In this document: positions 1 through 64,000 of the stretch, one piece after another
How positions within the stretch are numbered: the first letter of the stretch is position 1
Layout of the letters: each line of letters opens with the position of its first letter
Source: Sphyrna mokarran
Taxonomy: Eukaryota
Assembly: GCA_024679065.1 (NCBI GenBank)
Contig: JAGIQG010000040.1
Coordinates: forward strand, 9,920,001 to 9,984,000
Length of the DNA: 64,000 nucleotides
Reading direction: 5' to 3'
Made by a program: the position numbers and the translations under genes
The notes under the pieces: generated by a model
Database searches by the model: none
Told to the model about the DNA's origin: nothing
What the model saw: the letters and a program-made list of their open reading frames with translations, nothing else

Positions 1-2747
1 AAAGTAATGTTGAATAAACAAATCTTTATGAACAAATGAGAACAGGCGAATGCATTCATTAAAGTGTGAATGAACGGTCATTGGTGAATTTCTGAACATT
101 TACAACATGTTCCTTATCTGCTGGGAAAATTTAAGTTTTGATGTTTATTTATTAATGCCACAAGTAGGCTTACATTAAGACTGCAATTAAGTTACTTTGA
201 AAATCCCTGAGTCGCTCCATTGTGGCGTCAGTTCTGACGCTGAGGGAGAATTAAGCCTGGCCAGTACACCTTACCTTCATGCGTTTTTGGATTGTGGGAG
301 GAAACTGGAGCGCCCAAAAGAAATACAGGCATACTCGGAAAATGTACAGACTGCGCATAGACACTGACCAAGTCAGAAACCGAACTGTGGCCCTGGGGCT
401 ATGAGGCAACAGAGCTAACCACTCTGCCACCTGGCACCCACCATTCCACAAGAGATGTATGATTCAAATTCATGACATTCTTATGCAAAGTAAGTCAATG
501 GAAAAAAAAACTGCTCCAGCTAAAGACATATCTCAGTCATAGCGTCACGGGAAAGGTTTTTGCTGTAGTCACACTTGAAATATTTCATTTTTGCAGACCG
601 GGTATGTGCAGTATAGTGATTATGTTGGAAGATTTACTCCAGCCAGCAATTTTCCATGTTCCATATGTGTCCATATCTTTAACATACTTTGGGCAATCTT
701 GCTAAGCCATTCAATATCGTCAGCATGGCAAGGACTATAGGATTTTGGTGATGACTGGTTTTACACCAAAGTTCCTAATATCTATTCATGAGCTCAAAAC
801 GGTAACAAACAACACAAATGTAGCTTAATGGACAGAACTTGTGGCACAACTAACCTTTTAAAAATTGTCCTCCTCGATCATCAGGAAAAGATGATATAGA
901 GAAAAGAATCCTATCTGATGTGTGTTGATTGTGAATCCATCATGTTCTGTAAATGGAAGGATGCAAGTGAGCATTTAGAAATTAACTTTATAAACATGAT
1001 ACATTTCACAAAACACATGCGGACCAAAATGCAAAATTTTTGTTCTTCCAGGACCACTGTATTCCAGAAATGATTTAAAATGAGTCTAAATGTAGATGCA
1101 CATTTTAAATTAAAAGATGAATAGAGAGTATGTGCCCTTGATTCGTGGCAGCATTTGACCGTTCGTAGCATCAAAGAGCCCGAGTTGAAATGCAGCACCA
1201 GTTCCAACTCCTCAGGTTACTGACACAATCTGCGTCCATATGAAGCAAGACTTAGAAAACATTCAGTCTTGGGATAATGGGTGGCAGATAACATTAATAC
1301 CATACAACTGACAGGCAATGACCCTCTTCAATAAGGGGGGATTCCAACCAACTCTACTTGATTCTCAGTTGGGCCGAAGGGCCTGTTTCCCATGCTGTTT
1401 TGTTCTTTGTTCTTTGAACAGTTAATGTGAATCAGAGGGAAAACAGGCTGGAACACAAAGGAAGATGATTTTGGTTGTTAATGGTCAATCATCTCAGGTA
1501 CAGGGCTTTGCAGGAATTCTTCAAGTCACTGGCATAGCCTCAAGCTTCAGCCATCATTAAAGTTCTATGTGTGGGATTTTCACTGATGATTGAACAACGT
1601 TCAGCACCGGTTCCAACTCCTCAGGTACTGACACAGTCTGCGTCCATATGAAGCAAGACTAAGAAAACATTCAGTCTTGGGATAATGAGTGGCAGGTAAC
1701 ATTAATATCATACAACTGACAGGCAATGACCCTCTTCAATAAGGGGGATTCCAACCAACTCCACTTGATTCTTAGTAACATTACTAGCGCAGTATCACTA
1801 ACTATCAATATCCTGGGCATTATAATTCGTGAAATTCTGAACTGGAACAGGCATTCAAATCCTGTGGCTAAAAGAGCAGGTCAGATGCCAGGAGTTCTGC
1901 GGCAAACAGCTCATTTCCTGAATTCTCAAACCCTGTCCGTCTTCTATAAAGCAAAATTGACAAATATAAACAAAAAACAAAGGACAGTATAGCAGATGAA
2001 CAGGCTCTTCTTCCCATCAAGACTGTTCCAACACAAATGTTTGAATATTCTCTGCTTGCCTAATATGTGCCACTCAAAAAGCTCAATGACATTCTGGAAA
2101 AAAAAATAGCTGTCTCGAAGAACAACCCACCCACCAGTTTCCGAAAGCTTGCCACCACATTCTCAAAAAAAATCGTTTGTCAACAAAAGTTGACTTTATC
2201 AGTGACTTCAAAACCCCATTACATAATATTAAATATGTTATATATCTGCTTATATTCAACTTGTCTCTGACTCTGCCTGCGTTTCACTAGGCCCTGTCTG
2301 GGTCACGTTCCAGGAGGACCCATCTAAGTTTTTTTCCCCCTGCAGTTGGCTTAGCATCATCTGTTCATGTAGGATGTTGGGTCCTGTTAATATTCTAAAT
2401 TCCTAAATTATGGCTGCATGTCTCTATTAATCTGACAAAAAGGCCGTGTCTTAATTATTACTGCCTCAGACCATTTAGCACTGTATACTAATTTGGAAAA
2501 GTTGCCTTCATTCATTACACATGGTTCTGTTATAGTTATTTTGCTAATAGTTAGTTAGATTTTAATAATCTAGGTCCTCTTTAAGTTAACGCTGCACCTT
2601 TGCATTATTTGATTATTTAAGACTATGTCACGCCTCAGTTTTATTGTACTTTGCAATACCTCCTAATTGCTGCATTGTCTGAATCTCAGTGTGTGTCAAG
2701 TCTCGGTCCTGTATCAACACTTACCACAAATAAAGTGGGTTCTGTCT
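1..2747 (+). repeat. Segmental duplication copy A (paralogue of ~59018-64000)
   Basis: Colinear, diverged similarity across unique DNA, a SINE and an old RT remnant. Confidence 0.9.
150..440 (-). mobile_element. HE1/V-SINE-like element
   Basis: tRNA-derived head and V-domain core (gtttcctcccaca) on the minus strand. Confidence 0.75.
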
Positions 2748-2831
2748 CAGTTTATATCAGTCAAGGTAGTCAATCAGCAATTATCACTAAACTCTGAACT
2801 CTGTCTCAGTTTAAACCTGTCTCAGGACTAG

Positions 2832-3300
2832 AACAAAGAACAAAGAGCAACACAGCACGGGAAACAGGCCCTTCGGCCCAACGAGCCCACGCCACCGTCC
2901 GAACGTCCTAATGACATATTCTTGTCTTTAGGCTATGCCTATTGTTGAAGATTCCCATATAGGGACCAATATAGGGACAATTTGTTACCCAATCAGCCTC
3001 ACAGCACATTTTTGGGATGTGGGAGGAAACCGGAGCACCCGGAGGAAACCCACGCAACCACGGGGAGAACGCGCAAACTCCCGCAGACACAGGCCCAAAT
3101 CCATGTGTCTGCACAACAACAGCGATAGTCTCTGAGCTGTCATGTTGCCCATCAGATGGTCCAGTTTAAGCATACACTGACGACGTGAAGCACTAGGCAA
3201 CTCCTGAAGCAACCTCCAAGAGCAGCTCTCGCACGACATGCCGCATGCATGCTCCTTGTTGGTCAACAAGGTGGACCGAATTGCCTGCGGAAACAAATAA
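2832..3300 (-). mobile_element. 3' part of a CR1/V-SINE composite element
   Basis: (GTTCTTT)n-type tail, V-core and spacer homologous to 30330-30770. Confidence 0.75.
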
Positions 3301-4249
3301 GACTTAATTAAACATGCTAAAAAACACTAAGACATTCCCGAGACGAAACTAAAAGATAGTCTACTACTTTTTGGTCCTCCCGATATTCAAACAGTCCTGC
3401 TATATCCCTCTATCTGCAGACCGCTCATGTGGCTGTATCAGTAATTATCACTAAGGCACTTGGCTCCATCTCAGTTCATATAAATCTCGGTCCAGTATAA
3501 TTAATTACTCGGTGCCATCTCAGTCCATGTCGCACGAGTTCCTATATCAGTAAAACTGCACTCGACACCCTCTTAGTTTTCTTTTCCTTGACAATGTCAT
3601 TTTTTTTTCTAAATAGGATATGGGTGTCATTGCAAGTTGGCATTTGAATATTCCCACATGTCACTCGGCACTAACTCATCTCGATTTTGTCGGATCAGGC
3701 CCCTACTTATATTAAAATACAATCTGGCTCTGTTAGTTCTCTGCGAGGCCACGTTATATTGTACTATACATTCTCTCTGGATATGTCATATTTGATACTG
3801 ATGCTGTATATATTTCACTAGCTGTGTCAGTGTTATTCATGCATTTAACAACACCATTGTTTGAATTATGTCTGTATCACTGCACGGTTCTGCGAGAAGA
3901 AGAGGTAATATGTTGGGATAAAAACATTACTACCCAGACAGGATCCAGAAAGGGGCAGGATCGGATCAACAGTATTTAGTTATTGCGGTCTTGGAGGGTC
4001 AAAGGGCCTTTTCCTGGTCTGTAATTTTCTTTGTTTTCTGCTCTTTGTTGACAGTGCATGCTACACAGGGCTTGGCATCCATTTTCAACGCAGCCAGAAG
4101 AAGTAAATTTCAGATATCACTTCTTCTTTTCTAGTGCCCAAAGCCTCATAGAATTTGCACTTGCAGAAGGATGCAGAGAATGGTATTCTCCCAACTGCTT
4201 TCATCATTACGGGCATTGGCCAGTGCAATAAAATCGGAAACCATGTTCA

Positions 4250-4600
4250 ATCTAATATAAACGTGAAGAGGATCAATTGCAGAAGCAAGACTGCATATAG
4301 TTCGATACAATCAGAGATAGATCTAAATTAATATGAACGGAGGCAACGTCTAGCTTAATATAAACAGAAACATAGTGATACATAATATAAACAGGGATAT
4401 TATCTAATTTAGTATAAACAGACAAACATCCAATTTAATATGAGTAGAGACAGATAATATAAATTTCTATGTGCAATACATAAAGTGTAAGGGTCCAATG
4501 AAAAATAAACAAAGGCATGACTTCATAATATAAGCTGGACAGAGTAAACTTACTGTGATATAAAGAGACTGGTTCAATCGCTATGAAATTTGTAGAGATA
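4250..4600. repeat. Degenerate ~26-27-bp minisatellite (taatataaacagaga-like)
   Basis: Recurring taatataaacag at ~27-bp spacing; similar tracts at ~2400-2830, 3400-3850, 7400-8350 and 13150-13800. Confidence 0.55.
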
Positions 4601-5350
4601 GCCGAATGTCCCATCAAAGACTTACAGGATAGGAGTAACATGGAGTTAGATGCATAAAGCTAAGTTCCCTCTGCATTGTCAAATTCAACAATGCCAAGGC
4701 AGGAATAGGATGAGATAGGATGAGTGAATCTCTCTCTACAGTATACAAATCAGCCACTCCCAGAACATTATACTGTCTAGAAACAGAGTGAGAATACCCA
4801 GACAAAGTCTGCCCAAACAAAATGAAGACAGAAAGAGCATGAACTCTTTGGTACGTAAAACCTCTTCTGCAATTTTCCTCTAGAGATTCAAGAGGCAGGT
4901 TTAAATTAGCGCTACGTACAGAGGAAAGACCCTCTATACAATTCCATAAAACACACCCAGGTCAAGTACAGCAGAGATAACATATGGATTAAATCTTACT
5001 TGACAAAGTCATATCAAATATTTAAAAGGCAGGTATGGAGAGTTGAGTTGCAAGGTAAATATTCCTCGACACTGTCCAGTTAAGTACTCAAAGAACAGAG
5101 ACAGCACCGGCTAAATATAGGGACAAGTCCTTAGGTACTGCCACATCGAATCCTTACTACTCTGTGGAGCCGAGGTTAGATACAGAAGAAAATATATCAA
5201 GCATTTCAAGATCATAGAATGTTCAATAGGTATCTTTGAGAGCAAGTTTCAGTCACGGATTCCAATTCTTTGAATTACATTCTTTTAGAAAACTATAACT
5301 CTGGCTGAGAGAATACATTAGACAGACATGGACTTCATGCTATAGAGTGA
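4600..5350. repeat. Degenerate ~65-70-bp satellite (gttagatacagagtaaa.ctccctctacactgtc-like)
   Basis: Repeated gttagat.caga / ccctct.ca / cactcccag motifs; another patch near 6480-6660. Confidence 0.5.
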
Positions 5351-6109
5351 AGACCATACCAGTGTGGAGACAGAACACAGAATCAGATAGGAGAAAGACC
5401 GAGAAAGAGATGGCACACAGGAAATTCCCACGAATAGATTTGCATTTGTTATTTTATTTCGGGATCAGAGGGAATATTTTCTAATTCTGAACATAAATAT
5501 CATCATGATGCTTTTTTCCCTCACAAAACCGATGAATAAATAATGTTGAAAAACAATCATTACTGGAATCCGTTGATTAATTTGCATGGTTGTCTCTATT
5601 TCTGTGCTGTGTTGGTGGGGAAATATTTGTTGTGTTTTTTTGTCAGTCAACAATCTAATTTGGAATTACTATTTTTGTATTTATTTACATAAATACCTTA
5701 CTGCTTACAACGAAATGTTCATGACAGCAAAACCAGATAAATCGTCACTTATTGATCAGTTTCAACTCAAAATAGTGATTTATTTTAAGAATATTAACAG
5801 TTGGTTCAAACTGAATAGAAACTTTTTGAACATACATAACAGCAGTTGCATTTAATTAAAGGAAGATAATACATTCCATTTCAGAATCAGTTCTGAAAGT
5901 TCTGATGTCACAATTAATGAAGTATCTGTGAACAGGCTGGTATTCCACTAAATGTTAATTTGATTGAGGATTTAATCTGTTTAAATAGACAAATTAAGTA
6001 AAAAAAAAATCTGATGTCTGAAGTATTCCTGTCACAAATAGTAATCACATTCACACGAGGGAAGAATAAAAAAAAATCCAGTGTGATTATCACTAAGAGA
6101 TACAATTAG

Positions 6110-6300
6110 CTTTGCTGCCTCCCAGGGGACAGGGAAGAGGGTTTGATTCTAACCTTGGATGACTGTAGGTGGTTTTCACATTCTATCCATATCCACTTGG
6201 ATTTCCTCCGAGTGCTCCAGTTTCCTTCCACAGTCCCAAGATGTGCAGATTAAGTTGATTGGCTATGATAAGTTGCCCTTTAGCGTCTAATGATGCGCAA
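6110..6300 (+). mobile_element. HE1/V-SINE-like remnant
   Basis: gctgcctc...ggtttgattc head and tttcctccgagtgctccagtttccttccaca core. Confidence 0.65.
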
Positions 6301-9156
6301 CATAGAATCATAGAATCCCAACAGTGCAGAAGGAGACCACTCGGTTCGTCAAGACTGTACCAGCTAATCCAGCAGAGCATCTAGATTAGTATAAAGAAAG
6401 AGCACATCTAGTTAATATGACAAAGTCTTCTTTAATATAAACTGACAAAGGGATTAGTTATTCAACAACAGCAGATAGAAGGTCACAGGCAAGTTGAATA
6501 TAGAGACAGGGCCTCGTACCCATCAAACATTCCAAGGGCAGGTGCAGGATGTGGTCGGGTACTGAATGTTAAGCTCCCTCCACGTTGGTGTAGCACTGGG
6601 GAGACACGAAGTGAATCTCCATGTCCATTCTCATATTCAAACATTCCCAGAAAATGTAGACTGTTTAGAAACAGTACAATGGCCATTACATCATTCATCA
6701 TTTCTTTGTTCCTCATTATAATTTCCCTGCATTCTGGGTCTAAGACACTTACATTTGTCTTAACCAATTCTTGTCTCTTCAGATATTGATACAAGCTTTT
6801 ATAATTAATGTCTATGTTCCCTGGGATTTTACTCTCAATCTCTATTTCCCCCGTCGATTATTTGGACTTTCTTTTGTTGAATTCTAAAACGTTCCGAAAC
6901 GTCAAGCTTGTGGCTTCTTCTGATAATTTTATGTGTCTTTTAACTAAGAAGTTACATTTCCTCTTCTGAAAGACATCCAAGAAAAAGTTGAGCTTTGACC
7001 AGAAATGATTTTCGCAGAAACATGATTACAGTGTGGATGTAACTCTATTTGTGATGAATGAATAAGTTTTAAACGGTTAAACTTTAAATACACATGATGT
7101 TTGTTTCAGCTTAATCAATTAACTGAGCTGAAATTCCCCAGTTGCCGGGGTAGCATTGGAATTTCTGTCCCCAGAGCATTACTTCAGGCTTCTCGAATAC
7201 TAGCTTAATAATGATATTGCTATATTACCCCTTAGACTGAAATATCATCACATTTATTAATGGAGTAACTGAACATTCAATACTGGGTCACAAGGCGCAT
7301 TGCGAGGTAACTTCTGGGAATTGAAGACATTACCATTTGACTCAGAAATTACGTTGTTTCCATTCTTAACTGATTACAGTTTGTGTTTTGGCATGGTGAC
7401 ATTTAACTCAGTGTGCCTAAAGTCTGAGATTTATGTCCAATATTACACTATACATTTATAGCACAAATGTATTACGAATGGATTTATGCTATATTCGGTA
7501 ATTTATTTCGTTATGTACACTAGGCCATCTCTCTATTTACGCTACGTTATTTCATCTCAATTAGTACTCGAATAGATCTCGGATCTGATAATATTACATC
7601 TGATCCCATCTCTGTTCACATGACAGAATTTGTCTCTTTACATTCCATCCGGGACCGGCTCTGTTAATTCAAATTACGACCATGTAAATGTCGCCTGGTA
7701 TTTAATTTTCGAAAGCAAGTCTCCTCCTAGCCTTGAATCTTATTCTGACACAATGAGAATAATTCATGGGAATCCATGTAAAAGTTCCATCAATTCACAA
7801 AATAACAACGGTGTTATCGAGTTTGACGTTAATTATGCATGAGCTGCACTATCAGAACAAATGAACACTTGGTTTGGTTCGCGTAGAACTGAGCAGTTTA
7901 TGGGAAATTTAGTACAGACGTTCAAAGTTCTGAATGAGAATGTTTTACTCATTAGGAAGAACCTCTTACCAACTGGCAAGAGGGCCAGTGCACAGAAGAC
8001 ATTGCTATGCCTCTTCATGTCCTGAATGTGACTCATTTGAATCATTATTGCAATAGATCTTACATTTGTTTATATTACTTAATTTGTGTTTTACCAGATC
8101 CAGTCTCTAATTATATGACAGAAGGCCTCGTCTCTTTTTACACTATATTCGGTCATTTCGCTCCTAATGCTACACTCGGCCACCGCGCTATTTACATTAG
8201 GTTCTCTCAATTAATGCGAGAGCAAACCACGGATTTGTTCATATTTCATCAGATCTCATCTCCTTTTTATATTACACAGGATTTGTCCCTTTGCATTGCG
8301 TCAGAATCTGTCTCTGTTAATCTAATATAAGACATATGCTGCCTGCCAAGATATTATCAATCCCAATATAATATGGGTGAGTCTGTCTGACAGTAATCAT
8401 TCTTGATTGGAAGAGTAGGTTTATTTTTTATTAGTTTCGATAAGTAGCTACGAGAATCACCTCATTGCTCTCTTATTGTGTGAGTATTATTTAGCTTGAA
8501 CGATATAACTATTTCTCAGTGATTTGTTGGTGTTATTGGACAGGTAATATATGAGTAATCTTGCAGTGCTTGTTGCAATGCCTTCAAGCAACCTCCGTTG
8601 TGATACGTCTTATTAGTTGAATATTCTGCTGCACTGTGTCAATTTGACACAGACTTTAGTGATAAAGATTGTTTCACCCGTCTTATTTGTAGTATTCAAC
8701 TGATACACTCATAGCGTGAGACAGAATTTTGTGCTCACAATATCGCCAGACGGATTCCCATTGATTAAATGTCTATCCACTCATTAATTCCTCATTGGTT
8801 TCAGAGAGAAATAAAACGAAGTGACTACAGAACAAGTGTTGGCAGTTAGGTTATGCTTGAATAGAATGTAAAAATATATTTTCTCTGCAATTTATATTGT
8901 TATCTTGTAAATTATTTTTCAGTTTGGGATGTCTTCATCTGTCTAGGCCCTAACCTTTCTTATTCCGTGCTTAAATCCCCTTATCTCTCTTACGTCTCTA
9001 AGTCAATTCATAAAACTGTTCCTTTATTTGCCATCCTGTCAGTAATCTGTTCAAATATCTCGTTGCTCAAAAACAAGATGGTGTGAATGCATGGGATCTG
9101 AGCAGAAAATGTCAGAAACACTCAGCCAATCATTCATCGTAAATGGAATGGTATTC

Positions 9157-9302
9157 ATCTCTCTCTCTCTCTCTCTGCCTCCCTCCCTCCACTCTCCGCT
9201 ATGGCCCTGCCTCTCTCTCTCTCTCCCTCTCTGTCGCTCTGTCTCCCTTTCTCCGCAGTGTTCCTGCCTCTATCTCTTTCTCTTTCTCTCCCTCTTTCTC
9301 TC
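9157..9302 (+). repeat. (CT)n-rich low-complexity tract
   Basis: Visible directly. Confidence 0.8.
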
Positions 9303-9919
9303 GATACACATTTGTTGCAGTCATTTACAGTAATGCATTAGGCCATGCCTCTTTATAAACTGAAGATGACTGATTTGAATCACTATTGCAGCAGATCTTT
9401 TAGGGTTTGCATTACATAATATGTCGTTTCATTTATTATTGAATGATGACATGCCGTGATAAATGCTACAAATCATCATTTATGAGTTTTTGTTCAGCCA
9501 AGAGGCAACTTCTCTTACATCAGGCTCCATCTCAGATATCATTGTGCTAGGCTCTATGCCACGCACTACTGAGCGCATCCGTGCCTTACTTTGTATTATA
9601 TTGGGCCCGATTAATATAGCCAACACTGTCTCAGCAATTGGTTTTCTATAAAGTGCCTCTGACAAATGGAAATGAAGGAGGAGCGAGCGAGATGAGAAGA
9701 TGGATATTAGTTTAAAGATGTAATATATCTGTGTCGATGAATAGGTTTGAAAAATGCATTTCGTGTTGTTAATCACTACTGGGTGTTGCATCGAATATCT
9801 AATTGCTCTCATATTGTGTGACATATTTTCTTGAAAGCCTCGAATGAAACTTGAAACATCCTCTTGTCCAAAAGAGATTGAGGAACATAATAAATGTATG
9901 CAAAGTTGCACTGCAAATG

Positions 9920-10110
9920 GACACTAAAAGACAATTCAGCGTGGTCATTCCAATCAACCTGTACATCTTTGGAATGTAGGGGGAAAGCGGTAAACCTGGA
10001 GGAAGCCCACGCACAAACGGGGTGATTTTACAAACGCCACATAGTTACACAAGGCCGAAATGGAACCTGTGTCTGTAACAGTGTGAGGTTCCAGTGCTAA
10101 TCGCTGTGTA
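9920..10110 (-). mobile_element. V-SINE-like remnant
   Basis: Reverse complement of the SINE head and V-core. Confidence 0.6.
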
Positions 10111-10289
10111 AATAATTCCTACTAACTTTAAAACCAATATGAGTAACGTATTCAGTATTTACTTGCACATTCTGTGTCGCAGTCAATACCTAAATTTAAT
10201 GAATTGTCTTGAGCGCCCTTGAATGTGATGTACAGCTGGCCATTCCGCTGCCAGTGCAATGCATCTTTCAAATGACACAGTGAACGTTT

Positions 10290-11091
10290 AATGGAGTTTA
10301 ATGTGGAAAAGTGTGAGGTACTGCACTATGGCAGAAATAATAAATATGTAGAGTATAGGGCTAATGGTAGGATTCTTAGTAGTGTTGATGAACAGAGGGA
10401 TCTTGGTGTATATTTGCATAGATCCCTGAAAGTAGGCAGTCAAGTCGAGAAGGTTGTTAAGAAGGCATATGGAGTCTTAGCTTTTATTGGTAGGGGGATT
10501 GAATTTCGGAGCCGCAACGTCATGTTGCAACTGTACAAAACTCTAGTGCGGCCGCACTTGGAGTATTGTGTGCAGTTCTGGTCCCCACATTATAAGAAAG
10601 ATGTGGAGGCATTGGAGAGGGTACAGAGGAGGTTTACCAGGATGTTGCCTGGTATGGAGGGCAGGTCTTATGAAGAGAGGCTGAGGGATTTGAGGTTGTT
10701 TTCGATAGAAAGGAGGCGGCTAAGAGGGGACCTAATCGAAACATATAAGATGATTAGAGGTTTAGATAGGGTGGACAGTGATAGCCTTTTTCCTAGGATG
10801 GAGAAAGCTAGCACGAGGGGACACAGCTTTAAATTAAGGGGTGATAGTTATAGGACGGATATCAGAGGTAGGTTCTTTACCCAAAGGGTGGTTCGGGAGT
10901 GGAATGCCCTGCCTGCAGCAGTTGTAGATGCGCCAAGTTTGGTGGCGTTTAAGAGGTTAGTTGATAAGTATATGGAAGAGAAGGGAATGGTTTAGTTTGG
11001 AGGGGCATTGCTTTTTATATTGGTCGGCGCAACATCGAAGGCCGAAGGGCCTGTTCTGTGCTGTAATGTTCTATGTTCTATGTTCTATGTT
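10290..11091 (+). mobile_element. Young 5'-truncated CR1 LINE (ORF2 C-terminus, 3'UTR, (GTTCTAT)n tail)
   Basis: Open 234-aa frame with [19 protein letters not shown] and FFTQRVV..WN.LP motifs. Confidence 0.95.
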
Positions 11092-14000
11092 TCTCTTACG
11101 CTTCAGACTGTACGTTAATCAGATAACTTTTATTCTCTCTCTCAGTCTCCATTAACTTAGTTACTCGGGTATCCAGGAGGCGGATCTGGCTACTCATTGA
11201 AAAAAATGTTTATGTATTTTTTGGTTAAGACATCTTGTGACTAAAAAGATGAAGCACAAAAGACTCATCAATGGAAAATTCAGTGTCGGAAACAAACCAA
11301 TTCATTCGCTTAAACCCCTCTCTTCAATTTCTCTCACACAACACCTAACACACTTAAACTTTCTATTTCAAAACCCCTCGGCGGGAAAGAAATGTTGCTT
11401 TAATTTTTCCTCTTTTCTCTCACTGAGAATCTTTAGTCCATTTCCCCTTCAATTAATCTACTTAAACCCTAAATCTGATCATTTTTGAATCATTAAAATG
11501 GGAATGGAGGTTAATGTAATGCTGACACCGGCAGCAATCTGTGTGAATGTTTTTCATGCTTTCATAGTGAGTTCACCCTCTCAGGCAGGAAGACTGTTCA
11601 CGGTGATAACACCAAACTGGGCCTGGTTGTTTCATTCTCAGGTAATACAACTTCCTGTTTCATGCTGCCGGTTCCAAACCGCACATCTCACTTCTGAGCT
11701 GAAAATAAACCCAGAGACCACAATCTGGTGAGAACATCTGTCAGTGCGGCCTATATCTGTCCACAGAGTCAGGGCAGAGTCACACAGATCACATTGCGGT
11801 GACATTTACAAATGAGACTGTTGCAATCTGTTCAGAGTTTCCATTCCCGGACATTATCGGAATGGTCAGTGGATTATTCACTGAGCTTCCCCGGGCTCCC
11901 TGGAAAGGAATGATAGCTGTCATCTTTTCTTGTTTGATCATCTTCTCTCCATCTATTATTTATTTTTGTGCTCCTCAGCTTTTATCTGTCAGCACCCTGT
12001 TCTTCTTTCTCCCCAAATCTCCGTTGTCTCTCTGTTAATCTTTTGAACACTTTAATTCGAGTTCAAAATAATGAAGTTGTGAGTGTGGTAATTAAAGAGA
12101 GAATATTTCTACGCGAAGGACGGCTGGTGGACAATGGGCAAAGATTTATTTTATTGAGCAGGGCGACAGAAATTTCATTATTTAGTTTCACACAACAGTT
12201 GTTATGAACTAGGATAAAGAGCTTGAAAGGCGGATGGAATTTGATTTCACGGTAACTTTGGAAAATAAATTAGATATATCCTTCAGGGAGTTAGAATTTG
12301 AAGGATTTTCGAGAATACGTCCATTTTAATGGTCCTTTATATCATTGTCCTTGCATCGTTTCTGTGTCTCCCCTGACCTTCATTGAGACTGAACAAAATA
12401 CAATATTTTACAGCTGTCTTTTTGTGCTAATCTTATTGTTTGACAGCACTTGCGCGAGTGTGTGTGTATGCGTGTCTGTGTGTGTGCGCACGCGCGCGCA
12501 GGAGGGCTTGCTGTGAGGGCGGGGTGGGGGGTGGGAAGGTGGACTATTCAGAAATTTAATTATTCAATTCTATTTACAAGCCATGGTTTTGAACAAATTA
12601 GCACTGGATTGAACTTGTTTCGGAAAAGTCCAATAATCCTTAACGTTTATTGCACTGTCCTTTTTTCCCTCCGATTATATTTTCATACTTAGTCTTTTCA
12701 GCCCTCACGTCTCCTAATTCTGCCTGTAAATGTGGACCTTTTTGTAAGAATGAGAAGGAATAGATGATTTTCTGTTCCTCTGATTACATTCACCATTATT
12801 ACTTCAGATTACAGAAAATTATGGATTGCGCCACGAATGTCCCACCTTGCGAATATCAGCTCTTAGTCAGGTGGAGTCGGTCACTCCTGCGATTGGTCAA
12901 CACAACTAATACGATCTGGTGTAATATAAACGAGGGACGGGTTTTGTGCAGGAATAGAAAGACATTGTAAAATGCGCAAATTATTGATACAACACCTGTA
13001 CTAATATAAATGCAGACTATGTCCAATTCAGTGTTCACTGAGAGCGTTTATAGCGTAGAACTAGCCAGCGTAATGTTTTCTCACATAGACAGAGACATGA
13101 AGTACGCAGCTGTAACAAAGTCAAGTTTTATGCCAATGTTCGCAGAAACAATGTGCACCATAATTTAAACTGAACATGAGCTCGAGTAATGCAATGTGCC
13201 ATGTGTCGAGTAATGTGTCATATCGACACTATCAGAATAAAGTTTATGATCAAATATGATATGTACAGAGATGTGACCCAGTGGAATAAAAAGTGAGGCA
13301 ATGAAGAGCGAAGCAATAATTTAGACAGGATAATGTATATAATGAACAATGGTATGGTTTAGCGAAGTACAAAGGAGAGATCATCTAAAGCAATAGAACT
13401 GCCACCGGGTCTTGTGCAATTTTGTCTGATTCTGGGTATTGTCTGATATAAACTGAGACACAGCGGTGCAATAATTTCAAACTAAGTCTTTAGATTGATA
13501 TGAGCTTTGACAGGGATGGAACAATAAACAAGTCATGAAATACGACAATAGAGACAGGATATTATAAACAGGGAGGCGGAATGGTGCAGCAGTGATTCAG
13601 ATACTGTCGATGTTTCTTTATACGTTGCAAGTTTTAGCAATGTAATATCAAATGAGATTTGGTGCAGTTTAGAAACAGCTGGGATTGTGTTGAGTACAGA
13701 ATCAACTGAGAATTATTATCATACATTCAGAAATATGAGTTTGCATCATAATAATGAATCTAGTTCAAGATGGTCAAAGATTGAATTTATTGCAGCAATA
13801 ACTGAGACGATCTGTTTCTCGTTGTGCCAAAGAGCAAGGTTTCACTGCCATCTCCTGGAAATTCATTGTTATTGCAGGTGTTGTGAAATGCTGATTTCAG
13901 TTGCTGTTTCTTTTTCTTTCATGGGCTGCATACACAACTGGCAAGGCCAGCATAATTTGGCAATAACACTCTGTATTCGGTACTGTTAATTCATTGGATT

Positions 14001-15959
14001 TCTCGATCATCACAGAATGCATGTGAGTGCCAAGCACGTGTGGGCCTGGAGTCAGCTCTGGGCCAAACTGGGGAATGATGAATGATTTCCTTTCCTGCTG
14101 GGCATTAGAGAATCTGTTACATTGCTTGTATTGGCCACAATTACAGAAACGGGGTTTAAATTCAAAATTGCAATTGCATTTTAAAACCTACGTTCTGTTG
14201 CAGTCAGATTTGAACGTATATCTTGACAAAACTGCCACCCCTCAGAATTACCCTCCCAGTGATATTACCAATTTGTCATTCTCTCCCTTTCCCACACAGA
14301 TAGAGTATTTACAGCAGAGAAGAGGGTCATTTTAAAGCATCGTGCATGTGGTGATCATCTAAGGAAGCAATTCATGTAATAACTCGCTATACCCCACAGT
14401 CCAGAACGTTGTTCATTTTCAGACAGTAATCCTTTGAAAACCATCAACTGGCGCTGCCTGCATCATACTCTCAAACAGCACATTCCAGTTCTGAATCAGT
14501 CACTGTCTGAATATGTTTTTCGTGATGTCTCTATGCCTCTTTCACCAATTAACTTCGACCTGCGCCCTCTGTTACAAAATTCATCTGTCATTTGTCAGTT
14601 CCTCTCTATCTACTCTGTCAAGACCCCTTGGGATTTTGAAGGTCTTAATGAGATCACATCAGTAACTTCCTGTCAAGGAAATCAGTCCAAGTCTCTCCAA
14701 CACATTTTCTTAACGAATTTTCTGACTTCTGGAACTATTCTCGTGTTTTCCCCCTGCATTCTGCCTATTGGCTTTATATTCCTCCTTAAGTTGGTTCCTA
14801 GGACTGGACGTCATTTATGTTGTTGGTACCAATATGAACTCCGACCTCTGGCTGATCACCCTCCCGCTTCAGAATGTCCTTTAACTGTTCAGAAATGTCT
14901 TTCACACTGGCACCAGGAGGTAACATACCATCCTGGAGTCTCGACTGCGGCCATAAATACGCCGGTCTGTGCCCCTAACTAGCGATTCCCTGATTACTAC
15001 TGCTCACTTGTTCTTTGTCAGGTCATGCTCCACAGCAGAAGCAGGCATGGTGCCACAAGCCTGGCTGCTGCAGGTATCTTCCCCTGTCTTGTTTGGGGCA
15101 CGTTACAGAACTTTTGTCCCAGCTGAAACATGTGTGAGAGGTGATGTTTGAGTAGAGATTTGTGTATCTTGGAAGGTGCAACCCAAGATGGTGCAACGTT
15201 GGAAGACATAACCCAGATAAGCGTATCCAGGAAAATGAAAGTCAGGAAAGTTAAATCCTTGAATGGTGCAATTCAGGTGTAACCCTAAAGTTGAAAGCCC
15301 TGTAAGATGAAGCCTTCAGATTGTTGGAAGATAACTTACGATGGAATCCACTGTAACATTTAATGGGCTTGATTTTATTTACAATGGACTCGATTGTAAT
15401 TTACAATGGACTCGAAAATTGCAGTCCCGACGGCAGTGCCTTGGAGGTGGAACCCTCAGAAAAGGAAAATATGGAGAGCAAAGCCCTGGACAGTCGTAGA
15501 TAACTTGCAATTAAACTTATTGTAACGAAGTTGTTTGCTATTGGTTAACGGACCATTGTTAGCTGTCGGTATTGTGTCCATATTATAGCTTGCTAATTTA
15601 TAGTCATTATGAGTTGTTTGCAACATTGGAAGGCTCATTGTGGGTACTTGCAAGGCACACTGGCTGTTTGTTTCTGTGCTATTGTTTGTGCTATTGTATT
15701 AAAAATAAAACGTTTCTTATTGATACTGTGTAAAATTTGGTGTTATCTCTATAATTTATTATTGTGGATCGGTATTGTAATTTGGTTTGTAATCTGAAAG
15801 TGTGATATATTTTGTATTTGTAAACTCTGTGATAAATAAAAATATTGACTCTTACTGATGGCTTTTGAAAACTCTTTTTATAGTGGATTAGAAGGCGAGC
15901 ATTTACACACACACACGTAGCTAACACCATCTCTTCCCTAATACAATGCAGGGTGGAGC

Positions 15960-16675
15960 TATACAATGAATGCAGAACCATCGTGAGTATAGACACACAG
16001 AGGGATCTGGGTGTGGGAATCCACAGATCCTTAAAGGTGGCATCACAGTGGAAAAGGTAGTAAAGAAGACATATGTCATGCTTGCCGTAATTGGACGGGG
16101 CATAGAGCATAAAAGTTGGCATATGATTTTGTAGTTATATAGAAAGTTGGTTAGGCCACATTTGGAATATTGCGTCCAGTTCTGGTCGCAACATTGCCAG
16201 AAGGACGTGGAGACTTTGGAGACTGTGCAAAAAAAAAGGTTTACCAAGATGTTGCCTGGTATGGAGGGTCTTCGCTATGACTGAGTTTGAATAAACGAGA
16301 TTGTTCTCCCTGGAAAGGCAGAAGTTAAGGGGCGACCCAATAAAATTACGAAGGACGTGGATAGGGTGAATAGTTTGAAGCTTTTTTCCCAGATCAGAAA
16401 TGACAAACACAAGGGGCACAAATTCAAGGTAAGGGAAGCGAGGTTGAATACAAGTATGCAGGGAACGTATTTTACACAGAGGATAGTGGGGGCCTGGAAT
16501 GCACTACAAGCAAGGTGGTTGAGGCAGACACGCTAGGATCATTTAAGACTTATCTAGATGGCCACACGAACAGACTGGGAATAAAGGGATAAAAACAGAT
16601 AGTCTAATTAGGAATACATGATCAATGCAAGCTTGGAGGGTCTAAGGGCCTGTTCCCGTGCTGTACTGTTCTTTA
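15960..16675 (+). mobile_element. Older CR1 LINE 3' fragment
   Basis: Degenerate [12 protein letters not shown] region and CR1 3' tail. Confidence 0.85.
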
Positions 16676-17482
16676 TTTTCAACTTCTATCTTGGACTGAC
16701 AATATTGACTTGTTTTTTTTTACAGGCTACTAGAAGATCATGTTAAAAATCAAACCAACATCAGATTGGAACCTGACGGATTCACTCAATTCATCAGAAC
16801 CTGAATGTCATTGTGTCATGAAGAGAATTGAAATTAGGAATGACAATTTTAAATAGATATGCTCTTTAACCAGGACCCGTGTAGGTCAGTGATTACAGGA
16901 ATACAAACAGATTCATATTTATCATGGGTTGAATATGGGAGGCTCCAGGGAATAAAGGAATGAAAGTTTCAGAAACAGGAGCTCTGACAGAATCGTATTG
17001 AGCGACGTTATTGGGATATGTTAGGAACAGGAAGAGGGTTAATTTAAACCACATTATTTTTTCCTATCATCAGCTCTCCGTGAACAGAAAGATGTTTTTG
17101 ACTTCACTACTTCTGTCTAAGTGGGGGCATATGTCCCAACCACTTGGGATAGGGTAAACTCAAAAAAATTGTTCATTTACACACAATAAAAATGTAGCAA
17201 ATGGTCTCAGCATTGAACCTTTGAATTCATAGACAAATGTTGGACAGAGAAGGGAAAGATTTACAGAGCAAAGATCACAGTTGACAATTGTGTTACACAT
17301 GGTTCCACAGTCCAGAATCACAACGTCTCTTCTGGGATAATGGAGTGTGTGTTTCCTGCCCTGGCCAGATTACTGAGAATGTCAGTATTTGTGTGGTTGC
17401 TGCATTTTGTACAGTGTGGACGTGGTGGAATGTGTTTGGAGACAAGATGTCCCAGTTCCCCAATCTTGGATTTTCAGTATGC

Positions 17483-18940
17483 AAAGAACAAAGAACAAAG
17501 AAAATTATGGGATTGGAACAGGCTTTTCGGTCTTCCAAGCCTGAACCGACCTTGCTGCCCAATTAACTAAAACTCCCTACCCTTCCTGGGACAATCTCCC
17601 TCCATTCCTATCGTCTTCAGGTACTTGTGAGGACGCCCCCTAAAATTCACTACCGTATCTGCTTCCATTACTTCCCACAGCCATGATTTCCAGGCACCCA
17701 CTACTCTCTGCGTAAAAAATCTGACTCGTATCTCTTCTTTAAATCTTGCCCATCACACTTTAAACCGACACACTCCTAGACTTTTCCACCCTGGGAAAAA
17801 ATAAAGGCTTTTCACTATCCTCTTGTCCATGCCTCTCATAATCTTATAGACTTATATCAGGTCTCCCCTCAACCTTTGTGGCTTCAGTGAGAACAAACCA
17901 AGATTTTCCAACCTTTCCTCATAGCTGATACCCTCCATAGCAGACAACATCCTGGTAAATCTTTTTTTCTGTACCCTCGTCAAAGCCTCCACACCCTTCT
18001 GGTAGTGTGGCAGTGAGAATTGAACATTATATTCCAAGTACGGTCTAATTAAGTTTCTATAACGCTGCAACATGACTTGTCATTTGCTTTTAAACTCAAG
18101 ACCCCGGCCGATGAAAGCAAGCGTGCTTATGCCTCTTGACTAACTTGCATTGTCACTTTCAGTGACCTGTGTACCTGTACACCTAGATCCCTTTGCTTAT
18201 CAATACTCTTAAGGGTTCTGCCATTTACTGTATATTTCCTATTTTTATTAGATCTTCGATAATGCATTACCTCACATTTGTCCGGATTAAACTCCATCTG
18301 CCATCTCTCTGCCCAAGTCTCCAATTGATCTATATATCTGTTCTATCCTTTGATATCCTCAACGGTATCCGCTAATCCATCAACCTGTGTCGTCGACAAA
18401 TTTCCTAATCAATCCAGTTACATTTGCCTCCGAAACATTATGCATAACAAACAGCAAAGGTTCAACACTGATTCCTGAAAAACACTGTTTGTTACAACCC
18501 TCCATTCAGAAATGCATCCTTCCACTGCTACCCTCTGTCCTCTTTGAACCAGCCAGTTTTGTATCTGTCTTGTCACTTCACCTCTAATCCAAAGTGACAT
18601 CACCTTCTGCACCAGTCTGTCATGAGGGACCTTTCCAAAGGCCTGATTGAAGTCCATGTAGACAACATGTACTGCCCTACTGTCATCAAACATTTTTGTC
18701 ACTTCCTCGAAAAACTCGATTAGGTCGTGAGAATCAACTTTCCCTTCACAAAACCATGTTATCTCTCACTAATACGTCCACTTATTTCCAAGTGGGAATA
18801 AATCCTGTCTTCGAAGAATCCTCTCCAGTAATTTCCCCACCACTTATGTAAGGCTTACCGGTCTGTAATTAGCTGGATTATTCTTGCTACCCTTCTTAAA
18901 TAAAGGAACAACATTGGCTATTCTCCAATCCTCTAGGAAC
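17483..18940 (-). mobile_element. CR1 LINE fragment (RT)
   Basis: ORF pieces VYMDF..AFGKVPH, WQMEFNPDKCEV, RPYLEY; frameshifted. Confidence 0.9.
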
Positions 18941-19429
18941 TCCCCATCTTACTTGAGGATACCATCCACCAGGTACACGGCACATATTCTCACAACTCAG
19001 CCAATATGGTATGCTGCAGGAAAGGATGTCTCAAGGCATGCTACATTGAGAGGCCATGCAGATGGTACGACGTCTGGCTATTCACCTTCTCCTTTCAGAA
19101 TGTTTTCTGCTCCAACATTTATTGCCTGTCCCTAGTTGCCCTTTGACGGCATGGAGAGTCACCTATATTGATGTAACTCTGCTGTTTCATGCAGGCCAGT
19201 CCAGGTAAGGACGGCACATGTCATTCCTAAAGACATTAGTGGACCAGACAGATTTTGCAACAATGGTTTCGAGGTCATCAGTCGATTCTTAATGCAGATT
19301 TAAAAAATACATTGCACCATTTGTCGTAGTGGGATTTGAACTAGGAAGCAGAGCACATTAGCCAGGTTTCTGGATTAATAGTCGAGTGACAATGTTATTA
19401 GTTCATCACCTACACTGAAGCAAGCTTCT

Positions 19430-19755
19430 CGGCTGACGTTCATTCAACATTACTGCTGGATTCGTCACCAAGACTTGCTTGTAGTCACACTCTCCTATCC
19501 CTGACCTATGAGCAAATTTGATGTAGTTATTCCAAGGGCTGTGACTGCCTCCTGAAACACAGCACATCGCTAATGCACCTCCTCCTTGATATGCCACAAT
19601 GTTAAAAGCTCAGACTCCAGCTCATCAAATCTGAATTGGACTTCCTCGAGGAACCAACACTTCCTACAAATGTGTTCGCAAGCAAACACAAATGGGTCTG
19701 CAAGCTCCCATGCCATGCAACTACAACACGTTACCTGGTCCTGCATCTTCATTTT
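19430..19755 (-). mobile_element. CR1 ORF1 remnant (Cys-rich zinc-finger/leucine-zipper-like)
   Basis: CCSCMAWE...HICRKCW..LEE...ELESEL pattern typical of CR1 ORF1. Confidence 0.65.
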
Positions 19756-20050
19756 ATCGATTCAGTTCTAGTTTGTTTTAAACTTGTCGCTAATATTCTA
19801 CTTGGAGCTATTTTCTCGATAAACTTCAGAGATAGTATCCCACCAGCAAAAATCTAAATCCGCTTTGAATCTGTTAGAATGGGAAAGTGTGTTTTTTTTT
19901 TTATTCGTTCGTGGGAAATGGACCTCACTGGCTAGCCATCATTTATTACCAATTCCTAGCTGCCCTTGAAGGGCCGTTGAGAATTAAACACATCACCGTG
20001 GTTCTGGAGCCACATGTAGGACAGACTAGGCAAGGAAGTAAGATTTCCTT

Positions 20051-20348
20051 CATAGAACATAGAACATTACAGCGCAGAACAGGCCCTTCGGCCCTCGATG
20101 TTGCGCCGACCAGTTGAGAAAAAGCAATGACCCTCTAACCTAAACCATTCCCTTTTCATCCATAAATCTATCCACTGACCACTTAAACGCCCCCAAACTT
20201 GGCGCATCTACAACTGCTGCAGGCAGGGCATTCCATACCCTTACCACCCTCTGGGTAAAGAACCTACCTCTGACATCCGTCCTATAACTACCACCCCTTA
20301 ATTTAAAGCTATGTTCCCTCGTGCTAGCTTTCTCCATCCGAGGAAAAA
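20051..20348 (-). mobile_element. Young CR1 3' end
   Basis: PRMEKASTR...WNALP and tail, inserted in an older repeat. Confidence 0.9.
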
Positions 20349-20899
20349 TAATATTCCCCAAATGACATTAGTGAACAAGAAAAGTTTTTTTTTTCTTCTG
20401 ACAATCGACAATGGTTTTGTGGTCATCAGTTGATTTTTAATTCCAGATTTTTTTTATTAAATTCAAATTCCACCCGCTGCAGTGACAGGGTTCAAACCAG
20501 GGTCCCCAGAACATTAAAAACATCGGGAACGCTTCCTGAAGCTACGACATCAGCAGGAGCTGCTCAGAAAACCCTCTCAGTGTTCCTTCCAAGGACTTAC
20601 TCGCCAATCAGCTGCTTCCGTTAGCGCCACGTCACTTTCTGAAATATAATGTCTGGTCGACACCTATCCACACTGGAGCGGGCAGCAAGGGGCCGGGTAG
20701 TAAGGGAGTCAAGACACAGCAACACTTCTCCACCCATTTCCCCAGACTCCCACACTTACCCCAACTCTCGGCGTTTCACCCTTTGCAGATTGTACTGTGT
20801 GGAGCTCAGTGAATGGGCAGATTTCACAGGCTTCAGTTCGGTAGGTTATATTTGGGCATGTCCAATTCATGAACGAGTTTGAAGTCATTGCACCACTCC

Positions 20900-22295
20900 C
20901 CCTTAAAACTTGAGTAACCGCCGAGGGCTGACGACCTTGGAAGCCTTTTCTGGAGTTTCAATGCTGGGTCCGGTTCCTCCTGCTCAGCCTCGGAAGTGAA
21001 TGGAGTTCAGCAGAGCTCGCCACTTCCACGATAAGCATTGTGGCCAGAATTCCCTTTATTCGGTGACAATGTGGTCAAGAGGCTAAACCTGCTGTGTGCA
21101 TTTCAGATTCTGTAGTTCTCGCTGGCAGAGATGGATAGCATGAGCTGGAGTGCCTGGAATTCTTTCCTGGGAATTGATTTTTCCAGCACGATTTGGTACT
21201 TCATGGCTTGTAAATGACAGCAGTATTCCCATAAGATGGTATCTCCCAAATGGACTTGATAGGAAACTGGCCCAGTCCTGGACTTAACCAGTGCCTCATA
21301 ACCACGCCGATCAATTGCCATGATTATTTACTAATAACCCATCAACTGCCTTTAAGTGGCTTTCCCGGTTGGTGGGATAAGCACTGAGTGTCTTGATGCC
21401 TTGCTAACCTCCTGCCCTCAGGAAAATCAGACTCAACCTTGGGTAGAGTCATCTTCCCATGCGGAACTCTGCTGGGGCTATTCTGGTCATTAAATGGATG
21501 GTGAAGGGCTGGGGTGGAGGGGGAACGGGGAGGGCGTCATCCTATAATTGAAGATGATTGTGAATGGTTTTGTGTCCAAAGAGGCTGTGGGCTGGTTTTC
21601 AGATGTGCAGAGTGGTGACTGGTGATAGCGCTGCCATTATTACTGATATTGTCAACATTGACGCATGGACAAAGATCTATATCCATACTTGCCACAGACA
21701 TGGCAACTTGAAAGATTTTCAGTTTGCCACTCTTGGGTTGCCATGGTAAAGTTAATCATGGGATGGTAAAATTGAGCCAGAATGACATTCCTGAGCCTCT
21801 TAGGATTGTGCCATCTTCCACAGTCAGCTGCTGTCTTCCACTCCAATATGATGCAATTCAGGCTGTAACGGCCTTTTGGGTTCTCCCAGCAGCCCAAGCT
21901 GCTTCAATTCTATGCTAGCATCTCCACATCTTGGCGATTATCGACCCCACAAACTGCCAGCACCAAGTGGAGAGGATTTCCAAGAAGACCACACGTACCG
22001 TCACAGACACACGCTGGCATCTCCAGTTCAATTCATTCAGGAATGGGTAATTTTGCCTCCACAGCCGTATATTATTGTAGCCACCTGGAGAATTTGAAAA
22101 ATATTCTTGATTATCGTCTCTTGCACAGCCTATTAATCATCGCCAACTCAAGGCATCTGCCTCAGCAACTCGGCTCCTGGAGGGTGTTCCAATCAGTAAT
22201 ATGGCCAACAGTAATAAAGACCACAGCTGAATATGGGCCGATGTTATGGGTTACACTGCCATGCAGGTACTTCTGGATCTTCTTTGACCAAACTA
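20900..22295 (-). mobile_element. Degenerate Ty3/Gypsy pol/integrase remnant
   Basis: KSRTGPVSYQV is integrase C-terminal-like; other pol-like fragments; many stops. Confidence 0.6.
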
Positions 22296-22309
22296 TCACC
22301 GTAGACGAA

Positions 22310-22600
22310 GTGTCACAGTGGTTAGCGCTGCTGCCCTATTACACCAGAGACCTGGGTTCAATTCCTGGCTTAGGTCACTGTCTGTATGTAGCCTGCACAT
22401 TCTCACCATTTCTGCGTGGTTTCCTCTGGTTTCCCCGGTTTCTTCCCACAGTCTGAAAGACGTGCTGGTTACGTGCATTGGCCAAGTTAAAGTCTCCCTC
22501 AGAGTACGTAAAAAGTCTCCAATGTGTGATGATTAGCCGATTTTCACAGTAACTTCATTGCAGTGTGAAGTAAGCTTACATTTGACACTTTATAAATGAT
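22310..22600 (+). mobile_element. HE1/V-SINE-like element
   Basis: cagtggttagcgctgctgcc...gggttcaattcc A/B boxes, V-core and 3' tail. Confidence 0.8.
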
Positions 22601-23279
22601 AAACTTCCTCTGAATTTGAATTGTTGAATATTGCTGGGAATTCTCATTGAGCTGTTAGTGCAAGTGGACGTGAATAAGTTCATAATCAGAAACAGGAATC
22701 ATGCTGACAGTTTTGAGTTGAAATTCTCAATCCAAGGGATTGGAGACTTATCCACCTGTGACAAACAGTTTACCACTTGTTTAATTTTTAAATGCTGGTC
22801 GGCCAGCAGTTATTGTCTATCCCTCGTTGCCCATGGTCAAAGGATAATTCAGTGTCATCCAGATTGCTGTGACCATGGAGTCATATTTAGGTCTGACTAC
22901 ATAAGGACAACAGATTTCCGTCCCTTAGAGAACCAGCTGTGATTATTTTTTTCGGAAAATCGGCAAAGGTTTTATGGAAACCAGCTGAATCTGAATTCCA
23001 GATGTATTTATTCAAATTCCACCATCTCCTGTGGCATGATTGGGACCCGAGTGCCAGAACATTAGCTGAGTTTCTGTATTAATAGTCCAATGATAAAATC
23101 ACCAGTCCATCAAATCCACACCCTGAGTGTACGCATTCTGAGTTCTGGTAACCTAGTCACACTATATTATACACGTCTGCTGGGTTTACAGATTGGACAG
23201 AATTAACTGCATCAATCAGGGAGCTCATATTCCAATAGCTCCACCTGATGCATATGATTAAATTCATTAAATATGTATT

Positions 23280-23813
23280 TCTGTTTCTCCGTCTTTCTGT
23301 GCACCTCTCTCTCTTTCCCTCTCTCTCTCTCTTCTCTCTGTCTCTCTCTGTGCATGTTGTTCCATGTCTCTTACTGTCTCCTACTGTCACTTTCACTCTC
23401 CTTCAACCTCCTCTCTCTACCCTCTCCTTCTGCCTCTCCTGCCTCTCAATCACATTCTATTTCTCACGTTCCATCACCATCTCCGTCTCCATCACCGTAG
23501 CTGTCCCTTTCCTTCTTTCTCTCTATCTCGCTATTTTTTTTGTTCTCGCCATGTCCATTGTATTCGTTCAGTCTCACTCTTTCCCTTTCACTGATGCTCT
23601 TGTTCCCTCTCTGTATCTCTGTTTCTCTCTGCCCCTGACTATTACCCAGTGCCTACTTTTCTGTCTCTCTTTCCCTTTTAACTTTCTCGCTTTTATATCA
23701 AATCTTTCCATCTGTCCTCCTATGACTCCTTTCTTTCATTCCCTATGTACCTCCCTCGTCACCTCCACCAATCTCTATCGCTGTCTCTCTCGCTCTGTGA
23801 GAGTGTCTCTCTG

Positions 23814-23844
<31 letters not shown>

Positions 23845-24010
23845 GGTCTCTCTGTTTCTTTCCCTGTATCTGTTAGAAACTCTTTCAAAATTGGCCAATC
23901 TCCATATATTTGTGCCCTCTCCGCTCTCTATCAATCATTGTTTTTCCAGCACTTTCATCGTTGCTCACACTGTCTCCTTTCTATCTATCATTCTTTCTGT
24001 TTCTGTGAGG
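23280..24010 (+). repeat. CT-rich low-complexity region
   Basis: Visible directly; accounts for the spurious 282-aa ORF. Confidence 0.8.
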
Positions 24011-24077
24011 CTGTTTCTTATTTACAATTTGAATGCCCAATAGAAAAAGTCAGTGGTCTTGTAGTTATAGTTCCCTC

Positions 24078-24974
24078 TCAGGGTGTATTGAGTTGAAGAA
24101 CAGCGGTAAGGGGATATTTCAGGATACTTTTTAGCTGCTGTCTGAAGTCTGTGTCACAGCGTAAATGGCAATGTTTGTGCAGCAACTTGTGAGTTGTAGC
24201 ATGAAGCCGAATTCCATAACAAAATAATCTAACTGTACCGATCGAAAGCCCAAATCATACATCCGAAACCATATAGAATAAACCATTAATGTCGACCATA
24301 ATAGGATAAATTGGCTGAGATAACAAACAGTAAAACGATGGATTTCCTTCGACTCTCCATTTCTGGGTCTCTGGGATTCTCCCTACTTTTTTGAGCCTGG
24401 AGTCTCCTGCGGGCTCTGCTGCTCACTAGAATGTGTCTGACAGTGAGAGCATTGAGTAGCAGAATCAGGACAAATGGGACACAAGGAGTTAGAATGTGGT
24501 GGAGGAACTCGATTGTTCCCCAAATCGGGGATTCCATCACATCATACATGACCAAACAAAACCAGGGGACATTCCCCAGCTAATATTCATTTAACAACAT
24601 AAAATACCAGAAAATGTTCTTTAAACAGCTCAGCGCCGTCACTGTTCCCAGAACCACAGCTGCTGATTTTTCATTGCAATATTTACTTTTCAGCTTGGGG
24701 CAGCAAATGGCCACAAATCGATCAAAGGTGAAAGTGACAGTGAACCAGACAGAACAGTCAGTGGCTGCGTAAAGCAAGGCAGCGTGGATGTTACACACGG
24801 GGACTGATAGCAAAAAATTAAACTGTTCCAGATAAACAATGGGAATATGTCTCAATATTAAGTCGAGGATAACGACCAGCAGATCCCCCACTGACATGGC
24901 CACCAGATAACAAGTGACACATTTGGACAGACCACAGTTTCTGCTCGTCAGTGTCACAATTGTGATTACGTTCA
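24078..24974 (-). pseudogene. GPR139/GPR142-like GPCR exon 2 (TM1-TM7), disrupted
   Basis: Acceptor ttccatacag; motifs YLVAMS..DLL, SVWFTVTFTFDRFVAIC, PF.LILLLN, SRRKSI.LL, CCTN..IY. In-frame TAG at 24580-24582 and frameshifts near 24310 and 24147. Confidence 0.92.
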
Positions 24975-25559
24975 CTGTATGGAAAGATATAAAAAATAAA
25001 ATTAGATATTCAGTGAAAGAAATTACCATTTAGACTGAGGATGGGTTAACATAAAAAATACACACAGAAAATTTTCTTATTTTTATCCAGAACGTCTTTT
25101 GCAGTCTGAGAGGAAAGTGGAGCATCCTGAGTAAACCCACGCAAATTCGATGAGAAGGTCCAATCTTCACACAGACAGTGACTCCACCCTGGAACTGAAC
25201 CGAGGTCCCTCCATTATAATGATACATATTTGGGTGACAGTTTCACCCAGAGTTCACAACGTTGACCCTCACTCAGCAACAGGTAAATAGCCCCTGTACT
25301 TTTTGGATGGATTTGGAGGATAAGAAGGCTGAAAGATTAAACCCTGATGGGAATTCTGGAGTACAGTCTGTAGGTGGTAATCTTCCGTGTCTCAGTCAGA
25401 TTACAGGCAAGCCCTGCAATAGAGCTGATACAAACTGTGCTGGTTTCACTCTTTCATCTGGACAATACCGACAGTTGGAAGAGGGAGATCCTGAAGCCTC
25501 AACAGTTCTGACTCTATTATACTTACATAGAACTGTACCCTGGAGAGGAGACCACAGGC

Positions 25560-26020
25560 TTGTGGCCATCATTTGCACAACACAAGACAAAATAGTAATC
25601 TCACACTCGACTGGCACAAAACTCAAGTACCAGGGTGTTCTTTTAACAGCGGGAGAAACCTTCAGGCTTCAGTGAATAGCTACCGACCATAGTGCCCAGT
25701 GTGTTTGCTACTGCCCCACTATGGTCTACTGGACCATTGAGGATCAATGCATCCTCTCTCAGTAGGGAAGTTGATAATCTATGGCAAGAAAAACTCAAAC
25801 CAAGGCCACTACCAAGGAAAAGCCAATCAAGTTGTGTGAATGACTGTCGTCCAGTGAATCTGACATTCAATCTTATGAAATGATCAAAAGTTTAGTCATG
25901 AAATGAATCAGTTCCAGCCTCCTTGATGGCCTGGATCCATTACAGATCATATTCCTCCACAACAGGTCCACAAATGCCATCTACCCGGCCATACAGTCAA
26001 CCCTGTAATGCACACTCGTG
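25560..26020 (+). mobile_element. Rex1/Babar-like LINE RT remnant (probable 3' part at ~29720-29950)
   Basis: SCVNDCRPVNLT..LMK resembles the CLNDYRPVALTS..MK motif. Confidence 0.55.
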
Positions 26021-26024
26021 TTTA

Positions 26025-29000
26025 TCATAGAGTCATACAGATTTACAGCATGGAACAAGTCGTTGGACAAACTTGTCTTCCCATCGATTTTTAAACCCCC
26101 AAACTAATCCCCATTGCCCACATTTGGCCTACATTCCTCTATACCCATCATATCCATATAACTATCTAAATGATTTTCAAAAGATAAAATTGTAGCCGCC
26201 TATATTACTACCTCTGGTAGCTTGTTCCTGACACCCCAACCCTCTGTATGTCTGTCAGGACACTTTTGAATCTCTCCCCTTAAACTTATGCCCTCTCGTT
26301 TAAATTTCCCTGGCTTGGAAGCAAAACAAATATTGACTATCTACCTTCTCTATGCACCTCATTATTTTATAGACCCCTATAAGGTCTCCCCTCAGCCTCA
26401 AACGTTCGAGAGAGAGAGAAAAAAAACAGTCTATTCAGCATCTCCTTATAACTCAATTAATCAAGTCCCGGTAGCATCCTTGTAAATCTTTGCTGCACTT
26501 TCTCTAGTTTAATAATATCATTTCTATAATAGGGTGACCAGAACTGCACACAACATTCCAAGTGTGGATCTACCAATGTCGTGTACGACTTCAACAAGAC
26601 ATCCAAACTTCTATATTCAATGTTCTGACAGATGAAATCAAGCATGCCTTCTTCACCACTCTATCCATCTGTGACTCGACTTTCAACAAGCTATGAACAT
26701 GCACCCCTAGATTTTGTTTTTGTATAATCTCTCCAACGCTGAACTAAGCTCAGGACTTAACTAAGTAAGTCCTGCTCTAGTTCAATCTATCAAAATGCAT
26801 CACCTCACATTTTCCAAAGTTAAACTCCATCTGTCATTCATCAGCCTACTGGCCCAAGTGATCAAAATCCCGCTGAATTATGAGAGAAATCTTCCCCATT
26901 GTCCACCATGCTAGCAATCTTGATGACATCTGCAAATTTATTAACGATGCCCCCTGTATTTGCATTCAAATCATTAATATAAGTGACAAATAACAGGAAG
27001 CCGAGCACTGATCCCTGAGGCATACCGCTGGTCAAAGGCCTTCAGTTTGAAAATCAACTCTTTACAACCACACTCTGGCTTTTGTCAAGAAGCTAATTTT
27101 GTATCCACATACACACCTCACGCTGGATCCCGTGATATTTAACTTCCTATCATGTGGTACCTTGTCAAGGCCTTGCTAAAGTACCTGTAGACAACATCAA
27201 CTTCACGACCTTCATCTCCCTTCTCGAGTACCCCTTCAAAACATTCACTCAAATTCGTGAGACATGATTTTCCACTACAAAACCATGCTGATTGTCCTTA
27301 ATCAGTCTCTGCATCTCTAAATGCCTGTACATTATGTCTCTCAAAATATCTTCCAACAATTTACCCACCACAGATGTGAGGCCCACTGGCCTGTAGTTCG
27401 CAGCCTTTTTCCTCCAGTCTTTTTTAAACAAAGGCACAGCGTTTACTATTTTCCCATGGTCAAGGCACCTCATCCATGACTATCGATGATTTAAATATCT
27501 CGGCTACGGGACTCGCAATTTCCTCCCTAGCTTTCCACAACGTCTTGGGATATATCTCATTAGGTCCCGCAGGTTTATCTACTTTGATGTGCTTAAAGAT
27601 TTCCATCACCTCCTTCTCTGTATTATGTACACTCCCCCAGACATCAGTATTTAATATCCCAAGTTCCCTAACATCCATGCTTTTCTCAACAGTAAACACT
27701 AATGAGAAATATTCACTTAGGTTCTCATCCATCTGTTGTGAATCTTGTTGATGACCTTGTTGATCTTAAAGAGGTCCTACTCTTCCCATTATTACACTAT
27801 TTCTTTTATGCATTTGTAGACGCTCTTTGGATTCTCTTTTGCCTTATCTGCCGAAACAATACTGTGTCCTCTTTTTGCCCTCCTGATTCCTCTCTTAACT
27901 CTATTCCTACACCCGCTACACTCTTTGAGAGATTCACTTGATCCCAGCTGCCTATACATGTCATATGCCTCTTTCTTCTTCTTGACCAGGGTCTCAATAT
28001 CTCGAGTCCCCCAGGATTCCCGACTTCTGCCCTTGCTTTTCACTCTAAGAAGAATGTGTTTGCCCTGAACTCTATTTAACACACTCTTAAAAGCATGCCA
28101 TTTACCAGACTTCCATTTTACCTTCCCACAGATTCCCCCAATTAACTATTGCAAGTTCCTGCCTGATTCCATCAAAATTGACCTTGCCCCAATTTAGAAT
28201 GTTAACTTTTGGGACAGACCTATCATTCTCCACAGCTATCTTAAAACTAATAGATTGATCACTGGTTCCAAAGTGATCCCTCAATAACATTTCTGTCACC
28301 AGCCCTTCCTCATTTCCCAAGATGAGTTCAAGCTTTTTCCCCTCTCTAGTCGGGCCATCCACATACTGAATGAGAAATTCCTCAACAAATCCAATCCTCT
28401 AACACTATGACTGTCCCTGGCAATGCTGGTAAAATTAAAATTTCCGACTATTGCCGCCGTTTTGTTTTAGATCCATCAGTAATCTCCCTCATATTTGCTC
28501 CTCAATTTCCCACTGAATATTTGTGGGCCTGTAGTACAACACTATGAAAGTGATTTCCCCCTCTTATTTATTGTTTCAATCCATATAGTCTCATTGACCG
28601 AACCCTCAGATGTATCCCCTCTCAGCATCGCTGTGATGCTTTCCCTAATCAAAAGTACAACTCCCCCTCCCCTCTTATCTCTTGTTGTACCTTTCCTATA
28701 ACGTCTGTACCCTGGAACATTACGCTGCCAATCCTGTCCCTCAGCGAGCCATGTTTCAGTAATTTCTATAATATCCCAGTCCCGCATACCCATCAACCCA
28801 TCAATTCCCTGAGTTCATCTACCTTGCCCGTCAGGCCTCTTGCAGATTAATCTGGGCTTCCCTTGCTCTCTATTTTGCTTTCGCCTGATCTGTCTGGTAT
28901 TAGGATTACTGAATGCCTTTACTAATTAATGTGCTCGCTTTCATTTCCATATTGTCCTCAAACTTCTCTTCTGTCCCTCTCCTGCTTTTGGATCTCACCC

Positions 29001-29560
29001 CCCTGCCAAACTAGTTTAAAGTGTCCCAGTGGCTCTAGCAAATCTCCCCGCCATGATGTTAGTCCCCCTCCAGTTCAAATATAACGTATTCCTCTTGAAC
29101 AGATTAACCCTTTCCTAGAAACAATCTCAATGATCCAAAAATCTAAATCCCTACCCCCTGCACTAGCTGTAAACCCAGGCATTCATCTACCTAACTCTCC
29201 TAATCCTGCTCTCAAAAGCCCGGTAATAGTCCAGAAATTACTACCTTTGAAGTCCTGCACATTAATCTTCTGCCTAACTCTCAAAATTCACACTTCAGGA
29301 CCTCGCCCCTTTTCCCACCTATGTCATTGGTACCAATATGTACAACGACTGTACATATTGGTACCGTGACCCCTCGTACTATTTGAGTCCATCCTAGGAA
29401 AAAGCTTAACCCTATTTATTCTATCTGCTGCTGCTCACCCTGCTCAGAAGGTGCTGCTCACCCTCTCTCTTAAGAATGTTCACAATCGCTCATAGACTTC
29501 CTTGACCTTGGTACCAGGGAGACAGCACACCATCCCCTGGAGGTTCGATTGCGGACAAAG
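26025..29560 (-). mobile_element. Long degenerate CR1 LINE (endonuclease plus RT)
   Basis: DIIEITETWL...GGGV endonuclease, NYRPVGLTSVVGK and PHLECCVQFWSP RT motifs. Confidence 0.9.
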
Positions 29561-29949
29561 AAACGCCTATCCGTTTTTCTAACTATTCTTTCACAGCAGC
29601 TCCTCCACAAATCACCCTCTGGTCACAGTGACTGTACTTATGAAAATGTGAACTGAATCCGCTAATCACCTTTGCCAGTAAGTTAGTTTTATACTCATAG
29701 TTACTCTTATTTCCGCCTTCCAACCTCTTCCTGCAGACTAGGTTATCGCCTTTAACACCATTAATCGTACGAAACTCAGCAGTGTTAACCATTGTTCCAT
29801 CATTCTGCCAACTCAAGAACAGCTTCTTTGCAAACGTTTGAATGGGCCTACATCGCAACAAAATGTTCTTCTTCTACACCCTAGCTATAATTGCAACATT
29901 ATCTTCTGCACTCTCTCCTTCTCTATGTACAGTATGCTTTGTCTGTAAA

Positions 29950-30770
29950 GTACTAATAGAGGTGTACAAGATTATGAAGGGGACAGATAGAGTAAACAGG
30001 GTTAAGCTTTTTCCTAGGATGGACTCAAATAGCACAAGGTGTCATGGGGTTAGGGTAAGGGGGATAAGTATAATTTGGATGCTAGAGGGAGTTTTTTCAC
30101 ACAGAGGGTGGTGGGGGTGTGGAATGCGCTGCCAAGTAAAGTGGTGGAGGCAGGCATTCTGGAGTTATTTAAGAAATACTTAGATGGGCACATGAACAGA
30201 ATGGGAATGGGGGGGTATAGAAAACTGATTTAAAATAGGGATCATGAGCCTTGGGAGTCCCTGGGAAGTGTGTAAGTAGATGATGATATTGATGTACTTG
30301 TTTTTTGTCCTACAGGTGCTTTGGAAAACCTTGTTGTCTAACGAGGGGCATACATGCGATGGGTCATGAGAGGGCTGCTCTTGGATCTTTTTCAAGAGTA
30401 TCCTAGTGCTTCACGTCGTTAGTGTACGCTTGGCCTGGACCATTTGATGGGCAACACAACAGCTCAGTGATTATCACTGTGCTGTGCAGATACATGGATT
30501 TGGGCCTGCGTCTGTGAGAGTTTGCGCATTCTCCCCGTGCTTGCGTGGGTTTTCTCTGGGCGCTCCGGTTTCCTCCCACATCCCAAAGATGTGCTCTTAG
30601 GCTAATTGGCAAAACAAATTCTCCCTAAATTGTCTCAAATTTGGTTTTTAATCCATAGATCTATAAACATGGACAGAGATCACGGGTAGAGGTGGGAACA
30701 TCAGGATGGCGGCGCGGGCTTGTTGGGCCGAAGGGCCTGTTTCCCGTGCTGTTTTGTTCTTTGTTCTTTG
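29950..30770 (+). mobile_element. CR1/V-SINE composite element (ORF2 end, spacer, SINE head and V-core, CR1 tail)
   Basis: Reverse complement of 60692-61510. Confidence 0.85.
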
Positions 30771-31154
30771 TACTCAAGGGACAATAGCTTTCACTGTACA
30801 TTAATACATGTGACAGTAATAAATCAAACCAATTCAAATAAAACCAAATCAGTCTTTCACACCTCAGGCTGGAACGATGCGCTTTGGCCTTACCAATGAC
30901 CTTGTGCAGATTGATGATGTATACAGGACTGCTGTGATCGAGAATGCATTTGCAAGGCTCAATGTGGGCATTGAGGACACGGTATGGACACTGCGAGAAA
31001 CTGCACATGCTCAAAGTGGATCCTTTCCAGAAGAAAAAAACACCATGCGTTCTTGTAACAAGAGATGGTGTAGACATGAATGTGTAAAGTATGATCAGTA
31101 AGTTCACAAATGGTAGAACAATTGGTGGTGTGGTAAATATTGAGGAAAGTCTTC

Positions 31155-31460
31155 AATCATAGGAATCATAGAATTTGACACTGCAGAAGGAGGCCATTCG
31201 GCCCATGGAGTCGGCATCGACCACCATCCCAACGAGGCCCAATCACCATGACCTCATGCATTTAACCTAGCGAGACTTCCTGCTACTAAAGATTATTTAG
31301 CTTTGCCAATCCACATCTTTGGAAATTGGAGCACCCGGATGAAATGCACACAGACATGGGAGAGTGTGCAAACTCCACACGGATAGTCGGCCAAGCCAGG
31401 AATCGAACATGCGTCCCTAGCACTGTGCGGCCGCAATGCTATCCACTATGCCACTGTGCC
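31155..31460 (-). mobile_element. HE1/V-SINE-like element
   Basis: Minus-strand ggcacagtggcatagtgg...gttcgattcc head and core. Confidence 0.75.
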
Positions 31461-32325
31461 GAGAAATGGCCAGGCTTGTCAGATGGGTCAAGGGAATTTC
31501 AACCTGAAAAATTAGAGGAGATGCATTTTGCAACGACTAACAGTGCAAGCTACTGCACAATGAACTGTAGAGTGTGAGGGAGTGCAGAGAACCAGAATTA
31601 AATTGGGCTGCATATATGAAGATTTCTGAAGCTGATAAAACAGGTGGATGAGGTGGTTGAGACAACATGTAGATTACTTGCTTTAAGCAACCACAGCATA
31701 GAATATAAGAGCCCAGAGATTATGATGGCAGTGTATGAAATGCTGGTTAGACCACAGCAAGACTATTGAGTGCAGCTCTGGTCATCACACCACGGAAGGG
31801 ATGTAATTGCACTGAAGACGGTGGAGAGGAGATTCACCAGGATGCTGTCTGCGTCGGAGAGTTTCAGCTATGAGGAGAGACTGTTTTTTTTTACCTTAGA
31901 GAAGAGATGGCTGGAGGGGGAACGGGTGTCGTAGGTAGTGGTTGTGGAGTGCTTTCAGGTAGAGGGGGGAAACTGAGTGATATGTACAAGATTATCTGTA
32001 CATAGGTGGAAAGAAACTGTTCGCTTTAGTAGAGATACCAATAACCAGAGGAGTGTGGATTTAAGGTAAAGAACAGATTTCTCTGTGGATTTGAGGGAAA
32101 ATGTTTTCATCCACAGGGTGCTGAGATCTGCAGCTTAGGGCCTGAAAGGATGTTAGAAGCGGGGACAACCACAAGAAGCATTTAGATAAGCAAATCAAAC
32201 ACGCCAGAGCATACAAGGCTGTGGATCGAGTTCTAGAAAATGGAATTTGATTAGATTGGTGTTTGATGACCATTTCCGACATAAAGGGCCAAAAGACCAC
32301 ATTTTGTGCTGTTAAACCTCGATGA
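31460..32325 (+). mobile_element. Old CR1 LINE 3' fragment
   Basis: Degenerate FQPEK.EEMHF and LVRP...VQLWS motifs. Confidence 0.75.
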
Positions 32326-32574
32326 CTGTTGGACCACCATCAGCAGCGGACCCATCATTTGCAGCTCTCACAGTGCTGGCTGGGATACCAACCATGCACC
32401 AATCCTATATGATTACAAATGTCCAAATGCAGCCAGCAGTGTGCTGCCTGGTCTGGGAGAGATATCTGTCAGCTCTCTGCTGCTGCAGCTAGCTTCAATA
32501 CAGCAGCTGCCCCCACAGAGTGTGGGGGACCTCAGCTCTTCGTGAGCAGCCCCCAACTGGATATAGCCTCACCC

Positions 32575-32935
32575 CACATCCACGCAAGCCAATCTCCTCT
32601 TTCCCCACACCAACTGCATGCAGAGAGGCAGCGAAGACCTTTCCCTATCCCACTGGGCATACAGAGAGAAAGCGAAACCCCCACCCTAACCTACGGTGCA
32701 TGCACCAGGACAGCAAGAGCACTCCCTATGACATTGTGTTTGCAGAGAGGCAGTGAGGCCCCTCCCTAAACCACTTTGCATGCAGAGAGGCAGCGAGGCT
32801 ACCTCCCTACCCCACTGTACATTCAGAGAGGCAGCGAATCCCCCTCCTAACGAACTCTGCATGCAGCAAGGCAGCGATGCCCCCTCCCTACGCCACTGTG
32901 CATGTAGAGAAGCAGCCAGACACCATCCCTGCCTG
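32575..32935 (+). repeat. ~40-bp tandem repeat, ~9 diverged copies (tgcatgcagagaggcagcga...ccctccctaccccac)
   Basis: Visible directly; a 15-bp x3 repeat (ccttcagctcccgcc) follows at ~33103-33145. Confidence 0.85.
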
Positions 32936-33722
32936 ACGATCATGTGCAGAGTGTGTGTAGGACCTGCTACCCTGACCAATCTTGTGCAGAACAGCAGTAA
33001 GGCTGTGTTCTTTACTCTATTAAAGGCATGCAGCGTGGCAATGAGCTGCTCTCCTGACTGCATCGGTCGCTCCTCAGTGGCCCATCTGTTTTCAGGCCTA
33101 ATCCTTCAGCTCCCGCCCCTTCAGCTCCCGCCCCTTCAGCTCCAGCCACTGCAGATCTAGCCCCAAAAAGGTCCTGCTTCTGCACACTATGGCCCGTACC
33201 CCTCCCCCCGCCCCCTCTTGTAGACTCCGCCGCCTCAGGCCCCACCCCTGGTACTGCCCGGGTGACAGTGCCAGTGGGCATTGCCCAGGGAGAACCCAAC
33301 TTTGCTCTCGACCTTGCCCAGTGTGCCCTATAGCCTTTGGTTCCACCAGCGAAGCCATCAATATGCGTCCTCATATATGTGGCAAGTTGTTTTCCTCACC
33401 GGACAGAACCTCTGTCAGTGAGGCTACAAAAACAAGAGTGCCGGTTGAATGCATCCCAAGATCTCTAATTGTAATTAAATTAGTTTTAAAATAAATTTCA
33501 ATAATTTATTCACCCTCTTGCCAGAAATGATGGGAGACTGAATCCGCTGCCTATCTTTTGCAGGTGAAGGTTGCAAGAGGCGAGAAATCGGGCGTCGGCC
33601 TGAGTTCTAGTCTGTCACGGGGTTTTATTGCTCACCCCGCCAGCGATGGTCATGGAGTGATTGTTATCCTGCATCCTACCATGTGTGTGTTGTTTGCGTT
33701 GATGTTTTCTGTACCGGTATGC

Positions 33723-33762
<40 letters not shown>

Positions 33763-33949
33763 ACAACAGAGTATCTGATGAGTGTCCCGAAATGTGCGTT
33801 ATTGTGGAGTCTTACAATAATTTTGATTCTTGAATTTGTGTGCGAGTGGAAGTGTGTAAATCTGATTGATTCTAACAGTAAATGTGTGTATTAATATACG
33901 TACGTTTGAGTGTGTCTATGTGTTTGTGTTCCTGTGAATCTAGGACTGT

Positions 33950-34210
33950 TGTGGTGGTACAGAGGATACTGTTATTGCCTCATAACACTTGGCGCCATGG
34001 ATCAATTCCAGGTTTGGCCCCTGTCTATGCAGAGTCTGCACTTCTCCTTTGTTCTGCACGGGTTTCTTCCCACTCTCTGAAAGTTGTGTTGACTTTTCCA
34101 AATTCACCCTTAGTGTACCAAAACAGGCGCTGCAGTGTGGCAACTCGGAGATTTTCGAAGTAACTTAACTGCAATGTTAATGTTCGCAATTTATGGCATC
34201 GTGGAATAAA
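33950..34210 (+). mobile_element. V-SINE-like remnant
   Basis: Degenerate head, core and tail similar to 22310-22600. Confidence 0.6.
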
Positions 34211-34711
34211 TTTAAAATTTTATGAAATATGTTCCCTCTCTGTGAGATCCTCCTGCGCATATATGATCAACAAAATTGATTCTGCGGTCTGATGATTGGA
34301 TGGGTGAGCTGATGTTTTATGCAGAGGATAAAAATGATTCTGTCTTAATTATTTACTCACAATAGAAGAGCATTTGAGTTCACAGGTCTATGGAAAGTCA
34401 CAGAACACAGAAACATCTAGCCCATAGGCCCTGAGACAATTGTCAAGGCTGAAATAATGACTAACTAGATATAAATATTCAGCAGAAACAACAAAAGCAG
34501 TAAACCCAGTACAATAAATTACAAGGAAATCAATACAGTTAAATCGCCCTTTTAGAATTGGGAAGTGGACACGGGGTTGGGACTTTACAACTTCACTCTT
34601 CCACAAGTTGCAAATTTCTGCCTGTGTTCGACAAACATTCCCATGCTCCGCCCCTCACCTGTGCCGATTCCTGTGGCAATCAGGCTGGTACAATTCCAGT
34701 CTGGGACTTAC

Positions 34712-34955
34712 CTGGAACACCAACAATAGCGAGGAAGGGATAGTAAAAACATTGAATCGCCTTCAGTAGGTATTCAATTCGATCAGCTGTTGTTATCCAC
34801 GAAGCATCCTCAGTAAACTGAGATATCCAATAGAATAAACTCCTATCCTCGGTTGGAACATTCCAATCTATTGTTCCCAGATTCTGATCAATTGTTGGAA
34901 CGGTCTGGTTCATTGTTCCCAGACTCTGATCCGTTATAGGAAGATTCCAATCCAT
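34712..34955 (-). pseudogene. GPR139/GPR142-like class A GPCR, exon 1 (MDWNLPI...IQCFYYPFLAIVGVP|G)
   Basis: ATG 34955; YYP.L..VGVP motif at the start of TM1; donor G|GTAAGT, phase 1, compatible with exon 2. Confidence 0.85.
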
Positions 34956-35309
34956 TTCTTTCAGCTCCTGATCTCTCCTCTCTCTCCCTCTCTCTCCACA
35001 CCCGCTGATCTCTGTTAGTGTCAGAATTGTCGCTTCCGCTGACTCTATGGGACAACACGTTGAACGGAATGCCTTATTAATAGAAAAGCGAAAACCATCC
35101 AGGCACATTAATCAGATCCATCGAGGCTCGCATCAATTATAGTCACTAAACAAACAGCTTCACTTAACTCACCATAATCTAACACTTTTCATACACAAAG
35201 TGGAATATTTACAGCCTAGATAGGCTGTTGAGGGTCAGGGACGTATGGAAAGTCGGTATTAATGGAGGGTCAGGTTGTAAATCTTTCAATATTTATTCAA
35301 TATAACAGA

Positions 35310-35710
35310 GTTGACTCTGCTAGCATTCATTTCCAGATGTTTAGAATACAAAAGTAGGGATGTACTACTGACGTTTTCTAAGACTCTGCGTAGACCACAT
35401 TCAGAATATTGTCAGCAATTTTGGGCTCCGTATCTAAGCAAGGATGTGCAGGCCTTGATGAGGGTCCAGAGGAGGTTCACAAAAATGAACTAACAAATGA
35501 AAGATGTAACACATGAGGAACGTCTGTAGACTCTTGCTCAGTACTCGACGCAGTTTGGAAGGATGAGGAGGGGGATATCATTGAAGATAACAGAATAATG
35601 AATGGCGTGCATAGTTTGTGCTTGGGAAAGATGTTCCCAATCGTAGGATGGACCAGGATGCGAGGGCACAGCCTCAGAGGAAAGGGACAGCTCTTTAGAA
35701 CTGTGATGTG
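35310..35710 (+). mobile_element. Old CR1 fragment
   Basis: LAFISRCLEYKSRDV...RPHSEYCQQFWAPY. Confidence 0.75.
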
Positions 35711-35779
35711 GAGATGTTGGTGTTGGACCGGGTGGGCACAGAAAGAAATCTCACAGCATCAGTTGTCAATTCACCTGAT

Positions 35780-36362
35780 GAACATAGAACATAGAACATT
35801 ACAGCGCAGAACAGGCCCTTCGGCCTTCGATGTTGCGCCGACCAATTAGGAAACAGCAGTGACCCTCTAACCTAAACCATTCCCCTTTCGTCCATAAACT
35901 TATCTACTAACCTCTTAAACGCCACCAAACTTGGCGCATCTACAACTGACACAGGCAGGGCATTCCATACCCTTACCACCCATAGAAACATAGAACATAG
36001 AGAAACATAGAACATAGAACATAGAACATTACAGCACAGAACAAGCCCTTCGGCCTTCGATGTTGCGCCGACCAATATAAAAAGCAATGCCCCTCCAAAC
36101 TAAACCATTCCCTTCTCTTCCATATACTTATCAACTAACCTCTTAAACGCCACCAAACTTGGCGCATCTACAACTGCTGCAGGCAGGGCATTCCACTCCC
36201 GAACCACCCTTTGGGTAAAGAACATACCTTTGACATCCGTCCTATAACCACCACCCTTTAATTTAAAGCTATGTCCCCTCGTGCTAGCTTTCTCCATCCT
36301 AGGAAAAAGGCTATCACCGTCCACCCTATCTAACCTCTAATCATCTTATATGTTTAAATAAG
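35780..36362 (-). mobile_element. Two abutting young CR1 3' ends (35780-35980; 35981-36362)
   Basis: Each has a (GTTCTAT)n tail and the ORF2 C-terminus. Confidence 0.9.
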
Positions 36363-36561
36363 GTAATTGAAACATATTGATGAAGGAGCATTGTTCCAAA
36401 AGCTCATGATTCCAAATAAACCTGTGGGTCTTTAACCTGCTGTTGTGAGACTCTTTACATTAGAAATGTGGTGAGGAGGAAATTCTTCAGCCAGGGTGAG
36501 GTGAATCTCACCCTGGGTAGTAGGGATAACACTGGAAATTACAGGCCGTTGAGTTTGACAT

Positions 36562-37433
36562 CATAGAACATAGAACATAGAACATTACAGCACAGAACAG
36601 GCCCTTCGGCCTTCGATATTGCGCCGACCAATATAAAAAGCAATGCCCCTCCAAACTAAACCATTCCCTTCTCTTCCATATACTTATCAACTAACCTCTT
36701 AAACGCCACCAAACTTGGCGCATCTACAACTGCTGCAGGCAGGGCATTCCACTCCCGAACCACCCTTTGGGTAAAGAACCTGCTTCTGATATCCGTCCTA
36801 TAACTATCACCCCTTAATTTAAAGCTGTGTCCCCTCGTGCTAGCTTTTTCCATCCTAGGAAAAAGGCTATCACTGTCCACCCTATCTAAACCTCTAATCA
36901 TCTTATATGTTTCGATCAGGTCCCCTCTTAGCCTCCTCCTTTCTAACGAAATGTGGAGGCATTGGAGAGGGTACAGAGGAGGTTTACCAGGATGTTGCCT
37001 GGTATGGAGGGCAGGTCTTATGAACACAGGCTGAGGGATTTGAGGTTGTTTTCGTTAGAAAGGAGGCGGCTAAGAGGGGACCTAATCGAAACATATAAGA
37101 TGATTAGAGGTTTAGATCGGGTGGACAGTGATAGCCTTTTTCCTAGGATGGAGAAAGCTAGCACGAGGGAACACAGCTTTAAATTAAGGGGTGATAGTTA
37201 TAGGACGGATATCAGAGGTAGGTTCTTTACCCAAAGGGTGGTTCGGGAGTGGAATGCCCTGCCTGCAGCAGTTGTAGATGAGCCAAGTTTGGTGGCGTTA
37301 AAGAGGTTAGTTGATAAGTATATGGAAGAGAAGGGAATGGTTTAGTTTGGAGGGGCATTGCTTTTTATATTGGTCGGCGCAACTTCGAAGGCCGAAGGGC
37401 CTGTTCTGTGCTGTAATGTTCTATGTTCTATGT
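36562..37433. mobile_element. Head-to-head pair of young CR1 3' ends (minus 36562-36950, plus 36950-37433)
   Basis: Near-identical inverted arms with tails pointing outward. Confidence 0.92.
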
Positions 37434-38697
37434 TGTCTACAAAACAGTATTGCAAATTAAATGGCAGATGGGAACAAGACAGATCCCATGGGATTTCCGT
37501 GATTTCATGTCGATGGTATCAGAGAAAATAGAACACAGAGAGGGGGTCCCTAGAGTGATGCACAGTGAATTCTGGACATTAGCATCAGGGGGTCGGATCT
37601 GATCAGGGAGAAATGCATACAGAAACAGAAGGGATGCTTAATGGTTACAACTAGACCCTCAATTTGTTTTCTGGACAATGGACTCTGTTCTTATCTCATG
37701 GAGCAGTAAGAGAAAAAAAATTATCTTTGTTTGTTTTAACCAAACGTGAAGCTTTATCAGAAGGCCCTAGTCTCGGAGAATAAGTAGTTACTTGTATCAA
37801 ATGAGCCCTAGCTTTTTGAAGTTTCTGCATTTTTTTCTCAGTGGTCAATTCCCAAACTAGTCATAATTGGAAAATTTGTAATCGATGCTGTGCTTATTCG
37901 AAACACGACTGAAGGGGAAAATTATTGACCAATTTACAAGGTTTTTGACAGAACACATAAGACACCACACAAACAAAATAAATCTTGAAACAATGATAAG
38001 GTAATGAAAAAAAAATACTTTACACATATGTGGATGCAGTAAGATAATTAAATAAGCAATTATGTTTATAAAACATATATGCTCATATTTTAGATGTAAT
38101 TTATATATTGAATAAATTGTTGTTAATTTCAACCAAAATCAAGTCGCTGTAAGATGTGATGGTAAAATTAAAGAGTTGAGAGCCAATAGCCTGGGAAATT
38201 TCGTAGTTAGCAAAATTAATATCTGAAAGTTTCTGGCGAGGGAATATATTTTGCAATGTTATGATTGGTGGCAAACAATGTTTACACATAGAGTAGATCT
38301 TACTGGGACCCCGGATCACATGTTCATCCAGTCTTGGAAATGAGTCAGTGGTTATGTTCACTTTGACCTCTACATGAGCGTCCTTAGTCACACAGCAAAG
38401 GGAAGTGAGTTCAGTCAAAATGGGAGTCAGCATTGGTACTGAATCGACGAATTAGATATCATTACGCAGGTATATAAAATGCAGTTGACTGAGAAATGTG
38501 TCAGGAATTATAATTGATGTATGTTTACAGAATGTAATTGATTTTAACCTAATATGAGGTGGGAATGATCGTTAAGAACATCTATAATTGATCTGTTATT
38601 GACTGCACATGTTAGATTCATAGGAAAGATCCTGCTGCTGTATCCCAGAGGCACTTAACCCTTTTGGTGATCTTCCAGCAGCTGTGTATTTTGCTTT

Positions 38698-39870
38698 AAC
38701 ATAGAACATAGAACATAACAGCACAGAACAGGCCCTTTGGCCTTCGATGTTGTGCCGACCAAAATAAAAAGCAATGCCCCTCCAAACTAAACCATTCCCT
38801 TCTCTTCCATATACTTAGCAATTAACCTCTTAAACGCCACCAAACTTGGCGCATCTACAACAGCTGCAGGCAGGGCATTCCACTCCCTAATCACTCTTTG
38901 AGTAAAGAACCTACCTCTGATATCCGTCCTATAACTCATACCCCTTAAGTTAAAGCTGTGTCCCCTCGTGCTAGCTTTCTCCATCCTAGGAAAAAGGCTA
39001 TCACTGTCCACCCTATCTAAACCTCTAATCATCTTATATGTTTCGATTAGGTCCCCTCTTAGCCGCATCCTTTCTAACGAAAACAACCTCAAATCCCTCA
39101 GCCTCTCTTCATAAGACCTGCCCTCCATACCAGGCAACATCCTGGTAAACTCCTCTGTACCCTCTCCAATGCCTCCACATCTTTCTTATAATGTGGGGAC
39201 CAGAACTGCACACAATACTCCAAGTGCGGCCGCACTAGAGTTTTGTACAGTTGCAACATTATGCTGCGGCTCCTAAATTCAATCCCCCTACCAATAAAAG
39301 CTAAGACTCCATATGCCTTCTTAACAACTTTATCCACTTGACTGCCTACTTTCATGGATCTATTGACACATACACCAAGATCCTTCTGTTCCTCAACACT
39401 ATTAAGATCCCTACCATTAGCCCTATACTCTACACATTTATTGTTCCTGCCAAAGTGCATTACCTCACACTTTTCCACATTAAACTCCATTTGCCACCTC
39501 TCGGCCCAGCTCTGCAACTTGTCCAAGTCACTCTGTAAACTATAGCACCCCTCTTCACTATCTACCACTCCACCGACTTTAGTGTCATCTGCAAATTTAC
39601 TGATCCATCCCTCAATACCCTCATCCAGATCATTTATAAAATTACAAACAGCAGGGGCCCCAAAACAGACCCCTGAGGCACACCACTCGTCACCGAACTC
39701 CACGATGAATATCTCCCATCAACCACCACCCTCTGTCTTCTATCTGCCAGCCAATTCCTAATCCAATTAGCTAAATCACCCTCTAGTCCACACATCTGCA
39801 TTTTCTGTAGAAGTCTTCCATGGGCCACCTTATCAAACGCCTTACTAAAGTCCATATATACTACATCAAC
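38698..39870 (-). mobile_element. Young 5'-truncated CR1 LINE with one frameshift (~39150)
   Basis: SGVPQGSVLGP and FADD RT motifs; near-identical to 62395-63498. Confidence 0.95.
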
Positions 39871-40602
39871 CGCCCAAAACTTTTGTTGAAAACTTTTGTT
39901 TTCAATTAGTATCACCACCTCACAGAGAGGTATCCATCTCGTGAGTTTTATATTGTCGACAGTTAAAGACGGTCTTGGTCATGTCAAATTACCCACAACA
40001 CTAGACATACTTTGGAAATTTGTAATCGATGATGTGTTTAAGTGACATACACCTCAGTTTCTTCGTTTCACATGATGATTTGCATATCTGTTCTGTATGT
40101 TTCCACCTTGTGGTTTGCCTGCCTGGAAAGTATTTCATCGGACGATATAAAGAGAGATATACTCTGGTAACCCAGGCTACAGCGACACTGATAGCGTTTT
40201 TTTTTAAGGGTCGGTGTATAAAAAAACTATTTTCTGCTGCACACTGCCCTGCATTGGCCTCTAATGAAGGTAACATTTTGCTCTTTAGAATTACCTGAAA
40301 CTCGTCAGTGACAGACCAGTTTATGTGTGAAATCGCCCCGGCCCTCCTCATTATTCACTAATTCTGTGGATTTTATCATGAAAAGGCAGAGATGAAGGTG
40401 CATTTAAAGGAAGGATCACTGGGTGGCAGAGTGACTATTTCACTAAACGGCCTTGAGTTCAAACACATCCCAGACATGACTGGAAAAATTCCTGCCTGGA
40501 AAAGAGGGGAAACGATATAATCGGGAAAATGGAACAGAGTTGATGGGTTTTGGAGAGAAAGGAATTAATCCAAACCAGAGTGGGTTAAAAATCCATTCAA
40601 TA

Positions 40603-40608
40603 TTTATT
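40603..40608 (-). terminator. Candidate membrane-form poly(A) signal AATAAA
   Basis: First AATAAA seen on the sense strand after the TM2 stop (~430 nt). Confidence 0.6.
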
Positions 40609-41032
40609 TTAAAAATTCAGAGAATATCTTACAGTTAGAAAAGTGAAGATAACGATCGAGCTTCACATTGAGAACAGAACACGTGCACAAGGAATCCATC
40701 AATATTTGTACATCTGATCCATACATCGAAAAGAGAAAACAGGATCCGAATAGAAAGCAGAATTATCAGATGCAAGTAAGGAATGAGAAAAAGTTTCTTA
40801 ATTACACATGGTATTTAAAATATTAAGCACAATTACATTACAATAAAAAAACCTTGTACATTTCACACTGAAATGTGAAATAATGTTTATCATTGCCTTG
40901 GCTACAGATTCAGAATTATAAACTGAGTTTTTTTTTACTTATAGAGTCACTGAGGGCACATATTGTATCCGTATCATCCGGAGGCTTTGATAGTCATCTG
41001 TGGTAAATCTACTGCGTCCAAAATTCAATTCA

Positions 41033-41041
41033 TTACTTGAT
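41033..41041 (-). CDS. IGHM: IgM TM2 exon coding part (IK*)
   Basis: Strong acceptor tctttcttttacag followed by ATC AAG TAA, 139 nt after the TM1 donor. Confidence 0.8.
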   Translation of the reverse strand: MK

Positions 41042-41180
41042 CTGTAAAAGAAAGACACAATATTGGAGCGGATGTTTATGATGTGAGGCATTAATGATGG
41101 AGTTTTTAATCAGTGAAACATTGAGAGATTTTCAATTCCATTCTTCCAGTTTGAAATGTGAATGAATTGAATCATTTCAC

Positions 41181-41308
41181 CTTCACCAGAGTGACTGCAG
41201 TGCTGTAGGACATGCTCAGGATGAACAAAACGATGAATGTGGAAGCAGTTGTCCAGATGTTGTTGTTATCATCCTCATTATCGTCAATCCAGATGTGATT
41301 GGTAAAGT
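41181..41308 (-). CDS. IGHM: IgM TM1 exon ([43 protein letters not shown])
   Basis: cccctag acceptor in phase with the CH4 internal donor; acidic spacer and conserved antigen-receptor TM residues (WTTASTF...LS..YS..VT). Missed by the ORF track. Confidence 0.95.
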
Positions 41309-41779
41309 CTAGGGGTGGAGACCAGGAAATGAAATTAGATTGCTTTATTGATCCCGGGAATTTCTATTTTTTTCTTTCCTCGTTCTCCTTCATAAGCTGT
41401 TAATATATTCTCTGTATAATTTTCAATATATATCTACTGTTCAGGACACTCAGTAACTGATCTCCGTAACTATTTTCACAGCTGATCTTTCTTTACATTC
41501 CTTACATTTACATTACAGTCCGTGTCAGAAGGAATGAGGATGTTTTCTTGAGTGTCCGTTCATTTTTGAATATTTCATAACATTGAAGAATGTTATGACT
41601 GATATGGAGGAACGTTCACCGATCAATGATTATTTTTACAGATTGTTATTGATCTGTAAACTGTGAATGCTGCTGTTTAGGAGCCGGGATGCAATTTCCT
41701 ATCTTTTCTCATTGATGGTGGAAATGTTCAGTAGATCATTAGCTTAAATTTAGTTTCTCAACGAATTTATCGGTGCAAT

Positions 41780-43073
41780 TTGCGTTTGTGTGCATATGAA
41801 TGAGCATCTCGTGGTCTGCATTAACCCTTGCTCCTGCGTTAATTTTTGTGCATGAGGGTGAATGAACGTGTTCATTTTCTTGTGCTTGTTGATTTGTGTT
41901 GTTGTATGTCTGCGTCTGTGTATATTTTATTCGGCTGAAATTATGGATGCATGGTTTTTATTGTGTGAAGTCTGTAGATATTTACTAATGCGACTCACAA
42001 TATATGCATGTGTTCATGACTATTTTAATATGTTCATTTCTGTCACACGAGGATGATTTTCTCCCATTCTGTGTGAGCCTGTCCCTCTGTCTTTTTATGT
42101 GCATGTCTGTTAACATGTTGGTGCCTGTATATCTGTGTTGATAGTTCTTCATAACGCTGTGTTGATCTATGTTTGTGTTTCCGTGTGTAGCAATGTGTGC
42201 TATGGCGTTCTGTTCTGTATGAGCATGGTAATGTTTTGTGTGTAAAAGTTTGAATCTGGCCATCTATCTGCCCTCTGTTAATATGTTTATATGTATTTTC
42301 CATGTTTGAGTGTTAATGTGTAGAACATCACGTGTCTCTGTATCTGTATTCCTGTCAGTGTGAACATCTGAAACATGTATTGATCTGAGTATATGTATGT
42401 GTTTGTGTATGCATGTGGACCTGCATGTATGCGCTTCCCTCTGTAATGTAAATATGCATGTATCTGTTTAAGCTTGGATCTGTGTACCTATTTGCATATC
42501 TTTATGCATGTGTTGTACTTGTGTGTTTGCATTTCTATGTGTGTGTGTGTGTGGGTATACATATTTGATTATTTGCGTTCATGCTGTTTTTCTGCCTGTT
42601 TGTACAAGTGTATGTCAATGAGTGCATGTGCGTGTGCGTGTGTGTGTGTGTGTCTGGTGAGAGAGAGAATGAATGTATTTGTGCCTCTGTGTATTTGTGC
42701 ATGAAAGTATTTGTGTCAGAGTATATTTGTGTATGTGTGTATTTTTGTTCGCAAACGTGTTGACCATGAGTGTATTTGCATGAGTGTGCTTGTTTGTGCA
42801 TGTCTTGCATGAACTTATGATGTATGAATCCATATTGTATGCATACATGTTTCTCTGTGTTTTTGTGCATGTATTTATGTGTGTTGTGCACTTGTGTGCT
42901 TTTGTGTTTGCATTTGAATGTGCTTGCCCGGTTTTCTGTGTATGTATGTGTGTGGGGGTGGGTTGGAATGTGCTTGCGATTATGTGTATTTACTTGTGTC
43001 TTTCTGCCTTGGAGTGCATATGTGTGCGTATATGTATTTGTGTGAATATTTATGCATTTATGGCGATACGTGT

Positions 43074-43110
<37 letters not shown>

Positions 43111-43200
43111 TTGGGGGGGGTGGGGCGCGTGCGCATGTCTATGTGTGTACTTATAGTTATGACACTTCTGTGCAGTATTGTCAGTGTGTGTATTTTTTTA
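41780..43200 (+). repeat. TG-rich low-complexity tract with (TG)n runs in the CH4-TM intron
   Basis: Visible directly; accounts for the Cys/Val- and His/Thr-rich ORFs. Confidence 0.85.
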
Positions 43201-44181
43201 ACTGTTGCTCCATGTTTTACTGCAATCATTAACTGAACATGATCCAAACTATACGAATAATTAACTATATATTTTCAGTGTTTGCTGCATGAATTTATTT
43301 TATATGAGCGCCGCGGTGACATCAGGAGAGCGAATGAAATAATTCATTAATGCATCGCAGAAATCCAGGAACAGACAAGTGAAAATTGGTGAGGATTCTG
43401 TTATTTGTTTAAATTTGTATCATGGAAAATCAATGCCAAAACATTTTAACAGAAACAACAACATTGAAACATGTTTAAATTATGTTGCACAAGTATATAT
43501 GTATTACAATGATTAAAGTAATGACATTTCAGCACGTGGAGCAAGTGAACCGGGAGCTAATTTGTATTGTTGGGTGCTTATAGTAGTCATTTACTTCCAA
43601 ACACGCTACTTGGGGAGAAAGAAACCATAGTTTCCCTCCCTCTACCGGGAAAGCAATGTCCCTGATGGTTCTAACCACTGAGAAAGTGGAGGTAGAGTGG
43701 ATTAAACGCGCCTCCTCTTTTCATTGAGGAAGTTGAGGTACATGGGTTAGCTACTGCTCTTCCCCTCTCTTCATGGAAGAATAGGAATCCGGTATGCTAA
43801 CAATTTCACTCTCCCTCTGTCTGATGGGGGGATTGTTACTCCATGTTTCTGTGTGACCTCAGTTCAGTTCTCAATGGGTGTGGTGCAGCAGCTTAGCGCT
43901 GGCAATAATGGATAAAGGTATGGGAAGTGGGAGAAGTAGGAACACCGAGATCTAAATGAAGTGTTGAAATTGTTGGATCATTCCTCAACGGGAGGAAAGT
44001 TGATAAAGATATTTTGCAGAATCCTATAATGAATGTGATCTACTCCGTCTCTAACCCAGAGTCTACCTGAGCAGGGCGCACTGGTTTAACAAGACTTGTG
44101 CCCGAAACTGAAAATATCTGACACAAAACAAAGACAAGTAATGGAAGTAAAACTGAAAACTGAAAAGTAAGCAATTGGATA

Positions 44182-44187
44182 TTTAAT
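44182..44187 (-). terminator. Candidate secretory poly(A) signal ATTAAA
   Basis: ~65 nt after the tailpiece stop, followed by a T/GT-rich tract on the sense strand. No AATAAA seen nearby; an AATGAA variant lies at 44209-44214. Confidence 0.5.
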
Positions 44188-44250
44188 TTACCGTTAGGGG
44201 AAAAATATTTCATTCTTTTTGTTGAAGTTTTTGATGTAACCGAGTGATTC

Positions 44251-44642
44251 TCAATCACATGGCTTAACAATGCTCATCAGTGCAAGGGAAATGTCCACAA
44301 AACTGGGTTTACCGCTGGATTTGTCAACTGTTCTGTTGCTGAACTTCACGGGGATAGCTTCATGTCCCACCACACAGGAGTAAGAAGCGCCGCTGGACCA
44401 TTCCTCTGCTTCAATGGATAACAGGCTGTACATGAAGAAGGAGTTATTGCCGTTCTCCGCCACCACTTCGGTGTTGCAGTAGTTCCCGGGATTCACCGGC
44501 TTGTCGTTGACAGTCCACTTGACGAAGATCTCTCGGGGGGAGAAACCTCTCACTAAGCAGCTGAGGGAGATGAATCTCTGAGCGGAGACTTCTTCTGCCG
44601 AGGGCAGGAGGACAGAGACCAACGGTTCCCGTGGATTTGGAT
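44251..44642 (-). CDS. IGHM: IgM CH4 exon plus secretory tailpiece ([20 protein letters not shown]); internal membrane donor at 44313|44312
   Basis: ctgcag acceptor; YSCVVGHEA motif; internal donor AGCG|GTAAAC; penultimate Cys then TGA. Confidence 0.96.
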
Positions 44643-45134
44643 CTGCAGAAAATGTACAATAAATGTCAATAAACTGGCGAATTCTGGAGACAATGAAAGC
44701 GCTAGTTAGATATCAGGAAAATATGCTACAATTTCGATTATAAAATTTTCCATTTTTGACTTCCAACTTGGAGGAGTGGTGATCATAGTCATTTTCTCAA
44801 ATAACGCGGGGATTGGACTGGAAAGTTTCAGAAACTTTACAGCACAGAATCACGTTATTCGGCCCAACTGATCTACTTTTAGTTTTAGTTTTTTTTTGTT
44901 TTTTATGTTCCAGATCAGTCTCCTCCCTCCTTATTCGATTTAAACCGAATAACATCGTCTTCAGTTGACTTTTCATTCATCAATACATCAATTTTCTTCA
45001 TAACAATATCCATAGACCCAGAGTGTTTAGTTAATCGAGTTTCCATTTAGAGGAGACCATTATTGCTTTGAATGCTAAATATTGACCACTACACGACACA
45101 GTAACACATGTATTGTCTCAATCTCTCAGCTCAC

Positions 45135-45443
45135 CTGTTTCCTTATGGATGGATTTTCTTAAAGGAGTCGGCAGATCCTGATGGCTCACCACGCACTCAA
45201 ACACAACCGCGCTCAGCCAGGCTTGTGTCGAGATGTTTAATTTGCTGATCACGCTGTCAGCATCAGTTCTTGGCTTTTTGGCAATCTCTGATTTCAAATA
45301 CTTCCTGTCTCGGATCCAGGACACGTTAACTGCATAAGGAACATTGGAAATGATGCAGGTTAAAGTCACTGTCGCCTCCAGTAAGACCTGCTCTATTGGT
45401 GGTGGCTGTATCGTCACTGTGGAATTATGGCACTGGGAAGGAT
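45135..45443 (-). CDS. IGHM: IgM CH3 exon ([30 protein letters not shown]...[22 protein letters not shown])
   Basis: ttcacag acceptor, G|GTGAG donor, 309 bp phase 1/1. Confidence 0.96.
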
Positions 45444-46349
45444 CTGTGAATGAAAAATGAAAATGAACCTGAGTTCCCCTTCAGCAGGACAACAGTCTTC
45501 AGCCTGAAGAAGACGAATTCACCTTCAATATATTATTTACCTATCGCCTTTCAACCTCCATGGCAAACAGAAAACCAACTTCCTCTATGAATTATTCCCT
45601 GAATTAAACATTGTTGCTACCGTACCATTTCCGTGAATCAGCATTGCAGAATTCCCAAAGAAAAAACACCATCCTCAACTCTGAGAATAAGTACTGGACG
45701 TTGGTTTATAAATAGGGTGGATGCACTTTCCAATATTTTACTCCTATGCAGTGAACTATGAAACAGTCCACTACCGACTGTCTCTCCAAATCTTACCAAC
45801 TGTCTCAGGAAAAAGTTGACATCAAGGCCACCTCGTTCATTGTATTACTCGAAACCGGAAGGGAGCTCTCTCTCAAGGGGAGAAAATGGCATATGGTGTT
45901 GTCAATGAACTTTGCAAGCTAGAGCAAGACTCGAATCTCATCATTGCAAATATGAAATTTGCATTTTATAACAATCTATAATTAAAAGTGGAAATGGTTA
46001 TCATGAAGCCATTGCTGTAAAACCCCTCCAAGTTCACAAATGCTCCTTGGCAAAATAAACCTGCTGCCTTTGTCTGGCTGGCATGCATGTGACTCCAGAT
46101 TCACAGCAAAGTGGTTGACACTTAAGTGCCCCCAGGTTTGGGAAATAAATGCACATCCCTTGAAAGAATAACGAACAATTGCTTTTCTCGTGAAATTCTG
46201 AATGAGGCAGTGTCCTAAAGCAGCAAACTGCATGACAATAACTTAGAAGCAAATGATATGAAGTTGTATGTGTTGTATCAACTTTAATAGATCCCTAATT
46301 CCGATTGACATCGGAATGATATATTTTGTCCTTTGTTTGAGTCTCTTAC

Positions 46350-46661
46350 CCTGAGATGCGCTGATGTTCTGACTCTGAGTGAATCCTTCATGAGTGACCT
46401 GGCAGGTATAGACCGCTCTGCTGAACCATTCCCCAGCAGAGACTGTCAGCCGACTGCTGGCCGAGAAGTTCCCGTTCACTTCACAGTTGGGACTGGTGAC
46501 AATTCCTGAATTCATGTGTTGTTCATTCTTCAGCCACTTCACTGTCATTGATTTTGGCTGGAAATCGAGGATTGAACAGACGATGGTTGCTAATTTGCTG
46601 CTTGAAATTTCTTCACTGGAACTCACGGTGAGGATAACAGTTGGATGGACAACTTTAGGAC
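46350..46661 (-). CDS. IGHM: IgM CH2 exon ([18 protein letters not shown]...[20 protein letters not shown])
   Basis: AG/GT bounded, 312 bp phase 1/1, shark Cmu2-like. Confidence 0.96.
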
Positions 46662-46872
46662 CTTCAGTAAAATAAAAAGTGTTAGTCATTTCTTGCAGAA
46701 GATGTGGATCAATTAAACGTTTGTTTATATTAGTAACTCATTTGGAGTCAATAGACACTAACTGGAACAATACAGGGGGTCAGATTAGGCACAAGTATTT
46801 AAATGAGTTATAACCAAGACCCTACATGTTAACCACAGTGTTTCTGTTTTACACAAGCTGCACAACACTTAC

Positions 46873-47172
46873 ATGGCATTTCAACGCTCTTGACCAAGCT
46901 ACTGTGTTGAACCTCACAGTCAATTTTGGGGCATTCTCCCTCTGAGTGGCCGATGGTTAACTGGCTGCTCAGGGTGTACGTTCCCTTCGTGTTTCTCACT
47001 GATGGGTAAGTCTTAAACCCAGTGGTGATCTGCTGCCCATTTTTCTTCCAGGTCAGTTTGGAGACATCTGGAGAGTAGTCCATCGCCAAGCATCCGTAGG
47101 TGATGAAACCGTCAGAATTTTGTTGCTGACAGGAGGAGACCAGGCTGTAGACAGTGAGCAGAGATGGTGTTG
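46873..47172 (-). CDS. IGHM: IgM CH1 exon ([15 protein letters not shown]...[10 protein letters not shown]...KSVEMP)
   Basis: tttctcag acceptor, GTAAGT donor, 300 bp phase 1/1; Ig C1-set Cys/Trp; closely resembles shark Cmu1. Confidence 0.96.
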
Positions 47173-48169
47173 CTGAGAAAGAATAGTCGATTGAACAAGT
47201 TAGACTCTTATTTGTGTTTATTAAGTCATCAAACCTTTTGTTACAAATATGTTTCTATATTATATATAGCTCTTGGTGTTAAAGAGATGAAGGGATTTAG
47301 GTGGTAGATATGATCAGGATATTGATGCGCTCTGACCAAAGTGAATGGTGGAGTAGGCTCAAAGGGCCGAATGGCCTACTCCAGCTTCTATTTTCTATGC
47401 TTCTATCTCGAACATTGATTAGAATTATGATTTTTTTCCGAATATTTCCCGATTAAATCTTCCATCCATCTTTGAGACAATGTTACTCCTATCATTTGGG
47501 AATCGTCATCTCTGTAGAAACTCATATCCCCGTCTCCACCTCTATCAAATTAGAAAGATAAAATAAACATTCTGTTAGGCTCAAAATGACATGTCATTCA
47601 TTGGATTAACAGAGAAGCGCAAAGATTTTCTCCATTATTGCAGCAACCATTTATTTCTCAACAACAGCAGTGTGTGATGAACGGCTATTTCTTTTTCAAA
47701 ACAACACTGTGATGAAGAAGTTGTGTCCTCATTCATATCATCCACTCACATGACGAGGGAACTCCAAAAGTTCATCATTCCAAATAAACCTATTGATCTT
47801 TAACCTGATGTTGTGAGATTCTTTACTGTGTCCACATCAACATAACATTGGCATCTCCACACTAATTTTGGGAATTTTCTTTGTTCAAACTGACTGATGC
47901 CCCTTCCTCTCTCCAACTTACTACCTTTCACTCAACAAAACGATGATTAGTGACTTTGCTTCAAAAATACCTTCGGAATGAATACTTACTGAATGACTAG
48001 GAAACTCTAAATGTGATTATAAATTCAAATAAATGCAACATTAACTAATTGAAGGATCATACATTAATAGCAAGAGTTGGCCATTCGGGTCCTGATGTCT
48101 CCTCCATCATTCACCGAGATTACAGATGAGCTTATTGTGGTGACAGCTCTATTTTGAACCCCGACACTC

Positions 48170-48590
48170 CGCCCATCCATCACTCGCTCTCTGCCTATTT
48201 TTCCCAGTTCTTTGCCCTTTCCCCTGGTTCTCTGACTTTCACGGTGGCTCTTTTCCCCTTTCATCCAGTTCTATATATTTCCACTTGGCTCTCTAGACTT
48301 CCTTCCAGCTCTATGCCCTTTCCCCCGGCTCTCTGCTCTTTCCTCAGCCCCCCACGCTTTCCCTCAGCACTCTGCCCTCTGTTCCTGCTCGCTACCCTCT
48401 CTCTCCTTTCCCTGAGCTCTCTGACCTTTCCCCCTGACCCTCCTGCCCATTCCCCCTGGGCTCTCTGTCCTTTCCCTCGGCTCTTTGGCCTTTCTCCTGC
48501 ATCCCTACTTCCTTGCCTTTCTCTTGGTTCTCTGCCCTTTCCATGATTTTTCTGCCTTTCCCCCATCTCTCTGTCCTTTCTCTCGGCACA
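48170..48590 (-). repeat. Purine/G-rich tract on the sense strand of the J-C intron
   Basis: The plus strand is almost all C/T with C runs. Confidence 0.8.
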
Positions 48591-49812
48591 TTCAGTCTGG
48601 AAAAGCACACTCACTCCACACACACTCACCCACTCACACAATAAGTGGGAGTGACATGTGAGCGCAGTACAGACTGGGGCCAAGGGTTGGAAAACCATTT
48701 AAATATTTCACAAGTCAGTCGCAATTGAATAATTTCCTCTTTCCACAATGAGAAAAACTTGTAAAATCTCACGCAATCTGACACAATCCAGGGTAAAGCC
48801 ACCCACAAGATTACTCACCCCCCCCATTCACCCTATTCACTCTCGTCATCACTAACAAGCAGTGCCAACAGTGTGTATTATGTACAACATGTATTGCAGC
48901 AATTCACCAAGGCTCCATAGAATACACTGCCCAAATCCGCTGCCTCGACATCCCAACAGGACAAGGGCAGCAACCACAGATGAACACTATCATCTGCGAG
49001 CTCCCCTCCAAAACACACACCATCCTGACGTGAAACAATATCTCAGTTCATTCACAGTCGCTGGGTCAAAATCCTGGAACTTCCTCCCTTACAGCAGGGC
49101 GGATGCCTGTAGCATATGGACTGAATTCATTCAAGGATACTTCATATCAACAAGGAACAATTAGGGAAGATTAAAATTTCTGGCCGAGCAAATGTCTCTA
49201 AAATGCCTTTAGAAGATTAAAAATAAGATGCAAATGAATTTGACCCTTCAACTGTCATACTAAACAGGTCAAGGGCTGCTGTAGCATGGAGCACAACATA
49301 GTAAATCTCATTTTGTATTCGTTCACCGAACATTCCTATGGCCGGTTCATCGCTGCTTAAAAATCATTCAATTCTCCCTCTAAAGTCTAAAGGTTCTGCT
49401 CTCTCTGATGTTCAGAATATATTTTAGGGATCCCATTTCTGAGACAGCGAGTCAAACATCAAGTGAAACCGTCACATTTCTCACACATACAAGTGTATTC
49501 AAGAAATAAATCAATTTTCACTCCAATTTACAACCAGTCAGGCAGATTCCTGGTCCCGACATAGTGACCACACGCATAGACACACAACAGACACAAACGG
49601 TGCAACGATCAAGTTCCTAGCAGGTTGATCTGTTCAACCTGTAAATTTCATTCAAATTCTTGGATTCTCATTGATCAATGGTCAACGTACAACAACAGAA
49701 AACCAATAACCTATTTTTAATTAAACTGATATTCATTTGAAAACCCCCTTCGACTTTTAATTATTTATCTCTGTTTGCTGAAAATGAACAAACAATAACA
49801 GATTCAGGACAT

Positions 49813-49929
49813 TTCAATGTCCCTAACAGAGATGCAGTGACACAGTAACAGTTCAATGTCCATAAAAGAGATGCAGTGACGCAGTAACAGTTCACTGTCC
49901 CTAACAGAGATGCAGTGATACAATAAGAA
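49813..49929 (+). repeat. 39-bp tandem repeat x3 (ttcaatgtccctaacagagatgcagtgacacagtaacag)
   Basis: Three consecutive copies; a related single copy at ~51191-51226. Confidence 0.9.
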
Positions 49930-52900
49930 TTAAACTAACCAAGAAACATTTACATTGAAAATAATTACCTGATTTGATCTAATTTCTTAATTAAATGTAG
50001 TAATAAAATAATCAAGACAATACACTTTATCGAGATGAGTGTAGGTGAGTGAAGAAACGTTTTGTTTCTGAATACCTTTTTGGACGCAATTAAAAATTCT
50101 CTAAAACGGATGATATTTTACAGGCTGGTGCACTATTTAAGGTCTTTTGTTTTAGTTAATTAGCACCAATATTATATTTCGTCATTGTTAATGAGCAGTT
50201 AGTTCTCCTGCGACTGATTTGTACTCCGTAATAAAATCAGTTTTCAATCATTCAAAATTTGTCTTTGTCTCGCATTAGGTTCCAAATAATTCTTAAATTA
50301 TAAACTTCAAATTACTGAATGGAAATATTCAGACATCTGTAATTCATTTGTTTAAATCAAACCACCTTGTAATATTTTTCGTTTGCACTTTTTGTCCAAA
50401 TGTCTAATTATAAACTACAAACGTATTAAAAATGCATGCTTCTGCATTTGGATTTGTTGTAACGGTCTGCCAGTTTGAGATCAACGAAACTGCTTCTTAG
50501 ATTTAATAATTTAAACCATCCATATAATTTAATTACTGAACATATTGTTTAATTTAAGAAGATCTGAATTAAACAATGAAAAATTCAGAGAGGACAATTG
50601 ATTCAAATCCTCTGCGACATTTAAACATGATGCACAAAATAATTCGAGACTTTTGCTTCAATTTCTTATTAAATTTGCTCATTTGATAAGAATTAAACAT
50701 AATGCTCAAGTAGAATCAGTCCTTCTATTCTGTCATTTATTCATCCAATAATTTTATTCCGTTTTCAGCAGTAATTGAGATATGATGTTATTATCAAGCG
50801 CAGAGCAGATAATACTTTTTTGATTATTTTATATAAATCAATCTTTTTGCATTTCAAATGTTAACTTGTCAATCTCTAGCCAGTTTCTGTTGACACCTTA
50901 CGACAATTCAAACACCATTATATGAACAACTGTTTAGTGTTAGCGAATTCCATCTGTCAGAAAACTATGTTCAGTCTGTCAAGTTTATTCAACCTGTGGG
51001 ATTCTAATTGATCGACTGTCATATTAGAGCAACAAAAATCAATACCTTATTTCAAAGTAAACTCGTTCATTTCAAAATTCCCTCGGAATTTTAACTACCT
51101 CTCCCTGTCTGTCTCAAATCTCGAAAACTGGGCAGAAATACTTTTTTTCTGAAAATCAGCACATCAAATGTAATAGATTCACGGTAGTATAATGTCCCTC
51201 AGAGATATAGTGACGCAATAAGAATTGTAATTCGTAATTTGTTTTAAGCTGTAAGCATCCGTTAATATGAATAAAATACTCTAACATATATTTATTTAAT
51301 TGTTTATTTTCCGAAACCTGTTTGTTTTATCCTGACAAGGATTTTTCATTTAGCTGGAAAAAGTGTAACCGCTCAGGATCACCGAGCTTAAAAAATACAG
51401 AATCAATTGAGAAACACGAAAACATTTCACAAATTTTCAGATGACATGAGTGATTAATTACCTCGAGATCCAACTACAAATGAATTGGAAGGAATATTGC
51501 GCCTGCACAGAAAGAATGCAATAATCGGACAACAAATTGCCAAATAGCAACGTCTTATTCTCCAAAATTCATATTGAAGTGAATGCAAACTTCATCGGGA
51601 TATAACAATTAATGCAAAGTGTCTTGATGAGCTGAGCGCTGCTGTACAAACAGTTTATTATCATTGAAATAATTCCTGGAATTATCACAAAATATTTCCA
51701 GCCTAAAAACATTTCTGTTCATGCAAACCACGGCAGAACAATTAGGAGGGATTAATGAATAATGACATTAATACAAAAGAATCTTTGGTGAATATGGAGA
51801 TATTTACTAATTAAAAATATTTAATACATATTAATTTTACAATTAAATTCGTGAATGAGAAGTCTGTAGTTGCGGCGACGACTTACTCTCCGAATGAACG
51901 TTGTTTGTCATGATTTATTTAATTTGTAAATGTTAATTAAAATTTATTTTAAAAATGCTATGATACCTTTATTTTTTCCAAAACCCGCCTATTTTCTCCC
52001 TACAAGGATTTTCAAACTCAGATTGAAACTCAGAGATCCGCTCAGTGCCACAGAGTTTAAATAATGCAGAAACACAAAACCATTTCACACATTTTACATT
52101 CATATTGATCGAACCACAGAACCTCCTCAACAGAAACACAGCAGAACACAATGAGGGAATCAATCCGTTTCACGGGGACGCATCTCAATTATCTATTCAA
52201 CAAAATCCAAAATGTCATTGCAAGAAAATCTCAACATACAATCCGGAAAACCAGCTCGTCACCAAATATGTGAATGACTAAATTAAACAAAATTAAATAA
52301 GAGCAATAGCATTGCGTGGAGGTGGAATATGTCCAACAAATTAACATTGAAACTTTACCATATTTTGTTCATGTTGGGTCATATTTCAAACAGATTTCAA
52401 ACATATTTAACATTTGGTTAGTAAAAGGTGCAGCTATCTGGTACTACCGAGGTAAAACATTGCATGTATCTCAAATTGTGAATGCAGTGGCAAACTATGT
52501 TTTGGACGAGTGGCATAAACCGTGGTTTGGTTTAACCAGCAATTATCGGTTACGATTTTAATATATAACTACAATAAAGCCTGCCTGATTTCTGTGTGCA
52601 AGCACACGTCAAATCGTTAAAAACTTGCAGACTTTGTATTCAATCACAAAGCGTACCACAGATCAGATCATGGAGTGTCAGCAATGCAGAATCGCCAAAC
52701 TATTTCATAAATTTTACTTCTAGAAAGTCACCCAGACAGACAATCTCCTCACAAGAAAAATGCTTGACTGAGGGTCTGAACCGCGGTTCATGCAGAAGCA
52801 GCTCAATTCTACAAACAGTTTCAACAGAATCAAATTCTACATTGGCAAAAAAATTACAATTTAAAATCCAGCCAAACCGCCCATCACTAAAGTAACTAAT

Positions 52901-53351
52901 AATTAAACTGAACGTAACAATAACATAACAAAACCACCATTGAGATGAAGCGGAACGTGTTTATGACATTAATGCAGTAACTTTAACACATTTTGTTAAG
53001 ATTGGGTTAGATTTCAAACACTTGTACAATAGATGGTGCAACTCGCAGCCACTAGATGTCACTGAGATTAAACATTTCAGAAACGCCGAACTGTTTAACG
53101 AAAGAAAGACATTTGAAGTAACCCGGCCAAACAATGTCCTTAGCAGGTAAACAACAAATCACAACAAGGGACTGAATCAACCTTTTGTCAATTAACAATA
53201 AATTATTTAACATCTATTTTAAGCAGAATCACATGAAACATTGTAAAGATTTTCAGCACAGAATCCACCAAACCACATTTCAGTGAACATGTGAATTAAT
53301 AAAATTGAGATAAATATAAAACAAAAACTCAAATAAACGCATGGTTCTTAC

Positions 53352-53393
53352 CTGCAGTCACCATGGTCCCTTGCGCCCAGTACTGCATAACGT
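53352..53393 (-). CDS. IGHJ: JH segment (VMQYWAQGTMVTA, phase-1 donor G|GTAAG)
   Basis: J-like W-x-Q-G-T-M-V-T motif, preceded by a 23-RSS and followed by a splice donor. Confidence 0.93.
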
Positions 53394-53432
53394 CACAGTG
53401 TCACATTCTTTAGGCTGGGTCATATAATAACC
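53394..53432 (+). other. JH 23-RSS (CACAGTG-23 bp-ATAATAACC)
   Basis: Perfect heptamer abutting the J coding start; spacer counted as 23 bp. Confidence 0.9.
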
Positions 53433-53738
53433 ATCCCTACACAAAATGGGCAAAAATCCACCAGTATTTAAACAAAATCACAAGGCATTTTCATGAAATT
53501 AATGCTATCCTGGTGGATACCGTTTGCTCTACATAAATAGCCTTAACGTTTTATATTTCACAAAGGATCACTTGATCAAGTTATGGAAAACATTGACTGA
53601 TAATCAAATAGTTATCAAAAATTTTTCATCTTAATTCTCGTTATTTGTGTAGTGCTGGATATAAGTAACACAACACTGTAAATAATGCTGGATTATAAAA
53701 CAAAGCACTTCCCCAGCCTCGGTCAAATATCGCTGCGG

Positions 53739-53806
53739 GGTTTTTGTATTGACAGTAACTGTTGTGCCATCCATTTATCACAGTGAGACACAGCCTGTCA
53801 AATAAT
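53739..53806 (-). other. DH2 segment, coding 53767-53778 (ATAAATGGATGG), with 12/12 RSSs
   Basis: 5' RSS CACAGTG-12-TCAAATAAT (53779-53806); 3' RSS CACAACA-12-ACAAAAACC (53739-53766). Confidence 0.92.
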
Positions 53807-54125
53807 GTGCCCGACTGCTGACTATAAAATACAGAGATTTAATATCACTACTCTTTCAAGTATCTGATTCTGCCTCATCCAAGAGCGAATGAGTGAATTA
53901 TTTCAGCTTGACCTGGTCATTGTATTTAGAAAGAGTATCCGGGATTGTTTTTTTTTTAAACTCTCCGTGTAGAATTAGCATGTCGTCATTGTAGATTTTA
54001 TAGAAATAGTTTTATACCTAATCACAAACAAATAATGTGTCCACACATTATTTCTTTGAAGCCTCGTTTTCTTTGGAAATCCTGCTGTGGTACTGATTGC
54101 CAATTTAAACAATCTCTTTCGATGA

Positions 54126-54213
54126 TGTTTCTGCATGAGGATGTTGCTGTACTCAGCACTGTGCCCCCCGGCCCCCCAGTGGTATCACAGCGGCACACAC
54201 TCGCATAAAAACT
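54126..54213 (-). other. DH1 segment, coding 54164-54185 (ATACCACTGGGGGGCCGGGGGG), with 5' 12-RSS and 3' 22-RSS
   Basis: 5' RSS CACAGCG-12-ATAAAAACT (54186-54213); 3' RSS CACAGTG-22-GCAGAAACA (54126-54163). 12/22 flanking is the known shark IgM D1 configuration. Confidence 0.93.
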
Positions 54214-54583
54214 GCACTCACTCTATGTTCAGTACTGCCGCTCAATATATACTTCAAATAGACCAGTATTCCTAATGTAATTTACAATTTATGCAGCAGT
54301 TTATAAAACATAATCGAGAAACGCCCCCTCAAGTACCAGAAATGATAAAACAAACATTATATCCAGGTGTGTAATTGCTGAAACTATTAACAGTAAATAT
54401 AAACAGAGTGAAAATCTCAGCTTATTATGTCTGTGTGTTTCCTTGGTTTAATGTTTAATTTTCACTATGTTAGGTTTGTCAAAAGTGGTTTGTGCTTTGG
54501 TTCTAATCACTGTCGTTATTATTATATTTAAACAGATACTGACCTTCAGGTTACAATAGAAGTTGCTGAATTCCCTTTTGAGC

Positions 54584-54622
54584 TGTTCTTGTTCGGGTTC
54601 ATCCCTGGTTCCTGTCGGTGTG
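54584..54622 (-). other. VH 23-RSS (CACACCG-23 bp-ACAAGAACA)
   Basis: Heptamer directly abuts the V coding end; spacer counted as 23 bp. Confidence 0.9.
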
Positions 54623-54927
54623 GTCTCTCGCACAGTAATAGATGGCGGTGTCTTCGATCTTCAGCCTCGTCATTTCCAAAGAGAAGATGTTGTTTGAAGT
54701 GTCTATGGACACAGTAAATCGATCCTTAATTGCTGGGGCGTAGTTGTTGTTGGATGAACTATAGTAGCTAACCAGCCACTCCAGCCCCTGTCCGGGAACC
54801 TGCCGGATCCAGTACATCCAGCTGTTGCCAAGATCGAAGCCGCTGATATTACAGGTCAGTTTCAGGGAGCCTCCGGGACGCCCGGTCTCTGCCTCTGGCT
54901 GAGTCAACAGAATCTCCGACTGGACAT
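54623..54927 (-). CDS. IGHV: Germline VH segment ([26 protein letters not shown]...[12 protein letters not shown]...[11 protein letters not shown])
   Basis: Acceptor tttatag; both canonical Cys, WIRQ and YYCAR motifs present; open frame; followed by an RSS. Confidence 0.97.
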
Positions 54928-55047
54928 CTATAAATATAGATCAAAAACACAGACGGTTAATCTTAGTGAAATGACTGCTGACTCTGGAACATTCCAGAGA
55001 CAGACTAACGCTGAGACAGTGACAATGGGAAAAAAAAAACGACTCAC

Positions 55048-55093
55048 CGGATAAGAAAGTCAGCAACAAACTGAGAGTAATCGCCGGCCTCAT
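55048..55093 (-). CDS. IGHV: IgM VH leader exon (MRPAITLSLLLTFLS, phase 1)
   Basis: ATG at 55093, hydrophobic signal peptide, donor G|GTGAGT; joins in phase to the V exon acceptor. Resembles shark VH leaders. Confidence 0.93.
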
Positions 55094-55139
55094 CTTTCTG
55101 GTGGTTTGGGGGAAATGGTTGTGTCAGGAACTCAGTGAA

Positions 55140-55270
55140 CAAACCAGCTCCCGGAGTGTTGCATTCCGGTCCCAGTGAGCGGTATTTAAATACCCGGCAG
55201 AAAGGGGGCGGCTTTCCAGGCGCCGCCTGCTGATTCCCTGCTGGAGGCGGCATCTGGATCCACATCCCAC
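55140..55270 (-). promoter_or_regulatory. VH promoter: TATA-like TATTTAAA (55181-55194), GC box and CTCF-like motif; no octamer seen
   Basis: GC-rich island ~90-170 bp upstream of the leader ATG in otherwise AT-rich DNA. Confidence 0.7.
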
Positions 55271-58214
55271 CTTCCACACCCCCAACAGAATGGACTCCGA
55301 GATTTACAATAGGTTAATATTGAAATTGACATTTTATCAACGTCGGGTTATTTGTTTGGCTGAATCTGTTCATTGCATTGTTTCCAATATTTCTGATATT
55401 ACAGTTCATCATTTCTTTATTTAAAATATATATTTCCATTATAAATATGGTGATTTTATTATCACACCCCAAACAAGAACACAAACCTAAAAATGATGAA
55501 ATAACATTTTTTTGGAAAATAAAGAGACTGTCATTCTATTTTACAACAATTCCGGGGTTCTATCAGATTACAATAATAAAGCATAATTTATCAGAAGAAT
55601 CGTATCAATTTCTGTAACTAAATGCGGGGAATAAGCAAAGTGATTCGATGTGCAGTGTGGATGGCTAACACTGTACAATTTGGGTTTGGAGATGAGAAGA
55701 AACTCTCACACAATACAGTGTTTCTCCTTATATTTCTCAAACTATCCAGTCTCGAAGGCAGCCATTTGAAAATAATATGAACCCCGCCGTTCTGTTAATT
55801 TAATAGTGAGTTGACAGAGGAATGTAAAATTAAATCCACTTTTGACAGATGAATCCGAGCGGACACGGAGATCATTAAAGTTCTCCTTCGGCATCCAAAT
55901 CTTTGCAGCTCATTCTATTGGCCACCCGCTGTTTAAAACTCGCTGATATTGGGAACACAGTATATCAGGACTTTGCGGCACATTATACAATATCACAAGA
56001 ATAAATGTTTCTCTTTCATTGAATCTGGTTATGAACTGATCTCCACTCATTGGCAGCCGTAAGAGGAACTCCTCAAAAAGGAAAATTAGATATACTGTAC
56101 TATAGAACACGGTACTAATCAGGTATAAGAGACGCTGCTGTTAAAATGAGATACAGAACTTGCAGAATATTCCAGGAACCCCGCTGTTTATGTCAGATTT
56201 ATGACATTTTTTAAAATAATATTTCGATGCATTATTGTCATTGCTCTGATCTCCTTTGGCCGGGGAATTGGGACCATTGACATCTCTCTCTCGCATTTCA
56301 TGAAGTGGTTAATAAACAGACATTAATTATTGAAATGGCATTTACTTGGAAATCATGCAGATAAAAAATCCATTGGTCACTGTATTGTTTTGTGGTACTA
56401 TTTACTCAGATAATGAACAGGACATTGAATAAAAATATTTGATTAGAATGATTACGATTTAAAATGTGTCTTTCTTGTGGAAATGAAACATTTACTGTTT
56501 AAATAGCTGAATCTCATTTTGCCCATTCAGGTTCACGCTAATCTGTCCCACACAGTATGTGGCAGCAATTCAGGCTGCTGTCAAATGCTCAAAGTTGTTG
56601 ACAGGAAGCATCTGGAGGTGTTTGTGGAGTAGATCAAAGATCTGTTTCCTCAGTACTGATCGCTTGGCTGCAAGCCAACTTGAAATCCTTCACGTTGTCA
56701 AATAGGACAACTGATAAACAAATCTACGAAGCAACACTGCTGGAGGTACTTTATTAATATTCTTTTTTAAGTTGTAAATCTAGGCGATTTTTTTCCCATC
56801 TCTAAAGAAAGGAAATTCATGCCGCTAATCTGGCTCCCTGTTAGCAACAAAGATGATTTTTCCAAGACATCAGGATATTGTGGTGGATGGATAGAAAGAA
56901 TTATACGCAAACTGAGAGATTTTTCAGAGAGATGATTCATGAACATGTATGTTTGTGTGTTCTTTCCTTTATCTTTACATGGAATTTTTGAGATGGCGGA
57001 AAGACCAGCACTTTTTTCCTGTCCCAAATTCCCTTAGAGTGACTCGTTTTCTAGGCCACTTCTGAAGATATTAAAACGCCAGTCATTTTGCTCTCCGTCT
57101 AGAGTCACATCATTGTGAGACCAGTAGCGACGGCAAATTTCCTCCATTGGGGAGTGAGAGAGTTTCCACTGGTCACGATTAGTAGCTATTCCAGGTCTAT
57201 CAATTGAATTCAAATTTTTACCTGATGCAATGGCCCCATTTAAACTCCTAACCCCACATCATTGCGCTGGGCCTCTGGATCAATTAAATTAGTTTTACGT
57301 CACAATCTACAATAATGGAACAATAAATGTATTTCTGTGCTGATGTAGGAATGAGTGACATTTGAATGAATGATAGTTGGGTGAATGTCAGTTTGATGCC
57401 TAAATATTTTAATTGAGGAATCAATGACTGGATTGATGGAAGCAGTGATAGATGGCATTGAAAGATGCTGTTCTACATTCCCATATTTGTGCTTGATTAT
57501 TTCATAAATTGAATCAGCTACTTTATTCCATTTGTTTCAGTCTAATACCTCCAACTTTTTTAGAGTGTCAGGGGAAATCCACCCCGAGTTTATCGGGAGT
57601 TAGTGAGCTGATCTTCACAGAGAGAAGGAAGAGAGAATCCTGCAGCTCAGATGGTTCATTTCTCTGCTTATCATAAATTTTCTATACAAATAGAAAGAGG
57701 GAACATGATTCGTTTAGGAGAGAAGATTGTAATATTTGAAAAATGTGGTTCTTTCACGTTCAATTAATCACTCAATATGCCCTGACCCAAATTAGTGAAG
57801 GTAACAGGGTGAATAGTAAATTAAGCAGCAACAGAAATATTGTAAGATCCATTGGACAACTACAAGCATTACATTCCTTCCCAAAACAGTGTAAAAATGA
57901 ATCGGAATTTAAAGATTCGGTAACTTCACATGAGGTACAGGTAGTTTCATTTACATCATTACTTTGAAAATTATCCCATACTCCAACTATGTATCAGGAC
58001 TTTCCGTGTGATGATGAGGTGATTACTTGTCAATGAAGTGCAGAGGCTGCTGGATAGCTGTTAATTATCCTCGGTCTAATTAATTCCATTCCCCACTGAA
58101 TTCTTGGATAAATTGTATTCCTTGGTGACAAAAAGACCATTATTGATATCAATAAATATTAATATCAATAAATCATACGAAGCAAATTGCAATTGTATGT
58201 TGTATAGAATGAAA

Positions 58215-58735
58215 CATTGAAAACAAACAGAAAATGCTGGAAAATCGCAGCAGGCCTGAAAGCATCTGTGGAGACAGAATAGAGCCAACGTTTCAAGTCT
58301 AGATGACGATTCGGCAATGCATTCCTGATGCGTTGGAGAGATCATCATTGTTTCCAACAAGATGTGAGAGAAGCTGCATAACTTTCCTGTGAGATGGGAA
58401 TAGTTTAAGTCGTTACTGTTCAGTGATATATACTATTTCGAGCCACACACAAGTTACATCAATTCACATACCGATCCCAAATATCATAATCAACTTCTCC
58501 ATCCTAACTAACCTAATCGACGCCTTAATCACTAAATATATCCTACAGAAAGCTTCCTAATCGCTATCCGCCCTCATCATTTCCCAATTTCATCACCTTC
58601 TTCAAATTTCTCCAAAAAAAAGTTCATCCTGACTCAAAACATTGGCTTTATTCTCTCTCTGCAGATACTATCAGATCTGTTGAGATTTTTCAGAATTTAT
58701 CGTTTTTGTTTCAGTTTCCAGAATCCGTAGTATTT
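58215..58735. mobile_element. Penelope-like remnant with inverted terminal segments
   Basis: aaaacagaaaatgctgg...gcatctgtggagacagaatagagccaacgttt (~58222-58295) is inversely related to ~58636-58715. Confidence 0.5.
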
Positions 58736-59169
58736 TGTTTTTTTTTTATTTCAAAAAGTTGAATATGGTTGGTACAATGATTGTTTGTCTGTATGAATTG
58801 GTGGTATTTTATAAATTGGAACAACCCCACCTGCAAATCCCCGTCCACGACTCTCATCAACTTGATTTGAACATACATTTCCATTCCTATATTGTCGCTG
58901 AATCAGAATCCATGAGAACCCTCTTTTACAACACTATTGGTTTTGCTGCGGTTCAAGAAAATGGATCACTGCCAATTTACTGAATGCTTGCCTAGACAGT
59001 ATCCTCCACCTTCCATAAAAATAATATTAAATATACTAATCTTTATGAATGAATGAGAACTGATAAATGCATTTATTACCTTGTGAATGAAAGGTCGCTG
59101 GTGAAAATAATTACTATTTTCCTGCACATTTCTGACATTTTCCTTATATGCTGGAAGAATAAAAACGTT

Positions 59170-59475
59170 TGAAGTGTATTTATTAATGTCACAAGTAGCT
59201 TACATTAACATTGCAATGGAGTTGCTGATCCCTGACTCGCCACATTGCGGCATCTGTTCTGGTACACTAAGGGAGAATTTAGCCTGGCTACTGCACCTCA
59301 TCTGCATGACGTTTGGGACTATGGAAGTAAAGTGGAGCACCCAGAGGAAATCCGTAAGTACAGAGAGAAAGTGCAGATGTCAGGACTTATGCGGTGAACA
59401 GACACTGACCCAAGTCAGGAACCAACCTGTGGCCCTGGCGCTGTGAGTTAACGGAACTAATCACTATACCACAAT
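59170..59475 (-). mobile_element. HE1/V-SINE-like element (paralogue of 150-440)
   Basis: Same position within the duplicated unit. Confidence 0.7.
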
Positions 59476-60691
59476 GGCACCTAACTTTCAACAAGAAGAG
59501 TCTGATACAAAATCATCACACCTTTTGCAAAGTAAGGAAGTGGAAGGGATTGTACCAGCTACATATCTCAGTCATGGCATCACGGGAAAGATCTTTGCTC
59601 GAGTCACACTTGAAATACATCATCTGCTTGCAGACCGGGTATTCCTGATGCGCAGTGCAATGATTATATTGGAAAATACACTGTAACCAACAACTTCTCT
59701 ATGTTCCATATCTTTGATGTAAATTGGTCAATCTTGCTAAGTCTTTCAACATCATCAACACGTAAGGAGTATAGGATTTTGGTGCTAATTGGCTCTAATA
59801 TCCATTCATGATGCAAGAAACGATAATGCACAATGCGAAATGATAGCTTAATGGGCAGAACTAATCTTTCAAAAATTGTCCTCCTCAGTTATCAGAAAAG
59901 GTGACATGTGTAAAAGAAGACAATCCGAATTGGATATGTTTATTGTGTGTCCATTACGTACTATAAATTGAAAAATTCAAGTGATAATTTTGAAATTAAG
60001 TTCTATAAACATGATATATTTCCCAAAACGCGCGCACATCAAGATGCTCAATTTCTGTTCCATCAGGATAACTTGATGCCAGAAATGATTTAAAATGATT
60101 CCAAATATAGATATAAATTTTAGATTAAAAGTTGAATACAGCGTGCATGTCCTTGACATCGATGCAATATTTGACCCTTTGCAGCAGCAGGGAGACCGAG
60201 AGAAACTGCAGTTAATGGGAATCAGAGGGAAAACAGTCCACTGGCTGGAACACAAAAGTAGGTGATTGTTAATGTTAATGGTCAGTCATCTCAGTCACAG
60301 AGCTTTGCAGGATTTCTTCAGGTTAGTGACCTAGCCCCAAGCTTCAATCTTCATCAAAGTTCATATGTTGGATGTTCACTGATGATTGATCAAAATTCAG
60401 CACCAGTTCCGACTCCTCAGGTACTGACATAGTCCATATAAAGAAATACTTAGAAAGCATTGAATCTGGCGAAAATGAGTGGCAAGTAAAATTAATGTCA
60501 AACAAGTGGCCTGCAATGACCCTCTCCAATAAGGCAGATTCCAATCATCTCCCCTTGACACTAAGTAGCAGTACTGGAGCAGAATCCCTCACTATCAACA
60601 TCTGGAATTATAATTCGTGAAAGTATGAATTGGAATAGGCATTTAAATCATGTGGCTACAAGACATGTCAGATGCCAAGAGTTCTGCAGCA

Positions 60692-62054
60692 AACAAAGAA
60701 CAAAGAACAAAACAGCGCGGGAAACAGGCCCTTCGGCCCAACGAGCCCGTGCCGCCACCCCAATGTTCCCACCTCTACCCGTGATCCCCGTCTATGTTTA
60801 TAGATCTATGGATTAAAAACCAAATTTGAGACAATTTAGGGAGAATTTGTTTTGCCAATTAGCCTAAGAGCATACCTTTGGGATGTGGGAGGAAACCGGA
60901 GCACCCGAAGAAAACCCACGCAAGCACGGGGAGAATGCGCAAACTCCCACAGGCACGGGCCCAAATCCATGTATCTGCACAACACAGCGATAGTCACTGA
61001 GCTGTCGTGTTGCCCATCAAATGCTCCAGGTCAAGCGTATACTAACGACGTGAAACACTAGGATACTCTTGAAAAAAAATCCAAGAGCAGCCCTCCCACG
61101 ATCCATCGTGTGTGCCCCTCGTTAGACAAAAAGGTGGACCAAAGCACCTGTAGGATAAAAACAAGTACATGAATATCATCTATTTACACACTTCCCAGGG
61201 ACTTCCAAGGCTCATGATCCCTATTTTAAATCAGTTTTCTATACCCCTCCATTCTCATTCTGTTCATGTGCCCATCTAAGTATTTCTTAAATAACTCCAG
61301 ACTACTCGCCTCCACCACTTTACTTGGCAGCGCATTCCATATCCCCACCACCCTCTGTGTGAAAAACTTCCTCTAGCATCCAAATTATACCTTACCCTCC
61401 TCATCCTAAGCCCGTGACCCCTCGTGCTATTCGAGTCTATCCTAGGAAAAAGCTTAACCCTGTTTACTCTATCTATACCCCTCAGAATCTTGTACACATC
61501 TATCAGATCTCTCAAGTCTACGTCTTTCTAAGGAAAACAGTCCCAGTTTGCCTAGCCTCTCCTCGTAACTCAGACCTTCCATACCAGGCAGCATCCTGGT
61601 AAACCTCCTCTGCACTCTCTCCAGAGTTTCCACGTCCTTCCGGTAGTAAGACGATCAAAACTGGATGCAGTATTCCAAATGAGGTCTAACCAAAAGTTTT
61701 ATACAACTGCAACATTAAAGGCCAGCTCTTGTACTCAATACCCCTTCCTATAAAGGCTAGCATACCATATGCTTTCTTCACAACCTTCTCCACTTGCTCT
61801 GCCACCTTCAGAGACTTGTTCACCGGCACCCCCAGGTCCCTCTGCGTTTCTATACTCTTAATAGTTCAACCCTTTATCATATACCTCCCCCCTACATTCT
61901 TTCTCCTGAAATGCATCACCTCGCATTTATCAGGATTGAATTCCATCTACCATCTATCTGCCCAAGCTACCAGCCTATCTATGTCCTGCTGTATCGCTTG
62001 ACAATGCTCCTCACTATCCGCAAGTTCAGCCACCTTTGTATCGTCTGCATCTCT
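60692..62054 (-). mobile_element. CR1/V-SINE composite element with probable TSD cagc(a/g)aaca
   Basis: RT motifs (ADDTKV...WADRW), spacer, SINE core and tail. The empty site is seen at ~1900 in copy A; TSD-like 60687-60695 / 62055-62063. Confidence 0.88.
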
Positions 62055-62394
62055 CAGCGAACAGCTCACATCCCGAATTCCCAAAAATCTACCTATCATC
62101 CACAAGGCGAAAGTGAGGAATAGGAACAAAGAACAGCACAACACGAGAACAGGCCCTTCCTCCCACCAAATCTGTTCCAACACAGATGATTGAATAGTCT
62201 CTACTTACCTGACTTGAGGCACTCAAAACCTTAATGCCATTCTGAAAAAATAGCTGTCTCGAAGAATACCCCATCCACCAGCTTCCCAAAGCTTGCCACT
62301 ACATTCTCAAAGGAAAATGTGGTTTGGCAACAAAAGTTGACTTTATCAGTGATGTCAAAATCCCATGAAGTAATGATAAACATATTATATCATT

Positions 62395-63498
62395 TACAGA
62401 AAATGCAGATGTGTGGAATAGAGGGTGATTTAGCTAATTGGATTAGAAATTGGCTGGCAGATAGAAGACAGAGGGTGGTGGTTGATGGGAGATATTCATC
62501 GTGGAGTTCGGTGACGAGTGGTGTGCCTCAGGGGTCTGTTTTGGGGCCCCTGCTGTTTGTAATTTTTATAAATGATCTGGATGAGGGTATTGAGGGATGG
62601 ATCAGTAAATTTGCAGATGATACTAAAGTTGGTGGAGTGGTAGATAGTGAAGAGGGGTGTTTTAGTTTACAGAGTGACTTGGACAAGTTGCAGAGCTGGG
62701 CCGAGAGGTGGCAAATGGAGTTTAATGTGGAAAAGTGTGAGGTAATGCACTTTGGCAGGAACAATAAATGTGTAGAGTATAGGGCTAATGGTAGGGCTCT
62801 TAATAGTGTTGAGGAACAGAAGGATCTTGGTGTATGTGTCAATAGATCCCTGAAAGTAGGCAGTCAAGTGGATAAAGTTGTTAAGAAGGCATATGGAGTC
62901 TTAGCTTTTATTGGTAGGGGGATTGAATTTAGGAGCCGCAGCATCATGTTGCAACTGTACAAAACTCTAGTGCGGCCGCACTTGGAGTATTGTGTGCAGT
63001 TCTGGTCGCCACATTATAAGAAAGATGTGGAGGCATTGGAGAGGGTACAGAGGAGGTTTACCAGGATGTTGCCTGGTATGGAGGGCAGGTCCTATGAAGA
63101 GAGGTTGAAGGATTTGAGGTTGTTTTCGTTAGAAAGGAGGCGGCTAAGAGGGGATCTTATTGAAGCATATAAGATGATTAGAGGTTTAGATAGGGTGGAC
63201 AGTGATAGCCTTTTTCCTAGGATGGAGAAAGCTAGCACGAGGGGACACAGCTTTAAATTAAGGGGTATGAGTTATAGGACGGATATCAGAGGTAGGTTCT
63301 TTACTCAAAGAGTGATTAGGGAGTGGAATGCCCTGCCTGCAGCTGTTGTAGATGCGCCAAGTTTGGTGGCGTTTAAGAGGTTAGTTGATAAGTATATGGA
63401 TGAGAAGGGAATGGTTTAGTTAGGAGGGGCATTGCTTTTTATTTTGGTCGGCACAACATCGAAGGCCGAAGGGCCTGTTCTGTGCTGTATTGTTCTAT
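62395..63498 (+). mobile_element. Young 5'-truncated CR1 LINE with an uninterrupted ORF2 fragment
   Basis: Open frame with PQGSVLGP and FADD motifs and a 3' tail; empty site at ~2243 in copy A. Confidence 0.95.
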
Positions 63499-64000
63499 AT
63501 CTCTGCTTATATTCACCTTGCCTCTGACTGTCCATGTTACACTAGGCTCTGCCCACATCACATTCCAGGAAATCCTATCTAAATATTTTTCCTACATTGG
63601 GCTCAATATCAGCTGTTCATGTACACGGCGCAGGCCCTGATAATATTCTAAGTTCTAAGTTATGTAGTTAGCCATGTCTCTGCTAACCTGACAAGAGGTC
63701 ATGTCCTAATTCTTACTGCCTCAGAACATTTTCAACTCTATACTAAACCGGAAATAATGCCTTCATGCATTACACATGGTTCTGTCACAGTTATTTTGCT
63801 AACAGCTCATTAGATTTTAATGATCTAGGTCCGTTTTAAGTTAATGCGGCACCAATTCATGGACTTGATTATCTAAGACGATGTTGTGTCTCAGTTTTAA
63901 AGTACTTTACAATACCTCCTAATTGCGGTGTTGTCTGAATCTCTGTGTATCAGTCTAGGTCTTGTATCAACAATTACTACTAATAAAGTGGGCTCTGTCT

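Follow-up and report, generated by a model that had tools for sequence, protein, structure and literature searches.

Elasmobranch IgM genes are arranged in miniclusters of the form VH-D1-D2-JH-Cmu, of which a genome holds 15-200 (PMC2435157, in part), and the origin and layout of these clusters are described as poorly known in parts of PMC12227049 and PMC2435157. Linkage of IgM, IgW, IgNAR, and TCR-alpha-delta in an elasmobranch AgRC has been reported (PMC12227049, in part), and in nurse shark a somatic inter-cluster switching, thought to be driven by AID, allows the V of one cluster to be expressed with the C of another (reviewed in PMC4279169, in part). The parts of PMC2435157 consulted hold nothing on the orientation, duplication units, or intervening genes of miniclusters, and those of PMC12227049 nothing on IgM-cluster duplication blocks or V/C mosaicism.

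The window analyzed here, a stretch of 64,000 nucleotides from Sphyrna mokarran, has the known shark minicluster organization. Its IgM cluster, cluster B, carries a single VH, a pair of D segments, and one JH, each with its RSS, inside 1.3 kb, within the roughly 2 kb of the standard arrangement, and these are followed downstream by the cluster's own Cmu1-4, secretory tail, and TM exon, as in elasmobranch IgM miniclusters generally (Table 1); a short TM2 is predicted near 41,033-41,041. Elasmobranch miniclusters similarly have one V, two D, and one J inside 2 kb, four C exons with a secretory tail and TM, and multiple copies (PMC2435157, in part). In nurse shark the intron to Cmu1 measures 6.3-6.8 kb, versus 6.2 kb here, and the reported spacing of miniclusters is at least 120 kb (PMC2435157, in part), whereas V-to-V distances of 37-120 kb are common in our region. 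Multiplicity is also evident in this genome, with 35 Cmu4 matches at E<=1e-25 among 150 scored candidates, and contig C994 has about 25 Cmu4 matches plus many more distant V-type exons. As in the AgRC, many IgH clusters are linked on one chromosome, and great white shark IgM is likewise found in both orientations (Table S1); unlike our region, the AgRC is listed with antigen-receptor genes and psmb5 only, GPCR terms being absent from the text and supplements as far as these were covered (PMC12227049, in part).

Table 1. Features of the window and of neighboring cluster A, in window coordinates (negative positions lie to the left of the window).
Feature	Position	Strand	Remarks
5' flank of left neighboring IgM cluster A	1-6026	-	3.9-10 kb upstream of leader; paralogous to 59,018-66,666
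Aligned segment	1-1195 vs 59,018-60,211		71.7%, E 2e-180
Aligned segment	1419-1908 vs 60,209-60,695		80.7%
Aligned segment	1902-2243 vs 62,057-62,390		76.3%
Aligned segment	2239-2747 vs 63,496-64,000		78.7%
Old SINE-like insertion, same place in both ends	~225-430 and 59,235-59,470	.	from copy counts and cluster comparison
Intervening DNA, not common to A and B	6101-38400	.	continues 5' flank of A
GPCR exon 2 (7tm_1), broken	24080-24974	-
GPCR exon 1	34711-34955	-	N-terminal repeat and start of TM1
In-window part of block common to A	38456-64000	-	IgM cluster B; 38,456-66,666 vs -23,990 to 6,026
IgM transmembrane exon TM1	41175-41306	-
Cmu4 with secretory tail	44252-44639	-	C1-set
Cmu3	45136-45438	-
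Cmu2	46351-46659	-	C1-set
Cmu1	46874-47170	-	C1-set
JH with 23-RSS	53352-53393	-
D2 with 12/12 RSS	53767-53778	-
D1 with 12/22 RSS	54164-54185	-	3' nonamer degenerate
VH exon, open frame, 23-RSS	54623-54927	-
VH leader exon	55048-55093	-
Insertions private to flank of B	60692-62056	.	SINE-like 60,692-61,143 and LINE fragment 61,230-62,040
Young LINE 3' fragment private to flank of B	62395-63498	+	RVT_1 E 1.7e-17; 97.5% identical to 38,708-39,809
Cluster A leader	-3,992 to -3,953	same as B
Cluster A V	-4,418 to -4,125	same as B
Cluster A Cmu1-4 and TM	down to -22,433	same as B

The reading we favor, to which we give a probability of about 0.7, is that two IgM miniclusters, A and B, lie on the same strand at a distance of 59 kb with the window spanning the gap, that they have a block of 28-30 kb in common and likely stem from an old local duplication, and that the GPCR gene is outside that block. 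A preliminary description had taken the window for about one tandem unit of ~59 kb carrying IgM plus a GPCR, had placed the leader of B ~3.9 kb to the left of 59,018, and had predicted a further VH leader ~4 kb left of position 1. Both leaders are where they were placed: the leader ATG of B is at 55,093, 3,925 bp from 59,018, and a leader and VH on the same strand lie left of the window, giving a V-to-V distance of 59,050 bp. The common block (~29 kb at 79% identity) extends from the TM exon to a point 11.5 kb upstream of the leader; as measured on cluster B, its 3' flank accounts for 2.7 kb and its 5' flank for 11.5 kb, and the mean identity to A is 78.8% (K2P 0.19). A unit well beyond the size of the Ig gene (~14 kb) was thus rightly proposed, but it does not reach 59 kb, and similar block ends recur when B is compared with the other IgM clusters examined.

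The reported colinearity of 1-2747 with ~59,018-64,000 is real, at 72-81% identity and far above chance, but it does not make the whole window one repeat unit. Across 1-6,100, 96% of the non-repeat bases align at +59 kb, and for A and B colinearity extends over 99% of the non-repeat upstream bases in 55.1-64 kb. The DNA in the two ends, described as unique, is indeed shared but is low-copy (3-10 copies in 1.714 Mb), as expected for a 5' flank common to other IgM clusters. The SINE said to be common to both ends was found at the same place in each, as a repeat that we take to be SINE-like from its motif; it has 26 (left) and 14 (right) similar copies in 1.714 Mb. Of 21 clusters, only A and one lying at a distance of 1.25 Mb have the insertion covered in full, while in four more about half of it is covered. 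Private retro-insertions had been said to distinguish the copies and were recovered in the right-hand one, which has three (58, 128, and 129 copies, in order of position), but the left copy has no clear retro-insertion, its sole insertion in 1-2747 (~1196-1418) being mostly a 94% copy of the nearby 1602-1776.

A tandem cassette of 59 kb combining IgM and GPCR is not present. Of the 26,836 non-repeat bases in the interval 6,101-38,400, 0% align when the offset is set between -50 and -70 kb and 2.3% when it is set between +50 and +70 kb; by this test, a 59-kb periodicity is rejected. No IgM occurs at +59 kb: going right, a full V is first reached after 118 kb and is inverted, and going left, after 450 kb, so that the region examined contains no further cassette copies in phase. 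The interval instead has an inverted match, GPCR included, to the 5' flank of a cluster at 10.09 Mb (G000:C994) at about 75% identity, with 34% of the non-repeat bases of 6.1-36.1 kb aligned. The GPCR closest to the homologous position in A has the reverse orientation and just 60% identity, and the flanking GPCRs, which lie on the other strand at 60% or 78% identity, do not give equal content, order, and strand per unit; strand, subfamily, and density together rule out the GPCR as a cassette partner.

The GPCR of the window belongs to a large elasmobranch family of two-exon 7tm_1 genes automatically named "GPR139", but the copy is broken. In its exon 2, a TAG at 24,580-24,582 ends the frame prematurely, and the frame shifts twice, near 24,305 and near 24,145; contigs of DNA run X1, possibly from the same sample, agree with the stop and the second frameshift without differences. 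An intact neighbor, P0001, with 86.8% DNA identity to the window copy, was used as a query and has 2,311 protein matches at E<=1e-10; among the matches listed, 119 of 120 are named "probable G-protein coupled receptor 139", and all are from sharks, mostly at 69-82% identity, which places it in the GPR139-named elasmobranch family (7tm_1, ~70% or more identical). The automatically named NCBI/UniRef gene models have the same two-exon 7tm_1 architecture, the window copy differing in being broken. A full-length relative has human GPR139 as its best PDB match, though a weak one (E 1.2e-10, 44.6 bits); with exon 2 alone, no PDB match is obtained at 1e-5. With dozens of local copies and this weak match, the gene is not, as far as tested, the single, highly conserved vertebrate GPR139 orthologue.

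Exon-2 loci of this family number 55 in the surrounding 1.714 Mb (28 on the plus and 27 on the minus strand; 43 open), and 91% of 59-kb windows in that region contain at least one GPCR. By comparison, none was found in 300 kb of contig C1082 holding 6 IgM clusters, and conversely family members lie on Ig-free contigs such as C960. The genome-wide search yielded 2,098 first-look candidates, 150 of which were scored; from the tree built on 46 loci, 2 with a length below 500 bp were omitted.

Multiplication of the clusters was claimed to be head-to-tail, but only 4 of 20 adjacent V-bearing pairs are direct, the other 16 (11 of 15 on C994 and 5 of 5 on C1082) being inverted. C994 has 19 young duplications with an alignment of 12 kb or more at 88% or above. 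Of these, 9 are direct, all more than 107 kb apart, while the 4 closest pairs are all inverted; 9 of the 19, all inverted or dispersed, carry part of an Ig cluster along with a GPCR. Assembly gaps number 11 in the C994 region, and because several duplications of 98-99.5% identity, among them 9.33-9.40 with 10.17-10.24 Mb and 9.82-9.86 with 10.30-10.34 Mb, end at gaps, some of the young duplications and some of the adjacencies could be artefacts of haplotypes or of scaffolding.

Phylogenetic analysis showed that the relationship of A and B varies along the block. Trees of the V region place A and B in one clade with a support of 100, and over 49.0-55.1 kb A is the closest to B of 21 clusters (K2P 0.168; next 0.235). 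In the secretory/TM partition, A pairs with a cluster at 10.35 Mb and B with one at 9.47 Mb, and an A+B group, named before tree building, is rejected (AU p=0.0056). The far upstream flank, where the colinearity had first been noted, gives a near tie, with A ranking 4th of 9 (K2P 0.235 versus 0.220-0.242), and over the whole block the 9.47 Mb cluster is closer to B than A is (0.172 versus 0.193). A and B are closest relatives in V-D-D-J and the 5' intron, not at the secretory/TM end, and upstream they nearly tie with other clusters. They are sisters in the V-D-D-J half only, clearly so over no more than about 6 kb, and both are thus mosaics. The partition alignments were BLAST-projected on cluster B and drew on 22 V-bearing clusters, while 35 Cmu4 matches exist; clusters covering under 40% of a partition were excluded, retaining 20 and 21 of 22 in two trees and 10 in the far-upstream table, whose distances were computed with repeats masked (young LINEs distort unmasked values). 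The rate consulted, 7e-10 per generation (95% CI 1.4-14.1e-10; PMC10587355, in part), would convert the K2P of 0.19 into about 1.4e8 generations, which is not credible, so ages are given as relative only.

With A/B sisterhood clear over about 6 kb only, the V-side likeness could be a conversion tract between neighbors and not the trace of a tandem duplication. A and B would then be older paralogues made adjacent by rearrangement, with a gene-conversion tract of ~6-10 kb later homogenizing V-D-D-J. The ranking of A along the block is consistent with this, since A comes 1st against B only from V to the middle of the J-C intron, ties with four clusters upstream, and falls to 4th-5th downstream, as are conversion-like short tracts of 93-100% identity that join the 3' ends of A and B to other clusters. 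We nevertheless consider it unlikely, given the SINE-like insertion 4 kb upstream that so few clusters cover in full and the nearly complete upstream colinearity; moreover, adjacent sisters on the same strand are what a local duplication would leave. The gaps in the region and the near-identical duplications ending at them might raise the suspicion that assembly created the pair by setting two haplotypes, or a collapsed repeat, side by side, but there is no gap between A and B, which differ by about 21%, far above allelic levels, and have distinct insertions, and X1 contigs match the B-specific J and GPCR lesions exactly at a depth of about 25-32; we regard this explanation as close to negligible.

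A cassette of ~59 kb could also have been amplified head-to-tail and its GPCR half later erased from the neighboring copies by rearrangement, which would account for the V-to-V distance, the common strand, and the sister V halves. Homology over ~60 kb of IgM plus GPCR does exist between A with window 1-36 kb and the 10.09 Mb cluster, and between 9.33-9.40 and 10.17-10.24 Mb there is a 99% duplication of 69 kb that takes in a whole IgM and 2 GPCRs. Neither of these, however, is tandem: both are inverted or dispersed (118-770 kb away), and an assembly gap bounds the second. Together with an interval untraceable at either 59-kb offset, flanking GPCRs of another strand and subfamily, and V spacings of 37 to 450 kb with no third copy in phase, this makes such an origin highly improbable.

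Under the favored reading of an old local duplication, an ancestral IgM unit of ~30-35 kb would have been copied repeatedly by segmental duplication, mostly into inverted or dispersed positions, and A and B would be one of few direct local copies, and an old one (K2P 0.17-0.24 versus 2-3% among the C1082 clusters). Non-allelic recombination or gene conversion between clusters may later have replaced the secretory/TM ends of both, leaving V-side/C-side mosaics. The GPCR and zinc-finger genes among the clusters would be passengers, carried when a duplication was large enough, and not a fixed part of the unit. Nurse shark switching likewise joins V and C halves of different clusters, but does so somatically (PMC4279169, in part), whereas here the joining is in the assembled genome, is old, and would have arisen by non-allelic recombination or conversion. 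A bolder proposal, to which we attach very little probability, is that clusters multiply and swap V/C halves in the germline via inverted duplication within an array that they share with the receptor family, and that this interleaving has a function, the orphan GPCRs being lymphocyte receptors both co-regulated and co-selected with the antibody clusters.

In our literature search, which covered listings and abstract openings, neither GPR139-named receptors within shark Ig loci nor the duplication units of IgM turned up as the subject of a paper, and the parts of preprint 10.1101/2022.10.17.512540 examined mention neither immunoglobulin nor receptor. GPCR interleaving, inversion bias, and V/C mosaicism were thus not found in print in the literature searched. 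Lee et al. 2008 (J Immunol 180:7461) may already have described exchange between IgM clusters, in which case the mosaicism would not be new. The region nonetheless offers a direct map of a ~30-kb unit in mostly inverted copies, often spaced well below 120 kb, with germline exchange of 3' ends and dozens of orphan GPCRs; this is useful descriptive genomics, and it makes V/C shuffling testable.

The JH of cluster B reads WAQGTMVTA versus WGQGTMVxVxx in 18 other parsed J segments (one substitution and two codons missing), and an X1 contig covers this sequence without differences. The heptamer of the cluster's VH 23-RSS, CACACCG, is one change from CACAGCG, the commonest among the clusters of this genome. 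Run X2, which we guess to be RNA, yielded V-J joined, leader-spliced contigs that differ from B, one J end continuing as in paralogues; no X2 contig falls on the GPCR exon, which is uninformative on expression either way. A cluster at 9.418 Mb that had been a candidate for germline joining proved to be a decayed V-D-J that has lost a large segment and carries a stop in V.

The window (C994:9,920,001-9,984,000, C994 being the contig that carries it) contains on its minus strand a complete IgM minicluster of the cartilaginous-fish type, cluster B, with open frames throughout. The J segment of B reads WAQGTMVTA versus WGQGTMVxVxx in 18 other parsed J segments, and drift is seen in the V heptamer of B and in the 3' nonamer of its D1; because of these changes the sequence suggests that B may be in decay. 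A minisatellite of period 39 with 3 copies (49,809-49,926) lies in its J-C intron. The preliminary description had predicted another VH leader about 4 kb to the left of the window, and a leader was found there (coordinates outside the window continue its numbering). It belongs to cluster A, a second complete IgM cluster directly left of the window on the same strand as B, with open frames, normal RSSs, and a V-to-V distance to B of 59,050 bp.

Coordinates of the IgM clusters, the receptor gene and the decayed V relic
Feature	Position	Strand	Remark
A leader	-3,992..-3,953	same as B	
A V	-4,418..-4,125	same as B	
A TM	-22,433	same as B	
B leader	55,048-55,093	minus	
B VH	54,623-54,927	minus	
B D1 and D2	between VH and JH	minus	
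B JH	53,352-53,393	minus	
B Cmu1-4	between 47,170 and 44,252	minus	
B TM1	41,175-41,306	minus	
Two-exon class A GPCR gene	34,711-34,955 and about 24,080-24,974		premature stop and two frameshifts
Decayed V relic	67.4-72.4 kb (window numbering); upstream of C994 clusters at 8.83, 8.94, 9.01, 9.18, 9.48 and 10.37 Mb		

The colinearity claimed for the window ends was recovered by self-alignment as four pieces between 1-2747 and 59,018-64,000, with 72-81% identity and a best E of 2e-180, and the SINE said to be shared is an old SINE-like repeat at the same site in both copies. Private retro-insertions hold for the right copy, which has three private repeat insertions, one of them with an RVT_1 domain, but not for the left, where the single insertion consists mainly of locally duplicated sequence. 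The non-repeat part, described as unique DNA, is instead low-copy, with 3-10 copies in 1.7 Mb.

This homology does not extend over 59 kb. A and B share a chain that spans 38,456 to 66,666 versus -23,990 to 6,026 at 78.8% identity and comprises the 14-kb gene, 2.7 kb of 3' flank and 11.5 kb of 5' flank, so that the unit is about 29 kb rather than 59 kb. Between 6,101 and 38,400, which includes the GPCR gene, 0% and 2.3% of the 26,836 non-repeat bases aligned at offsets of -59 and +59 kb, respectively; 1.7% of 66.7-97.5 kb aligned at -59 kb, and the proposed check for IgM constant and TM exons to the right found no Ig exon at +59 kb. Nor is the GPCR part of the repeat: the copy closest to the homologous place beside A and the copy upstream of B are both on the opposite strand, 60% and 78% identical to the window copy, respectively. 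Since a block with similar ends is common to the other clusters examined, the window ends match because each is the 5' flank of an IgM paralogue. Both the homology and the neighbor that had been predicted are real, whereas a 59-kb tandem cassette of IgM plus GPCR is not.

X1 contigs reproduce exactly the stop and one of the frameshifts in this broken receptor gene (X1 is a DNA sequencing run, possibly of the same sample). Its family is large, with 2,098 first-look candidates in the genome, 150 of them scored, and 2,311 relatives in the database; the matches listed are shark proteins carrying the automatic name 'probable GPR139', and human GPR139 matches the family weakly. In a contiguous stretch of 1.714 Mb surrounding the window, 55 GPCR loci (28 plus, 27 minus; exon 2 open in 43) are interspersed with 16 full V exons, and one or more GPCRs are present in 91% of 59-kb windows. 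The window also contains a minisatellite (32,614-32,916; period 41/81, 7.4 copies of 41) and an inverted pair of LINE 3' fragments (36,562-37,434; 97% arms), back to back at about 36,951 and adjoined by further copies at 35,780-36,364.

Clusters in this region are mostly not head-to-tail. Adjacent V-bearing pairs are inverted in 11/15 cases on C994 and 5/5 on C1082, another contig of the same genome, leaving 4/20 on the same strand, one of these 450 kb apart; the count omits some orphan TM exons and two half-clusters that are truncated by assembly gaps. For C994, 19 young duplications were counted (at least 12 kb aligned, at least 88% identity): 9 are direct, with copies separated by over 107 kb in every case, the 4 pairs lying closest together are all inverted, and 9 of the 19 carry an Ig part together with a GPCR. 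One of the latter, a 69-kb direct duplicate at 99.0% (C994:9,330,529-9,399,435 versus 10,168,838-10,238,533), holds an entire IgM cluster plus two GPCRs and ends at an assembly gap; it represents a true duplication of IgM and GPCR or else an allelic copy. Window 1-36 kb, including the GPCR, continues the 5' flank of A and matches the 5' flank of the 10.09 Mb cluster, inverted, at about 75%. On the content of the young duplications and this inverted match, IgM and GPCR genes are co-duplicated here in blocks that are inverted or dispersed and differ in content, so that their travelling together stands but a fixed head-to-tail cassette does not. The first 300,000 bp of C1082 are a young palindromic IgM array whose six clusters alternate strictly between + and -, share 96.5-98.8% identity over 8-32 kb blocks and have no GPCR among them; a further two clusters are located past 300 kb.

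The description of A and B as a tandem pair holds in part. Two V-region trees group them as sisters with support 100, and over 49.0-55.1 kb A is the nearest to B among 21 clusters (K2P 0.168, next 0.235). At the secretory/TM end, the partner of A is the 10.35 Mb cluster (93-100%) and that of B the 9.47 Mb cluster (88-94%), and an A+B grouping is rejected there (AU p=0.0056). In the far upstream flank A is nearly tied with four other clusters in closeness to B, and for the block as a whole B has a slightly nearer relative in the 9.47-Mb cluster than in A. We infer an old local duplication that would have yielded A and B, whose 3' ends would then have been swapped with those of other clusters. 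The main rival is that A and B are older paralogues whose likeness was produced by a conversion tract; the V-region trees speak for the local duplication, and the flank and whole-block distances would sit comfortably with the rival. Judged by divergence, the A/B event is old relative to the 2-3% seen on C1082.

PMC2435157 describes the minicluster organization and the copy number, and gives a 120-kb cluster spacing for nurse shark. Section 6 and Table S1 of PMC12227049 place all IgH isotypes in one linked complex with IgM genes in both orientations, and no GPCR terms were found in the available part of that paper; somatic joining of one cluster's V to another cluster's C is covered in the review PMC4279169. 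In a search that covered mainly openly accessible papers, no literature was found on GPCR interleaving in shark IgM clusters or on duplication units. The window is a further instance of known shark IgM minicluster multiplication, with some detail undescribed so far and descriptive in kind.

Several other features were observed on C994. A decayed V relic with its own upstream-flank copy is found 5' of many clusters at a distance of 8-14 kb, B among them but not A, and looks like an ancient V duplication older than the cluster expansion. A divergent IgM cluster at 9,417,680-9,418,586 carries a stop within V, and its J follows V at a distance of only about 400 bp; a clean germline join was considered, and a deletion is preferred, by which part of the D region appears to have been lost. 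The inverted duplicate of 35.4 kb at 99.5% (9,821,193-9,856,592 versus 10,304,421-10,339,825) carries an IgM TM exon and three GPCRs, and may be a misplaced haplotype because one copy terminates close to an assembly gap and no cluster lies upstream of the TM in that copy. Extra or orphan IgM TM exons with partly duplicated flanking DNA occur at 10,110,728-10,119,253 and 10,384,202, and TM1 matches number 19 versus 16 for Cmu4 within the 1.714 Mb. The interval 9.24-9.33 Mb has several C2H2 zinc-finger-like frames, three assembly gaps, and neither Ig nor GPCR exons. A near-perfect 61-kb palindrome at 9,506,342-9,567,824 (arms 30.7 kb, 97.7%, 99-bp spacer) is likewise free of Ig and GPCR exons and contains C2H2 zinc-finger-like frames.
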